This document shows positions 1 through 64,000 of a stretch of DNA of 64,000 nt, piece after piece. The stretch is taken from assembly GCA_051294905.1 (NCBI GenBank), contig CM119372.1:15130001-15194000 (forward strand), in the 5' to 3' direction. The DNA is from Botryllus schlosseri (taxonomy: Eukaryota). Each line of letters begins with the position of its first letter. Positions within the stretch are counted from its first letter, which is position 1. The notes beneath the pieces were generated by a model. The model was given only the letters and a program-made list of their open reading frames with translations, did no database searches and was not told the origin of the DNA. The position numbers were made by a program, and so were the translations under genes.

Positions 1-197
1 AGACATCAATAAAAATATATAGAATAAATAAAATTTAGTAGTAGTTCAGTAGTTTAGTATAGTTGATGGGAACCCATTTTGCGGACCCCACTTAACGGCA
101 CTTCTTTGCTGGTCCCATTTCACTCAAGGCAGCACGTCACTCACTCATGGATCCATGCTATAACAGATATTAACATTATTTTTTTGACACCTTCCAG

Positions 198-3100
198 AAT
201 AAGATTGCTAACGAGATGAAGGATGTGCAGCGGAACCATAGAAATTCATTCAAAAATGGTCATGACCGAATGCTGGTAAGAGGATTATTTAAGTTAAAGT
301 CCATTATTGAAAAAATTGAGCATGTATATCAATCTTGCGGGATTTGACCTTGTCGATTAGAGGCAAACAGGACGAGTTGTCCGTAAATTCCAGTGGCACA
401 AGTTCAGGAAAGAGTATTCGAGTAAGGATTCAATCAATTCACGTATATCTGTTTACCGACCGTGTAGATTTGGGTGCATTCAAAACTAACTAGAAATACT
501 GCATTTGTAAGTGGTGGATGAAGATATCCGCAGAACAACAATGTTGATAACAAATTTGATTTGGTATCATCATGGACTGTTTATAGTTATATCTTTGCAG
601 TCTTCAGCCTGTCTAATGTCACTTTTCATCAATATTGCTGATTCAACTCCATCATTTTGCAGAAACAAAAATCCAAGTTTTCAAATTCGAAACAAAGGCT
701 CCGCTATGAAGTAGATCTGTGCGATAACAATCCTCCGCAAAAGGTAAAATGTTTCGCGTAGAAATGTCATTGAAATATCCGAGGTGTCACTTTGAGTATT
801 TCCATAGAAATTATGGCCCATGGCATCCAAACAACACTCCGTAGAAGTGTAATTGAGCACAACTAGTGGCTGACACACGAGAGCAAGAACATTGATAACG
901 AAAAGAGCCATTTTACCACTTGGGTAAATTTTGAAACATTCTATTTAATGCGAGGATTTGGAGGAACGGAATCTGAAACGAGATAATTCGTTGAGGGCAT
1001 CTGACTCACCTCAAAGTCAGATTGTGAAATCTCGTGTAAGCTCCGTGTAGTGTCATTTCCTATTTCATTAAATTGATTGATTGATAACTATTAGCTTTCT
1101 TCATAGCACATCAATACTCTTCTGCAGATACCTATGTTGTTAATGTATAGAACATACTTTTGTTATCAATTCTGTTTATCTCAGACGATTCAACGAGATG
1201 CGCTACCCAACTCCATATCGTATAGGTTTCTAAAGTCATTGGGGTAGATATCTGTGTACACATAGGGCCATACATGTACCGAGACATACATATACTTTAA
1301 AATGTATTAAATGGAATAGATATATACCTTGCAGAAACGAACGGGGGAGAGAAGATCAAAGCCTAGATCAATCCCGACGGAAGAAACTAGTCAGAGAAAA
1401 GTGAGTTAACTATCAAGTGTATCTGAAAGACTCAAATTATTATATTATTATTTTGCCTCTTTTCAAGACTGGTCGTAAACCCGGTAAAATGATATCTGAA
1501 GATATTGCTTTCACCGAATCTCCATTGGATAACATGAGACAGGAATCCTTGGTATGAATTGAATTCAGCTCATTATGTTTTCAATGTAATGAGCCTGTTG
1601 ATAACAGGCGTTGGGGAAACAACATTTGAAAGTCAGGGACCAAGGTGATCCGAACCAGATGTCGCATCCCACCAACTCTGCTCTGAGATCTCGAGTAAGT
1701 TTACTTTTTGTAATATTGGAAACCCTATTGATTAGTGATGTATCAGACTTTAATGATATTGTATTTGCGATGGTATGTTCGATCAGCAATATTGTCATAC
1801 ACAGTTAAGCTTCCTTCATACTTTAATTCTCACGCCGTGAAAGTGATGTTATCTATATTGTTTAGAAGTCAAAACCAAGAAAGAATGCTAATCCCGAGTT
1901 GATTCTGCACGAGGGCAATGCTTGTCTTCAGGTACCCATTAATTTTGAGTATTGAGGACTTGAGGTGAGCTATGTAATTATTTTGAAGAGGGAAAGAAAA
2001 TGTGGTAAATGGGTGCTAGAGAATGATAACGTCAATCAGTCACCGAGATCTATCACCAGAAAAAAATCTGTGGTATGCATTTGTTACAATAGTTCCTGGA
2101 ACATTTCTAACACATGATTTCTGGTAGCAGGTATTGGTGGTGCATAATGAGGAAGATTTGAGACGCATTCCATGTCGACTTGAACCTATGCCTAAGCAAC
2201 GGGTATGTGACCTATTTTGAATATTTGTGATGTAATAGGCCTATTGGATACACAAGATTTCATTGCAAGTTGATCTACATTTCCGATTCCATACATGCAT
2301 CTTGAAATTTAAGTCAGTGAATTTCCTAATTGTGATTGCATTCAGCTAAGTTTTGAATCAGATATATAGCAGTACAGTTTATTATTAATAATGGTTAAGT
2401 GAATAAGTGTGCTTGATAAATATTTAGGTACAGTTGTTTGTTGTTTTATGTGCGCTTCCGGTAGCCTTCAATATTTTCTTTGCTTGAAAAATTCCACAGA
2501 AGTCAAGATCTGAAAAGAAGCGTCGACCAGCGTCTGAAAAACGCCGTTCGAAGAAGAAAACCCCGCAACAGGTATTTCGACTTTCAAACACTCTGCAAAG
2601 TCTTGACAATGATGCTATCTATTCATTTGCAGGAGATATCGAATTCAGCAGACGTAGCAGGAAGGCAGAATCCGGTGAAGAAATCCCAGTCGGATATTTC
2701 TGCAAGCGTGGCTTTGGTCAGAAAATGCGCAAATTCCATTTGAGCTTCCTTTGTAAATATATTTGATTAACGATTCGTTCAGATTCCAAAAATAGAGCAA
2801 TTGGGGAGCTGCGAGTATACCAGATATCCGTCTCCACCTCGACATAAACCAAATAACGAACCCAGGGTAAGTGAATTTGTGTTATCGATTGCCTCTTTTT
2901 ATATATGCTGATCCAGATGGTTTGCAGCTCCTTTGAGGCTAGCAAGCAAGTACAGCGGGTCTATCCTTTACTGAGTTGCAAATTTCTAAGTAATTGTAAA
3001 TAACTTTACAGAGGAATGTGAAATACAGAACATTGGGTCATGGGGACAACGCTTGTTTGCAACAGGTATCATTTTCCTGATAGATAATTGAATATGGATT

Positions 3101-6100
3101 GATTCTCTATCGTTTTCTTATCAATTTAGAATGGTGGAAGGAACGTTTCGATTGAAGGAATCAAGTATAGGAGTCGATCCGTGTCGAAGGTGATTGTTTA
3201 TTTTCATCCGATTATATGCTCCTGTACTCACACCTTATCACATTTCAGGACGCACACTTGTCTCGCGGTGATCTCCTCAAACAAAGTTCATCGCCACAAC
3301 AGGTATAAACTGTCATGCTTATCACTTGGGTTGGAATCAAATAAAAAAACCTACGATGTGAATATAGGCTGAAAGTATATTTGCATACACCCCTGTTTCT
3401 CTGTGATAAAATGTAACTTTCGAAGCTTATCACACATTTGATAAAGTTGCAAACTATATAACAAATTTGATAGATCATTGTATTTCATAACTCTCTCACT
3501 TCACAGGTTGAACCTATTGCAGTGCGTAGTCTTGGAAGTGACATGCGGGATATGCAAGCAAAAAAGGAGATGAGAAGAGAAAAGACGCGCAAAACAAGCA
3601 AAGCTCCAAAACAGGTTGGATATTGTGTTGTTAAGAATTTATGTTGTTTTGCTGACTTTACTGATCAACTCCTGAATGGTATATAATCAGCAATTCTGCA
3701 GTGCAGAATGATTATTATTCACGCAAAATTTCAAGACACTTTTCAAGCTTATGTTGGCGCTAGGCTGTTCAAAATCGATACACTATTCCTGATCTATTTC
3801 CTTCTTTTCCTCCAGGATCAACATCAAGTTGAAACTGTGGAGCAACTTGAATTGAAAAATGTCTCGCTGAATCCATCTGCTAACTCGCAACAAGATATGC
3901 ATGTAAGCTTTTGTAACTATCTCAAGTTTTTCTTTACAAGTCAATGAAGTGTGTTAATGCTTCCTGTGTCTTTGCATGGTATCAATTGTGGTCGCCTGTA
4001 TTGATTTGTTCATATAATTTTACTTATTGACCGATACGAATATATAGTTATTTGTGAAAGATAGCGCGAACAAATCTTCTAAAAAGATCAAGAAGCGTAG
4101 TAAATTACTCCTACCGGTATAATGACCCCTATTTTCACCAAAAATCCAAAAGTTGCATGATTAATATATTCCAATAGGAATTTTTGCAATTGAGTTTGGA
4201 CACTTTTCAAGCTCTTGTTGCGACTAGTCTGCTGAACAATCAGACATTTTTCCTGATCTAGTCCTTTCTTTTTCTGCAGGATCAAAGTCATGTTGAAATT
4301 GTGAAACAACTTGAACAGAAAGATGTCTCTGGAAAGTCATCTGGTAACGCTCCACAGCATCCGCATGTAAGCTTTTGTAATACTATCAATTTTTTTAGTA
4401 CAGGGTAATAAAATGTGTTATTGAGATTTAGAAAAACCTTTTGTCCGACATATGTATTCGAAGAGTTTTGATTGTACCTGTATTGCCCTTGTTGATTTGT
4501 TCATATGATTTTACTTATAGACTGAGCCGAATATAAAGTTATCTGCGAGAGATAGCTCGGACAGTTCTTCTCCTAAAAAGATAAAGAAGCGTAGGAAATT
4601 ACCGCGGCAGGTACAATGACCCAGATTTTTAGCAACAATCAATGTATACTCATATAACTCCTTACAATTTTGGTTGAAATGTATTCTCAAATAGATTTTA
4701 TTTGCTGGCAGGCGCACTTTCTCTCGGTAGATTGGCCACCATGTTAAATTTTTTGAACTCGCCCGCTTTTTTACCAGCCATGTTACAGTAGCTCGATTGT
4801 TTCATTTCAGGATCTTCAAAATAGTGAAACGTTTGAGAATTCTGGATTGACATACGTCTCACCCAAACCATGTCGGAATGCTCCTCAGGTTTGTATTGTA
4901 ATATTTTCAATGTTGGGCTTATCGGTGAATGATGGCCATTTTTGATTCGATATAGTTCAATGTTTACATCGCAGACTGTGTATTTCAGGCAGAGCCTGAT
5001 CAAAAGTTGGAGGATAAGGCTTGCATCAGCGATTCCTCCACGAAAAAGATCAAGGATTTGCAAGATATTGAAACACTTGAAACCTCAAAGACATCAGAAC
5101 AGGTAGATCACCATTCATTCGTTTTGTGTTTATAAATGGGATATATATTATACATATATTTTCAGGCTGACGAAGGTTTAGGAGGTTCAGATCTTGTTTT
5201 AGAAGAAATCACACAAGAGATGGAAGCAAGCATTGTAAGATATGGCCCGATTATTTTGCACTATAGACCTATCTAGATTTCGTGTTGATAATTTATTCTT
5301 TGCATTTCAGACTGAGCTAAATCGAAAGTCTAACGATAAAGTTTGTGCAAGCGATTCGTCGATAAAAAAGGTCAAAAGCTTGACAAATTTGAAAGCACGT
5401 GACCCCCAGGATACACCGAAAATGGTAGAATTTCCATTCGTTCGTTTTGTTTACTATTGCTATAAGTATATTGTGCATGTGCTTCCAGGTTAACAAAGTG
5501 TTCAAAGATTCCGATCTTATTTGGGAAGAAATTACGCAAGTGATGGAAGTGAACCCTGTAAGATATTGGCTGTCTTTTTGACACTACAGAGCTGTCTAGA
5601 CTTGCTTTATCGCATACTTTATATTTCAGAGTTATGAACTGGGTCAAAAGTCCAAACAAAAAGTTTACATTGACAATCCCCCGATGAAAAAGATCAAGAA
5701 TTTTCCACATTTTGAAACATGTAACATCCAGGAAACGCCGAAACCGGTAGAATGATCATTCTTCATATTATTGTTTGTTTGTTATTATTAAGTATACGTG
5801 GTTTCAGGTTGACATAGTGTTGAAAGATCCCGATCTGATTTTGGAAGATGAATGCAATTCTTGGGTGAGTGAAATTTTGCTTTTAACTTATTCTGTCGCC
5901 AGTTACTACTATTATTTCGAATTGATTGTCGTAAATTTTCATGCCGCTATGTCATATATATTTGAGCCGTTTTATATTTATTAGGATCTGTCCGACGATG
6001 AATGTGAAGATCTGACCAGGCTTCCTGAGTATACTGCAGCAAGAACGAAAAAATTCGAACCAAAGCAGGACAAGGCTGATAAGAAATCCAAGGTTAGCAT

Positions 6101-9100
6101 TTTTACTTGTTGTTTTCACAGGATATTTGCGATATTCTCAGCTAGTCGGCGCTCGAGATTGGTGTGAACTATGCAAATTTGCTAAGATTTGAGGCGTCGG
6201 CTTCTATCAGTATAAATAGAGTATGTGAGGTTTTTATATGAATTTTGTCAACTATGAATACTTCATTTTGGTTTGTCCGACTTGCACTACTTATTCAAAT
6301 GGTTATGATTTCATAATACTTGTGTTTCTACTTGTCAGTTTCCAGTATTTTAGTGAAGACTGGATCTAGAATGTTTACTTTTTATGTAACCCGAAATCTC
6401 TGCCTTTACTTTACAACGTTCGTGCTGGGATCGTGCCTCGAATAATATTCTGAAATACGTCTCGCCGTTACAGGCCGATGTCGATGATGACAGCTTTTCG
6501 GAACTTTTGAAGTCGATCGAAGAAAAGTTGCTGCGGAAAACGCAACCAAAGGTGCAAAACACGGCGGAAAGTAGAGGGGAATCCAAAACCAGAGTTTCGG
6601 TTGATATAGCAAATGTTAACGTTGTGTCCGAAGAAAGATGCGACAAAGGGAATAGCAGCGGAAGCTACTCACCAGAACAGGTACTCATCGCGCAACGATT
6701 TAGTACATTTATAATATTATTATTGTATAATAATATAGTAAATATATATAAAAATATTATAATATATTATGGTTATCAAGGGACACCATTTTTTCTAATT
6801 AAAAAGAAGATTGTGCGTGCAGAAAGAAATTAAGTGCTTGAAAGTTGTGGAAAACGTGAAAACTTGTGTAATCGCAACAGCACTTTTTGGTAACATTTGA
6901 CAACATTTTGTTCGATTTTAAATCGCCTCGAGTCGATGTCTGAATCGGAGCATTTTAGCAAACTCCGACTCCACCCTGTATTGATCGCGGACACATGAGC
7001 ATGTCACACAATAGCATGCGGCACTTGAGCATGTGGTTTAACGCTAGGGGCTTAGGGTTGGGTTGGGGTTATGTTTAGGGGTATTTTGAAAGTATGATTG
7101 GAGTCAGGGTTCGTTCTGGGGTTGGAGTTCGGGTTAATTTTGGTTTATCAAGTCACATGGCAAAGAGTTGCATATTTGACTCCAGCAAGAGAAAATTTAA
7201 GGAAACTTCGACTGCACGTCCCTGGTCGAAACACTGGAATTTTGGATGATAGCAACATAATCTGTCACCCTTTACGATGTCTTGTCTTCTATTCTGTCAC
7301 AATCCGCTCACGGCAATCGATTCCATTCTAGGATGCCTCCGACACGGATCCGTTTGATATTTCTGACATTTTTAAGTCGGATGATGAGCCAAAAACGACA
7401 AAAAACAAAGCTCTCGAAAAACGGGATAACGAGATGGATTCTCAAGATTCCGAAAAACAACCGGAATCCGACGATGAGATACCAAAAGGCGAAGCGACGA
7501 TCCTCGGGATATTGGAGTTTCAAATGAAAATGGTGAGGCTCATATCTTGAAGATTTAGATGGGGGTAGAGATTGACGATATTTTGCAATCTTCTTCTACA
7601 GAAAGAGGCGCGTGGTTTGCAGCTTGAAAAGATGCAGGAGAGGTATAAGGAACTTGTGGTAAGTAAACGAAGGGAATTAGATTTCAAACATTAAAGGTTT
7701 TTACGATGATTCGATCCAAGATCATGTTTAATCGGTCAATACTTATGCTGAAGTTACATGCTATTGTGCCCAAAATTTTCATGAAAATGATACCCGAGAA
7801 TACTCGGAGTTGTATGTGTAGGTCTGCTAATCGCACTTGCCAGGTTTCACTTCATCATTTGTTATTTCTCTTTTTAGGACGAGTATAAAGAAATCGTCAA
7901 CAAGAAGGTGAGTGTTCGATGTGACCTTTGTAAGACTTCTCGCAAACGAGTGTTTCCGTTTTCAGAAACAACCTCGTAAAGAAAGCTTGTGGTCTTGGTC
8001 GTCAGCAATATCCAAGGTGACCTTATTGCTCTTGATATCATCGATACTGATATAGTCAATTCACTGCCTCGGATGCTGATACGTTGAATATTTATCTTTC
8101 ATTCGATGGCGGATCGCTGCGCGATCACGAATACAAATGTTATCCTTGTCCATCAACTTCGGAATAGGCTCCCATCGGCCATTAGCACTCGAATGATTCA
8201 CTGGCTTTTTTATTTCGCACAGCCCAATTGTTGATTTTGGTATGCTGGAAATATTACAAAAAGTTGCAAATCATAGCAGCCTGTCCCACTATTTTAACGG
8301 TTTGGATGTTTATGATTTAATCAGTTTCTTCTCTTTTACAGGATACTACAGACGATGACACTGACGACCAGTTATGTTGGAGTGAGCCTGAACCGGCAAA
8401 ACCGATAACAATACAGGAAATTATCGATGCTAAATCTAATACGGTATGTGAGACGTTGCTGTCATTTATTGCTCGCTTTGTCAAGCAATATTCTTTTTCA
8501 TTTTAGAGAGAAAGGTACGGTCCAGTATTTGAACTTATGGAAACCAATTGCAAGACAATTTATGTGAGTATCATGAAATAATAGTGAGATAATTTGAGAG
8601 GACCGCGGAATAATATCGACTCCAATATATGACACCGAAATTTGATTTGGTGATACTACTGAAACCTACTTGTGTACTCTGAAAAAGTAGAAGTACTTCA
8701 TTACTGACCACGTATGGCGCAATCTGTTCGTGAGATCATTTGCTGTAGTCTTTGATTAACTGTGTTTGTCGATTTGCAGAAGTTTCAAAGCGATTTGTCG
8801 TTGGAAGACGACGCATTAGAAAATACGACGAGCCATAAACCCGCGAAGGAAAATGAGGGAAAATATCAGTCCATGTCTGGAAAGGACTTGAAAAAGGCGC
8901 TGAACAAAGCTCTGAAAAAAATCAATCACACCAAAACAGCCGAATCAATTAAGACGAAAGAGGAAAGTGACTTTGTGAAATATCAGCAAAAATCGGAGAA
9001 GAAAAAGCAAAGACGTCTGAAGAAAATGAACAACGAGGGAAGGAAGGCTGGCTGGCGGAAAGTGGAAGAATTTCTCCGTGCCCAAGACAAGGAAGATAAA

Positions 9101-11457
9101 AAGAAAATGAAAATAGAGCAAGGGATAGAAAAGGAGAAGGCGAAAGAGCAAAAGAAACGGGAGAGAAAAGAGAGAAGGAAGCAAGAAAAAGAGATGAAGA
9201 AGGAGCTCGAAGAAAAGAGAGAGGCCGAGAAAGAACGGCGCGAAAGGAAGGAGAGAATCGAAAAGGCCGCGGCACGGCGGCGTAAAGAGAGAGAGAAGCG
9301 AGAGAAGAAAGAATCGGAAGTTGACGAAGAATCGGAATCCAAGCACGTCGAGATTCATCAATCTTTGTGCAGGATGGAACATAAGCTGATGCGGCAAGAG
9401 AAACGACGAAGCAAAGTGCCGGTGGAGTGGCTCGGCCTTACGGATGGTGAGACTTTTGGACTATAGACCCTGCGTCGATTTTTAGTTATTTTTCCTACTT
9501 ACGATTTTTGTTCCTGCGCAGGCTCCAGATCAAAAAAGAAACTCAGCGGTCATAATAAGAAAGAGTGTTCCAGGCCGCAAGACCCAAACTCATCCCGCAG
9601 GGCTTGGGAATGGAGCAAGGATCCCGGTATGTTTTGATTTGCACCGTCTTTATCGCCAATGTCTAGATCGGCCGGCTCAAAATTTTTCGAGTCACTGCCC
9701 CCTTATTGAGCTCGACATATCTTTATCGCACAAAATCCAGTACTGAAAGCAGTTCATATCTATTTGCAGCAATTAGTCGAGTAGTTTTGTTCGTACACTA
9801 TTTCTACTTCGACAGTTTTGATTTAGAAATGCGAATATTGGCATACTTAATTTTGTGTAGCAAAAAGTAGGGAATCAGACCACCTTCATGAGAGGTTGAA
9901 TCGGCAGATGAGCCCAGGTCCAGGCAGGCTGTATAGCTCAAATGTTTCCCTATACAGAGCACATTTGGATAGGTGAAAACAGACTGAAGCCTATCACTGC
10001 ACCATCGATGTCCTTGAATTGGCTCTTAAAAACTTATTAACGCGTACACTTTCTGTGATACAGTAGTAATTCATAATTAGATTTTTATTACAATTTCGTT
10101 CTAAACCTATGATTTGGTGTTACAGTGCTGCCTTCAAATACCGAAGTTTCTTACACTCCAGTGGAACCTTTGAAGGTGTTTGACCATGGAGAATTTGAAG
10201 AACGATTGATTGCTACCATCAAGACTGGGATTAAACTTGTCATTGCGAAGCAAATGTGCTATAGTAAGTATGAGCCCAGTTTATGAGGATGTTGTTATAA
10301 AATAAGTGTTGGTACTTGCTCATATCTACTTCAAAATAGCACATTATCCTCGAGTACTTCCGTGTTCTATATTGGTCGTCGGTTATTTTTGCATGGTTTT
10401 CGTCATCTGGAATAGTTTATAGTCTGGTGATTCCTCCTGCTCTATACTTACTGTAACTGTGCATCCTTTTGTTACAGGCCAAGGACGGAAATATAAGAAG
10501 TCTTACGCATCGGTAAGATTAAATTCTTTTATGTATTTTGTGATTTCCGACTTGCAGAAACAATTTGCATTCGATTTCAAAACATCAGACAAATCGTAAC
10601 TTATTAAGTGTCGGTAATGATTTTGGACGAAATTATATATAAATTCTCATAACTAGGCTAATATGAATTCCGGGATTGTTGTGATGTATGGATGTAATAT
10701 TGCTATAATTTTGCCTTTCAGAAGCACAGCTCAAGGGACTATTATCACACACGTACGTATATTGTTGTTTTCGTGAGCTATTCATTTTGAAAAACGGAAT
10801 CCGTAGTAATCTCCGTCCCCGGAATTGGTTGACGCAAATTTAACTATTTCAACTTCCCTTACCACAGGTCTGAACATTGACATACCTAGCAATGTTCTGA
10901 AGTGCTCGGAAAGAATGCAGCTTCATGACTTCCTGAAAACTTGCGACAAATGCAAGATGGGCGCACTCAAAGGATGGAGCATGTTATGGGACTATAATGC
11001 GTGGTTTTATCCCAATATACCTGGCAGTACATGTAAGATGATATCGGCGCAGTGGCTTCGAAATTGCCCTGATATTTTTTAATTCTATTTGTTTTATTAC
11101 GAAACGCTGCACACTTTTTTAACCAAATATTTGGAATTTGGAATCAACTAATCGCATGAACAACATATGTTTGAATACCATTACGAATTGTGTAAATTCC
11201 TCGGATTTTGACTGTCCTACGTAACGCTATGTCGTAATCGAAAAATAATAGAATAGAATGTTCTGCAAACGAAATATCGTATTTTAGTGTTGTAATAATT
11301 GTTCCCTTTGTAAAATCTATGTATAATCTCAGGCAAAATCGTTCCTGATATAGACATCAAATCTGCGATAAAGAAAACCAAGTTATCTATTGACGAATAT
11401 GCTGTCGTTACCGCTGCCAAAGTTATGAAAGGGTTGCACGAAGCGACAGTAACATGA
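198..11457 (+). CDS. Multi-exon gene (5' end outside window): long low-complexity Lys/Glu/Ser-rich protein with a charged coiled-coil exon and a C-terminal globular domain of unknown family
   Basis: Many short exons with cag|...|gt(a/g)ag boundaries. The 3' exons chain with consistent phases: 8780-9446 (KE-rich), 9522-9626, 10126-10263, 10478-10512, 10722-10752, 10868-11032, 11333-11457 (…VMKGLHEATVT, TGA 11455-11457). AATAAA near 12035. Upstream exon structure only partly resolved. Confidence 0.8.
3780..5870 (+). repeat. Internal tandem duplications of exon-intron units in the 5' gene
   Basis: Two ~470-bp units (exons 'gatcaacatcaagttgaaactgtg' ~3816 and 'gatcaaagtcatgttgaaattgtg' ~4281, both ending catgtaagcttttgtaa). 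Three ~320-bp two-exon units (acceptors tttcag at ~4989/5311/5630; DL(V/I)L(E/G)E-type exons at ~5167/5489/5808). Confidence 0.7.
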
Positions 11458-12856
11458 CTGTAAGTTTTACGCTGAAATTTCAATACTGAGATAACAATCG
11501 TATACAGAAGTGATCAAGGCAGTCGCTGTTGCTACTCAAGTAGAAGCAAAAGTATTGCAATAAAATTATGCTCAATTATAAATAAGTAGAGGTAGCTATT
11601 CTCAGCACAGCAAAACTACTTAATGTGGCTGAGAAGAAAATGAAAGATTTGACTAGAACCCAATTAAGTAGGATTTAAAGGTAGATTTGGTTGAGGCGTT
11701 GCATACATTAAGAAGTAGTGTGAGTAGGCGTGTGTCGAAATTGAAAGTTGCATCTTAGCGCCTAACTTAATCTGAATTAATTAATTGGAGACACCCAAGG
11801 CAATTTGGCTCATTTCCTACCTCACTATCGTAATCGTGTGGGGTCTTTTGAAATGATAACAATATTTGTAAAACTTACAAACGCTCAAATCAGTTCTATT
11901 CTACCGGCAAATCATTATCGATAACGTTGCTTCAATATCGTACTCTTGTTTTTAGAATCGAAATTCATCTTCTAAGTGCAGCGGACGGCGATACCAATTT
12001 CACCTTATTTCTTTGTATTGCTATTTTGCCAAGTAATAAAATGTATGAAAAAACTTGTTCAGCCCTGACGTAGCCAGAGTAATGAGTGTTACCAGGTGTT
12101 TTTTTGCTTACTATAGGAATTTTTTGCTGCTTGGACATCGCTGGGGTGTAGTGTTCCAGTTGATATATTTTGATGGCATAGGAAGTTATATCTTTTCCGT
12201 GGCATTAACGTTTATCAGATTAGCCGGTACCATTGCTGTTGTAAGTACCTTTACCGCATCCAGAGACTTGATGATTATCGGGATATGGGACTTTTCTAAC
12301 GATTGACGCATCTGTACGGAATAATCTTCTTGATTGGTACACGGATGTCCACGTTTATTCACTATAATCCTTGAAAAGAGCTCTTTAAACCGAAGAGGGG
12401 GGGCCTGGGCGACCGCCCACCACTGCGGGGAAGTAAACATGAGATTCTCTACTACCAAGCTGTTGTTTCTTAAACTCCCATGAATCTTGATATTTCATAC
12501 ATTTACACTGAATTCGGAGTTCACATCGCACTGATTGCAGTCGCCAACTGGAACATACGAGCCATTATTTATTAGGCTACTTAACATGCGTTACCTTTCT
12601 TCGGATTTTGACCCGTACTATACCCAAAACGTCGGCGTGTAGGGTAGGGTTACCATACGTCCTCTTTTAAGAGGATTTGTCCTCTTTTTTGAAAGTGTCC
12701 TTGGAGGACGCCCAAATACCTCTTATGAGATTTTGTCCCCTTTTTTGAGAATTTTGGCTAAGCAAAATATTAATGTCATTTCAAAACACCACAAAACTGC
12801 GATACTATGAAAAGATAGGAAGGTGTCGAAACGACCTGGAGTAGTTTCCGAAATCA

Positions 12857-14108
12857 CAGAGGTGGTTAGTAGAAGAAGGTAGTTAAGGAAGCTACTCAAG
12901 TAGAAGTAGAAGAAGCGACGAAAAAATCTACTCAATTACGAGTAGAAGTACTTCTTAGGTAAGCAACCCAAAACTACTTGAAGTAGAAGTAGAATTGACT
13001 GCAAATATACTCAAGTAAGTAAGTAGTTGTGAAAACGATCGTAATTCGTTCGCATGGACTGTCAAAAGCTGCAAATGGAGCTACGCGGAAGCTGTAGAGA
13101 GCTTGATTCATATTGATGCATCCCAGGAGGTGTAAATTTTTGACAGAAATAAGCAGTCGTCCACATCATGGGATGTAAATGATAGTACTATTATGGAAAT
13201 GCGATACTAATCCTTTGTTTACTCGAATATCCCGTTTTAGAGAATATCGTGGCATGGCGCCCTTCCCCATATAATAAGGTCCCTAGTTCAGTCGAAGAGC
13301 AATACGGAGAAGTTGTGTCGGATACGGCTTTAACACTTTGCGCGATTAGTATACGCAAATTGAAAATATGGTAGATCGTAAAAGTGCCATATAGCGTAGG
13401 CCTAGCTTTATTTTCGGAAAATATAATCATTCTCCAGACAAAAGAACTGAAACTATCATTAGAACTCAGCGTATAATACTCGTAATTGAAAGAAAAATAC
13501 AAATACTACTTCTAAAAAGCGGAAAATATATTTCATGTCTTTTGTCCAGACAGTTTCAACGGTGGTCTGCTAAAACAGGTCTAACGTTATAAAAAGTCAA
13601 AGTCTACTTTTCCAGATTAGGACACGTCATGGGCTGCTAGTTATAATGTGTAATTGCTTGATTGCGAAACGGTAGTTTCAAACGTTATGGGGGCCATGCT
13701 AACTGTGATGAAATATTTTATATAGGCTACAACACGGTGTGAACGGAACCACGCAATTTAAATTATGTTCAGCGATACTTTCGTTAAAACATATATTTGT
13801 CACTCCATATCTAGTATCTACTGTGCGCGAAGCGCAACAAAAATTCCGAATATTTCATTAATTTTACGAAAAATGAACGTTGGTACTACGTTAAAGCAGC
13901 CCCGAAATTCCTTGGGCCATCTTTCTTATGTGGGGATTAAACTACTTCTACTTGAAAAACTGAAAATAGCGAAAAGTAAGTAAGTAGTTCACAAAATATT
14001 ACGAAGTAGAAATAGCGAAAAAAATCTACTTGAATAAGTACCAGAAGTAGATTAAGACTACCTGAGTACTTCGAAAAAGTAGAAGTACTTCGTTACTGAC
14101 CACCTCTG
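12857..14108. mobile_element. hAT-like non-autonomous element with GAAGTA-rich subterminal repeats
   Basis: Ends cagaggtggttagta … ttactgaccacctctg; related fragments at ~8660-8715, ~14270-14325 and ~19410-19460. No clear TSD. Confidence 0.55.
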
Positions 14109-15648
14109 GAAGTTAGACATCCACCCTGGCCTAGGCGAATAGAGGAGAGGCATGCTCACTGAATGAAAAGTAAAGCAGAGACCAGTTGCGGTCTTTTACT
14201 CTGGCATCCACCTCGGCATAGTGCCCGAAGTCACAGTTTTTCGATGTTAATCCTTATTCGGTCTTTCCAAAAACTACTCGAGTACTTTGAAAAAGTACAA
14301 GTAGTGCGTTACTGACCACATCTGTGTACAATACAACCTGAAGGTAAAACTCCTGTTTCTCTGATACATCAAATATTAAATTGGTTTACAAATTTGGAAT
14401 GTATTTTTCTGCGTGGTGTCGACAATATAAAGTTCATGGTTAATTTTGACTTGGCGTAGGTAAGATGATGATTGTTAAGCCTATATGTGAAAGCTGCCGG
14501 AAGGCAGGAAACGCCGACACCGACACTCAAAACTCACTAAGGAACAGCTAAGAATATTTTTTAAGCAATATTCTTTAATTTCGACAGTATAATTCAGCGA
14601 TATCTTGCAGTATAATAGCGGGTAGCAAACAACAGTCACATTTCTTTCAAAGAACCTGACCAATTAATATCAAGTTAGTGGTTTACCTTTAACACGACTT
14701 CGCCTTATACAGAAACTTTGATAGAGTCGCATAACGAGTTGATGAAAAAGGCAGTATTAAATAAAGTTACAAATGTTTACTTTTGAGTTGCACATATTTG
14801 CTGTAATTACATTTGGATTAATTTTGAAGCATTTAAGATTCCCCGGTCCGCAACATTTGTTTTGGGGTTTTGCCGTTCCGCTAGGTAAAAAGGGTTGAGA
14901 ACCACAGATGATGAATTGCGTTTTCCAAGGTGAGGATTGGCTCCCCTTTTGCCCGTTATTTATGAATAATATATATACACCTTGCGGGATTCTGGTTGTA
15001 AAAATGTTCAAAATTAGCCATTCATGAGCATCAGTAGAAAAATACCAATAATACTGAGAATTGTCACCTATTCCTACTTATCCTGACGACAGGTGAGGCA
15101 CCGCTTCACATGCCTCCCAACCGCACGTTCACGAGTTAAACAATGATGACGTACAATGTATGACGTAATGACTACACTCATTCCCTGGCTTCTTCATGAC
15201 TGAGCAATGAACAGTGAACACGTTTTGTACACATTCTATTTATTTGGTAAAATCGCAATACAAAAAAGAAGATGAATAGGAAGCGTTGTCCGGTGCCCTT
15301 TCAAGATGAATTTCGATTCTAAGAAGAACAGAACCATATTAAAGCAGAAGCACTGATAATGTTTTACGATATGAAGGCAGAATTATATATGCCGGGAATT
15401 ATATATTTGAGTGTTTGTTGGATTTATATTTTTATCATTTCACAAGACCCTCGCATGATTATGATATCGGGATATCGAGGACAGGAGTCAAAACACTTTG
15501 TGGTGACTTCAACTATTTGCCAAGATGCATATTTCAATTTCGAAAGTAGACGGCTCCGATTTACACCTAAATGTATCCAGCTGCTTTGATCACTTCTGAC
15601 TGAGTAGATTGTTATGTCAGTATTGAAAATTCAGCGTAAAACTTACAG

Positions 15649-18600
15649 TCATGTTACTGTCGCTTCGTGCAACCCTTTCATAACTTTGGCAGCGGTAACG
15701 ACAGCATATTCGTCAATAGATAACTTGGTTTTCTTTATCGCAGATTTGATGTCTATATCAGGGACAACTTTGCCTGAGAACATACATGGAGCATTTTACA
15801 AAGGGCACAATTATAACAATAGCAAAATATGCTATTCCGCTGGCAGATGATTTAATTCCATTGTTTTTCGATTACGACATAGCAAAACGACATAACGCTA
15901 CGAAGGACAGTCAAAATCCTTTGAGGAATTTACATAATTCGTAACAGTATTCATGTATCTGTTGGTCATACGCGTAGTTAATTCGACATTCAAAATATAC
16001 TCACTACTCAGGCAGCGTTCCACAATAATGCTAATAGAATTAAGGGCAATTTTGATGCCACTGCACCGATGTCATCTTACATGTACTGCCAGGTATACTG
16101 GGATAAAACCACGCGTTATAGTCCCATAACATGCTCCATCCTTTGAGAGCGCCCATCTTGCATTTGTCGCAAGTTTTCAGGAAGTCATAAAGCTTCATTC
16201 TTTCCGAGCACTTCAGAACATTGCTAGGTATGTCAATGTTCAGACCTGTGGTAAGGGAAGTTGAAATAGTTAAATTTGCGTCAACCAATTTCAGAGATGG
16301 AGATTGTTACAGATTCTGCTTTTCAAAATGAATAGCTCACGAAAACAACAATATACGTACGTGTGTGATAATAGTCCCTTGAGCTGTGCTTCTGAAAGGC
16401 AAAATTATAACAATATTATATCCATACATTACAATAATGGAATTCATATTAGTTAAAAGGATTTCTTCCCACAGATTTATAAGGATTTAAATATAATCTG
16501 GTCCAAAATCGTTCAAGATCATTACCGACACTTGATAAGCTATGACTTGTGGCAGACGTTTCAAAATCGAGTGCAAATTGTTTCTGCAAGTCGAGAATCG
16601 AAAAATACATAGCAGAATGTGATCTTACCGATGCGTAAGACTTCTTATATTTTCGTCCTTGACCTGCAACAAAGAGATGCACAGTTACAGTAAGTATAGA
16701 GTAGAAGAATCACCAGACTATACACTATTTCAGATCACGAAAACCATGCAAATCAACCCGGCGAGCAATATAGAACACGGAAATTCTCGAGGATAATGAG
16801 TTGTTTTCAAATAAATATGTGCAAGTACCAACACTTATTTTCTTAACAACGTCCTCATAAACTCGGCTTATACTTACTATAGCACATTTGCTTCGCGATG
16901 ACAAGTTTAATCCCAGTCTTGATGGTAGCAATCAATCGTTCTTCAAAGTCTCCATGCTCAAACACTTTCAACGGTTCCACTGCTGTGCAAGAGACTCCGG
17001 TATTCGAAGGCGGTACTGCAACATCGAATCACAGGTTTAGAACAAAATCGCAATATATACACTGAGGTCAAAATTGCCATACCACAGAAAGTGTTCAGGG
17101 GGCTGTAAAGGTAATGCTCTTTAAATGAGTTTCCAAGAGCCAATTCAAGGACCAAGATCTAGTTCAGTGGTTCACAAAGCGGGTAATTTAACTCCTGGGA
17201 TTTATCAAAGGGTTGAAAAAAGGGACAAAAATGTCAAGTGCTTTCATTTTGAGATGATTGTGAAAATGGATTCCTGGTCGATGGACAACTAGACATCGAC
17301 GCTATAGCGATAGGCTTTAATTCATTTTCATCACGTCAAATTTGGTATTTATAGCGATAAATTTGAACTACCCTATGTAGCCTACCTGGACCGATCTGCC
17401 GATCATGCTCTCATAAAGATGATTGGCTGGCCTACTTTTCTCTACGCAAAATTAAACGTGCAAATAGTTGTATTTCTGCATCAAAATATTGATGTAGAAT
17501 TGAGCATGCAAACAAAACTACTTGACAATGAGTTGCAAGTAGATAAAAAACTACTTTTGAGCAGTACTCCGGAAAAAGTAGATCTACTTTGATACCGATG
17601 AGCGCTGGCATTTAAGAGTTTGATGAAGACATGTTGAGCTCACTATCAATGCTGTAGGAAGTTTCAAGTACGTTGACCAGTTGGTTAATCAATATATTAG
17701 AAAGAAATACAAAGTGTGGTTGCGGTACATCTCAACGGCCCGCAAGCAATTTTTGTGCAGTTTGAGTTTATTCTTGGAGGAGCAGTAATACCGCCTATCT
17801 AGTCTTTGGCGTTACAGCGCAAACCACAACTTACGGAGATCCTTGCTCCATTCCCAAGCCCGACGGGTGGAGTTTGGGTCTTGCGGCCTGAAACACTCTT
17901 TCATGTTCTGACCCTCGCGTTTCTTCTTCGATCTAGAGTCTGCACACGAACAAAAATCGTAAGTCGGCAAAATTATTTAAAATCAACGCAGCGTCGAGTG
18001 CTCTTTCTCATCCACAACACGACCATAAACAAATAGTGTTCCACGTGAACATCTATAATCTGTTTACGGTTAGGGAGAGACTGGGACAACTAGATAATTC
18101 TAGTAGTTTAATTAGATTAATCGGAGTGAAACGCTGGTAATGTAATTTTATTCTAATTTATACTCTAATTTTAATTCCAATCTAATTTCTGGTTTTCCTG
18201 AAATTGCTAGATGAGAACTGTGTCGTGCGAAATGAGGTAGACATGCTGTACAGACATTTGCTATTTTAGTACTTGACATGAGCTGAACTTAATTCGATTT
18301 CCAAGTTTTCGCTAATTCAGTAATTCTAATTCTAATCTAATTTGGAAAAAAAACTATGTAGCTATAATTCTAATTCTAATCTAGTTTCGAAAAGCTGAAA
18401 ATTTTGTAGTTCTCCGACTCTGGTCAGGGTAGCGTAGGAGCATTCATTATGCCTACTCCAACTTTAATCCTACGATATCCAATCCACAAGCCCATAAGTA
18501 TATATACATGCACGACTGCACATGCATACATTGAGTTTCATAGAGAACGCAGTTGACGGTCATACGAAGCACCATAAATTTTAAGATGCTCACGGTGAGA

Positions 18601-19772
18601 CATGATTGGCTATCGGTTTTCGTGGATTAAAAAATACGCTAGACCCATAACACGTCCCAAAATCTCACCATCCGTAAGGCCAAGCCACTCCACCGGCACT
18701 TTGCTTCGTCTTTTCTGTTGCCGCATCAGCTTCTTTTCCATCCTGCGCAAAGATTGCTGAATCTCGACGTGCTTGGATTCCGTTTCCTCGTCCACTTTCG
18801 ATTCATTTTTCTCTCGCTTCTCTCTCTCTTTCCGATGCCGTGTCGCGGCCTTTTCGATTCTCTCCTTCCTTTCGCGTCGTTCTTTCTCGGCCTCTCTCTT
18901 TTCTTCGAGCTCCTTCTTCATCTCTTTTTCTCGCTTCCTTCTTTCTTTCCTCTCTTTTCTCTCCCGTTTCTTTTGCTCTTTCGCCTTCTCCTTTTCTATC
19001 TCTTGTTCCACTCTCCTTTTCTTTTTATCTTCCCTGTCCTGGGCGCGGAGAAATTCTTCCACTTTCCGCCGCCCAGCCTTCTTTTCCTCACGGTTCATTT
19101 TCTTTAGACGTCTTTGCTTTTTCTTCTCCAATTTTTCCTGATATTTCAAAAACTCCCTTTCCTCTTTCGTCTCAAGCGATTCGGCTATTTTGGTGTGTTT
19201 GATTTTCTTGAGAGCTTTCTTCAGCGCCTTTTTCAAGTCCTTTCCGGACATGGACTCGTATTTTCTCTCATTTTCCTTCACATATTTATGGCTCGCCGTA
19301 TTTTCTAATGCGTCGCCTTTCAACCACTGAGCTATATAAACGACAAATCACTTTGAGACTTCTGCAAAATCGAAAACACAGTTAATCGAAGACTAAAGCA
19401 AATGATCTCAGCAATGAAGTACTTCAACTTTTTCGGAGTACCTAAGTAGGTTTCATTAGTATCACCAAATCCTCGGATCATATATTGATGTTGATATTAT
19501 TCTGCCGTTCTCTCAAATACCCTCACTACTATTTCATGATACTCACATAAACCGTCTTGCAATTGGTTTCCATTCTTTCAAATACTGGACCATACCTTCC
19601 TCTCTAAATTGAAAAAGAATATTGTTTGACAGAGCGAGCAACAAATGACAGCAACATCTCGCATACCATCTTAGATTTAGCATCGATAATATCCTGTATT
19701 GTTATTGGTTTAGCCGGTTCAGGCTCACTCCAAGATAATTGGTCGTCGGTGTCGGCGTCTGTAGTAGTATCC
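15649..19772 (-). pseudogene. Inverted partial duplicate of the 3' exons of the 198-11457 gene, probably disabled
   Basis: ORFs 18610-19323, 16040-16288 and 15614-15850 mirror 8762-9466, 10825-11082 and 11217-11483, with splice sites retained. A 17-bp insertion (19324-19340) frameshifts and stops the KE-rich exon. Homology ends near 19816, with no upstream exons found. Confidence 0.75.
18076..18422. mobile_element. Degenerate hAT-like MITE with (AATTCT) repeats, present only in the inverted copy's intron
   Basis: gagactgggacaacta … tagttctccgactctg imperfect TIRs; flanks gttaggga/gtcagggt resemble a degenerate 8-bp TSD. Confidence 0.45.
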
Positions 19773-19889
19773 TGTAAGAGAATAAACAGATAAAGTCATG
19801 AACATCCATACTGTTAACCTTACTCCCGCGGTCGGCCTCCAGGCCAAATTTTAATGCATCAACCAAAAAGTTCATAAAACGCGAACAAC

Positions 19890-19956
19890 AGGACTAGAAC
19901 CGACGCCCAATACATCGCCGTGATCAGGAAATAGCAGCCTAACCAACTGAGCTACT
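19890..19956 (-). mobile_element. tRNA-derived (SINE-like) Pol III promoter segment near the breakpoint of the inverted duplication
   Basis: Minus strand reads gtagctcagttggttagg… (A box) …ggttctagtcctg (B box); no convincing cloverleaf. Confidence 0.4.
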
Positions 19957-20209
19957 CGAAAGGCTCAAGAGAGAGAGGTGACGATGATATTGAAACAAGT
20001 CTACACGATTTCTCAAAAGTGAAAGAGAAATTTGTTTTTCGTTTTCACGTGACGTGATACATAATCCTTTCCATGGTGAATGACCACGTGGTTGTCTTAC
20101 ATATCAATTTCAGCATTCAAACAAGACATTGCTGACCTTGATACCTTTACGCAGTCGAGCGCACCGCGACTGGGAAGTTTTCGTTATACGCATTACTCAC
20201 GGCCGCCAC

Positions 20210-20290
20210 TGATTACGTCATCGCGATAGAGGCAACGCGCCTTGTAATTTGTGTTTATTTGGCTTTGCCTGGTCCAGTTATATAAGTCCA
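20210..20290 (+). promoter_or_regulatory. Putative Pol II promoter of the repeat-protein gene
   Basis: TATATAAG at 20279-20286, ~60 bp before ATG 20342. Forkhead-like TGTTTATTT ~20252 and ATF/CEBP-like TTACGTCA ~20213. Confidence 0.5.
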
Positions 20291-20341
20291 AATCCATGTT
20301 ACTGATCTTATAGATACTATTCAACGTACATAACTAACAAA

Positions 20342-22770
20342 ATGTTCAATTTGCAACTGCACAAGGCCATCGTAAGTAAATATATTGCCTCGTTTGACAC
20401 TTCTCATAGGCGCGCGATTTCTCTTGTTGCTTCATTTCATATCAATTTGAAACGTGTTCTACGCATCGAATGTCCGATACAGGTTCGTCAGTATATGGGC
20501 ATATGATCAACATCTATTCATTGAAGTCTAAAGTAACTTCATATCCAGCACCATAACTGCCGCACCCCAAACCCCCCAATTGGGGGGGGCCCGAGCTCGA
20601 AGGGGGCCCCAAATTATTTCGTGAATTAGCATAAATTATAGAGTATTTTTTGAAAATTTATGCGATTTTTTCCAAAATTTTTCGCGCTGCGCGCGATTTA
20701 AAGTTGCCAAATATCTTGATTATTTGGTACTCTTCCCCCAAGAAAAAACACGCAAGATTTATAGAAATGGACATATCGGCGTTGGCCATTAATACACCAC
20801 TACGCACCAAGATATATAACGATTTAGGACTTATTACATGCGACTCCAAGAAGTGTGCCAGAACGATCGGCAGCGCGAAAATCTTAGCCGAAACAGACTG
20901 CCCTTACGCAGACCGAAAACTTCGTTATAGGTACAAAATAATAGGTTTAATTGTCCATAGGCGCCTAGATGACTGGCGCCATATGTTGCTTCCTGTCTTG
21001 GCAATCTGAACCTCAGAAGACAAATACCATCCAGCAGGAAAAAAATATATACCTGTGAAGAAATACCAATTTGAAATCGTGTGCGTCTTTTAGTTTAGTA
21101 CGTTTGAGCGATTCTATATTTTTGATATAGCAGACAGGAGGTCACGAAATAAAATCATGTAACGAAGTCATACCAACGGGTCCGGCCGCCCGAAGATGTT
21201 TAATTGTTATTTACGGGCCCTACAGTTTCCGGTAAATCTGATAACGTGAGCAGAGAGGACAAGATATTGATAGCAATATATTAGCAATTCCCGATCTTAT
21301 TGACCGATTGTATCATGAATTATCGAAAATTTTCGCGCTTCGAGCTGGCTCACTAAACAGTGCAGCTAAGTTCGTGGCAAAAGCGAACACTGTGATGAGG
21401 GGGTCTGTTTATCACCCTATGAGACCCCCAAACCCAAGTTTTTGTGGGGGGGGGGGCGAGGCTGACGAAGTGCTGTTTCGTTCCTGCCAACGGGTATACG
21501 CCCGAAGATGTCTAATTATTATTGGGCGGTCCTACGTTTTAAAACATACCTCGCTCAGCTCTACCGGTAAATCTGATTACGTGAGCAGGGAGAGGATCAA
21601 AATTGATAGCAATATATATGTAATTCCCGATCATATTGCCTGATTCAATCATGATTTTCTGAAATTTTTCGCGCTTCGCGCGTCTAAGCGGGAAAAGCTG
21701 ATTCACTAAACGTACACCCAATGCAGATGTAAAATAGTGTTAAAAAGCGGACAGCCAAAGGAGGGTCTGGGGGGCGAAGCCCCCCAGAAGTTAGGTTTAT
21801 CACCCTATGGGGGGCCCACGGCCAACGTTTTGGGGGGGCCTGACGAAGTGCTGTTACGGGCCTGCATATAACATATAAAACGGATGATTCAACTGTCTGT
21901 ATGATGTTGTTATTACAGGCGCGAGCTCACGCCAATGCCAACAACAACTTCCAATTCGCCATTGGCCAAATAGGACTCGGTCTCAATGTGGGCGGTGATC
22001 ATTCTGGCGGTCACGGTGTCGATGTCGATGTAGCAGACAACACTCTCACCATCGCTGACGCACACGTCGATAGCGATCTGGTAGTCGATGTGACCACCGA
22101 CGGAGGCAAAGGACAATGTGGTGACCTCTTCGCTGGTATGAGCATGAGCGGAATCAACCTCAATCTCGGAAACAACGCCGGTGCTAAAGCAATCGCAGCC
22201 GGCGGACCTCACTACGGAAGCGGCGATGCTATTGCTCACGCCAATGCCAACAACAACTTCCAATTCGGCATGGGCCCAATGAACCTCGGTCTTAATGTGG
22301 GCGGTGATCATTCTGGCAGTCACGGTGTCGATGTAGCAGACAACACTCTCGCCATCGCTGACGCACACGTCAATATAGAGCTGGCAATCGATGTGACCAC
22401 CGACGGAGGCAAAGGCCAATATGGTGACGTCTTCGCTGGTATGAACATGAGCGGAATCAACCTAAATCTCGGAAACAACGACGGTGCTAAAGCAATCGCA
22501 GCCGGCGGACCTCACTACGGATGCGGTGATGCTATTATTCACGCCAACGCCAACAACAACTTCCGATTCGCCATGGGACCAATGGGACTCGGTCTGAATG
22601 TGGACGGTGATCATTCTGGCGGTCACGGCGTCAATGTCGATGTAGCAGACAACACTCTTGCCATCGCAAATGCAATGGCTGACGCCAATGCTAACAACCA
22701 AATCCAATTCGCCATCGGCCCAATAGGACTCGGTCTCAATCTGGTGATCACGGCCTCGATGTCGTTGTAG
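20342..22770 (+). CDS. Two-exon Gly/Asn/Ala/Asp-rich repeat protein (~293 aa); exon 1 20342-20371, exon 2 21919-22770
   Basis: aaaATG TTC…GCC ATC|gtaagt (phase 0) joins ttacag|GCG CGA GCT CAC (phase 0), giving MFNLQLHKAI-ARAHANANNNFQF. Repeats of 309 and 303 bp (103/101 aa) plus a 47-aa unit; C-ending codon bias; GC above flanks. Confidence 0.75.
20546..21864. mobile_element. hAT (Tip100-like) MITE in intron 1 of the repeat gene
   Basis: Same family as 61178-62534 and ~50075-51000 (gccgcacccc…, aagtgtgccagaacgatc, gctgacgaagtgctg); right end gttacgggcctg. Confidence 0.75.
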
Positions 22771-22778
22771 AAGACAAT

Positions 22779-23772
22779 AGGCCTAAACAAGGAGGAATGG
22801 GCGACTTAATATGATACTGCAAACTACCTACTAAAAGACGGACCTACGGGGCTCGTTCACTTTCGGACCAAACTGACTACAGCCTTTCGGAGAAAATGTG
22901 TTTTTGGTCCGAAAGTGTACGAGCCCCGTCCTGGTCCTGGTCCGGTTTCGTCAAATTCAGATTTGATTATTAGGCTTCTAGTAGTTAGGATATGCGACGA
23001 TCTTGCTCGTCGAACTATTCGATATACACCGACATACGTCTGTTTCATACCTGAAAGGAATTGAACTACTGTGGTGCAATTACTTGAAAGTTGGGATGTA
23101 GATGAAGCTATACGAGCAAGTCTAGTATAGCTAGCATCGGATTATCTATCGAACATTCGTATTATTTGAATATGTGAGAGGCGGTAATAAACTTCAATAT
23201 TGCTTTCAGGTCTACATTGATCGCAGTGGAATTTATAACTCCAACACTTTTCGTGTGCACCTTATCAATAGTTAACAGCGCAGGAATGATTGCTAAATGT
23301 AGATCTGCTTCCCATCTGTCTCTGTCTCTAAAATTGACCAATCATTATTTACGCCGGGAGGAGCAGTTTCTATACAATCTTAAATTTGTCAATTAATATA
23401 TAGGCTACCGCTAATTGTCTGTGTAATATACAATTTGATTTTCTGTCGTCTCTTTATTATGATTGCCGGTACAGCTGATTTGCCTAGCGTTCCGTTTTAT
23501 TATTGCATTTTTACGCCACACTTTGCCAATTCAGCTTTCGTTTGGATCTCTTTCCATAATCTGATCATGCTTCATATTGTGCCGAATGGGCACACGAAAA
23601 GTCTTCGAGTTACTAAATTCTATTGCAACGAATCCATTCTGAAAGCAATATTAGTATTTTTGTCGACTATCTGTGCTTCTACTGCAAATCGTGTTAATAA
23701 TGACGGATTTTGCCCAACGTTAGGACATTTTCTAAAGCGACCTTATGATTCAAATTTCATAACGATCGATTG
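22779..23772. mobile_element. Unclassified ~1-kb insertion in the repeat array, containing an 84-bp mini-MITE
   Basis: Interrupts the unit between gacaa and actcttgcc. Inside, 22846-22929 has TIRs acggggctcgttcactttcggaccaaa / tttggtccgaaagtgtacgagccccgt flanked by cct/cct. Confidence 0.55.
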
Positions 23773-24886
23773 ACTCTTGCCATCGCAAATGCAATGGCTG
23801 ACGCCAATGCTAACAGCCAAATCCAAATCGCCATCGGCCCAATAGGACTCGGTCTCGATCTGGTGGTCACGGCCTCGATGTCGATGTCTCAGACAACACT
23901 CTTGCCATCGCAAATGCAATGGCTGACGCCAATGCTAACAACCAAATCCAATTCGCCATCGGCCCAATAGGACTCGGTCTCGATCTGGTGGTCACGGCCT
24001 CGATGTCGATGTCGCAGACAACACTCTTGCCATCGCAAAGGCAATTGCCGACGCCAATGCTAACAACCAAATCAAATTCACCATCGGCCCAATGGGACTC
24101 GGTCTCAATCTGGTGGTAACAATCTCGATGTCGATGTTGATGTGGATGTAGCAGACAACACTTTTGCCATCGAAAAGGCAATTGCCGACGCCAATGCTAA
24201 CAACCAAATCAAATTCACCATCGGCCCAATAGGACTCGGTCTCAATTTGGTAGTCACGGCATCGATGTCGATGTCGCAGACAACACTCTTGCCATCGCAA
24301 ATGCAATTGCCGACGCCAATGCTAACAACCAAATCAAATTGACCATCGGCACAATAGGACTCGGTCTCAATCTGGTGGTAACAATCTCGATGTCGATGTT
24401 GATGTGGATGTAGCAGACAACACTTTTGCCATCGAAAAGGCAATTGCCAACGCCAATGCTAACAACCAAATCAAATTCACCATCGGCCCAATAGGACTCG
24501 GTCTCAATCTGGTGGTCACGGCATCGATGTCGATGTCGCAGACAACACTCTTGCCATCGCAAATGCAATTGCCGACGCCAATGCTAACAACCAAATCAAA
24601 TTCACCATCGGCCCAATAGGACTCGGTCTCAATCTGGTGGTCACGGCATCGATGTCGATGTCGCAGACAAACACTCTTGCCATCGCAAATGCAATTGCCG
24701 ACGCCAATGCTAACAACCAAATCAAATTGACCATCGGCACAATAGGACTCAGTCTCAATCTGGTGGTCACGGCATCGATGTCGATGTAGCAGACAACACT
24801 CTTGCCATCGCAAAGGCAATTGCCGACGCCAATGCTAACAACCAAATCCAATTCGCCATCGGCCCAATAGGACTCGGTCTCAATCT
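23773..24886 (+). repeat. Tandem array block 1: about 9 units of 125/137 bp derived from the coding repeat
   Basis: Unit starts at 23773, 23898, 24023, 24160, 24285, 24422, 24547, 24673 and 24798; includes a duplicated 262-bp (137+125) dimer. Confidence 0.95.
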
Positions 24887-27800
24887 CCCAGCAAACACAA
24901 AACTTATTAAAGATATTTTTTAAACATCTTCCATGAGTTCAAAAGATGTCCTTCAACTATGTGCAAAATATATACATTTGTCGACAGAAATGGATATATA
25001 TAAGATGTCCTGTAGGACATCCTCAAAGATATCCTGATGGACATCCTCAAAGATATTCTGATAAACATCCTCAAAGATATCCTGATGAACATCCTCAAAG
25101 ATATCCTGATAAACATCCTCAACGATATCCTATAATATATTTTTTGCACAACTCGACCCTGTGTGACCCTGAACCCTGGTTGGCTAAACCTGCTATATGC
25201 TGCACTTCACATATGAACGAATACGAATCGTCAGTTTTACAAATCATGTATGGCTTTTTATTCTATATTATACCAGTTCAAAATACAAAAAATGCACTGG
25301 ACAAGACCTTGACGGAAAATTGCAATAAAAATGGATGAAGAATGAAGGTAAAATAACAATCCGTGACACAACAATACGTTAGCAAGAATTGGGCCTTGAT
25401 ACAGAACTGTGCAATCACTTCAGCAAATATTTCTGCATTGGCATTAGTCCATGTTATCGGTATCTGAATCATCAGCCTCCTCGATAACAGTCTTGCTCCT
25501 GTTGTCTCCTTTATCGTCATCCTATAACATATATGAATTGATTACTCTGAGCCAGCTTCAAACATTTCTTTGGTGAACGGGATACTATAGCTAGCTGTAC
25601 ACAATGTACATATAGTATGTTGTGTACCTATTAAAGTTGCGATGTCAAAACATTAAAACCAACGATACAATCAATTCATGTTGCTCTTAAATTATGTACA
25701 ATGACTTCAAGATCGGACATTTTTCGCCAACTCCAAAGATTAATGTACTGAGCTAAATCCTAAATCCATTACGACTCGTTGCGCTGATGCCGTGTACTTC
25801 CACATGAAGAATGCACTTTAGTCCGAGTTTAATGCACACCCTTTCAAGGGCATGTGACTTATGACACTGCCGGAATAATCGGTAACTTCAGCGTCAACTT
25901 GCTGTTATTATATAATCGAAATTATTTTTGTTGCCGTTGGTTGTCATTGCCGGGGGACAAAAGTCACCGTTTCCACTCCCATTTTTGCATTGTTTATTGC
26001 GACACCATACGTGTCGCTACATCTCATCAAAGTCGGATGAAAGCTATATGTAGACTACCCCTGAGCTAAGTTATAAGTTACAAAATTTTCAATTTATTAA
26101 AAAAATTAAATTAATTTTTGAATTTTGCCGTCCATCCCTATGAAATTGTAAAAAAAACAATGCATACCAAATTTGGCGCAATCCCAACCAGTAGAGGAGA
26201 AATTTCAAAACCATAATTTTGTATCTCAACAATTTCACTTCTACACGTTGGAATTGAGCCAAATTTGCCATGCCTCCAGTTCGCCACCGAAATAGCCGGA
26301 CCAGAATAGTCAGACCCAATGTTCCCTCTACTTTTTGACGAGTCTGGACACACTCACCAACTCACTGCGCGGTCCCCTGGACAGCAGTGCGTAACGACTA
26401 AAAAATGACATCGCTTCCGATTTTTTTTGTGTGCAGCTTGAATTTTCTGTTCGCAGAGACCGTGTCAGCACTGCGCAATTGCGCATGTGTGCAGCTTAGA
26501 GGGAACATGGGTCAGGCCATTGCAATCTGAGCCCCCCAAGCGGTACAAATGCGACCAGTGGAGGATAAACTTGCTTCCCCTGTTGAAATGTGAATTGAAA
26601 GGAGTTTGAAATGAGTGATTGATTATTTGCCCAAAAGTTTCGGTGACATTGGTTCCACCGCTAAATCTGAGCAAGTGCAACGAGAGGATCAAAAATTTAT
26701 GCAAGACCGACAATATTGACAAAATTAAATATTTCCTATAAATTTTTTTTTAATTATATTACGTCAAAGTTGCATTACGCGATTACAAAATAACTGAAAA
26801 TATCATGAAGTTTGGGAACCACTGGTATAGTGTTCTGAAGATGAATGGTAGCAGAGCTTGAGGTAGCAACGATTCACTTACTGTCAAATAATATGATAAA
26901 GAGCACAGCTGTTACACAGACGTCAACTTCATAAACAAAATTACCTTGCAAGCTCCAATAACAGTTAGAAATCCACCCACTTTAACTGTAATTGTTTGAT
27001 TCTCGACCGTAGGATGAGCCACTTTACATGCTCCTTTAAAGATAATATAAGTAGATCAGGGGCGGCATTACAAAACAATGCAGCAAATCGCAATCTGCGC
27101 CAGCGGTAACAATCTCTCTCGAATGCGATTACCGCAGTGTCAAAATTGGTATTTCAAAACATTCCCGACCCAACACAGAGTTTCACAATCAATGCACTTG
27201 TTTGTGATTTCGCCATGTCGGATCTCAGTAAAAGATGACTTCAAACGAGGGCTTATAAGGCTGTGTGGTCAGCAACAATTTGCAATTATGCTTTCACAAA
27301 AACGGAAATCAAAATACCATACCTCGGTAAAAATGCTCTCCGTTATTGAGGAATTTGTAATTACGATTGTGATATTAGTAACAACTTACGTTTAATAGTC
27401 TTGTAAAGAGTCAAATTTGTTCAAAGCATATACCTGAAGTACAAAATACAATTGATGATAGTGGTTTGTGCCAGAATGAAAAATAACTTCCATCAGTTCA
27501 GTTTATTATTAAATTTTAGGTACTCAATTTAGCCCAGCACTAACAAAGTTAGATAGACATCAATTAACTTGAAGGAAAGGTATTTGGGGTACTGCATAGC
27601 TTGTCTTGATCGCTGCCTTCCGAACAGTTGCGGCTTGGTGAAATCGACATATACCGTAATTTTCCATGTATAATGCGCAAAATTTTACCGATTTTTTGCC
27701 CTAAAATAGTGGGGTGCGTATTATACATGGGTACAGCAAGCCTTGGGTTACTCGGATTAATATCAAGAAGTCTGGCCACAATAAATCACACGAAGCACTA

Positions 27801-30800
27801 AGAAAATTTCAATGAAGTTTATTATATAATTTAGCTTAATTTACAAAATAACTTTGGACCACAATTCCAGCTTGGGCCTTCTCGAAGTGGAGGGTTTAGG
27901 GTGCGGCCCTGTGTTTAGTGTTCCTTTCCGTCTTTGCATTTCTGCTTTCGGCGGTCTTTTTTGACATGCCCGTTTATCGTTCATGGAGGATGTCTCATAG
28001 TAAAAACGAGCTCTTATTGACTTGATTTACGAAGAAACGTAGCCTATCACGAAACAATTTGAAGCACAGACCGTGTAATGCGTAATGTGACAATGGCAAC
28101 AAAGAAGGTTTGAACTAAATGGAAAGAGTGACTTATTGTGATTTAAATTGTTATGACATACTTTGCTACATTGGCTTTATGTTGAACATGGATCACGCAT
28201 GCGAGCTTGCGAGAGACGTAGGCTGCGTAACTGCGGTATATTTCCGTTCCGGCCCAGTTTATAAGCTTACGGTTAAATTTTCAAAAGTAGGTTTTGTGTT
28301 TTGAATTTCAAGAAATGGACACGCGGGCCGCTCAGAATGGTTTGCGGGCCGCACTTTGGCCAAGTCTGAGTTAGATAGTCCGGCAAAGTTTGCTCTAATC
28401 AAGAAAATCATACCAGTTTAGACTTCTTGCAATCACAGTTAATCGAGTTCTTTTCCAGTTGTTCCAGATGAGATTTGACAGGGGTCTTCAATAAGATCTT
28501 CCAGCAAGATTGGGGTTGTGGTACTGTGTTTTTTGAATCGGTGATGATGTGACCTTTACTGAGATTCATCATCTGGTTGATCTGCTTGGAGCAGAGGTCC
28601 ATCATCTGGTTCATCTCTAACTTCAATTCTTTGATATCTTTACGCATCAAAGAAATTGAGTGGTCACTGTATGCAGATGTTGGAGTTGATGGTGTGCACG
28701 GAGCAGCTAAAAAATTATTTGAATATAAGAAAGCTGGATTAATCATATGTGATAATCTTACCAGCACTTTGTAACAGGCCTCGTTGTTGACAAGTCAGGA
28801 TTTTTAAGTTCAACATTGCTTACAAATGAAGGAGCGTCTAGAAAACAGAGCGACGCTATAACTCAAATTCGAGAATGAATCAAAGTGTTACGAGCTTACT
28901 GCATGGGTTAGTTCCCTGCAACTGGCCGCTACATTCAATGTTGGAATCATGATGTTCTTGAACACTCTCCGCATGATGGCAAACTTGCATTGCAAGCATC
29001 ATTGAACACAGCACCCTTGCTTGTCACACTTTTATTGCCAGAATCAGGAGATGGCCGCATTCTTAGAATTGGTATTAGCATGCCTTGTGTCTGAATACTT
29101 GGATTACTTTTCTTCTTTGAAGGAAACACATCATCTACAAAGTATGAAAATTTATATATGAATATTCTGTGTACAACATATTAGGCAGAATAACAGAGTA
29201 TATACCGATACCTTGATCATCAGTTGAAACAGAATTATCCTAAAATTTTTTGGGCGGCTGATGTTTTCGTTTAGACTGTTGTCATTCTTCATATTCAGAC
29301 AATGAAGAGGAGGGCAAGCTACTATTGTCCACAACTTCCTTCATGTCATTATAAGCCTTCTCCCATACATCTAAAACAGATGGATAATAATATAGTTGGC
29401 AAGGTCCCAGATTTGTACACACTACTGGATTTTTAATAAGCACAACTATAGAATTACTCAAATTTGAAAACTCGCAACTAACGACAGGCGCTCTTTAGTT
29501 GTTTGGAAACTATTACGGCCTAGTATTTTTCCAAATGTGCATCTAGAACTAGAACTACGGTACTGAAAAAACCGTTCGTTAGTTGTCCGTCAACTAACTA
29601 AATAAGCAGTCTGTACAAGTCTGCAATGATATTTGGTAGGCAAACCTTCGCAAATTATGAGTTTATACTTACTGGATGAGCATTTGATCCGGATTTTCCA
29701 CAAATACCAATTGCCCTTGTCATGTTTTCGTGGCTTCTTGTTTTTCGCCTCATTAGTGGCCTTCTTTGCTTTCGTCTGTGCTTCCACTGTCATATTATAT
29801 ATCTGGGAACTATCAAGTCTTGGCTGAGCCCACAAGCGCCACACACACTACACAATTTAATTATAAACAAAAGTACAAAAACATTCAATCACAATGAATG
29901 ATTTGAGCGACAATCATCTGATGATATTATATAATCCAGTACTGTCATAATAGCTTATGATATTCGCAAAAGTGCAAACCAAGTCCTATATACTTTGCGA
30001 CATTATACCATACACCATAATACCTATGTTTCACATTAAGCATATATAAATTACCATGTACAGTTCAGTTTTCAGTAATCCTCTGAAGGAATATGGTTAG
30101 TTGAGCCTAAAAATACCACGATTAATTCCAGAACGCAACTAAACCAAACATTCAACTGCAGCTGTAAGCCGCCATTACGAGAGCGCTTTGTCTGCCAGAA
30201 ATATATTTCGCGCCGAGACTTGTGTTCGCGTGGGAGAAATGGCCTCTCGTTTACACTCCGGAGCCGGAGCCGGAGTCGTAGCAGGATTTCAGCGATACAG
30301 TACAGCCGGACTGGATGCGGATTCTGAATTTGTTTCGACAGTCGGATTTTAGTAAGATGCTTAATTATAATCCTAAATACTATATCATGATTTTGGCAGA
30401 AGTTTGTTGGACGCAAAACTGGAAATTCCTCAGCCGGATTTTGCGGACTTTCAAATTGCTACCTAGAGCTGGGCTAATATGAAATTGAAGTTTAGCCTAC
30501 AAAATCGCAACAAACAGCGTGGAACTAGGTGAAACACTCGGTAGTATAGATAACTAAGGTAAACCCAAGGTAAACCTTAGTTATCTATACTCGGTAGTGA
30601 CACTATAGGTGACTAAATCGCCCTATAAGGGTAAAAATTCATTATAATCTACTGTACATTTATAAACGCCACTCTACCATAATAGGAAGCAATATTCGAA
30701 TTTGATATTTCTCACAAATAGATTTTCAGCATTCGACAAAATTTAGCCAAGAAAAAGTTGTGCTTCAGCACAAGGTATGCACGATAAAAAGATATATTCA

Positions 30801-31115
30801 AGTTGTGCTTTAGCACAAGGTATGCACAAGATGTGATTTGGACATGACTGGACAGGAAAAAGATATATTTAAGTTGTGCTTCAGCACAAGGTATGCACAA
30901 GATATGATTTGAACATGACTGGACAAGAAAAAGATATATTTAAGTTGTGCTTCAGCACAAGGTATGCACAAGATATGATTTGAACATGACTGGACAAGAA
31001 AAAGATATATTTAAGTTGTACTTCAGCACAAGGTATGCACAAGATATGATTTGAACATGAGCGGACAAGAAAAAGATATCCTGACAGGTTCAAAAGATAT
31101 CTAGTGTTTGCTGGG
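24887..31115. mobile_element. CACTA/EnSpm-like DNA transposon (6.2 kb, non-autonomous or degenerate)
   Basis: TIRs cccagcaaacac (24887-24898) / gtgtttgctggg (31104-31115). Subterminal tandem repeats: 24-bp x5 at ~25005-25130 and ~69-bp x4-5 at ~30755-31080. The array resumes at ~31119. TSD not clean (ct / ca). Confidence 0.75.
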
Positions 31116-31118
31116 CAG

Positions 31119-31542
31119 CTGGTGATGGTCACGGCCTCGATGTCGATGTAGCAGACAACACTCTAGCCATCGCAAAGGCAATTGCCGACGCCAATGCTAA
31201 CAACCAAATCCAATTCGCCATCGGCCCAATAGGACTCGGTCTCAATGTGGTGATGGTCACGGCCTCGATGTCGATGTAGCAGACAACACTCTTGCCATCG
31301 CAAAGGCAATTGCCGACGCCAATGCTAACAACCAAATCCAATTCGCCATCGGCCCAATAGGACTCGGTCTCAATGTGGTGATGGTCACGGCCTCGATGTC
31401 GATGTAGCAGACAACACTCTTGCCATCGCAAAGGCAATTGCCGACGCCAATGCTAACAACCAAATCCAATTCGCCATCGGCCCAATAGGACTCGGTCTCA
31501 ATGTGGTGATGGTCACGGCCTCGATGTCGATGTAGCAGACAA
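31119..31542 (+). repeat. Tandem array block 2: near-identical 128-bp units
   Basis: gcagacaacactc at 31151, 31279 and 31407 (period 128). Confidence 0.95.
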
Positions 31543-31606
31543 CTGCTTAGCGTTAACGCAAGATATAAGCAGATCGCCAGACGTACGTATGCGAATGCTT
31601 TCCGAA

Positions 31607-31654
31607 CAGTGACGTGCGGTGAGGTTCATGGCTGGTGAGGCACGGACCCCCCTC

Positions 31655-31686
<32 letters not shown>

Positions 31687-32585
31687 AACACGCACGCACA
31701 TAAAGTAGCCTACCTGATAAAGAAATCCAAAATGTGAATAACAACAGCAGCGGGTATAGAGAGCATTTTCTCTGCACACTGATAGCCGTTGCAATTCTAC
31801 ATTGTACAATGCATGTAGGACTGGTCGCTATTGCGCTAAACGGGCAAGTTTAGAGATGGATAATAATTACTATCTCTTCAAGTACCGGTATAAATTATTC
31901 GAAGCATAAAGCAACGACGATGCAGCCTATGCAAGTAGCTATCACATACCACAATTTAACGGAATATAAATAACAGCTACATAAGTAAGGGAATGTATTT
32001 GTTCCGCATTACGTATTGGCCGTCGCTACTATATAATTCCTACAAGACAGTCAAGACTGTTGTATTCCGAAATCGATAGCGCGTTTCACTGTGCTGCGAT
32101 TGTCTAATTGTTAACGAATAGTACATGAGGCAAATTCGTTTGTGCCTCACCTGGCCATTGTTTCGCTGCGATGGCATTGTTTGTAATAAAGCCGAATGTC
32201 ACCTTCCTTGGCGATTTTTAGGGGGTTCTGGTGGTCTGACGCTGTTAATATTTGGATTTTCGGAATCAGTGTGACGATAGCATTTGATTGATACCAGTTG
32301 TTATGAATTCCGAGCTATTTTTGATGAATTGCATTGTCGCAGGTGAGGCACGACCCGCCCGTGCCTCACCTGTGCCGCAACTCTCCTTTCGCGCTGTATT
32401 TTTGAATAATACTTATGAAAATTGATGATGTTGTGTGAAAAAATGTTCAAATTTAAATATTTATGAACATCGATGTAAAATATCAGTAATTATGGACTCA
32501 TGGAGGGTTTTCACAATTTTCAATTATTCACCCTGACGACAGGTGAGGCACTGCCTCACCTGCCTCATTGGACCGCACGTCACTG
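31607..32585. mobile_element. hAT MITE (979 bp) with internal (CA)n
   Basis: TIR cagtgacgtgcggt / accgcacgtcactg; perfect 8-bp TSD tttccgaa (31599-31606, 32586-32593). Related end at ~15085-15132. Confidence 0.9.
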
Positions 32586-33465
32586 TTTCCGAACTACCAA
32601 CAAGGTGAAATATTGCACTGTTGACTGCGGTGGGGTGATATTGCCTTAACGGCCTATTTGTACCGGTCACCAAAACCTTCAAATTATTTCCATCGGAGCA
32701 CGGCGCACCACTAGCTACATTTTCAGCACTGTTGGGCGATGAAGGTGGCGCATAGTGTCTGGCAGGAATCTTAGCATCTGTACTGCAACTCTCATCGCTA
32801 TCGCAAAAGTTCTCGTCTTCCGGTCGGACCCGCTTCCTTAGGGAAGTGTGATCCGACACCTCCATTTTAACAACAAGGGAGCAATATATCTGTCCCTTCA
32901 CTTAATGCACTTATCTGGGTGCAGCAAGCTATAAGCAATTCCACGTAACGACTTTCTCCGATATTCGAACGCTTTCGGCGACAGGGTGGAGTGAAAATGA
33001 CTTTTTTTTTCAAATCCAAAAAAGGCCTTCCTCAATCCTGACAAATGACCTAAAACTTCAGGAAAAAGTGACTTCAGGGGATTACCCCCATTTTCCAGCC
33101 GGCAACCCCCCAATTTCTGTGCGTGGGGGGGTAAATTGGCCTATCTCGGCAACCGCTGGTCATAGAGTCATGATATATAGCTCAAAATCTGCGGAAACAT
33201 CATGTTTCTATCTGTCTTAAGAGGAAAGTTTTCTCTATTGTGAACACAAAATGAGTTATAGCCAAAAAACAATATATAAGCACATTTTTGTTGAAATTCA
33301 GCATTTATTTTGACGAATTCTGATCCGTCATCAGTTTTTTTGAAAAGAAAAGTAATACACTGACAATGCCGAATATTGGGCCCATAACACAAATATATTC
33401 ACAACACAGTTTTTTTTTAAATCGGTTCCAAACATCATAACGAAACATTCACATTTAACGACATA

Positions 33466-34473
33466 TTAAAAATGCATTTTTGTGTCAAATTTTTTCATCA
33501 GTTTACGAGATTTGATTTTTTGGCGAATGAGGCCATCTCGCCTTTCAAATCCGGAGACTTGTGCTGATGCTTCTGTTACCAGCTTTACATGTCGTTCCAC
33601 TGTTTGATTGTGACATGGATGAAGCAAAATCAGGGGCTTCTCGCGGCATTCTTCCGACTCTGCATCTGTTAAGTGCTCAATCGCTGGAGGAAGTTGTTGA
33701 TAAGCTTCAATATTAACCAACTCGTGGTATGCCTTTGCTTCCAAGCTCAACTTAGGGACATAGAATAAACGAATAGGACCGCAGTTCAATTGGTTGGAAC
33801 TGCTCTGACTTTCAATGTCCATAAGTGAATTTTGTTCAGCGGCATGTTTTCGAATCGCAAGCACCTTGGTCACACCCTTATTTCGTATGTCTGCATTATC
33901 ATCTGCCAGCATTGCAATCATAATATTTTCGGGGTGTGCGAAATAACCGTTTCTTATCACGACATTCAAGGCAATTTTCCGAACGTTTTGGTCAGAGAAA
34001 TTCAACACCCGTTGAATCAAGTTGAAGAAGTTTCTGGATCCATGTGTTATATGTTTGTTTAGCTTGATCTCAAACCAAGTCGGGAAATATACTTCAAGGC
34101 AAAAACGAGCCAGAATCTGCAGGTTCAAAGACGGTTCATCAACTGTCACATAATACCGTAAAACTCTGCATCCCAAAGTTAGCCATCTTGAATGCACAAC
34201 TGGTCCAACCGCCAAATAAGCGAGATCATCATCAACGTTTCCTTGAATAATTGCCCAGCACATTTTATAAGCATATAACTGGTCCGTACTTAAGTCATTC
34301 ACAACTTCGGGTGGGAGCTTTGGAAAGGCCAAAAGTGGTGGCGAGAGCTTTTTGAATTGAGTAACTGGCCAACAAGATACACTTCCATGTAGTTTTTTTC
34401 CAATTGGACCGGCAAATGTATCTGGGCCACTTGCAACACCGTCGAGACTTGCAAACACGTGCCGCAAAGGCAA
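33466..34473 (-). pseudogene. C-terminal part of the transposase
   Basis: 335-aa ORF with the motifs above; continuous with the 35285-36012 part once the MITE and one TSD copy are removed (…PLQWIA|CLLHANEL…). Confidence 0.85.
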
Positions 34474-34501
34474 TTCATTAGCATGAAGCAGACATGCTAT
34501 C

Positions 34502-35276
34502 TAGGGATGGTGTGAACCTCTGAAAGGTTCAGGTTCGTGTGAACGTGAACCTTTTTGAAAGGTTCTGTGTGAACACGAACGTGAACCTCATGACGTCACG
34601 TGACGTCATATTGCTAATTTCAACCCCATATTTCAATTAAGTGATTGCCTATATTAATCTACTGTACACGATACCGAGCGACGACTCGGGGCCACATAAT
34701 AGCTCAGTACTTGAGTACATATTGACGTTTTAAACGTCGCCAAATGTATCAACTGAGGCAATCAAATGATATAATAGCCTAATCCCATAAAATCAGTATC
34801 TTGCGTCGCTTTGCCAACAATTTCGACCTGATCGGACAATGTATTCGGCGTCTGAGTATTGCCACATGGATATTGAGCAGAGTGTAAAATGGGTTTCTAT
34901 ACTTGTTACCGATATTACCCCATTAACAAGTTATACAGCAGTATAGCCAATACCCCAGTCGCACGGATTTGGTTTTTATGATACAGTATACGTATGTAGT
35001 CAAGATTGACCCCGTACGCCTGCTAGATTTTGAGATTGTCAAGGGCATGCTCTTTTAGTGCTGAATGTTTATGTTGCTAGCTCCATGCATAGAGTGGCCC
35101 GCAGTTGAAAGTCAATAAATTTGAACCAAAGATGTTATAACAAAGTGAAAATTGCAATATATGAAAAAGGTTCACAGTGCAGAACCTACCAAGGTTCTGT
35201 TGTGAACCCGAACCTCAAATTTTCCGAGGTTCACACACAGAACGCGAACGTGAACCTCGCGTTCACACCATCCCTA
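34502..35276. mobile_element. hAT (Ac-like) MITE inserted in the transposase gene
   Basis: TIR tagggatggtgtgaac / gttcacaccatcccta; perfect 8-bp TSD atgctatc (34494-34501, 35277-35284). Confidence 0.9.
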
Positions 35277-37166
35277 ATGCTATCCATTGAAGTGGCTTAT
35301 TCAGCAACTCTTCCAGGCTTGTAATGCATCCATTATGTTTTCCTGTCATGGATGCAGTGCCATCAGTACCGACAACTGCCAGTTTATCTTGCAATTCTGT
35401 ATCTTTTATTGCATTGAATAGATGTTGAGCTATGGTTATGCCCTTTCCATCTTAAGGAGAAAGGTAGGTGAGGTAATAACTCCCTGGCTCACCAACTACA
35501 GTATAGTGTTCTTCCAATTGAAGAGATCTGTAGTACTTCTCGTTTGGACCGTGCATAACCATTTGTGTGGCATATTTACGACCATCAAAGTACATACCAT
35601 CCACCATACTGAAGTTTTGTTGCTCTTCTTGCCGTAGTGCCTCTCTGCATCTGTCACGTTCTCTTCGTAACTTGCTTCGGTCAATCACCAAATTTTTATC
35701 ATGATCGGTAACCAATCCAACATCTACCAAAACGCTGTTAGCAGCTGCAGCTGCAGCTCGGTCCGATATTTGAAATCTTTCACACATTCTGGCAAGATTC
35801 GGCCATTTTTTTCGATTCTGGGTTGGGAATTCAGTTGATTTGGATGAAGAGCTGGAAATATTGGAAAGGTGACTGTGAATTGTGGAAGAATCTGTGCTTG
35901 TTGATTCAAACTCTGAGTCATGCCCAGCATACAGTTCGACCTCCATTTCACTTTGGGCTGCGGGTGCGGAAGTTCTGGCGTTCAGTTGTGATGTTAACCG
36001 GCGTGCAAACATTTAGTCAGATGAATCCAAAGGCACGATACTATCCAGACATCTTCCAGCACGTGGCCCCTTTTGATCATTGTAAAATTTCCAATCCTCC
36101 TCAGTCATTCGCAACTTATGCTGTTTTTCCAACTCTTTTCGTTGATCCTCATCTGTACAGAAGATGTCATACAATTCATCTACATTGGATAAAAAAATTG
36201 CTTGCTTTTCCAAGTACGATTTAGTACCCATATGTCATAGATTTCTTTCGCAACTTTTGACGCAGCTTTTTGAGTGCGAAAGTTCTTAAAGTGGAGCATT
36301 CTCTCTATCACTTGCCGTTTTGTGGGCAGTAAACCAGGTGGAAACTTTTCACAACCAGTAAACTTTTCGCCACCATGCCAAATCTTGATATGTTCTCCAC
36401 TTCGTCTAGTTCGCACCATAATTGTGATCATAAATCCAATAAATCCTACGATAGGCTACTTTGTAAAGTATTTAGGTGTAGCGTAACAATCTGTAAAAAC
36501 AAAACATGGCTTATTAAGAGTAAATAACTGCACTGTACAACGTCAAAATTTGGAAAAAATGGCGATTTTACTGTTTTTTGGCTATAAATCGCTTTGTGTT
36601 CACTATAGAGAAAACTTTCCTCTTGAGACAGATAGAAACATGATGTTTCCGCAGATTTTGAGCTATATATCATGACTCTACGACCAGCGGTTGCCGAGAT
36701 GGGCCATTTTACCCCCCCACGCACAGAAATTGGGGGGTTGCCGGCTGGAAAATGGGGGTAATCCCCTGAAGTCACTTTTTCCTGAAGTTTTAGGTCATTT
36801 GTCAGGATTGAGGAAGGCCTTTTTTGGATTTGAAAAAAAAAGTCATTTTCACTCCACCCCGACCAATTATCTACCTGTAGCGGAGACAATTACGATCTCC
36901 GCACGCGGCGACGATCACTCGACGAATGTATGTGATGTAGATGTAACAGACAACACTCTTGCAATCGCAACACACAGTTGCGAGTAAACGCCGTAGCGAA
37001 CGGACGTGCTTCTTCGAGCGGGTAATTAGTTGAGTAGGAGCTTTCGATCGGCGACTTCTGTCAGCTGAACGAGCATCGTACGGACTCTGCTTCAATTAGT
37101 AAGGAGGATTTACCATTCGGAAACACGCGACTACGGTATAAGGTGACTTGTGAAAGCGTGTTATAA

Positions 37167-38459
37167 ATGTCACAAGGAAGAGGGGCGGTAAAACGCCCCG
37201 CCGAAAATTCTACTGATGAACCTGCGCCAAAGGAGTCAGCTTCTAATGGATTAAGTCGATTCAATGAGCATTCTGTAGTTATAACGGGTATCAAGAAGCC
37301 AATCCGTCGTCAAAATCCTTTAGTCATCAACAGGAATTTGATCAAGATATTAGGAGGTTCCTACACCGAGATACGTGTTCTTCCATCAGGAGATCTCTGC
37401 GTAAAATGTGCAAACAGCGGACAGGTGGCCAAACTATTATCATGTAATGATCTGGGGACAAAAGAAAATAAGATTGAGGTCAAAGTGGAGCTTTACAAAA
37501 CCAAACCACCGGAAACGCGCGGAGTCATCTCCGACGTTCCAATGGATCTTAGTGAAGAAGAAATACGACAAGCACTATCGAATGACAACGTTACATATGT
37601 CAAAAGGTTGCCATACCGGTCAAAGGAAGGCGTTATTCCAAGCAGGTCGGTTCTTCTATGTTTCTCAGCGAACATGCTTCCCACTGTCGTACATATAGGT
37701 TTTTTGCGGTTCAAGACCAGGATATACAACCCACCACCCTTGCGCTGTTACAATTGCAGTCGATTCGGCCATAAGGCAAAGCATTGCCGTAGCTCAGCAC
37801 GGTGCACTAAATGCGGTAATAATCATGAATACAAGAACTGCACGAACCAAGCCAATTGTGTTAACTGTGGCCAACCACATTCAGCTGGCTACGCGGGTTG
37901 TGATAGGTATCGACAGGAAACTCGAATCCATGCTATTATGGCGAACTCCGATGTCAACTACTGGACTGCCAGAGGAATCGAACAAGAACAGAGACAAATC
38001 CCAAATGTTTTATCTCAGAACGAATTCCCACCATTGCAAAAAGACAGCAGTGACCAAACCTCAAACCTGGTACTTCACCAGCAGCATCGTAACGTCGCTG
38101 TAAGATCAGCTCCAATCAGTCGACAAGTCACCTCCGCAAACCATCCATTATTGCCATCGAATGATAGCATAACCTTATCAACATCGGCGCTGTTCAGCTT
38201 TATCGCAGGCGTATTGAAAAGTACAATAAAATCGATCACCGAAGGACAGGAAATTGACATTGAAAAGGTCATATCGGAGACCGCACAGAAGGAACTTGGA
38301 ATAGGATTTCCCGGATTGCAACTAAATACCGCCAATCGAGAAGAAGCCTCAAGCGTCGGCCGACACAGGACGTACGGCGAACAAAATTCACCACAAACTA
38401 CCGACGAGTCTTCTAATGCAATGGACCTCACACAAGCTCCGCCTTCAAAGGTAAATTAA
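37167..38459 (+). CDS. LINE ORF1 (gag-like nucleic-acid-binding protein)
   Basis: Three zinc knuckles: CYNCSRFGHKAKHC, CTKCGNNHEYKNC, CVNCGQPHSAGYAGC. Confidence 0.92.
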   Translation: MSQGRGAVKRPAENSTDEPAPKESASNGLSRFNEHSVVITGIKKPIRRQNPLVINRNLIKILGGSYTEIRVLPSGDLCVKCANSGQVAKLLSCNDLGTKENKIEVKVELYKTKPPETRGVISDVPMDLSEEEIRQALSNDNVTYVKRLPYRSKEGVIPSRSVLLCFSANMLPTVVHIGFLRFKTRIYNPPPLRCYNCSRFGHKAKHCRSSARCTKCGNNHEYKNCTNQANCVNCGQPHSAGYAGCDRYRQETRIHAIMANSDVNYWTARGIEQEQRQIPNVLSQNEFPPLQKDSSDQTSNLVLHQQHRNVAVRSAPISRQVTSANHPLLPSNDSITLSTSALFSFIAGVLKSTIKSITEGQEIDIEKVISETAQKELGIGFPGLQLNTANREEASSVGRHRTYGEQNSPQTTDESSNAMDLTQAPPSKVN

Positions 38460-41400
38460 AAATACTCCAATGGAATTGTAGGAGCATTTATAGAAAAATC
38501 CCGGAATTGAAATATTTCATAGAAAGACTTGATACAAAACCTGATGTACTCGCACTGCAGGAAACTCATTTGGTTAATAAGTACACTCCTAAAATCAAAG
38601 ACTATACCCTCGTTAGGAGAGACCGTGACATCCATGGCGGTGGCATCTGCTTCTTTGTCAAATCGAATCTATCATTCGTTCAATTAGATGTAGAAAGTGT
38701 ACACCCAATAGAGATTCAAGCCATCAAACTTGACCAGATTACTGTTTTGAATGTTTATATCCCTCCAAATCGCAATCTATCGCGCATGCTCCTCGAACGA
38801 TGTTTTCGCCCCTTCACCACAAAGTGCATTATAGTCGGAGACTTTAACGCCCATCATCCCTTGTGGAAGAGCGACCGAATAAACAGTTGCGGTAGACATC
38901 TTTACCATGTTATTGATACCAAGGATTTTGTGGTAATAAACACCACTATCCCGACCAGGATTGACATTTCATCCCAATCTCCCGACAATAGTTCATTATT
39001 AGACCTGACAATATGCACCAAAGACCTGGCCCATAACGTCTCAACAGACGTTACTGATTATCTGTTGGGAAGCGATCATTACGTCGTGCTCACAGAACTC
39101 AGCGTAACGGTTGATACTTCCCAGACATACACGAAGAGTTGGTCATTTCATCGCGCGGATTGGGATAAATTCAAAAGCCTCTGTAGTGAGCGATTCTCCG
39201 TCGCCTGCGATACACCTCTAAAAATGGAGGACATATCAACTATCATTATAGACGCCGCAGTGAAAAGCATTCCTGAATCTAGACCGGTCTCCAAAAGCTC
39301 CGTTCCATGGTGGAATAAAGAGTGTTCGAAATCCCTTCGCCTCAAACGTGCGGCCTTCAAAAAGATGAAGCTGACCTTCAACACGGAGGACGTTATCAAC
39401 TTCAAGCGTCGACGCGCACAAGCAAAGAAAACTATTCTCGCCGCCAAAAAGCAATACTGGGAAACCTTTTGCAGCACCCTCACTGAAAATTCAAACTTGG
39501 CGCGTGTTTGGCACGTAGTCAAATCCATGAGCGGAAGTCGCACCTGGAGTCGTATTACTTCCCTTAAAGTCGGCGATCAAGTGTACACAACAGAGCAGGA
39601 TAAAGCAAATGCACTGGCATCCTACTTTGCGAGTGTCAGTAGTGATGATAGCCTTCAACCAGAATTCCGACATAGACGCGATGCTATGAAGCAAGCAATG
39701 CACCAACGCTTATGCGAAATGCAAGATGACACCACGGGAATAAACATCGAATTCAGTGTTTCGGAACTTATACAAACATTAAAGCCTCGTAAGAATACAG
39801 CTCCAGGCCACGACCGAATATGCTATCAAATGATAATGAATTTACCACCCTCCTGTCTAAACCTTCTATTACGATCCATTAACGAGGTGTGGAAGACAGC
39901 TCAGTGCCCATCTGCATGGCGTCACTCCATCATCGTACCTATCCCGAAAAACGGTCAAATTCAAAATTCAATAAAGAGTTACAGACCGATCGCTCTCACC
40001 AGCAATATGTGCAAAATAATGGAACGGCTAATCTGCAAAAGGCTATATTGGTGGCTTGAAAACCGAAAACTCCTCCACCCATCTCAAAGCGCATTTCGCA
40101 ATGGCAGGTCAACTAAAGATAGCGTGATGGCTTTACATGATGATCTCTACAAGGCCTTGGGAAATCAAAGATCCGCAATCTGTATATTCCTGGACATCGA
40201 AAAGGCCTATGATCGTGTTTGGAGGGACGGAATAATAATCAAACTGCAAAAAATGGGCTTATCCGGAAAACTTTTGCGATGGCTTCACAGCTTCTTACAC
40301 AACCGCACATTTCAGGTCAGAGTAGGAAATAAGGTGTCGGACAGTCATAAAGTTGAAAACGGCATTCCTCAAGGAAGCGTTTTAAGTCCATTACTGTATA
40401 CCGTAATGATGAACGATCTCCCCGAAATGATTAAAACTAATATAAACGTATTTGCAGATGATGTCTGCATCTGGGAATCTGGCCTCAGTTTTGATAAAAT
40501 AAGAACCGCGATCCAAGAGTCATTAACCGTAATAGAATCATGGTGCAAGAAATGGGGACTCAGTCTGAATACTAATAAGACCGAGGCAATAATTTTTTCG
40601 AGGAAAAGGAAAATACCTGCTGTCAAACTAACGCTCAACCATTCCTATATTAGATTTGTCAAGCAGTACAAATACCTAGGAGTCACTTTTGACTCTCGGC
40701 TGAGCTACGCACATCATTCCAAAGCTGTGGTCAAGAAATGCACAATGCGATTGAATGTGCTGCGCTGCCTGTCAGGAACTAATTGGGGTGCTTCCAAATC
40801 TTGTCTCCTGATTCTGTATAGGGTGTTGATAAGGTCGGTCATCGAATACTGCATGGAAGCGTACATGTTCTCCCCGAAGTATGTCAGAAGACCAATCGCC
40901 ACTATCCAGAATACCGCGCTCCGAATATGTTGCGGAGCAATGAAAAGTACCCCGATATACGCACTGCAACATTCGTGCAGAGAAATGCCCATGCACCTTA
41001 GACATCTCCAGGCATGCTTAACATATAGGTCGGTCATTCTAGCTCACGATTCCCATCCATGTCAATCAATTACACAGGAATCATGGCATGAAATCTTTCC
41101 TGACTCGGAACATTTTATTACATTTAACATGCTGACGGAACGTGCTCCTATGTTTCAGAATTTCGGTATAGCGAAACGAAATCTCCTGCCAACGCCACCA
41201 TGGAAAGCAATGAAGTACTCGATTGACTTGAAAATCGAATCATTGATTAAAAACATAGCACATCCCGAAATCGTCAAACGGGAGTGCGAACAGTATATTG
41301 ACGATCACTATGCTGACTCTATAAAAATCTATACAGACGGGTCAAAGAACGATAACAAATGTGGAGCAGCCTTCTACGTGGACGAGGAAAATCACTCCTG

Positions 41401-42165
41401 GAACCAGAAACTAATGGGCGTATTGTCGATATTTTCAGCAGAGCTTATTGCAATAAGAGCAGCGTTGGACTGGGTTATGGTAAATTGCTTTCCAAACTCT
41501 AACATCACAATTTTTCAGACAGCAAAAGCGCTCTGACAGCAATTAACACGACCACTACAACGGATAACATCGTCATCGACATACAAGAACGCAACAACGC
41601 CTTGGCCTTCAATAAGAAATCAGTTTCGATGGTATGGATACCTGGACACAAGAATGTTGGTTTCAACGAGAGAGCTGATCAACTGGCGCGAGACGCAGCG
41701 AACGATCCACCAAACAACATAGAAAAACAGGACATATCTACGAACGAAGCCAGAACTCTGATCCACGAATTCTGCAAAACCAAATGGGATTATCACTGGA
41801 CTCAAATCGACATTGAGTCGCAATATCGACGAATTTTTTCAAGCATCAATGATCATACGAACATGCCGCGGCTCTCCCGTAGAGAATCGTCCATTCTCAT
41901 TAGGATGCAAACGGGGCATTGTCGACTAAACGCTCATCTGTATAAACTTGGACTTCATGAAACGGGACTTTGCGACACGTGTAATCAACTAGAGACGCTT
42001 GACCATTTTGTTACTTCATGCAATCGCTACGACCGAGCCAGGGTCCATCTAATTCAATCCGCACATAGACACAATATTCCACTTTCGCTTAGTTCGCTAT
42101 TGAAAAGTCCTCACACGCTACAATCACTGTTAGACTTTGTTATATTGTCAACTAGAGACTTATAG
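38417..42165 (+). CDS. LINE ORF2: AP endonuclease, reverse transcriptase, RNase H and CCHC, with one frameshift at 41511-41515
   Basis: ILQWNCRS, LQETH, GDFNAH, SDH (EN); YRPIALTS, FLDIEKAYD, GIPQGSVLSP, FADD (RT); YTDGS, AEL, (F)SDSKSAL, WIPGH, NERAD (RNase H); CDTC…HFVTSC. Five T where six would restore the frame. Confidence 0.92.
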
Positions 42166-42244
42166 TTGTATTATTGATCAAAATAGGCATGGTGCAAAAG
42201 GCCTCAGTTAGCCGAGAAGCACCCCCCCCCCCTATACATACATA

Positions 42245-44333
42245 CTTGCAATCGCAAATGCAATGGCTGACGCCAATGCTAACAACCAAATCCAATTCGC
42301 CATCGGCCCAATAGGACTCGGTCTCAATCTGGTGGTAACGGCCTCGATGTCGATGTAGCAGACAATAAACACTCTTACCATCGCTGACGCAATGGCTAAC
42401 GCCAACCCTAACAACCAATTCCAATTCGCTATCGGTTTAATGGGACTCGGTTTCAATCTGGCGGTCACGGCCTCGATTTCGATATTGCGGACAATGTTCT
42501 CGTCGCAGACGCAATGTCTGAAGCCAACGCAATGGCAAACATCAACGCTAATAACCAATTCCAATGGGCCATCGGCTCAATGGGACTCAGTCTCAATCTC
42601 GCGGTCACAGCCTCGATGTCGATATTGCAAACAACGTTCTCGCCATCGCACACGCAATGGCTAACGCCAACGCTAATAACTAGGGCAAGTTTTTGCAACT
42701 TTTGCAACATTTTTTTACAGCTTCTGGCAGCTTCCTAAATACTCGTAAGATATGTAGAATGTTGTTTTAAGCTGTTTGAAGGAATCTTATAGTGCAACTT
42801 TTTGCAACTTTCGTCCATATTTTTCATGCAACTTTTTCGATTTTTCATGTAAGTATTTTCGATTTTAATGAAATACACGACCAAATTCGGCTGAAACACC
42901 GTAAATCAGCACCGAAGTAACGCTTTTACGGGTATTTCGGGAGCTGAGCCGGAAAAATGACCTTTTTTTAGTCAACCGAGCAAAATGTGGTCAAAATGCA
43001 ACTTCTGCAACTTTTTCCGAAAATAAATGAATAAATGCAACTTTCCACGGATTTGACTGCAAAAAAACTTGCCCTACTAATAACTAATACCAATTCGCCA
43101 TCGGCCCAATGGGACTTGGTCTAAATCTGGCGGTCACGGACTCGATGTCGATGTGGATGTAGCAGACAACACTCTCGCCATCGCATACGCAATGGCTAAC
43201 GCCAACGCTACCAACCTATTCCAATTCGCCATGGGCCCAATGGGAATCGATCTCAATGTGGACTGTGATCATTCTGGCGGTCACGGCGTAGATATCGATG
43301 TGGCAGACAACACTCTCGCCATCGCTAACGCAATTGCTAATGTAATGCCAACGCTAACAACCAATTCCAATTCGCCCTGGGCTCAATGGGACTCGGTCTC
43401 AATGTGTACTGTGATCATTCTGGCGGTCACGGCGTCGATGTCGATATAGAAGGCAACACTCTTGCAATCGCTGACGCTATTGCTCACGCCAAAGCCAACA
43501 ACCATTCCCAATTCGCCATCGGCTCAATGGGACTCGGCGTCATTGTGGAAAGTGATCATTCTGGCGGTAACGGCGTCGATGTCGAAGACAACACTCTTGC
43601 AATCGCTGACGATATTGCTCACGCCAAAGCCAACTAACACGATGTAGCAGACAACACTCTAGCCATCGCAAACGCAATGGCTGACGCCAATGCTAACAAC
43701 CAAATCTAATTCGCAATCGGCCAAATAGGACTCGGTCTTAATCTGGTGATCACGGCGTCGATGTCGATATAGAACACAACACTCTTGCAATCGCTGACGC
43801 TATTGCTTACGCCAAAGCCTACAACCAATTCAAATTCGCCATCGGGCCGAAGGTACTCGGGGTCAATATGGAAGTTGATCATTCTGGCGGTCAGGGCGTT
43901 GATGTCGATGTAGAAGGCAACACTCTTGCAATCGATTCGCCATCGGCCCGATAGGACTCGGTCCAAATCTGGTGGTCACGGCCTCGATGTCGATGTTGAT
44001 GTCGATGTAGCAGACAACACTCTTGCCATCCCAAATGCAATGGCTGACGCCAATGCTAACAACCTAATTCAATTCGCCATCGGCCCAATACGACTCGGTC
44101 TTAATCTGGTGGTCACGGCGTCGATGTAGCAGACAACACTCTTGCAACCGCAAATGCAATGGCTGACGCCAACGTTCACAACCAAACCTAAGTCGCTATC
44201 GGCCCAATGGGACTCGGTCTGAATCTGGCGGTCACAACCTCGATGTCGATGTAGCAGACAACACTCTTGCCACCGCAAAGGCAATGGCTGACGCCAATGC
44301 TAACAATCAAATCCAATTCGCCATCGTCCCAAT
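42245..44333 (+). repeat. Tandem array block 3: more diverged mix of 125-type and in-frame 141-type units
   Basis: Same core (gccaatgctaacaaccaa…ggactcggtctcaat…gtagcagacaacactc); units at ~43200-43630 retain the gatcattctggcgg (DHSGG) segment. Confidence 0.9.
42681..43076. mobile_element. hAT MITE (396 bp) in the array
   Basis: TIR tagggcaagttttt / aaaaacttgcccta; perfect TSD ctaataac. Confidence 0.9.
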
Positions 44334-44670
44334 CAGAGATGGCCACAGTCCGGTTCAGGAGCCGGAGCCGGAGCAGGATTTTGATGAATTTTACTGTGGC
44401 CGGATCGGAGCCGGATTCTGAAACTGCCATATGAGCCGGATTTTAACAGGATTTGATATTCATAACAAATATTGGGTGATGAAGGTTGAAGATATCTTAT
44501 ATTCAATTAAAAAAGCTGCTTCGATATTATTTCCGTAGTTAAATGCATTCATTGCTATTGATCAAGCCCAGGCTGGTTCCGACAATGAATGACAACGTTG
44601 AAACCGCTGATACCGGTCACGCCGTTGAGATGCGTAAGCAACATTAGTAAAGTTTCTATAATGATGAGAT

Positions 44671-46076
44671 CATATACTTCGTTTCCATGCTCGGCCGATG
44701 GGCCCATTTTCGAGAGACTCGGCCGACGAACGAGAGAATTTTGTTGCGCATTTACAGTGATGCACACCCACGTCGGCCGACTCGTCGGCCATCTAGTAAA
44801 TCCTTCGGCTTAGCCCTTCGGCCATGCTTGCGCTGTGTCTTCGATTAGCTAATTGGTATTCGCTACTTACAATACACTTTTCGTATCAAATTAACCATGG
44901 CTGCACTCCGGACGGATCTTGGACGCCTTGAGAAACCAAGAATTATGATCGCAACGGAATTTAGTAGTACCGGTACTGCTACGAATTACCCGTAGGCTAC
45001 CGAAATCTTCGCGATCTGATCACATACGCTGCTGCCACAATTCGAAGGTTTGCGTTCTATGGTGCATGGATACAATACAAACTATACCGCTTGACCACAA
45101 ACTAGGTGAACTTATTCACATTCCCTGGTAAGCAAATAATCGACAGGACACTGGACGTTCATGTCTGAATCATGACGACGAAACAGTAGTACCGGTAGAC
45201 TACTGGAGAAGTTACTATTCTGTGCTCGAAATTATTGGAACACGATATCCCATATCTATATCCCCCACATACTAAGATATGCCACCAATTTTCATCTTTT
45301 ATCCATCTTATTTTATCTTCTGTTAGTTTTAAGCAATTGGTTCATCGTGACCATTTTACATGTTGGATGCATTTAGTGTTCAAGGTCAAAGCGGGTTGTT
45401 TGATTGAATGACCGCTACAAGTCTTTTCGGCTCATTCCTACCGAGTCATTTATCGCAATCTTCTGATTATTATGAAACTGTTACTGAGTAAGTAAGCCAA
45501 AAACGTCATCGCGATCGCTTCGCCGGGCGAAGTTCGCCCACCTAGTTCGGCCAAGTCACGGTTGGGTTACGTCTGCTCATGGAAACACGGCCGACATGTA
45601 CAACGCATGCGTCATGGCCTTTCGGCCGACCGTCGGCCGAGCATGGAAACGAAGTAATAGTGTCCTATATGGTGTCGACACAAGCAAATCGCACGGTTCA
45701 ATGAAATTGTATCACGTCACAGTTTCCATTTGGCTACAGGCAATTTGACGGTGATTTTTGACCGACTTGCCGAGCATCAAATTTGATAAAACGGGTATCA
45801 ATCGAAAGCTGCCGCCGTACTGATTACGAAAATATAAATTTTATTCCGCTCGCGGCCCTGGAACCCCCACAATCAGCCTCTAATTTTTCATTGTTATGGA
45901 GATTGGCATTGGGACGCAACAATACTGTCTGGCTCCCTTTTTCTCGAGCACCTGTCTCGTTTCGCTAGACAGCATTGTTGCCATTGCCAGCATTGTAGCC
46001 AAATGGAAACTGTGACGTGTAACAATTTCATTGAACCGTGCGATTTGCTTGTGTCGACACCATATAGGACACTATG
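44671..46076. mobile_element. P-element-like MITE (CATAG…CTATG), its left TIR split by another MITE
   Basis: 7-bp TSD atgagat (44664-44670, 46077-46083); ~80-bp TIR arms at 45657-45738 and 45994-46076. Confidence 0.7.
44675..45656. mobile_element. MITE with 3-bp TSD (ata)
   Basis: TIR tacttcgtttccatgctcggccga / tcggccgagcatggaaacgaagta. Confidence 0.8.
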
Positions 46077-46121
46077 ATGAGATTACTGCTGGATGAGATG
46101 GGGACGAAGGCAGGCTCTAGC

Positions 46122-46156
46122 CAAAGTCACTCAACTGTCATAGTTGAGTGACTTTG
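46122..46156. mobile_element. 35-bp hairpin micro-element
   Basis: caaagtcactcaact-gtcat-agttgagtgactttg flanked by gctctagc/gctccagc. Confidence 0.55.
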
Positions 46157-47090
46157 GCTCCAGCAAGCGAGCTGCCGAAGTGTTTGTTTACCTCAGATAT
46201 TGATTCTTATCCTTCCGGTTCATCAGCCATTAGGGTACTTGATATCAGTTGTCAGAATGTCAGAAAAGCGAGGTGTCGGTGTTGTTGCAGACTGCAGAGG
46301 TAATTGGTGGTTCTGATTTCTGATGTCATTTGGAATGATTGTGTGGTGTTGTAACGTATGAATATATGCTGGCATGGTCAATTGGTCATGTTTATGATTT
46401 CGGAAACACACTAGAACTGAAATACCACAGGTACTCTCTGATTGATTGTGCACATTATCATGCTGATTATATAATATTATATGTATTTCCTATTCATTGC
46501 TCCTCTCTCAAGTGATCATTTTGATTGATTCATCCATTTTGTTTGATACATGTCTATTCTGTGAAAATTTAGTTCCATTCTTCAGTAGTACTATAGGCCT
46601 AGTTGTCTTGGCCAAGTCACAATGCACAATATCTGATTTTGTTGTTGGTTTCATGGCATGCCTGGGTTACTATGTCTGCCCTCTCCGTAAAGCAACTAAT
46701 ATTGCCTTCTCTGTTATCACAGTCTTTTTAGCTCATTTCCCCTGCCTAGTTCCTACTACTCGCATTTATATTCAAGATATATACCGTACCTAACATTATT
46801 GATTCGAAATGTGATATAAATAAACCCTTGTAAGGCATTACTTGATACTAATTTGTTGAATATAATGTTCATATCTGTTTTGCAGGCTATATTTAATGTG
46901 AAATAGCACTAAAGCAATAGCAGGATTTTTTCGGATCCTAATTTTGTTGCTCAACTGTCGGACTCCGAAATCCTATTTGACTGTCGGATCAGGACGGATA
47001 CGGATTCCCAAAATCTGGAATCCGCCCATCTCTGGTCCCAATAGGACTCGGTCTCAATCTGGTGGTCACGGCCTTGATGTCGATGTTGAT

Positions 47091-47652
47091 GTTGTTTCCG
47101 AGATTGAGGTTCATGCTCATACCAGCGAAGAGGTCGCCATAATGTCCTTTGCCTCCGTCGGTGGTAACATCGACTGCCAGACCGCTCTCGACGTGTGCGT
47201 CAGCGATGGCAAGAGTGTAGTCTACTACATCGACATCGACGCTGTGACCGCCAGAATGACCTCCGTCCACAATGAGACCGAGTCCCATTGGGCCCATGGC
47301 GAATTGGAAGTTGTTGTTGGCGTTGACGTTGGCGTGAGCAATAGCATCACCGCTTCCGCAGTGAGGTCCATCGGCTGCGATTGCTTTAGCACCGGCGTTG
47401 TTTACGAGATTGAGGTTGATTCCATACATGCTCATACCAACGAAGAGGTCGCCATAATGTCCTTTGCCTCCGTCGGTGGAAACATCGACTGTAAGATCGC
47501 TATCGACGTGTGCGTCAGCGATGGCAAGAGTGTTGTCTGCTGCATCTACATCGACGCCGTGACCGCCAGAATGACCACCGTCCACAATGAGACCGAGTCC
47601 CATTGGGCCCATGGCGAATTGGAAGTTGTTGTTGGCGTTGGCGTGAGCAATA
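47091..47652 (-). repeat. Inverted, open-frame copy of about two long (~103-105 aa) coding units of the repeat protein
   Basis: ORF 46989-47663(-): IAHANANNNFQFAMGPMGLGLIVDGGHSGGHGVDV…GGKGHYGDLF…; fused directly to forward array sequence at ~47090. Confidence 0.85.
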
Positions 47653-49560
47653 CTAAAATACACTAAAATACTCTAATGGAAAATTTTATAATATGATAAC
47701 TAAATTCTGTAGGATCACAGGTCTTGGTATAGGCTACAGTGTTTTCAACTCTTCGATTCGCGTAAGATATAGTTGTCGTTAGTATGAAATATTATTGTAA
47801 GTGGCAGGAATTGCGTGTCTTACGCAGAGTGTTGATTTGATTTATCAGTAGAGTGAACATAATATTCATATGGCAGCAAGATAGTTTGCGGAGTAGGCCT
47901 ATAATCAACTAAGCGACGGTTTTTGCGGTATTGTTATATAGAGTATGCTCAATTATTTAGAGGGACATACATTTTTCAGTACCTTGATTGTTGTGGTCTA
48001 AATAACTACTTGGTATAAAATCAGTTGAGTGTGTCAATTCGCATCTGTCACAGTTGAATGTTGAACGATGTCGAAATGAATACGAATACATGAAGTATGC
48101 ATTGATCACATTCGAATACGGAGGAGAGTGTTAGCCATAGAGCGTGTTTTGTATGAAAAGTCATTTCCCACACCGTTTACAACTTCAGTCGCACCGAGAT
48201 TTGCTCATGTAGCAAAGGATTAAAATATTAGGGTGGGAGTAGATAGCGCCTTGGTGTGTGTGATCAGGATGAATAAATTAATCCCGAGTGCGATCGGTGC
48301 GAAAACGATTGATCGTATTTAACAATCAAACTTCGAGTCGCGGGCGGTAAAGTCATTTGAAATATTCAGATTCACGTTTGTACAAAGTAGTCGCTAAGTT
48401 GGTTTGGCTGGTTCCACACTGGTATTATTTCGTAGATTGATCTTCTTGTGTGTTAGATGTTAACATATTGACCAAAGCAATACCGCTCCCGTCATAACAT
48501 TCTGCAATAAACCTGATTGCGATAGATCGGATAATGTATTAACAGTATGTTTTTGATCGCTGTAATATTAACACAACAAGAATTAAATATATGTAACTCA
48601 CGGTGATATAACTGAGTAGGTTGTAATTGAATTCAAAACCTACGACGTTCATGCAATTACGTCTTTTGACTTCCATTTCTATAATTTGAAATGATACTTT
48701 AAACAAAAAGTATGACGACTTGTGTTCTAATATTGACAACGCATTGATGAATATGATAAGTTTACAAAAATCACGGCGATGTCGATGATTGCGACCAACC
48801 ATTCCTTTTTGGCTCCCTGTAAGTTAGATTATATTACGCAGCCAGAAAAGTTGGAGCATTCAAGTTTTTTAGAGTATGTCTCATAGGTCCCAGGTCGCGT
48901 TCTTTCCGAAACACGGGTGGGGACTGATGATACGTTCGAGCAAAAACATCTTGAACGTTCGTAAATATTTTTTTCGAAGTGTGTATATGGTAGATAGGTA
49001 GAGCTGGTATCAAAGTATTGAACCAAGCAAAAGATTCAATGTCTGATTTAGTACTATATGAAAATGATAACGAACATTTTAATCACGCAAAACCATATAA
49101 TGGTTGCATGATATTATGAATCGATTCATGTGATAACTCCGCGCTTTTCGTAAACAAAATAGATTGGTGTGTACACTGTAATTTTTTTCATGTCGTTGAA
49201 ATCAGAAAAGACAACACTTTTTTCGTCAAAAAAGATCCCACGTAAAATGTCCTAGATGATGTCGATTGTGCTTTATATTTAGGTGTTTCCGATCTAGGTG
49301 ATACCTCACTGCGGCCTGATATAGAATACTAAATAATCTGGCGTACATGTCGACCTCCGTTCTGTCCTCGCAATAACACTAAAATCACCTGGCGTACTCG
49401 ACAATCAAACTGTTTGAATCCCGCATGGGGCATTTTATTATAAACGGAATAATGAACGTGTATGCAAATAAACATACTGCACTAAAATAAATTGAAGGCA
49501 AGAAATAGGACATGCAGCATAAATCGTAGCCGAAATTTTCCAATTAGAATATGACAGCCC

Positions 49561-49800
49561 TACCCGCATGGAAATAAACCACATGCTAAGTCCAGCTTGG
49601 AAAAATTACTTGAACTTATTACAGAATTTGTTATTATGCTACTTAATTGAAAGTATAACTCACTAAACAAATGTAGCGAGTACCCGCATGGAAATAAACC
49701 ACATGCTAAGTCCAGCTTGGAAAAATTACTTGAACTTATTACAGAATTTGTTACTATGCTACTTAATTGAAAGTATAACTCACCAAACAAATGTTGCGAG
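49561..49800. repeat. Direct tandem duplication, 2 x 120 bp
   Basis: tacccgcatggaaataaacc at 49561 and 49681; near identical. Confidence 0.95.
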
Positions 49801-49914
49801 AAAATTGACCTTATGCAGGATTTGTACCATGTAACGAACTTGTAGTACTTGTGAAGTACTACTCAAAAAACGAATGTAGCGAGAAATCCATTCTTAGAAA
49901 GTCTTATTCTGGAG

Positions 49915-51079
49915 CAGTGGTTCCCAACGTGGGCGATTTGACGGTCTAGGGGGGCGAAAATAACGAAGGGGGAGATAGGGGGGCGAAAACGGACGAAGGG
50001 GGCGATAGGGGGCGAAAACAGCGAAGGGGGCGATAGGGGGGCGATGGTGCGTTAAAACGGCTATATTGGAGTCGGAAGCGTAACTACCGCACCCCAAACC
50101 CCCAATTGGGGGCGGGGGGCCCGAAACCGAAGGAAGCCCAAAATTATTTCGTGAATTAACATGAATGATAGAGTAATTTTCTAGAAATTCATGCCAGTTT
50201 TTCGAAAAATTTCCGCGCTGCGCGCAATTTAATATTTTTATGTATCTCGATGTTGGGGTCCCCGTCACCCAACAAAAATACGCATGAGTTATGGAAATGG
50301 GAGACTCTGGCGTCGGCCATTACTGCGCCACGATGCACCAAGACATATGAAGTTAGAGGCCGTGTAACATGCGCCTCCGAGAAGTGTGCCAGAACGATCA
50401 GCAGCGAGAAGACATTGGCCGAAAAGAAATGCCCTTGTGCTGACTGAAAACTTCGATCTATATACAATACATATACGTTTAATTGTCCATAGGCGCCTCG
50501 ATGGCTGGCGTCGAATGTTCCTGTCATGGTACCTTAACCCTACAGGCCAAATGCCATCCCGCAAGGAAAAAATTATTTGCCAGTAAAGAAATACCGATAT
50601 GAAATCATGTGCGTCTTTTCGTTTGGTACGTTTTGACGATTTCCATATCTTCTGACACAGCAGATATAGGAGGTCACGAAATAGCATCATGTAAAGAAGT
50701 CAATATAACAATGATTCCGCCCGAAGATGTTTAATTATTATTTAGGGGTGCTATCTTTTCCAACATACCACATCGACCATATGGACCGATTCAAACATAA
50801 ATTATATGAATTTGTCGCGCTTCGCGCGTTTAGGCGATATACGGTGACTCACCAAACAGTACATCAAATAGGGTATATCTGATATGCAGCTACAAAAAGC
50901 CCACTGGATGAGGGGGTCTGGGGTTTGGTTTATCACCCTATGGGGCCAAAGACCAACGTTTTTTTTCGAGGGAGGGGGGCTGACGAAGTGCTGTTTTTCG
51001 GTTCCCAATATTTGGGGGGCGATGATCGGTGTGGAGCTTCAAAAGGGGGCGATGAGTCGAAAAAGGTTGGGAACCACTG
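49915..51079. mobile_element. hAT-Charlie-type element containing a copy of the 20546/61178 family
   Basis: TIR cagtggttcccaac / gttgggaaccactg; ~30-bp G-rich tandem at 49950-50045; no matching TSD. Confidence 0.7.
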
Positions 51080-52809
51080 ACCTTAGCCTTGATTGATGTA
51101 AACGATTATGTTAATGAAATGTTAGCTGATAATCACGATATGGCATTCTGTAATACAGCATCACGATATCTTGCAATATACCACATTACCACATGGATTC
51201 GCTTGCGAGAACGTTCATCCGTCGTATCACATTTACTCATATACCACCTAAGGTATTTATTAGACTCGACAGGATGTCAGAGTCGTTTGTTGCACATAAT
51301 ATGTAGGTCACTACGCGCACGAACATCTGTTTTCAAAATTCACACACCATACACAGAGTCATTAGTTCGACGAAATACACAATTCGCATCCACGAAGCGC
51401 CACAGCACGCTTTTCTGAAGTTCCGGAGTCTGGTTTATTTATTATATTTCACGAAACAATATAGGCCGCTTTTAGACAACCAAGCAGCTCAAAATGCGGC
51501 TTTAGTGACTTCCGGTGTGTTTAATTGTTCATTATATTTGCATGTCATCAGCGGGCACTTACATACTACCGTGCTTCCAAACATTTCGCGGTAAATCGAG
51601 GTTATTTTTTTACAGTGTATGTTCTTTGGATCGTAATCACATATTGCACGGCAGTGTCAGTGATTTGAAGATGATATACTTTGAATTCGTATTAGATGTT
51701 TGTCGCATATGTTTACTGTTCTATATAAATCCTGGAACGTAGCAATTTAAATATTGAGATACACGTTTGTCTCCATGGTAGCAATGGCAGGTAGGTTGAA
51801 TTTTTTCCAGTAGTATTTCTGTCCTCACTTCTCTTGTTCCGGATTGTGGATTGTAATAAACCCAACTTGTTAGCTGAATTTTAGATAGACGCCTAAGAAA
51901 TTAGCCTTTCATAGAAACCTAATGAGTTTATTCGCCGCGACTCCAAGATTGCTGACCGACCTAGTTAGGTCTTCGACCTTTAAAGTGCGGATTTATCCAT
52001 CATGACGAATGCTATAACAGAAGGCCCGGTACGCACCAACAGTATCGCAGGTAATGTTCGTAGGTTTTGTCTCGTAATGCAGATTACGGATCCAAGGCCG
52101 GATGAGAATTTGGTCGGGTTTAAAAATTTTCACCGGACCTGAAGTGGAAGTAGCTACAAATAGTTCTTATCTGTCACCTTGTTAGCTGCAATAGGATCGA
52201 CAGTTGGTAATTTGATATCCTCGTCCTAGTTAATTATAAGAAACGCTGTTTGACGGTCATTTTACAATAATATGATACATATCCACGACCGAGAGGACTT
52301 GTAATTTTTTTAATCCTCCATGTCAAGGCAAGTGAATTGTCAGGTTGTCGTTACGTTGTGAACCATATGAGAGAGAGAGAGAGAGAGAGCAAGGCAAATA
52401 CTTTTAGAGACTGACATGTCGTATGACGTCACTTGGTATAGACCCAATAATATTGCAAGCATGCCCTGCCCGTAGCCACCAAGTCGATTTGGCGTTCTCT
52501 GATATCTGTAGATATGTAGTTGTAGTTGTGAAGGTTGACTCCTGGTCCGTGTCCACTGCCCATCTTAATATAACCGGGATCATTCCCTAACAAAAGGTTG
52601 GGATCACCACTGAAATAAATATGATACAGTTCGACGGGCGTTATGACATGCTTCTGACCGGTTTACCGCCCCATTGAACAATTACACTCAATGGATCACT
52701 AGACTTGTGTACTGTACATACAGGTATATCTGAATAAGTATAGTATTCCAGCCCATTTTAATATAATCTTGTATGCAGATGTTTAGCTATCTTTAACCCA
52801 CAACGTGTC

Positions 52810-55800
52810 ATGAAGTTATTAGTCAGTTACAAAAATTCCAATAAGATCGTGGAAGTGACCGACAAATCGGATGTTAAAATTGCCGTCGAGAATGCTTTCA
52901 AAGAAGAACTACAGAGCCGTCCATTTACGATACAGTATTATATCAAAGAGTTTGATGATTTCGTTGACTTGGAATTCGCCAAAATTAAAGATTTTGGAAA
53001 AATGAGACTACTTCCGCGAGACTGCGTGACTACCAGTAAGTCCTCATGATTTTTCATGTAACCCTGTTAGTCATCACAAGGGCAAGTTTTTGCAACTCTT
53101 GCAACATTTTTACAGCTTCCAGAAGCTTCCTAAATGCTCAGAATATATGTAGTAAGAAGTTTTAAGCCGTTTGGAGGAATTTTATAATGCAACTTTTTCT
53201 ATTTTTTTCAGGTGAATTTTTAGTGCAACTTTTATCAAGTATTGCGCAAAATGTGAAGGAGTAATTTAAAATTCATGCTATTAACTATTTCTAGTAAGGC
53301 TCTTTTTTGATTTGCTTTAAAAAAAGCCATGTGATGGATTAGCTGCATTTCAATATTATCTATGACGCATACAATGACGACCTGCAAGATAGAAGTTCAA
53401 CAATCCCAGCCAAGCACGACCGTGTTAAAACTATATGTAAAAATATTGCTTGATTGATTCACATCCGATTAAATATGAGGTCCTCTCCCATTTCACGGAC
53501 GCCCATGCGAGACCGCTGAATATTACAGATTCACTAGGTCACCTTTTCAGGCTATTGATTTTGCTTAAAGTCTCTAACACTAAGTTTTTCGACAATGCCT
53601 TATACTAAGTTTGCAGGCCTTGGGGGTTTGGGGTATGGTACTCGACTTGTTTTATGGATTATCGCTTTGCTGTTTGGCTTGCTACGGAAAGTTGTCTCCG
53701 GAACTCTGTTATTTTCTAGCTGCGTACCGAAAAAAATGTAGTTTTTGACGGTCTCGCCAGGCTATTTATAAAATAGGGAGGTATTACCGAATTTGACAAC
53801 TCTGCAAGAGCTAACAGTGAAATTGTAGCGGTCAGTGCAACTACTTGTTGCAAGACACGCTGGTATAGTGCTTGATTGGAGTCGACGATACGGCTACAGT
53901 TCCTGTTGTACGCATTAGGTCGACTGTTTATTGACCGCTCTGAGTACTCTTGCAATCCTGATCACGCACGCAGATCCAAGGAGCTTTCTTTTATAGCACA
54001 GAACAGCCAAATAGTAGTAATTAGTGGTCAGAAACTTGTAGATCTACCAGGATCAAATCATACTGCAACATATTACCGAATACAGAAAGAACAAAGTTAG
54101 ATGTATCTAATTGTCTGTATATGACTCTATGGCTGAAGCGCGAGCACGCCCGCTACGGCGCTACACTGGCGATCTCTCAAAGCACGTGCTTCGCACACTA
54201 CTTTATCGAAAGGGAAATGAGAAATGAGGTTAGGTGCAGGGTTACTTGGGAAGATTATTGGCACCCTGCTGGGACAGCGGTTACAAAAATGCTGTCATGT
54301 CCGTTTCAAACCTGAAGAACATATAAATGTATGCATGATCGAGTGAATATCGAAGAAAGAAACGAAACAAGCAGATATCCTGCAAATCTTGAACTATGTT
54401 GGATTATACAACGGAACCTTTTGAGTATCTCATACCCTAATAATTCTAATAATTCTAATTAGGTGCAACTCTCCCACGATTTTAGTGCAACAAAAACTTG
54501 GCCTAGTCATCAGTGTTTGGTTTGACTGGCGCACTGTAGTTTCCACAAAATACCTGTAAGGTCGAGGTTAACTTTGAAAAATGATTATCGAGCAGCGGTT
54601 GGACACGTTTTGTTTGTTGTAATTTTTTTGCAATTACTTTGCCATTTTGCGACTCCTTAAAATTCAAATAATGCATAGGGAAATATGCAAAAACCATACC
54701 AAATAATTAAGAATCAAAAACGTACAATATAGTTAATGATTATCGGCACTAATGTAGGCCTACTTGTTTTGCTGCGAATAAATCATAATTGTTCGGTTTG
54801 GTTATGGATAGTGCAACTCTTTCGTATACTTCATACAAAGGGTTTCGTTATATTTTTAAAATGTTCATATCAAGTATAGTGTAAAACGCGGTCCATACAC
54901 TCAGGGTCAAAACGGCACTTTGTCAGCGCGCACAAGAGGAGGATTAATCAAACTTCTCGGGGGGAGTTTCTCCCAATGACCCTGTTTGTATTTACGGACC
55001 ATTCCATCGCTTATATCCAACCCCTATGAAAACGATTACACAAAATTAACAGTGATCTATATCCGAAACGCTACAAATTACATGGTTCACGAATGAGCCA
55101 CTGGAATAGCTAAGGGTGAACGAGAGACTTATGTATATGATCATATCGACTTACGACGCAACAAAATGAAGGGCAATATTGCTGTGAAAAGTTATTGTGA
55201 AACTGGGCATTCGTATTCCTGTCACGCAAAGCGCGACATGTTTTTTTAAATATATGAATGACTATTGTCAATAATAATGGTACTTGTGTATATTACATAT
55301 ATTACTATCAATTTATGACCCCTTCTCAGCTCACATGATCAGAATTTCCGGTAGTGCTGATATAGGTGGTATTTTCTAAAGTGTTCGGGTTCAAGGTCAC
55401 TGAGAGTGTAGCGCCAATGACTCCATCCAAGCGGCGCGATTCGCAATATCAATGATCTTTATAAAGACGTAGTTATGCGGTAGAATAGCACGCTGCGTAG
55501 GCCTATATTGGCTAGAATAAGCTATATTTATAGCGACTCCTGATTGAACTGCCTTCGATCAACAACGGCTCTGTGGAAGCCATATGTCATGTACACTCTA
55601 ACAATGTGACAAGACAGCCGCAAAATGATGGAGATAAATCACAGCGAAGGTTCTCGATAGTTGTTTGCCAACAAAACAGAGTCGAGCAGCTTAGCTGTTT
55701 GCATTCGAAACCATCGGTACATAATAAAACTTTTACAACAGGGGTCGGCGACCACCGTCACGCGTGCCATTTGCGGCAAGCGAGATAATTTTACAATAGT

Positions 55801-58800
55801 ATATTCATATTGAAATGAATCCGAATATTTTCGGCTGACACTCGTCAGAGGTAATCGTCAGCAACTGGTAGAGAATTGGAAAGAACATTGTATATCAAAA
55901 TTTCCAATTCTCTACTATAGTTGCTGACGATTACCCCTGACCAGTGTCAGCCGAAAATATTCTGGTTCATTTCAATATGAATATACTATTCAATTGTATA
56001 TTGAAGTTCTGTACCTCCAAGAAGCTCTTTGAGATGATTTTTCTTGGCACGCCAAATAATTCCACGCAAACGACATATTAAGACCATGTTTTTGCAATAA
56101 AGTGGAACATAAAATTTTCAAAATGTACAAAGCTCGTACGCGATCTAAAATTATCTTGTAAATCAACATAAAATAGACGGTCTTTTAGTTCAGATTTCAC
56201 TTATCCTGAATTTTTTTCCTCACTTCGCGCGATTTATTACAGCCCGATCTCTTGATTATAATGTGGAAACCCCCAATAAATAAATAGAGGTGTATATCGA
56301 AAATGTTTTTTTAAAATGTGCATAATGTAACGAAATGAGTCGACCGTATTAGCAGTTATGATAGAACGTCAACCGAATATCGTATGAAACCGTTTGGATG
56401 CTTTAGTCCCGGAGTGTTCACTGTGCACTGTGCAGCAATTTCACGCTATAGAAGACAATCATGATGGAACGCATAAATCAGCATGTCCCTAGATTTATTA
56501 GAACACGCGTATCACGCTCGGTGAAAAGCTCACCCTTGACTCATCCGCTCAAGATTTTTGTGGAACGATCAAAGGCCTTAAATTATGCTATTGGCAAACA
56601 TTTGTTGGATAATCCCACCTGTGTGAAAATTGTCGAGACGACTTACATTTGTGTGCCTTGGAGTCGACTTTTATCAAAATACACCAGCCAAGGCTATGTC
56701 AACAACGAGAGTTCGTGTACCATATAAAAATAGTACATTGAACGCTCTCGTATTCGACATTTCATGCTGGTGACGTCATATTTTGTGATACGATTGTTGG
56801 TATTCGGGTTCATTTCAATATGAATATAATAATCAATTTTAATGAAAGTATATACCGGTGTAGTCAGACCCACACTTTTATCGTAAAGAGTGTGTATTCG
56901 CACCCAAAGGGTGGTACACGTCACCAGATCCCAACTCAGAGTGATATCGCGGTTATAAATTATACGGGCCTACGTGCTCGTGCATGCCTTTGTACGTCAA
57001 TACGTGCAAGCGTGATTTGGATTAAAATGCTGTGTTAGTTTGTTTGTTTTGTGGTATTCATGGTGTTTGTCGACTACTATGGTCATTTACACTAGGCCAG
57101 GGGCGGGCAACATACGGCCCGCGAAGGGATTTTGTCCGGCCCGCGGACAGTTTTCCGTCTTACTGCCGAGATTCCCCACTACTTGCTTACTACGTCAAAT
57201 TTTAGTGACTATGTTACTTTATACGTGCGTGCGCAGCGTGCTAGAGTGGAGCTTCCGCGTAACTTCGTCGAAGCGGGAAGACTTGCATTATCGGCATTTA
57301 CGATGCACTCAACCCTAATGTCGTTTGTGGTAATCATGGTGTTTGTCGACTACAATAGTCATTTACACCAGTCTGATATTTCTTATTTTTGATTCAGTAA
57401 CCGCCGACTTGTAGCCCGGCACATTTCTAGGCTTTTGTAAGACACCGCTTATGCCAGGGGTCGCCAACTCAAAACGGGTCGCGAATAGGGCTGGGCACAA
57501 TGATTCGAGTACTCGAATCTGAATCGAGTATTAATTTTGATGATTCGAGTCGAGTAGTAAAAGACGATTTTTTCGAGTACTGAAATTATACGCTCCACGC
57601 AACAGAAAGTTAATTTACTAACGGGAGTTATAGTTTTGATACTATTTTGCAATAAGGAAGCCTTAAAACCTTGATTGGCGGTATCGCAGCATACGAGACA
57701 GTACAAAGCTAGGGACATTACTGGCAATAACACACTTCCGAAGTCATGATCATCCCACCACATTGTCAAGAAGTGCAATGAAACCGGGATGGTCGAAAAA
57801 GTACCAAAGTATCTTTAATGTGACGGATAAGAGGCATTATGTTCTTCGTGGGGGCATAAAAGGTACATATTTGAACTTTGACATAGTACATTCGGTTGTG
57901 ACGTCATAATGAGTGATACTCGAATACTCGACTCGACTCGAAGCATTTTACGTGATTCAGAATCGAATCACCCAGGTACTCGATTTTGCCCAGCCCTAGT
58001 CGCGAACCACTTTTCAAATTTCGTAGAGGACGCGGCCATATGAATTCAATATCGAGATTAATTGGGCCACAGTTGAACAACGACGCTATCTCGTCACCTG
58101 CTCAAACCTAATGAATTGATATCTTGGTAAATTTGGGGTACCGGGCTTATCGAACGCCTTGAAATCTTGATTAAGGATTGCACCGTGTGTTGGTTGATTG
58201 ATCAGAAAGAAGCATACATAGCCGCGCCTGTATGACAATGCATTTCTCAAATTCACATTGTATTCGTCATTATCGGCGAGAAATGACTTTGAAGTGACAT
58301 TGCTGTCGTTAAAATACATTCATTGAATACAATTTATTCCTTGTATATGTGTATAAATGGGCGAATAATGTATCGATTCAGCAATCCGGCCCGCCAAGAA
58401 CTTCATTTTCTTATATCCGGCCCGCCGACTGGAGAAGTTGCCCGCCCCTGCACTAGGCCGATATTGTTCATTATTTTCCGTAACTGCCGACTTATAGCGC
58501 GGCCCACCTCTAGGCTTTTTGTAAGACACCGCTTACGCGGATGAGGTGGCGAGGAGGAGCCTAGGTAAACCTCCAACACTTAGGCTGTGTTAGAGTTATA
58601 CCGTGGTGTAAGTCTGAGATATGTTTTGGTTTCGCGTACCAGGGGCTTATATTCACACTCGAGTCGCACGGGGTGGTACACGGGTGAGAATACACTCTTT
58701 TACGCTAAGACTGCCGGCCGACTCGTCATATTAAAGGATATACTTTGTAACATCTCGAATATCTCAGGAAACTCGAAGATCGAAGACGAATCAAAGAGGG

Positions 58801-61098
58801 AAAACATATGTAATTTTAACAATGCTGTGATAGACAAGATTATTATTCCCGGCCATGGAAGTCCTACAAATCAGGGTTCGTATAATCTGATCTGCTCGAT
58901 ATTATGCAGTTGATGTAAGGTTTGTTGTCTCATATTGATGATGATCGTGGGGTTAAAATGTTGTTCAACTATTTTTGGTTCGTACAAAATTGCGATAACT
59001 TACGGAAATTTAACTTCCAAATGTCCGAATAAATCCTTTGGCTAAAATCCGTAATATCCGTAAATTCACGTGTTATATTCTCTATGTAGCGGAAATCAAT
59101 GACGAAAATTTGGTGAAGACCGTCAACTACCATACCAAAAAAATGACTTCAGTTGACCTACTGGTAGACTTTGAGCTCGAAAAGCTTCATGAACCCAACT
59201 TCTCAGTTTACCCGCAGATGTTGAAAATTGACGTCGACAATTATTACAAAGGTCATCTCGGGACAAAATATTTGGACGAAACCCTGGGAACTCATAAATC
59301 TAGAAATGATACTTTCCATAATCAGTTGACGAAAGAAGTTGGTTTTAAATCTCCGGAACCAAATGAAGACAAAGTGATCAATGCGGAAAATTTCATGGCA
59401 TCAATATGGAATATGGATGAGTTGGTTCCAGATGATGAAATTGGTTTTACTGCTATCGTTGCATCAGCGGGATCTGGAAAAACGACTCTCATGCGAAGAA
59501 TAGCTCTACAAGCGCTCAGCAAAGAAAGTGACAAGGATGCAGGCTTATCCAGCTTACCAAAAATGGTTCACTATATCGATTTGAAAAACATCGAAGAGGA
59601 GAAATTTATTAAACCCTCCCATTTTCTATTCCGCGGTCTTTACCAAACTGAAGATGAAGAGAATCAGACGTACGAATGGCTGCTTAGTCACCAAACTCGC
59701 ACAATTTTGATCTTTGATGGGCTTGATCAATCTAGATGGGATTTTGATGCAAGAAGTCTCCGAAAAATCAGGAAGTTCGAACGAGCCAGCACCTCGACAA
59801 TCATGTACAACATCCTAGCTCGCAATATACTTCGCCATGTTAAAATCTTCATTGCTTCTCGTGAATACAAGATCTCAGAGTTGCCAGCGTTAGCCCGACC
59901 TCAGAGAATCATCGCATTGAATGGCCTCACCAGTGAAGATTCCAAACGACTTTTCATTTTCCTGCTCGGAGAAAACGGCGAAGAACTCTGGAAGAAAATC
60001 GAGCCGATGTCACCACGTTTACTGCAATTAGTTGCGGTACCGGTTTTTCTGATTCTAACGGCGATTGTGATGGGGAGGGACCCCAGCAGAAATCCTCCAA
60101 CTACAATCACAGAACTGTACACCAGGATCATATCAAATCTTCAGAGCGTGGAGAACATCAGAAATCGGGAACAAATTGTTGCGATAATCAACAAATTGAA
60201 AGCAATGGCATTTCAAGGCATGGAGGAAGGCAAACTGATATTTTTCGAGGCGGACCTGACGAAAATCGATCTTTCAGCAGAAGAAGTTCAGGATCTGATG
60301 ACAAAAGTTCCGGGAAACAATCTCCTCAGTCGTCATTTGATTGAGGGCAATTTCAAATTCTTTTTCTGCCATCAAAGTATTCAAGAATTTCTGGCTGCGA
60401 GTTTTGCCGCCGAAATGGAATATTATGAATTCTCGCGATACGATGCCAGGTATCAACGAGACACTCGTTGGTCTGTTGTCCGAAGGTTCGTTACGGGAAT
60501 TGTCTTCTCCAAATCAAAGACTAACGAAGGTCAGGCAACATATATTGATACTCGATCAGATATATCAGACGATTTCAGGCTTGCACAAATAATATTTCAT
60601 TAGGCTTCTTGAGAATCTGAAAATTTCCACTACTAATATTGGTGTTGCGAACGGAAGAGCATATACGAATATAACGATATACAAAGATGCGATCATATAG
60701 ATTCAAGTCTAGCTTTCTCCACATTAAGCATGGATTCAAAATATCGTCATTTTTGCGATTTACCAATCCACTAATATGAATATTACGTCACAGTGCCTGA
60801 TCAGCCGAAGAAACAGCAGATTATTTCGCGTTCGATTCTCCAACAACTGAACAAAACAACGGAAAGTTTCACTCGTATGGAACTGTACACCTTGATTTAC
60901 GAAGCTGACAACAGAAAACTGATGAAAAATCTTTCTGTAATCGACGTGTCAGTGATCTCATTAAGTCGTGATCAAGCGCATATCGTCGGGTCACTGATTG
61001 CACGAAGTGGTCGTCTCGAAGCTCTCAATTTGGGCAAATGTCACATCGACGATAATGATCTGCATGTCATCGCAAAATATATTATGGATCACATACAG
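52810..61098 (+). CDS. NLR (NACHT-LRR) gene; exons 52810-53035, 59090-60529, 60794-61098, probably continuing beyond the window
   Basis: Walker A IVASAGSGKTT, Walker B ILIFDGLDQ, ASRE, VPVF, FCHQSIQEFLAA; LRR-like LEALNLGKCHIDD. Both introns are phase 1 at donor and acceptor (acca|gtaagt…atgtag|cg; gaag|gtcagg…cacag|tg). Linkage of the first exon is inferred. Confidence 0.8.
53078..54505. mobile_element. hAT non-autonomous element, longer relative of 42681-43076
   Basis: aagggcaagtttttgcaac … aaaaacttggccta; TSD gtcatcac/gtcatcag. Confidence 0.75.
55795..55990. repeat. ~196-bp near-perfect palindrome (foldback MITE)
   Basis: aatagtatattcatattgaaatgaa…gagaattggaaa / tttccaattctc…ttcatttcaatatgaatatactatt with a short loop. 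Confidence 0.8.
56400..56730 (+). mobile_element. Degenerate Penelope-like retroelement fragment (C-terminal part of the GIY-YIG endonuclease region)
   Basis: RINQHVP…AIGKHLLDNPTC, then frameshifted LESTFIKIHQPRLCQQREFVY, typical of Penelope C-termini. Confidence 0.6.
57098..58450. mobile_element. hAT-Charlie MITE in the NLR intron, with nested insertions
   Basis: TIR caggggcgggcaac / gttgcccgcccctg; perfect TSD cactaggc. Inserted into a short dispersed repeat also seen inverted at ~63755-63915. Confidence 0.85.
57486..57998. mobile_element. hAT MITE nested in the previous element
   Basis: TIR tagggctgggca / tgcccagcccta; perfect TSD gtcgcgaa. Confidence 0.88.
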
Positions 61099-61177
61099 GT
61101 GTGTAATGAATTAACCAAGGCTGAATTTAACGATAGCTTTATTTTAGAATTATGACTGTTTTGTGGTTAGGTACACC

Positions 61178-62534
61178 CAGGGCCGTAACTGCCGCACCCC
61201 TAACCCCCCAATGGGGGGGGGGGCAAGTTCGAAGGGGGGCCCAAAAGTAGTTCGTGAATAAGCCAAATCATAGAGTATTTTTTGAAAATATATGCAATTC
61301 TTTCAAAAATTTTTCGCGCGATTCCGGGTTGCTAAATATCTTGGTTACTGGGTACTCTTCCCCCAAGGAAAAATACGCCAGATTGATAGAAATGGGCATA
61401 TCGGCGGTGGCTATTACCGCGTCACGACGCACCAAGACATATAAAGTTTTAGGTCATGTAACATGCGACTCCAAGAAGTGTGCCAGAACGATCGGCAGCG
61501 AGAAAACCTTGGCCGAAAAGGACTGCCCTTATGCTAACCTAAAACTTCGTTACATATACAAAATACACATATGCATAATCGTCCATAGGCGCTTAAATGA
61601 CTGGCGCCGAATGTTCCTGTCTTGGCAATCTGAACCTCATAAGACAAATACCATCCCACAGGGAAAAATTATATGCCAGTGAGGAAATACCAATTTGAAA
61701 TCGTGTGATCTTTTAGTTTAGTACGTTTGGGCGATTGCATATTTTTTCTATATAGCAGAACGGAGGTCACGAAATATCATCATGTAACGAAAAGTCATAC
61801 CAACGGGTCCACCCACCCGAAGATGTTTAATTGTTATTTATCGGCCCTATAGTTTCCAAGACACCTCACTCAGCTCCATCGGTAAATCTGATTACGTGAG
61901 CAGAGAGGACAAGAAAATGATAGCAATATATATGCAATTCCCGATCTTATTGACCGTTTTTATCATGAAATATCGAAAATTTTCGCGCGTTGCGCTGGTT
62001 CACTGAACAAGACAACTGTGGTTTCGTGGCAGAAGCGAACAACGGGGCGAGGGGTTCGGTTTATCACTGTATGAGAGCCCAAGACTCAAGTTTTGTTTTT
62101 TTTGTTTTTTTTGGGGGGGGGGGACTGACGAAGTGGTGTTTCGTTCCTGCCAACGGGTATACACCCGAAGATGTTTAATTATTATTGAGGGGTCCTACCT
62201 TTTCAAACACACCTCTCGCAGCTCTACCAGTAAATCAGATTACGATAGGAGAGAGGGAGAGAGGGGATAAAATTTGATTGCAATATATGCAATTCCTGAT
62301 CATACTGACCGATTCAATGCTAAATTATGGAAAATTCTCGCGCTTCGCGCGGTTAGGCGAGAAAAGCCGACTCACTAAACAGTCGCTCAAACTCGCTGAC
62401 AAGTACCAATAAACAGGGTATAGCCTGAGGGGGGTCTGGGTGGCGAGGCCTCCCAGAAATTCGGTTTATCATCCTTAGGGGGCTCAAGACCAACGTTTTT
62501 TTTGGGGGGCTGACGAAGTGCTGCTATGGCCCTG
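61178..62534. mobile_element. hAT (Tip100-like) MITE
   Basis: TIR cagggccgtaac / gctatggccctg; perfect TSD ggtacacc. Confidence 0.9.
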
Positions 62535-62557
62535 GGTACACCCCGTTTCTCGTAAAA

Positions 62558-63066
62558 AAGGGTTGTACTGACTCGAGAAAGGATTTTTGGTGACTTCGAC
62601 TTTCAAATGCGTAAAATGACTCGGCCCGAGTCAATTTTTGTATTGACTCGACTTGTACTCGAGTCATTGTGCATGACTCGAACCAGGTCATGTGACTCGT
62701 GACTAGGAAGGCCAAGACAGAGATTTCATTGTAACTTCGAAGAATAGAAGGTCAGCACATTACGGGTATTTCGACTGAGGAGAACTACGATCTTATGAAT
62801 GCGAGCCATTCTATGTCACTCGAGTAGAGTTGAAAAAAGTGGGTTGAACAGAATTGAACTCAAAACTGAACAGTGAACACAGTGACTTGGACTCATACTG
62901 GAGTCACAACACTATAACTCCGACTTGACCCTCTAGTCAATGACTAGGACTATAGGACTTGACTCAGTGGGAATTGAAAATGACTCGACTCGACTTGACC
63001 CAAGTTATAACTATGAAAGTGAGATTGACCTGTACCTCGGAACCTTGTGACTTGTTTACAACCCTG
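62558..63066. mobile_element. hAT-like MITE with GACTCG subterminal repeats
   Basis: agggttgtac … tacaaccctg ends; many gactcg/cgagtc motifs. Confidence 0.55.
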
Positions 63067-64000
63067 AAAAATAGTGCCGTATGATAAATCTGACCAGAGA
63101 TCATGATAACGTGTCACGATGGCATTCGGATGCATGAGATACCGACTATTATGGATCACTATCTTGAATAATCGCCTACTAATTTAAGCAATGTTAAGGT
63201 TCTCAAATTGACAACTACAACCGATCATGACGTTGAACTGATGAATAGAGGTGACATCATCTACGTAAGGGGCAAAGGTATTGTGGGGCACTTTGACGGG
63301 AAGGTGAGATAAAAAGTGGAGTTTTGTTGATATTTTTCCAACTATACATGTTTGTTTGCCACGTGTAACATACATATATTAACGGGCTTATCGAGTTGTG
63401 CAGAGGTCGGCAACCCGGGGCTCGCGACCGCATGTTCAGGCTATATGTCATGCATCTGCTGCGTCTCTTCGTGCGTTTGAACTTTAAAGTAAATTAATGC
63501 TATATTGGAGAAATAATTTAAATGAAATAACATTTCTCTTTAGATATTTTGCTTTTCCAATGAATGTTTTCGTTTATTTCATGTCGCGGAAAGAAAGACT
63601 AATTAGCATAGTATCAGTCGCAATTTATGCAAGACATTTCATTTCCAAATTGATTGCGACGTTTCATGAGACATCAGTCCAATACGACATAATTTTGGGA
63701 ATCATCAGGAAACGATTCAATCGCATCAGCACCGAAGTGTTATAGGTTTATCTATAGGCTCCACCTCGCCACCTCATCCGCGTAAGCGGTGTCTTACAAA
63801 AAGCCTAGAAGTGGGTTGTGCTATAAGTCGGCAGTTACGGAATAAAAACGAAGAATATCGGCCTGGTGTAAATGACCATTAGTCGACAAACACCATGAAT
63901 ACCACAAAAACAAAAATCGCATCAGCGCTGGCCACCACCGAAGAGATGTCAATTGAAGTGCGCAACAACCGCATGCAGCTGTGTGTCATAAACTTGTGTT

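Follow-up and report, generated by a model that had tools for sequence, protein, structure and literature searches.

The question raised by this locus is whether an open frame of repeated, strand-like units, lying behind a TATA box and a tiny candidate first exon, is part of a working gene, and what its repeats would encode. The preliminary description, made from the letters of the DNA, had answered with a hidden two-exon gene for an unrecognised, beta-rich, amyloid- or solenoid-like repeat protein. We examined the locus within the window (the whole 64,000-nucleotide stretch of DNA that was analysed, to which all positions refer), in four sets of reads and in sequence collections. The open frame is the part left intact at the start of a long repeat array that transposons have broken up, and this copy is probably decaying. 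Our preferred reading, to which we give an even chance, is that beta-rich structural repeat proteins form a lineage-specific family in a styelid ascidian and that this locus holds one of its copies, now in decay.

The candidate gene and its repeat unit

Every part of the proposed gene is present in the sequence: the TATA box, the 10-codon exon 1 with its GTAAGT donor, and the phase-matched acceptor at 21918 (Table 1). Joined, the two exons give a model protein of 293 amino acids, 29.3 kDa and pI 4.6. Exon 2 encodes no Trp, 4 Lys, 2 Arg and clusters of His and Gly, as had been stated, and the 103-, 101- and 47-amino-acid repeats are there as well. The metal binding that had been suggested as a possibility would involve the His-Gly clusters. 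What had been overlooked is a fourth, partial unit of 21 amino acids and a 16-bp deletion. Because this deletion takes the final 9 codons out of the repeat frame, the stop codon of the exon-2 frame is incidental. The other frame beyond 22740 was ruled out as the natural C-terminus, since it enters an insertion at 22778.

Table 1. Features of the candidate gene and of the repeat array, in window coordinates.
Feature	Position	Strand	Description
TATA-like box	20279-20286	+	56 nt 5' of the ATG; from sequence
Candidate exon 1	20342-20371	+	ATG at 20342, 10 codons, then GTAAGT donor at 20372
Dispersed repeat, 1.3 kb	20546-21864	.	Non-autonomous, DNA-transposon-like; fills most of the candidate intron
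Candidate exon 2	21919-22770	+	Open frame, 283 codons and stop; AG at 21917-21918, phase 0; 2 aa, then units of 103, 101, 47 and 21 aa and a 9-aa out-of-frame tail
Two full long units	21925-22536	+	Subunit A (47 aa) and subunit B (56 aa); type that draws most reads
103-aa repeat	21925-22233
101-aa repeat	22234-22536
47-aa repeat	22537-22677
Frameshifted tail	22741-22770	+	Follows a 16-bp deletion in the fourth unit (coding unit, 141 bp; unit comparison)
Interruption, 1 kb	22778-23772	.	Short inverted repeats inside
About 9 frameshifted short units	23773-24886	+	125, 137 and 126 bp
Insertion, 6.2 kb	24887-31115	.	12-bp terminal inverted repeats
3.3 near-identical frameshifted units	31119-31543	+	128 bp each
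Interruption, 5.4 kb	31544-36933	.	Transposon-like ORFs, 306-bp inverted repeats
LINE retrotransposon	36971-42245	+	Inside a repeat unit; 12-13-bp target duplication of repeat sequence
Diverged A-type units	42246-44333	+	101-198 bp, with frameshifts and stops
Inverted-repeat element, 392 bp	42683-43074		Splits the diverged A-type units; 2-bp target duplication
Insertion, 2.7 kb	44334-47034	.	Short inverted ends, 8-bp target duplication
Inverted in-frame block	47091-47652	-	1.8 units of the long type; identity to exon 2, 86%

One way to read these parts is that the locus itself is a working two-exon gene for a cytosolic repeat protein (293 amino acids, 29 kDa, pI 4.6), with the decayed array behind it as debris in its 3' flank. 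The agreement of TATA box, ATG, donor and phase favours this, as does the run of 822 nt of exon 2 that is stop-free in the repeat frame. GTAAGT occurs 34 times in the 64-kb window; an in-phase ATG stands at 6 of these sites, and a TATA box also at 2, including 20372. Calculated post hoc, a stretch of 1547 nt would hold such a combination of TATA box, ATG and donor by chance with a probability of about 2.4%, and a transposon-free intron of 222 nt with one of about 0.3%. The shorter length comes from contigs of two of the runs described below (X1 and X2), which connect 20541 directly to 21867 without the 1.3-kb element. This element, which the preliminary description had overlooked in its candidate intron, is therefore an insertion polymorphism, and in contigs without it the intron would be 222 nt, a further point for a working gene. 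However, the stop of that gene would be one that arises through a frameshift. The 1.3-kb element is a high-copy one, with further copies in the window at 50079-50993 and 61177-62534 and with reads in either direction in each of the four runs.

The stated absence of a signal peptide was borne out by hydropathy: the first 30 amino acids of the model hold no hydrophobic stretch, their best 9-residue mean being 1.07. Across 12001-21918, none of six hydrophobic, ATG-started stretches had a donor. The true first exon may sit elsewhere.

Next, we considered the coding character of the repeat. Over the first two units the frame of the model has no stop and its mirror frame on the opposite strand has 1, against 10 to 13 in each of the other four frames. 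Codon use is skewed (TTC 9/9, CAA 7/7, AAA 4/4), and third positions are C in 131 of the 283 exon-2 codons, which are not independent because they belong to repeats. Among the five intact units, all three indels are multiples of 3. Substitutions among the same units number 21 synonymous and 47 non-synonymous, a ratio of 0.67 that is not significant (p 0.09), and a neutral simulation with the observed mutation spectrum gave p 0.13 for selection and p 0.34 for the lack of stops. The single stop-free frame and the skewed codons uphold the coding origin that had been proposed. Judged from its sequence, then, the repeat unit is shaped as a protein, and current selection is not evident among these copies.

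The alternating hydrophobic and polar pattern that had been pointed out also exceeds chance. The beta hydrophobic moment of the unit is 1.30 versus 0.92 +/- 0.12 in shuffled sequences and was reached by 2 of 2000 shuffles (z 3.3), whereas a helical period is absent (z -1.1). By the Uversky charge-hydropathy boundary, the protein would be compact (0.505 against 0.437). AlphaFold2 gave a pLDDT of 38.2 from the single sequence and 42.0 from a 9-row alignment, with a pTM of 0.14 in both, which argues neither for nor against a solenoid.

The repeat array and its decay

The two-exon model covered the head of a repeat array of about 26 kb and overlooked about 26 further units downstream of its exon. 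The core of the unit matches 32 places in 21900-47700; two of these are halves of one split unit, so the array holds about 31 units. Only five lie in in-frame blocks of long units, three in exon 2 and two in the inverted block at the far end. Most of the other 26 are short, having lost 16 bp of the coding subunit of 141 bp, and 16 of 20 downstream unit spacings are not multiples of 3. Homopolymer errors in the assembly were rejected as the source of the 125-bp units, because the 16-bp loss lies outside any homopolymer and recurs in diverged units. A single open frame through three 125-bp units was ruled out by intervening stops.

Six interruptions break the array. The last three carry target duplications (12-13, 2 and 8 bp) that are made of repeat sequence, and the array was therefore continuous before these insertions took place. 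As for the inserted sequences themselves, tandem repeats of 24 bp (25002-25135) and 71 bp (30755-31079) lie within the ends of the 6.2-kb insertion. In the 5.4-kb interruption, the 306-bp inverted repeats (95% identical, at 32984-36859) flank two minus-strand transposase-like frames at 33466-34500 and 35452-36012, the first of which had no Pfam match. The LINE is near-complete, with an ORF1 of 430 amino acids and an ORF2 of endonuclease, reverse transcriptase and RNase H, of which only the RNase H part is split over two frames. The 2.7-kb insertion we take to be hAT-like. At the far end, the inverted block has an AG ahead of it in another phase, and its 3' end is cut at the inversion joint. 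A homologous exon 1 upstream of this block was sought with blastn and gave no match.

The inverted block raises another reading, in which all of 21925-47652 was inserted or is a fold-back element, with inverted long-unit blocks as its two ends. In that case exon 1 and the acceptor would be part of the host site, and a chance junction would have produced the apparent two-exon gene. Both ends of the array begin within 4 nt of the same unit position in opposite orientation, and the inverted blocks (about 560 bp, 86% identical) would suit such an element, though they resemble coding units. Furthermore, a 696-nt X2 contig matches only 20212-20541 and 21867-21925, its match ending exactly at 21925 where the repeat starts, with 307 nt unplaced. 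This contig may represent a haplotype without the array or one with other sequence in the transposon's place; however, the 307 nt may also sit between the two matched pieces. The outer flanks (21919-21924 versus 47653 onward) share no target duplication, and the codon structure of the units favours an origin in a gene. We consider an inserted or fold-back element highly improbable. Under the preferred reading, a decaying copy of a coding repeat, the locus illustrates how such a repeat can turn into a transposon-ridden minisatellite.

The rest of the window holds several other features. An inverted segmental duplication (8294-12061 and 19817-15215, 70-85% identical) carries a pair of frames rich in Lys, Glu and Arg, one at 8756-9466 (+) and one at 18610-19347 (-). 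No Pfam match was obtained for the minus-strand frame. A TATA box with a tiny ATG exon lies at about 51720-51791, and an ATG-started open exon of 75 codons at 52810-53035 (+) ends at GTAAGT; its product may resemble a small domain of the ubiquitin/PB1 type. A NACHT/NLR frame occupies 59014-60603 (+), with Pfam matches to NACHT (E 2.8e-20) and NOD2_WH. It has 13 relatives at 35-53% identity, and the only named one is an NLRC5-like protein of Styela clava (43%), a point in favour of a styelid ascidian as the source. Ahead of this frame, at about 58768-58915 (+), is a candidate small exon for a short, Asn/Ile/Val-rich, strand-like peptide, with a stop before the donor-like site in every frame. 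One frame of this exon gave no blastp match to the repeat at E 10, and the other two showed none by eye. A role of the repeat in amyloid signalling together with this NLR was rejected, as the two have no motif in common in this window.

Reads over the locus

Reads over 20000-23770 came from four of 24 runs. X1 and X2 are contig sets that we guess to be RNA, X23 is bulk RNA and X21 is single-cell RNA; about 6% of the X23 reads and about 3% of the X21 reads were examined. X1 may include DNA, and summed contig depth is a poor gauge of expression. The runs derive from other individuals, whose flanks differ by 2-6%, and letters foreign to this copy may be allelic.

The proposed splicing of exon 1 to exon 2 went unconfirmed, with the joint 20371^21919 absent among the best 15 of 40 joints in the four runs. 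In X1, the exon-1 bin had a depth of 50 between flanks of 72 and 49, versus 91,228 and 122,513 in two exon-2 bins. X23 had zero reads on exon 1. In X21, 5 to 7 sense reads covered exon 1, a point for a working gene, but they continued unspliced across the donor. Similarly, the ATG and the GT of the donor were present in X2 and X21, whereas an X1 contig over exon 1 lacked both. Exon-2 reads in all four runs mostly carried letters foreign to this copy; position 22224, for example, had a different letter in 154443 of 154716 (X1), 67/67 (X2), 18/18 (X23) and 11/11 (X21).

Thus, with exon 1 at background depth, one haplotype without its ATG and donor GT, and a frameshifted end, the picture of a clean, highly expressed two-exon gene was not borne out. 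The C-ending codons on which high expression had been based are real, but the abundant reads carry other letters than this locus. Neither this exon 1 nor a version at least 90% identical to it is in use among the transcribed members. Because the runs are from other individuals, the read data do not prove the locus silent, and we rate a working gene at this very locus as unlikely, though more probable than the other rival readings.

We then turned to the repeat family as a whole. Over six bins inside exon 2, the X21 reads had a summed depth of 0 with the first mate on the plus strand and 25.9 with the first mate on the minus strand, which in most stranded libraries corresponds to sense RNA for this frame. 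X21 reads on the intron element ran in both directions, and X23 reads lay on both strands throughout. The ratio of mean depth on exon 2 to that on the transposon (six versus nine bins) was 2.5 in X1, 0.07 in X2, 0.73 in X23 and 0.08 in X21. This ratio varies about 37-fold between runs and is therefore not a fixed copy-number ratio; together with the sense-only X21 reads, the change shows that the repeat family is transcribed. In X1, 11 to 18 contigs carried a depth of 70,000-155,000, and the best long-unit bin reached 122,513 versus 2,234 in a short-unit bin. An X2 contig runs on from 22667 into another B subunit. The depth on long units and this contig imply that long units make up the members that are transcribed.

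These data also bear on the reading that the repeat is a transcribed satellite derived from an old gene, one that needs no translation and whose open frame is kept by the recent divergence of its units. The neutral look of the divergence would fit a satellite, as would the 26 of about 31 window units outside in-frame blocks, the X23 reads on both strands and the zero protein records in the searched collections. However, the X21 reads are sense-only, the depth lies on the long in-frame units rather than on the commoner short ones, and the signal shifts about 37-fold against the transposon between runs. We therefore hold a satellite to be quite unlikely.

A probable family of repeat proteins and its comparison with known systems

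The claim that the family is an unrecognised one stood up to profile and sequence searches. With phmmer, 1,835,955,588 protein representatives yielded 0 matches to the protein of the 283-codon frame, and a word-indexed protein search returned no relative in either its near-length class or its class of longer proteins (7999 candidates each). The sole Pfam match, to Trypco2, was below that family's cut-off and covered the C-terminal 29 amino acids. In NCBIfam, one of nine units was matched, weakly; among PDB sequences, the best E value was 0.42. Pattern matches were confirmed in 0 of 72 metagenome, 0 of 3 viral and 0 of 36 prokaryote contigs, a 20-nt motif was found in 0 metagenome contigs, and the best ESM Atlas score was 0.80, with none usable. 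Four peptide motifs had no occurrence in literature full text (a scope without subscription papers and bioRxiv supplements), and five had none in 4 supplementary files of a Botryllus proteomics paper (PMC12491926). By topic, the accessible parts of the literature outside subscription papers held no description of such a protein.

Under the preferred reading, the repeat would be the protein-coding unit of a multigene family that is specific to the lineage of a styelid, probably botryllid, ascidian. Its product would be an acidic, Gly/Ala/Asn/Asp-rich protein of tandem units of about 103 amino acids, each predicted to form about ten short alternating strands linked by Gly/Asn turns, one face carrying small or aliphatic residues and the other Asn, Asp and His. 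The role suggested by this composition is that of a bulk structural polymer, produced in large amounts in a given cell type or stage, whose units may stack strand on strand in a cross-beta or solenoid-like manner. The abundant transcripts would stem from other long-unit copies or alleles, and this copy would be silent or minor. It keeps its first 2.7 units in frame and then, through the 16-bp deletion, would have passed into a non-coding minisatellite that expanded and gathered transposons. That some member of the family is translated we consider likely. Amyloid or solenoid assembly is plausible from the strand pattern, and given a protein, we would put the odds of a cross-beta or solenoid assembly at about even. 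As the model has no signal peptide, an extracellular role would require another first exon or unconventional release. The family is real and undescribed, its kind (orphan beta-rich structural repeats) is a familiar one, and this copy is probably damaged.

We also considered a bolder form, a new leaderless functional amyloid of colonial ascidians. Its long-unit copies would be made in bursts and turned over by expansion and decay, and it might be a building block of the fibres at allorejection sites or from immunocytes. We regard this as very unlikely.

Relatives of this sequence are apparently among the abundant transcripts of some samples, yet it is absent from the searched protein collections, and the annotations of a model chordate may thus miss a major structural protein. 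If the protein forms fibrils, it would be a named candidate for the botryllid amyloid-like material and a new self-assembling repeat.

Several known systems offer a comparison. Subunits of the CsgA/FapC type have imperfect tandem repeats of short alternating strands with Gly/Asn turns, are Asn/Gln-rich and have few basic residues. The ascidian repeat shares with curli CsgA and Pseudomonas FapC the imperfect tandem strand repeats, the Gly/Asn turns, the richness in Asn/Gln and the scarcity of basic residues. Unlike them, it has a unit of 103 amino acids (theirs are about 20-35), belongs to an animal gene, has no sequence match to them and has a model without a signal peptide. By sequence, the protein would be CsgA-like in its working and not a member of the CsgA family.

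Like RHIM and HET-s motifs, the ascidian repeat has short repeated strand-turn-strand motifs, and an F-Q-F-G tetrad in one unit resembles the RHIM core. Unlike those systems, the exon-2 frame is all repeat, with no receptor, kinase or effector domain attached, and the RHIM profile gave no Pfam match up to E 1. According to Kajava et al. 2014 (PMC4262963), tunicates apparently lack RHIMs. A RHIM/HET-s signalling motif was rejected for want of a profile match, of an attached domain and of a motif common with the nearby NLR.

In botryllid ascidians, amyloid-like fibres at rejection sites are reported in PMC2275902, and release of fibrils by immunocytes is attributed to Franchi et al. 2019 in PMC7464772 and PMC10093557. 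The animal group is likely shared and a beta-rich, self-stacking protein would suit such material, but nothing ties this sequence to those fibres.

Silkmoth chorion, barnacle cement and squid suckerin proteins are repetitive, Gly/Ala-rich, strand-forming products of multigene families. As is proposed for the ascidian repeat, these families are switched on in bursts, turn over their repeats quickly and include pseudogenes. Their proteins are secreted and showed no sequence relation to the ascidian repeat, which is Asp/Asn-rich and without Tyr-rich blocks. Like them, the ascidian repeat is an orphan, repetitive, Gly/Ala-rich and strand-forming, and it belongs to a multigene family.

Follow-up and report, generated by a model that had tools for sequence, protein, structure and literature searches.

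A probable minisatellite of coding origin in one aberrant member of a multicopy ascidian gene family

A two-exon gene copy and the interrupted array behind it

The window analysed here is a 64,000-nucleotide stretch of Botryllus schlosseri DNA (contig CM119372.1, positions 15,130,001 to 15,194,000). It holds a copy of a two-exon gene, followed by a tandem array that is broken up by insertions (Table 1). Predicted exon 1 has no hydrophobic signal-peptide core by inspection, and its splice was not found among the joints listed (15 of 395); the exon 1 region is multicopy in DNA run X1 (26-29 contigs). The dispersed element in the intron is missing from other copies of the family, based on a DNA joint 20541>21867 with a contig depth of 130 in run X1. 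Exon 2 is preceded by the acceptor TTACAG at 21913-21918, and its ORF (21919-22770) closes with LVITASMSL and the stop codon TAG at 22768-22770.

Table 1. Features of the gene copy, the array and its insertions (positions in the window)
Feature	Position	Strand	Details
TATA-like box upstream of predicted exon 1	20279..20285	+	identified from sequence; putative function
Predicted coding exon 1	20342..20371	+	10 codons, MFNLQLHKAI; phase-0 donor GTAAGT
High-copy dispersed element in intron	20545..21864		further copies at 50081-50996, 61177-62534
Exon 2	21919..22770	+	103-aa repeat, 101-aa repeat, recombinant 47-aa unit, start of first short unit, 9 out-of-frame codons, TAG
Crossover interval	22630..22668	+	left, long-repeat alleles; right, array alleles; 13 diagnostic sites
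Site of 16-bp loss, first short unit	22740..22741	+	TCAAT/TCATT near-repeats 16 bp apart
995-bp insertion splitting first short unit	22778..23772		TA..TG ends (no intron); inner palindrome 22846-22929; AATAAA at 23186
Block 1	23773..24886	+	~9 short units of 125/126/137 bp with 262-bp dimer; mean pairwise divergence 7.5%
6.2-kb insertion	24887..31118		CCCAGCAAACAC terminal inverted repeats; inner 24-bp and 71-bp tandem repeats
Block 2	31119..31543	+	3.3 units of 128 bp, 99% alike (recent amplification)
5.4-kb compound insertion	31544..36933		holds element with 306-bp inverted repeats 32984-33289, 36554-36859
Stranded piece of array unit	36934..36970	+	37 bp
Full-length LINE	36971..42244	+	ORF1; endonuclease, RT, RNase H (Pfam PF14529, PF00078, PF00075)
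Block 3	42258..42680	+	older short units, three with several long-repeat alleles kept
0.4-kb element	42681..43076		inverted ends; 8-bp target duplication
Block 4	43085..44333	+	diverged mix of four 16-bp-keeping units, short units and mosaics; three motif-frame stops
2.7-kb element	44334..47034		CAGAGATGG inverted ends; 8-bp target duplication
Final truncated short unit	47043..47090	+	joined via GTTG microhomology to inverted copy
Inverted long-repeat fragment	47091..47652	-	1.8 units, 86% identical to exon 2

A sequence-only reading had described 22680-47090 as a satellite. Tandem repeats do lie there, but repeat DNA accounts for 3,394 of the 24,411 bp (13.9%) and the remainder is six insertions of 0.4-6.2 kb. 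The ends of these insertions are non-GT..AG, and three have clear target duplications inside units; the LINE, for instance, sits inside an array unit with a 13-bp target duplication. The 0.4-kb element is presumably hAT-like, and two minus-strand ORFs of the 5.4-kb compound insertion had no match in Pfam. The units of 125, 128 and 137 bp and the 262-bp dimer reported in that reading are real: the monomers run head-to-tail, with TRF periods of 125 (8.7 copies), 262 (3.9), 128 (3.3) and 141 bp (3.5), and units of 137 bp at 24092, 24354 and 43951. The mean divergence in blocks 3-4 is 18.9%. No exon 1 for the inverted long-repeat fragment was found in the window.

The monomers are non-coding, with stops in tandem translation and omega of 0.83-1.9. 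A large, highly repetitive array was not found: there are 26 units, the longest block is 1.1 kb, and the DNA depth of the short unit in run X1 is low (476 summed, versus 10,000-38,000 in five of the six bins wholly within exon 2). Thus the proposed conversion of a coding repeat into a satellite stands insofar as a non-coding tandem array came from a coding repeat, but the product is a minisatellite of modest size, confined to one locus and riddled with insertions, and falls short of a large satellite.

Descent of the array and loss of the frame

The RNY codon fraction in the motif frame is 0.59, compared to at most 0.42 across 5,000 shuffles, and thus the array descends from a protein-coding repeat. 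Diagnostic sites yield the series 309>141>125>262 bp, the intermediates being preserved distally, with ancestral 309>141 junctions in block 4 at 43470 and 43793. In a tree of 29 units, in which the compound unit at 43805 was disregarded, 3 of the 25 inner branches are well supported, and the order of events rests on other evidence.

The short unit had been attributed to a fixed 16-bp deletion that itself ended the ORF. Indeed, after the in-frame 141-bp unit (22582-22722) comes one that lacks 16 bp between 22740 and 22741, and the ORF ends at 22770. The loss is real, and 22 of 26 units are short; however, the 16 bp are kept (GATCATT) in the remaining four, at 43267, 43413, 43554 and 43877, and the deletion is therefore not fixed. 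The order of events also differs from the one proposed. The exon's 141-bp unit carries long-repeat alleles at 10 of 10 sites and then array alleles at 3 of 3, switching between 22630 and 22668; it is thus most likely a recombinant with a derived array unit. What truncated the ORF was most likely this recombination, with a unit that had already been shortened, rather than the founding deletion.

We propose that the parent was a multicopy ascidian gene whose second exon was a coding minisatellite of 303/309-bp units. About 165 bp would have been lost in frame between GACGC and GATGC, a junction still present in the array, to give a 141-bp unit that was then copied in tandem. One copy would subsequently have dropped 16 bp between TCAAT and TCATT, placing all later DNA out of frame. 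The 125-bp form may have been amplified by unequal crossing-over or conversion, and exchange is indicated by three mosaic units (u22537, u43680 and u42266); slippage may have yielded the 137, 128 and 262-bp variants, and a derived short unit was probably joined onto the third long repeat of the exon, producing the present ORF end. Finally, the six insertions entered the array, and its end became fused to the inverted fragment.

The protein motif had been described as legible in every unit. One -1 shift per short unit does read through, but block 4 has motif-frame TAA stops near 43635, 43707 and 44189 as well as indels (+5, +4 and -40). The motif is still readable because the young units are only 2-8% apart, and where the units of a repeated DNA are young, a readable motif does not point to selection.

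Constraint, expression and rival explanations

The array appears to have no coding role and to be drifting. The dN/dS comparison in the motif frame, which the sequence-only reading had called for, gave no sign of constraint: blocks 1-2 have 5 synonymous and 26 replacement variants, with 27% synonymous expected if neutral (omega ~1.9), and 23 of 75 variants are synonymous among 19 short units (omega 0.83). These counts omit three of the 22 short units (42440, 42564 and 44330) owing to truncation or misprojection. None of the 31 variants of blocks 1-2 is a stop, an outcome with a chance expectation of 73%. The excess of conservative substitutions claimed for blocks 1-2 was not borne out (mean BLOSUM62 -0.12 versus -0.44 neutral), since replacement changes are no more conservative than chance (p=0.18, and p=0.67). 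The length variants described for these blocks were recovered (+12, +3 and +1, plus -1, +2 and +21 at insertion edges), and three are independent indels away from those edges. Off the insertion edges, the GATGTC tract has indels of +/-6 or +12, as slippage there had been suggested to produce, while the seven that fall outside the tract are +3, +4, +1, -3, +18, +5 and -40, or three in frame versus about two expected; two 2-bp indels were left out as artefacts of the unit cut points. The codon test is weak, because the long coding repeats themselves have an omega of 0.47-1.36 (10 pairwise comparisons, few changes per pair) and hence offer no clean control for purifying selection.

Taken as a whole, the locus is probably a case of neutral decay, that is, a coding-derived minisatellite in a single aberrant copy of a multicopy ascidian gene. 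Counted against this reading are the lean to constraint in blocks 3-4 (19 of 55 variants synonymous, omega 0.68, p=0.11) and on the long-to-short stem (6 synonymous, 9 replacement), the array-type Ile codon at 21972 in exon repeat 1, and the intact state of exon 1, the splice sites and 283 codons of exon 2.

The RNA data comprise ~6% and ~3% of two runs from other individuals, possibly without the array, and cover 23773-23990 of it; within that part, the check for array transcription found a depth of 0 at 23883-23990 in both X23 and X21 (2/2 part-read runs). A run-level search listed no RNA run as a match. This bears on the suggestion that repeated -1 ribosomal frameshifts or RNA editing translate the array into a long protein of 42-residue repeats, to which we attach a negligible probability. 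One -1 shift per 125-bp unit recovers the motif frame, but any unit of length 3n+2 would behave likewise, and an XXXYYYZ slippery heptamer is present at 0 of 14 junctions tested. Moreover, the first short unit is broken by the 995-bp insertion, which lacks GT..AG ends and which contains the sole GT[AG]AG in 21919-24886. No spliceable route into the array was found, Rfam had 0 matches in 20000-48000, and the non-intron insertions together with the zero RNA depth give no indication of a continuous mRNA through the units.

The array might instead be a selected store of silent cassettes from which gene conversion supplies variation to the expressed family. The mosaic units show exchange, the family is multicopy and transcribed, and exon repeat 1 has at 21972 the Ile allele found in most array units, along with a Gln allele that it shares with one block-4 unit; 6 of the 8 private sites of that repeat match some array unit, although two of them (alignment columns 17 and 163) are also found in repeat 2. 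Shared rare alleles are expected, however, because 28% of all possible variants are present in some array unit, and neither frame nor codon constraint is seen in the donors, which span less than half of a long repeat. RNA reads at 21963-21972 have non-array letters (3/3 in X23, 2/2 in X21), and the short unit has no depth in the DNA of organism B. Array-to-exon exchange here thus amounts to one crossover and one shared majority allele, neither of which is in the five RNA reads. We regard a selected store as very improbable, and by the terms that the sequence-only reading had set for itself (omega, GATGTC indels, slippery heptamers and RNA depth) both it and recoding largely fail.

The long repeats might belong to a mobile element, as tandem repeats within it, and not to a host gene, so that the entire cassette travels as cargo. 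This is unlikely, even though the exon 1 region and the repeat unit are both high-copy, no protein homologue is known from our searches and omega between the long repeats is weak. The repeats have a strong single-frame RNY bias, indels that are all in frame and a canonical exon-intron layout, the RNA reads over 21978-22739 are one-strand in X21, and no enclosing terminal repeats were detected; a host gene may nevertheless have been captured inside an element.

A further explanation takes the gene copy to be alive, its protein having a shorter C-terminus, and the array to be neutral DNA appended on the 3' side, which occasionally recombines into the exon and alters the protein tail. It agrees with most of the preferred account, the difference being the status of the gene. 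The copy keeps the intron and promoter of its multicopy parent, with exon 1, intron and acceptor present as in an unprocessed pseudogene, and its lesion is a frameshift of the tail only. The TATA-like box, ATG, GT/AG sites and 293-codon ORF are all intact, every long-repeat indel is a multiple of 3, the 3' end of exon 2 is array-derived, and the AATAAA of the 995-bp insertion could terminate a message. On the other hand, all mapped RNA reads have a non-window, paralogue-type letter at six exon-2 sites (22048, 22122, 22147, 22224, 22245 and 22565), although these reads come from other individuals and from 3-6% of each run. Omega between exon repeats 1 and 2 is 1.36, 11 of the 19 exon codons that differ from the read majority, among 40 of 790 rows listed, are replacements, and the depth in X23 is 0 at 22740-22866. 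We therefore consider a living gene possible but doubtful, and put the chance that the 293-codon ORF is still functional below even.

The parent family and comparable systems

DNA depth suggests that the parent is an ascidian family of two-exon genes, transcribed and numbering roughly ten or more. The family is also found in a second organism (organism B), and its repeats of 101/103 residues are rich in Gly, Ala and Asn. A word-indexed protein search with 274-aa and 103-aa queries gave 0 matches, HMMER against 1.84 billion representatives gave 0 at E≤0.001, sequence and profile searches of PDB sequences gave 0 at E≤10, and the single Pfam match, Trypco2, was below its cutoff (21.5 bits versus 24.2). 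The best ESM Atlas scores, 0.78 and 0.85, were to unnamed bacterial clusters and are leads only; none of 593 and 234 pattern matches in metagenome and viral contigs was confirmed. AlphaFold models had a mean pLDDT of 40.1 and 43.6, too low for a fold search, and a structure run on four copies of one repeat scored 0.02. A connection with the NACHT gene at 59014 was considered and rejected: the rest of the window yielded no repeat-like peptide (best E=4), and neither did 34 NACHT relatives (best E=4.9). Mostly non-subscription literature, at abstract level, held no prior description of the protein.

Untranslated copies that lie near an expressed gene and are homologous to part of it are known from trypanosome VSG, Borrelia vls and chicken pseudo-V genes. 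The array is likewise untranslated, adjacent and homologous to part of a gene, but it is without codon or frame constraint, has six insertions inside its putative donors and has no demonstrated expressed recipient. In the available portion of one account, satellites are born from local tandem duplication, with rDNA spacers and transposons named as seeds (PMC5615363). The present array resembles the first step of that model, a short tandem repeat at one locus with sub-repeats, slippage and a higher-order dimer; here, however, the seed is a protein-coding repeat, and the 26 units give no sign of spread or large amplification. No close precedent for a satellite that grew from a coding repeat after a frameshift was found in mostly non-subscription literature at abstract level.

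Among repetitive structural-protein gene families under birth-and-death, the Argiope MaSp spidroins, as far as the accessible text describes them (PMC9779670), share multiple copies, long coding repeats, intragenic homogenisation, inter-copy conversion and truncated, stop-bearing, little-expressed paralogues with the family described here. The latter differs in having no terminal domains or signal peptide and an out-of-frame unit that was re-amplified, and no relation in sequence is shown. The sea-urchin Sp185/333 (SpTransformer) genes, in the part of the source at hand (PMC5103432), also have two exons, a short first and a repeat-rich second, in multiple copies and an unstable genomic setting. 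Their exon 1 encodes the signal sequence and pseudogenes are nearly absent, whereas here the 10-codon exon 1 lacks a hydrophobic core by inspection and decayed fragments are present. No homology to Sp185/333 was found at E≤0.001, apart from one sub-cutoff Pfam match, in libraries that may not contain SpTransformer proteins.

A bolder reading, which we think has only a slight chance of being correct, is that this is an undescribed family of at least 10 two-exon genes encoding cytoplasmic, beta-strand-prone, self-assembling Gly/Ala/Asn/Asp repeat proteins, perhaps immune scaffolds for NLRs, that diversify by recombination of repeat units, with dead out-of-frame arrays feeding live exons and the locus keeping each step from coding to higher-order repeat. 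If so, the array-derived tail of exon 2 would represent array sequence feeding back into live exons.

With the 309, 141, 125 and 262-bp stages side by side at one locus, the array offers a worked example of a coding minisatellite losing its frame, continuing to turn over and becoming non-coding. Of greater promise is the parent family: these ascidian repeat proteins, encoded by transcribed genes in multiple copies, have no homologue in the libraries searched; if array sequence did enter expressed paralogues, this would be an unusual route of diversification for a chordate.

Composition and history of the array

The tandem array at 22680..47090, derived from the coding repeat of exon 2, is a small, broken minisatellite. 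Downstream of the 141-bp unit and with insertions excluded, its 26 units sum to 3,394 bp, only 13.9% of the span, and the remainder is six insertions, none of which (0/6) has GT..AG ends; introns in the window are of the GT-AG type. The sequence-only reading described a satellite created by a fixed 16-bp deletion. Indeed, the deletion and the unit sizes are real in the sequence and in the TRF periods of 125, 128, 141 and 262, and the array is a tandem non-coding derivative of a coding repeat. It is, however, too small for satellite DNA, and the deletion is not fixed, since 22 units are short and 4 of the 26 retain the 16 bp.

Features of the array, its parent gene and the surrounding window
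Feature	Position	Size	Remarks
Predicted exon 1	20342-20371	10 codons	Set by TATA-like box, ATG and GTAAGT donor
Exon 2	21919-22770		103-residue repeat, 101-residue repeat, 47-residue (141-bp) unit, then 16-bp loss (between 22740 and 22741); stop codon downstream of the loss, 22768-22770
Blocks 1 to 4 (array pieces between insertions)	23773-24886; 31119-31543; 42258-42680; 43085-44333		
Insertion 1		995 bp	
Insertion 2		6.2 kb	Small tandem arrays near its ends: 24 bp (25002-25135), 71 bp (30786-31079)
Insertion 3		5.4 kb	
Insertion 4, full-length LINE	36971-42244	5.3 kb	13-bp target duplication; ORF1, endonuclease, RT, RNase H, (TACA)n tail; second ORF divided between two frames near 41503-41536
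Insertion 5		0.4-kb element	8-bp target duplication
Insertion 6		2.7-kb element	8-bp target duplication
Inverted-repeat element	32984-36859		306-bp inverted repeats, 95%; minus-strand ORFs of 344 and 186 aa, putatively transposase-like, neither with a Pfam match
Inverted long-repeat fragment	47091-47652		Joined to array end via 4-bp microhomology
Plus-strand array/inverted parent-repeat fusion	47070-47110		Resembles a template-switch junction
Further small tandem arrays	49561-49800; 49947-50044	120 bp; 29 bp	
Inverted duplicate pair	8294-12061; 15215-19817		Multi-exon gene stretch, about 85% identical
Open Lys/Glu-rich exon, kept in both duplicates	8756-9466 (+); 18610-19347 (-)		No Pfam match
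Dispersed element, three copies	20545-21864; 50081-50996; 61177-62534	1.3 kb	Very high depth in DNA run X1
Near-palindrome (87%)	55795-55990	196 bp	Probably a small inverted-repeat element
NACHT/NOD2-winged-helix gene	59014-61155		17 unnamed relatives, 32-54% identity; closest named relatives in the ascidians Styela clava and Clavelina lepadiformis

Thirteen sites distinguish the long repeats (303/309-bp coding units) from the short units. Blocks 1-2 carry nearly pure short-type alleles, three deletion-bearing units of block 3 retain several long-type alleles, and units at 43195-43482 are mixed in their alleles and still have the 16 bp; left/right mosaic units also occur. The ancestral junction that made the 141-bp unit out of the long repeat, with GACGC running directly into what follows GATGC, is absent from the exon but kept at 43470 and 43793. 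The 141-bp unit of the exon is long-type at 10/10 sites and then short-type at 3/3, switching between 22630 and 22668. This allele pattern suggests that units arose in the order 309>141>125>(137, 128, 262), that old stages were left behind at the far end of the array, and that a derived short unit recombined onto the exon. The order rests on the allele pattern because the unit tree, with 3 of 25 branches supported, is too weak to test it; divergence of 1.6% in block 2, 7.5% in block 1 and 18.9% in blocks 3-4 agrees with it. The array resembles the initial, local phase in the birth of a satellite as set out in PMC5615363, except that the seed here is a coding repeat.

Tests of neutral decay, recoding and exchange

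The dN/dS comparison proposed by the sequence-only reading, made in the frame of the parent protein repeat (motif frame), went against constraint. Thirteen units of blocks 1-2 hold 31 distinct variants, 5 synonymous and 26 replacement, with 27% synonymous expected (omega about 1.9). The corresponding counts are 23 and 52 for 19 of the 22 short units (omega 0.83), and 19 and 36 for six units from blocks 3-4 (omega 0.68, p=0.11). The test has little power because the long coding repeats themselves give omega 0.47-1.36 over 10 pairs; that range, together with the 6 synonymous and 9 replacement changes on the long-to-short stem, weighs against a neutral reading, and the stem changes hint at a coding past for the 141-bp stage. 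The supposedly conservative substitutions show no excess of mild replacements (p=0.18 and 0.67), and both Met/Ile variants coincide with the long-type versus short-type alleles, which makes them look like a reshuffling of older alleles and not like fresh conservative changes. The 31 variants make no stop, an outcome expected 73% of the time; block 4 has three motif-frame stops. Away from insertion edges, blocks 1-2 have only three independent indels (+3, +1 and a +12 that lies in the GATGTC tract); array-wide, 3 of 7 indels outside that tract are in frame.

If the array were recoded by -1 shifts, each short unit would again read the motif, but one such shift restores the frame of any unit of length 3n+2. 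No slippery heptamer was found at 14 junctions tested, and the first short unit is split by a non-intron insertion carrying AATAAA at 23186. RNA depth at 23883-23990 is 0 in the 3-6% of each RNA run that was read (X21 and X23), both from other individuals that may lack the array. The exon has exchanged sequence with the array once, at its 3' end, and exon repeat 1 carries one array-majority allele, at 21972. A selected reservoir of cassettes is unlikely: 28% of all possible variants are present somewhere in the array, and 5/5 RNA reads at 21972 carry other letters. Such sharing is expected from ordinary unequal exchange. The array is probably a genuine minisatellite of coding origin that is decaying neutrally.

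The parent gene family

The parent of the array is coding and multicopy. RNY codons make up 59% of the motif frame; the remaining two plus frames have 16% and 12%, and none of 5,000 shuffles exceeds 42%. Every indel among five long repeats is in frame. In X1, depth is 1,700 on one contig over repeat 1, 16.6 on a contig identical to the window locus and 130 on one that links 20541 directly to 21867 (the intron without its insertion). Summed depth is no copy number, and single-contig ratios, used instead, point to roughly 100 repeat units spread over at least ten genes. The long repeat is also present in a second organism (contig depth 149-236, versus about 3-14 for the other pieces listed from that organism), in which the short unit has depth 0 at 23883-23990.

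Exon 2 has reads in both RNA runs, on a single strand in X21 over 21978-22739. All RNA reads carry a non-window letter at six exon-2 sites (22048, 22122, 22147, 22224, 22245 and 22565) and therefore come from other copies or alleles; the splice of exon 1 to exon 2 is not among the 15 joints listed of 395. The parent protein is rich in Gly (about 17%), Ala (14%) and Asn (12%). We found no homologue in Pfam above cutoff, 1.84 billion representatives, PDB or contig scans, no resemblance to the neighbouring NACHT protein or to relatives of that protein, no confident AlphaFold fold and no description in a literature search. The gene at this locus resembles a member in decay of a family of repetitive structural proteins, of which the spidroins are an example (PMC9779670), and the two-exon layout recalls Sp185/333 (PMC5103432), but the parent gene lacks the signal peptide of the latter and any homology to it.

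Judged from window positions 20342-22770 and runs X1, X14, X21 and X23, the family, with its short exon 1 and coding repeats of 303/309 bp, appears to comprise at least ten copies and to be transcribed from other copies. Found in a second organism too and still unnamed, it is a better lead than the array itself.
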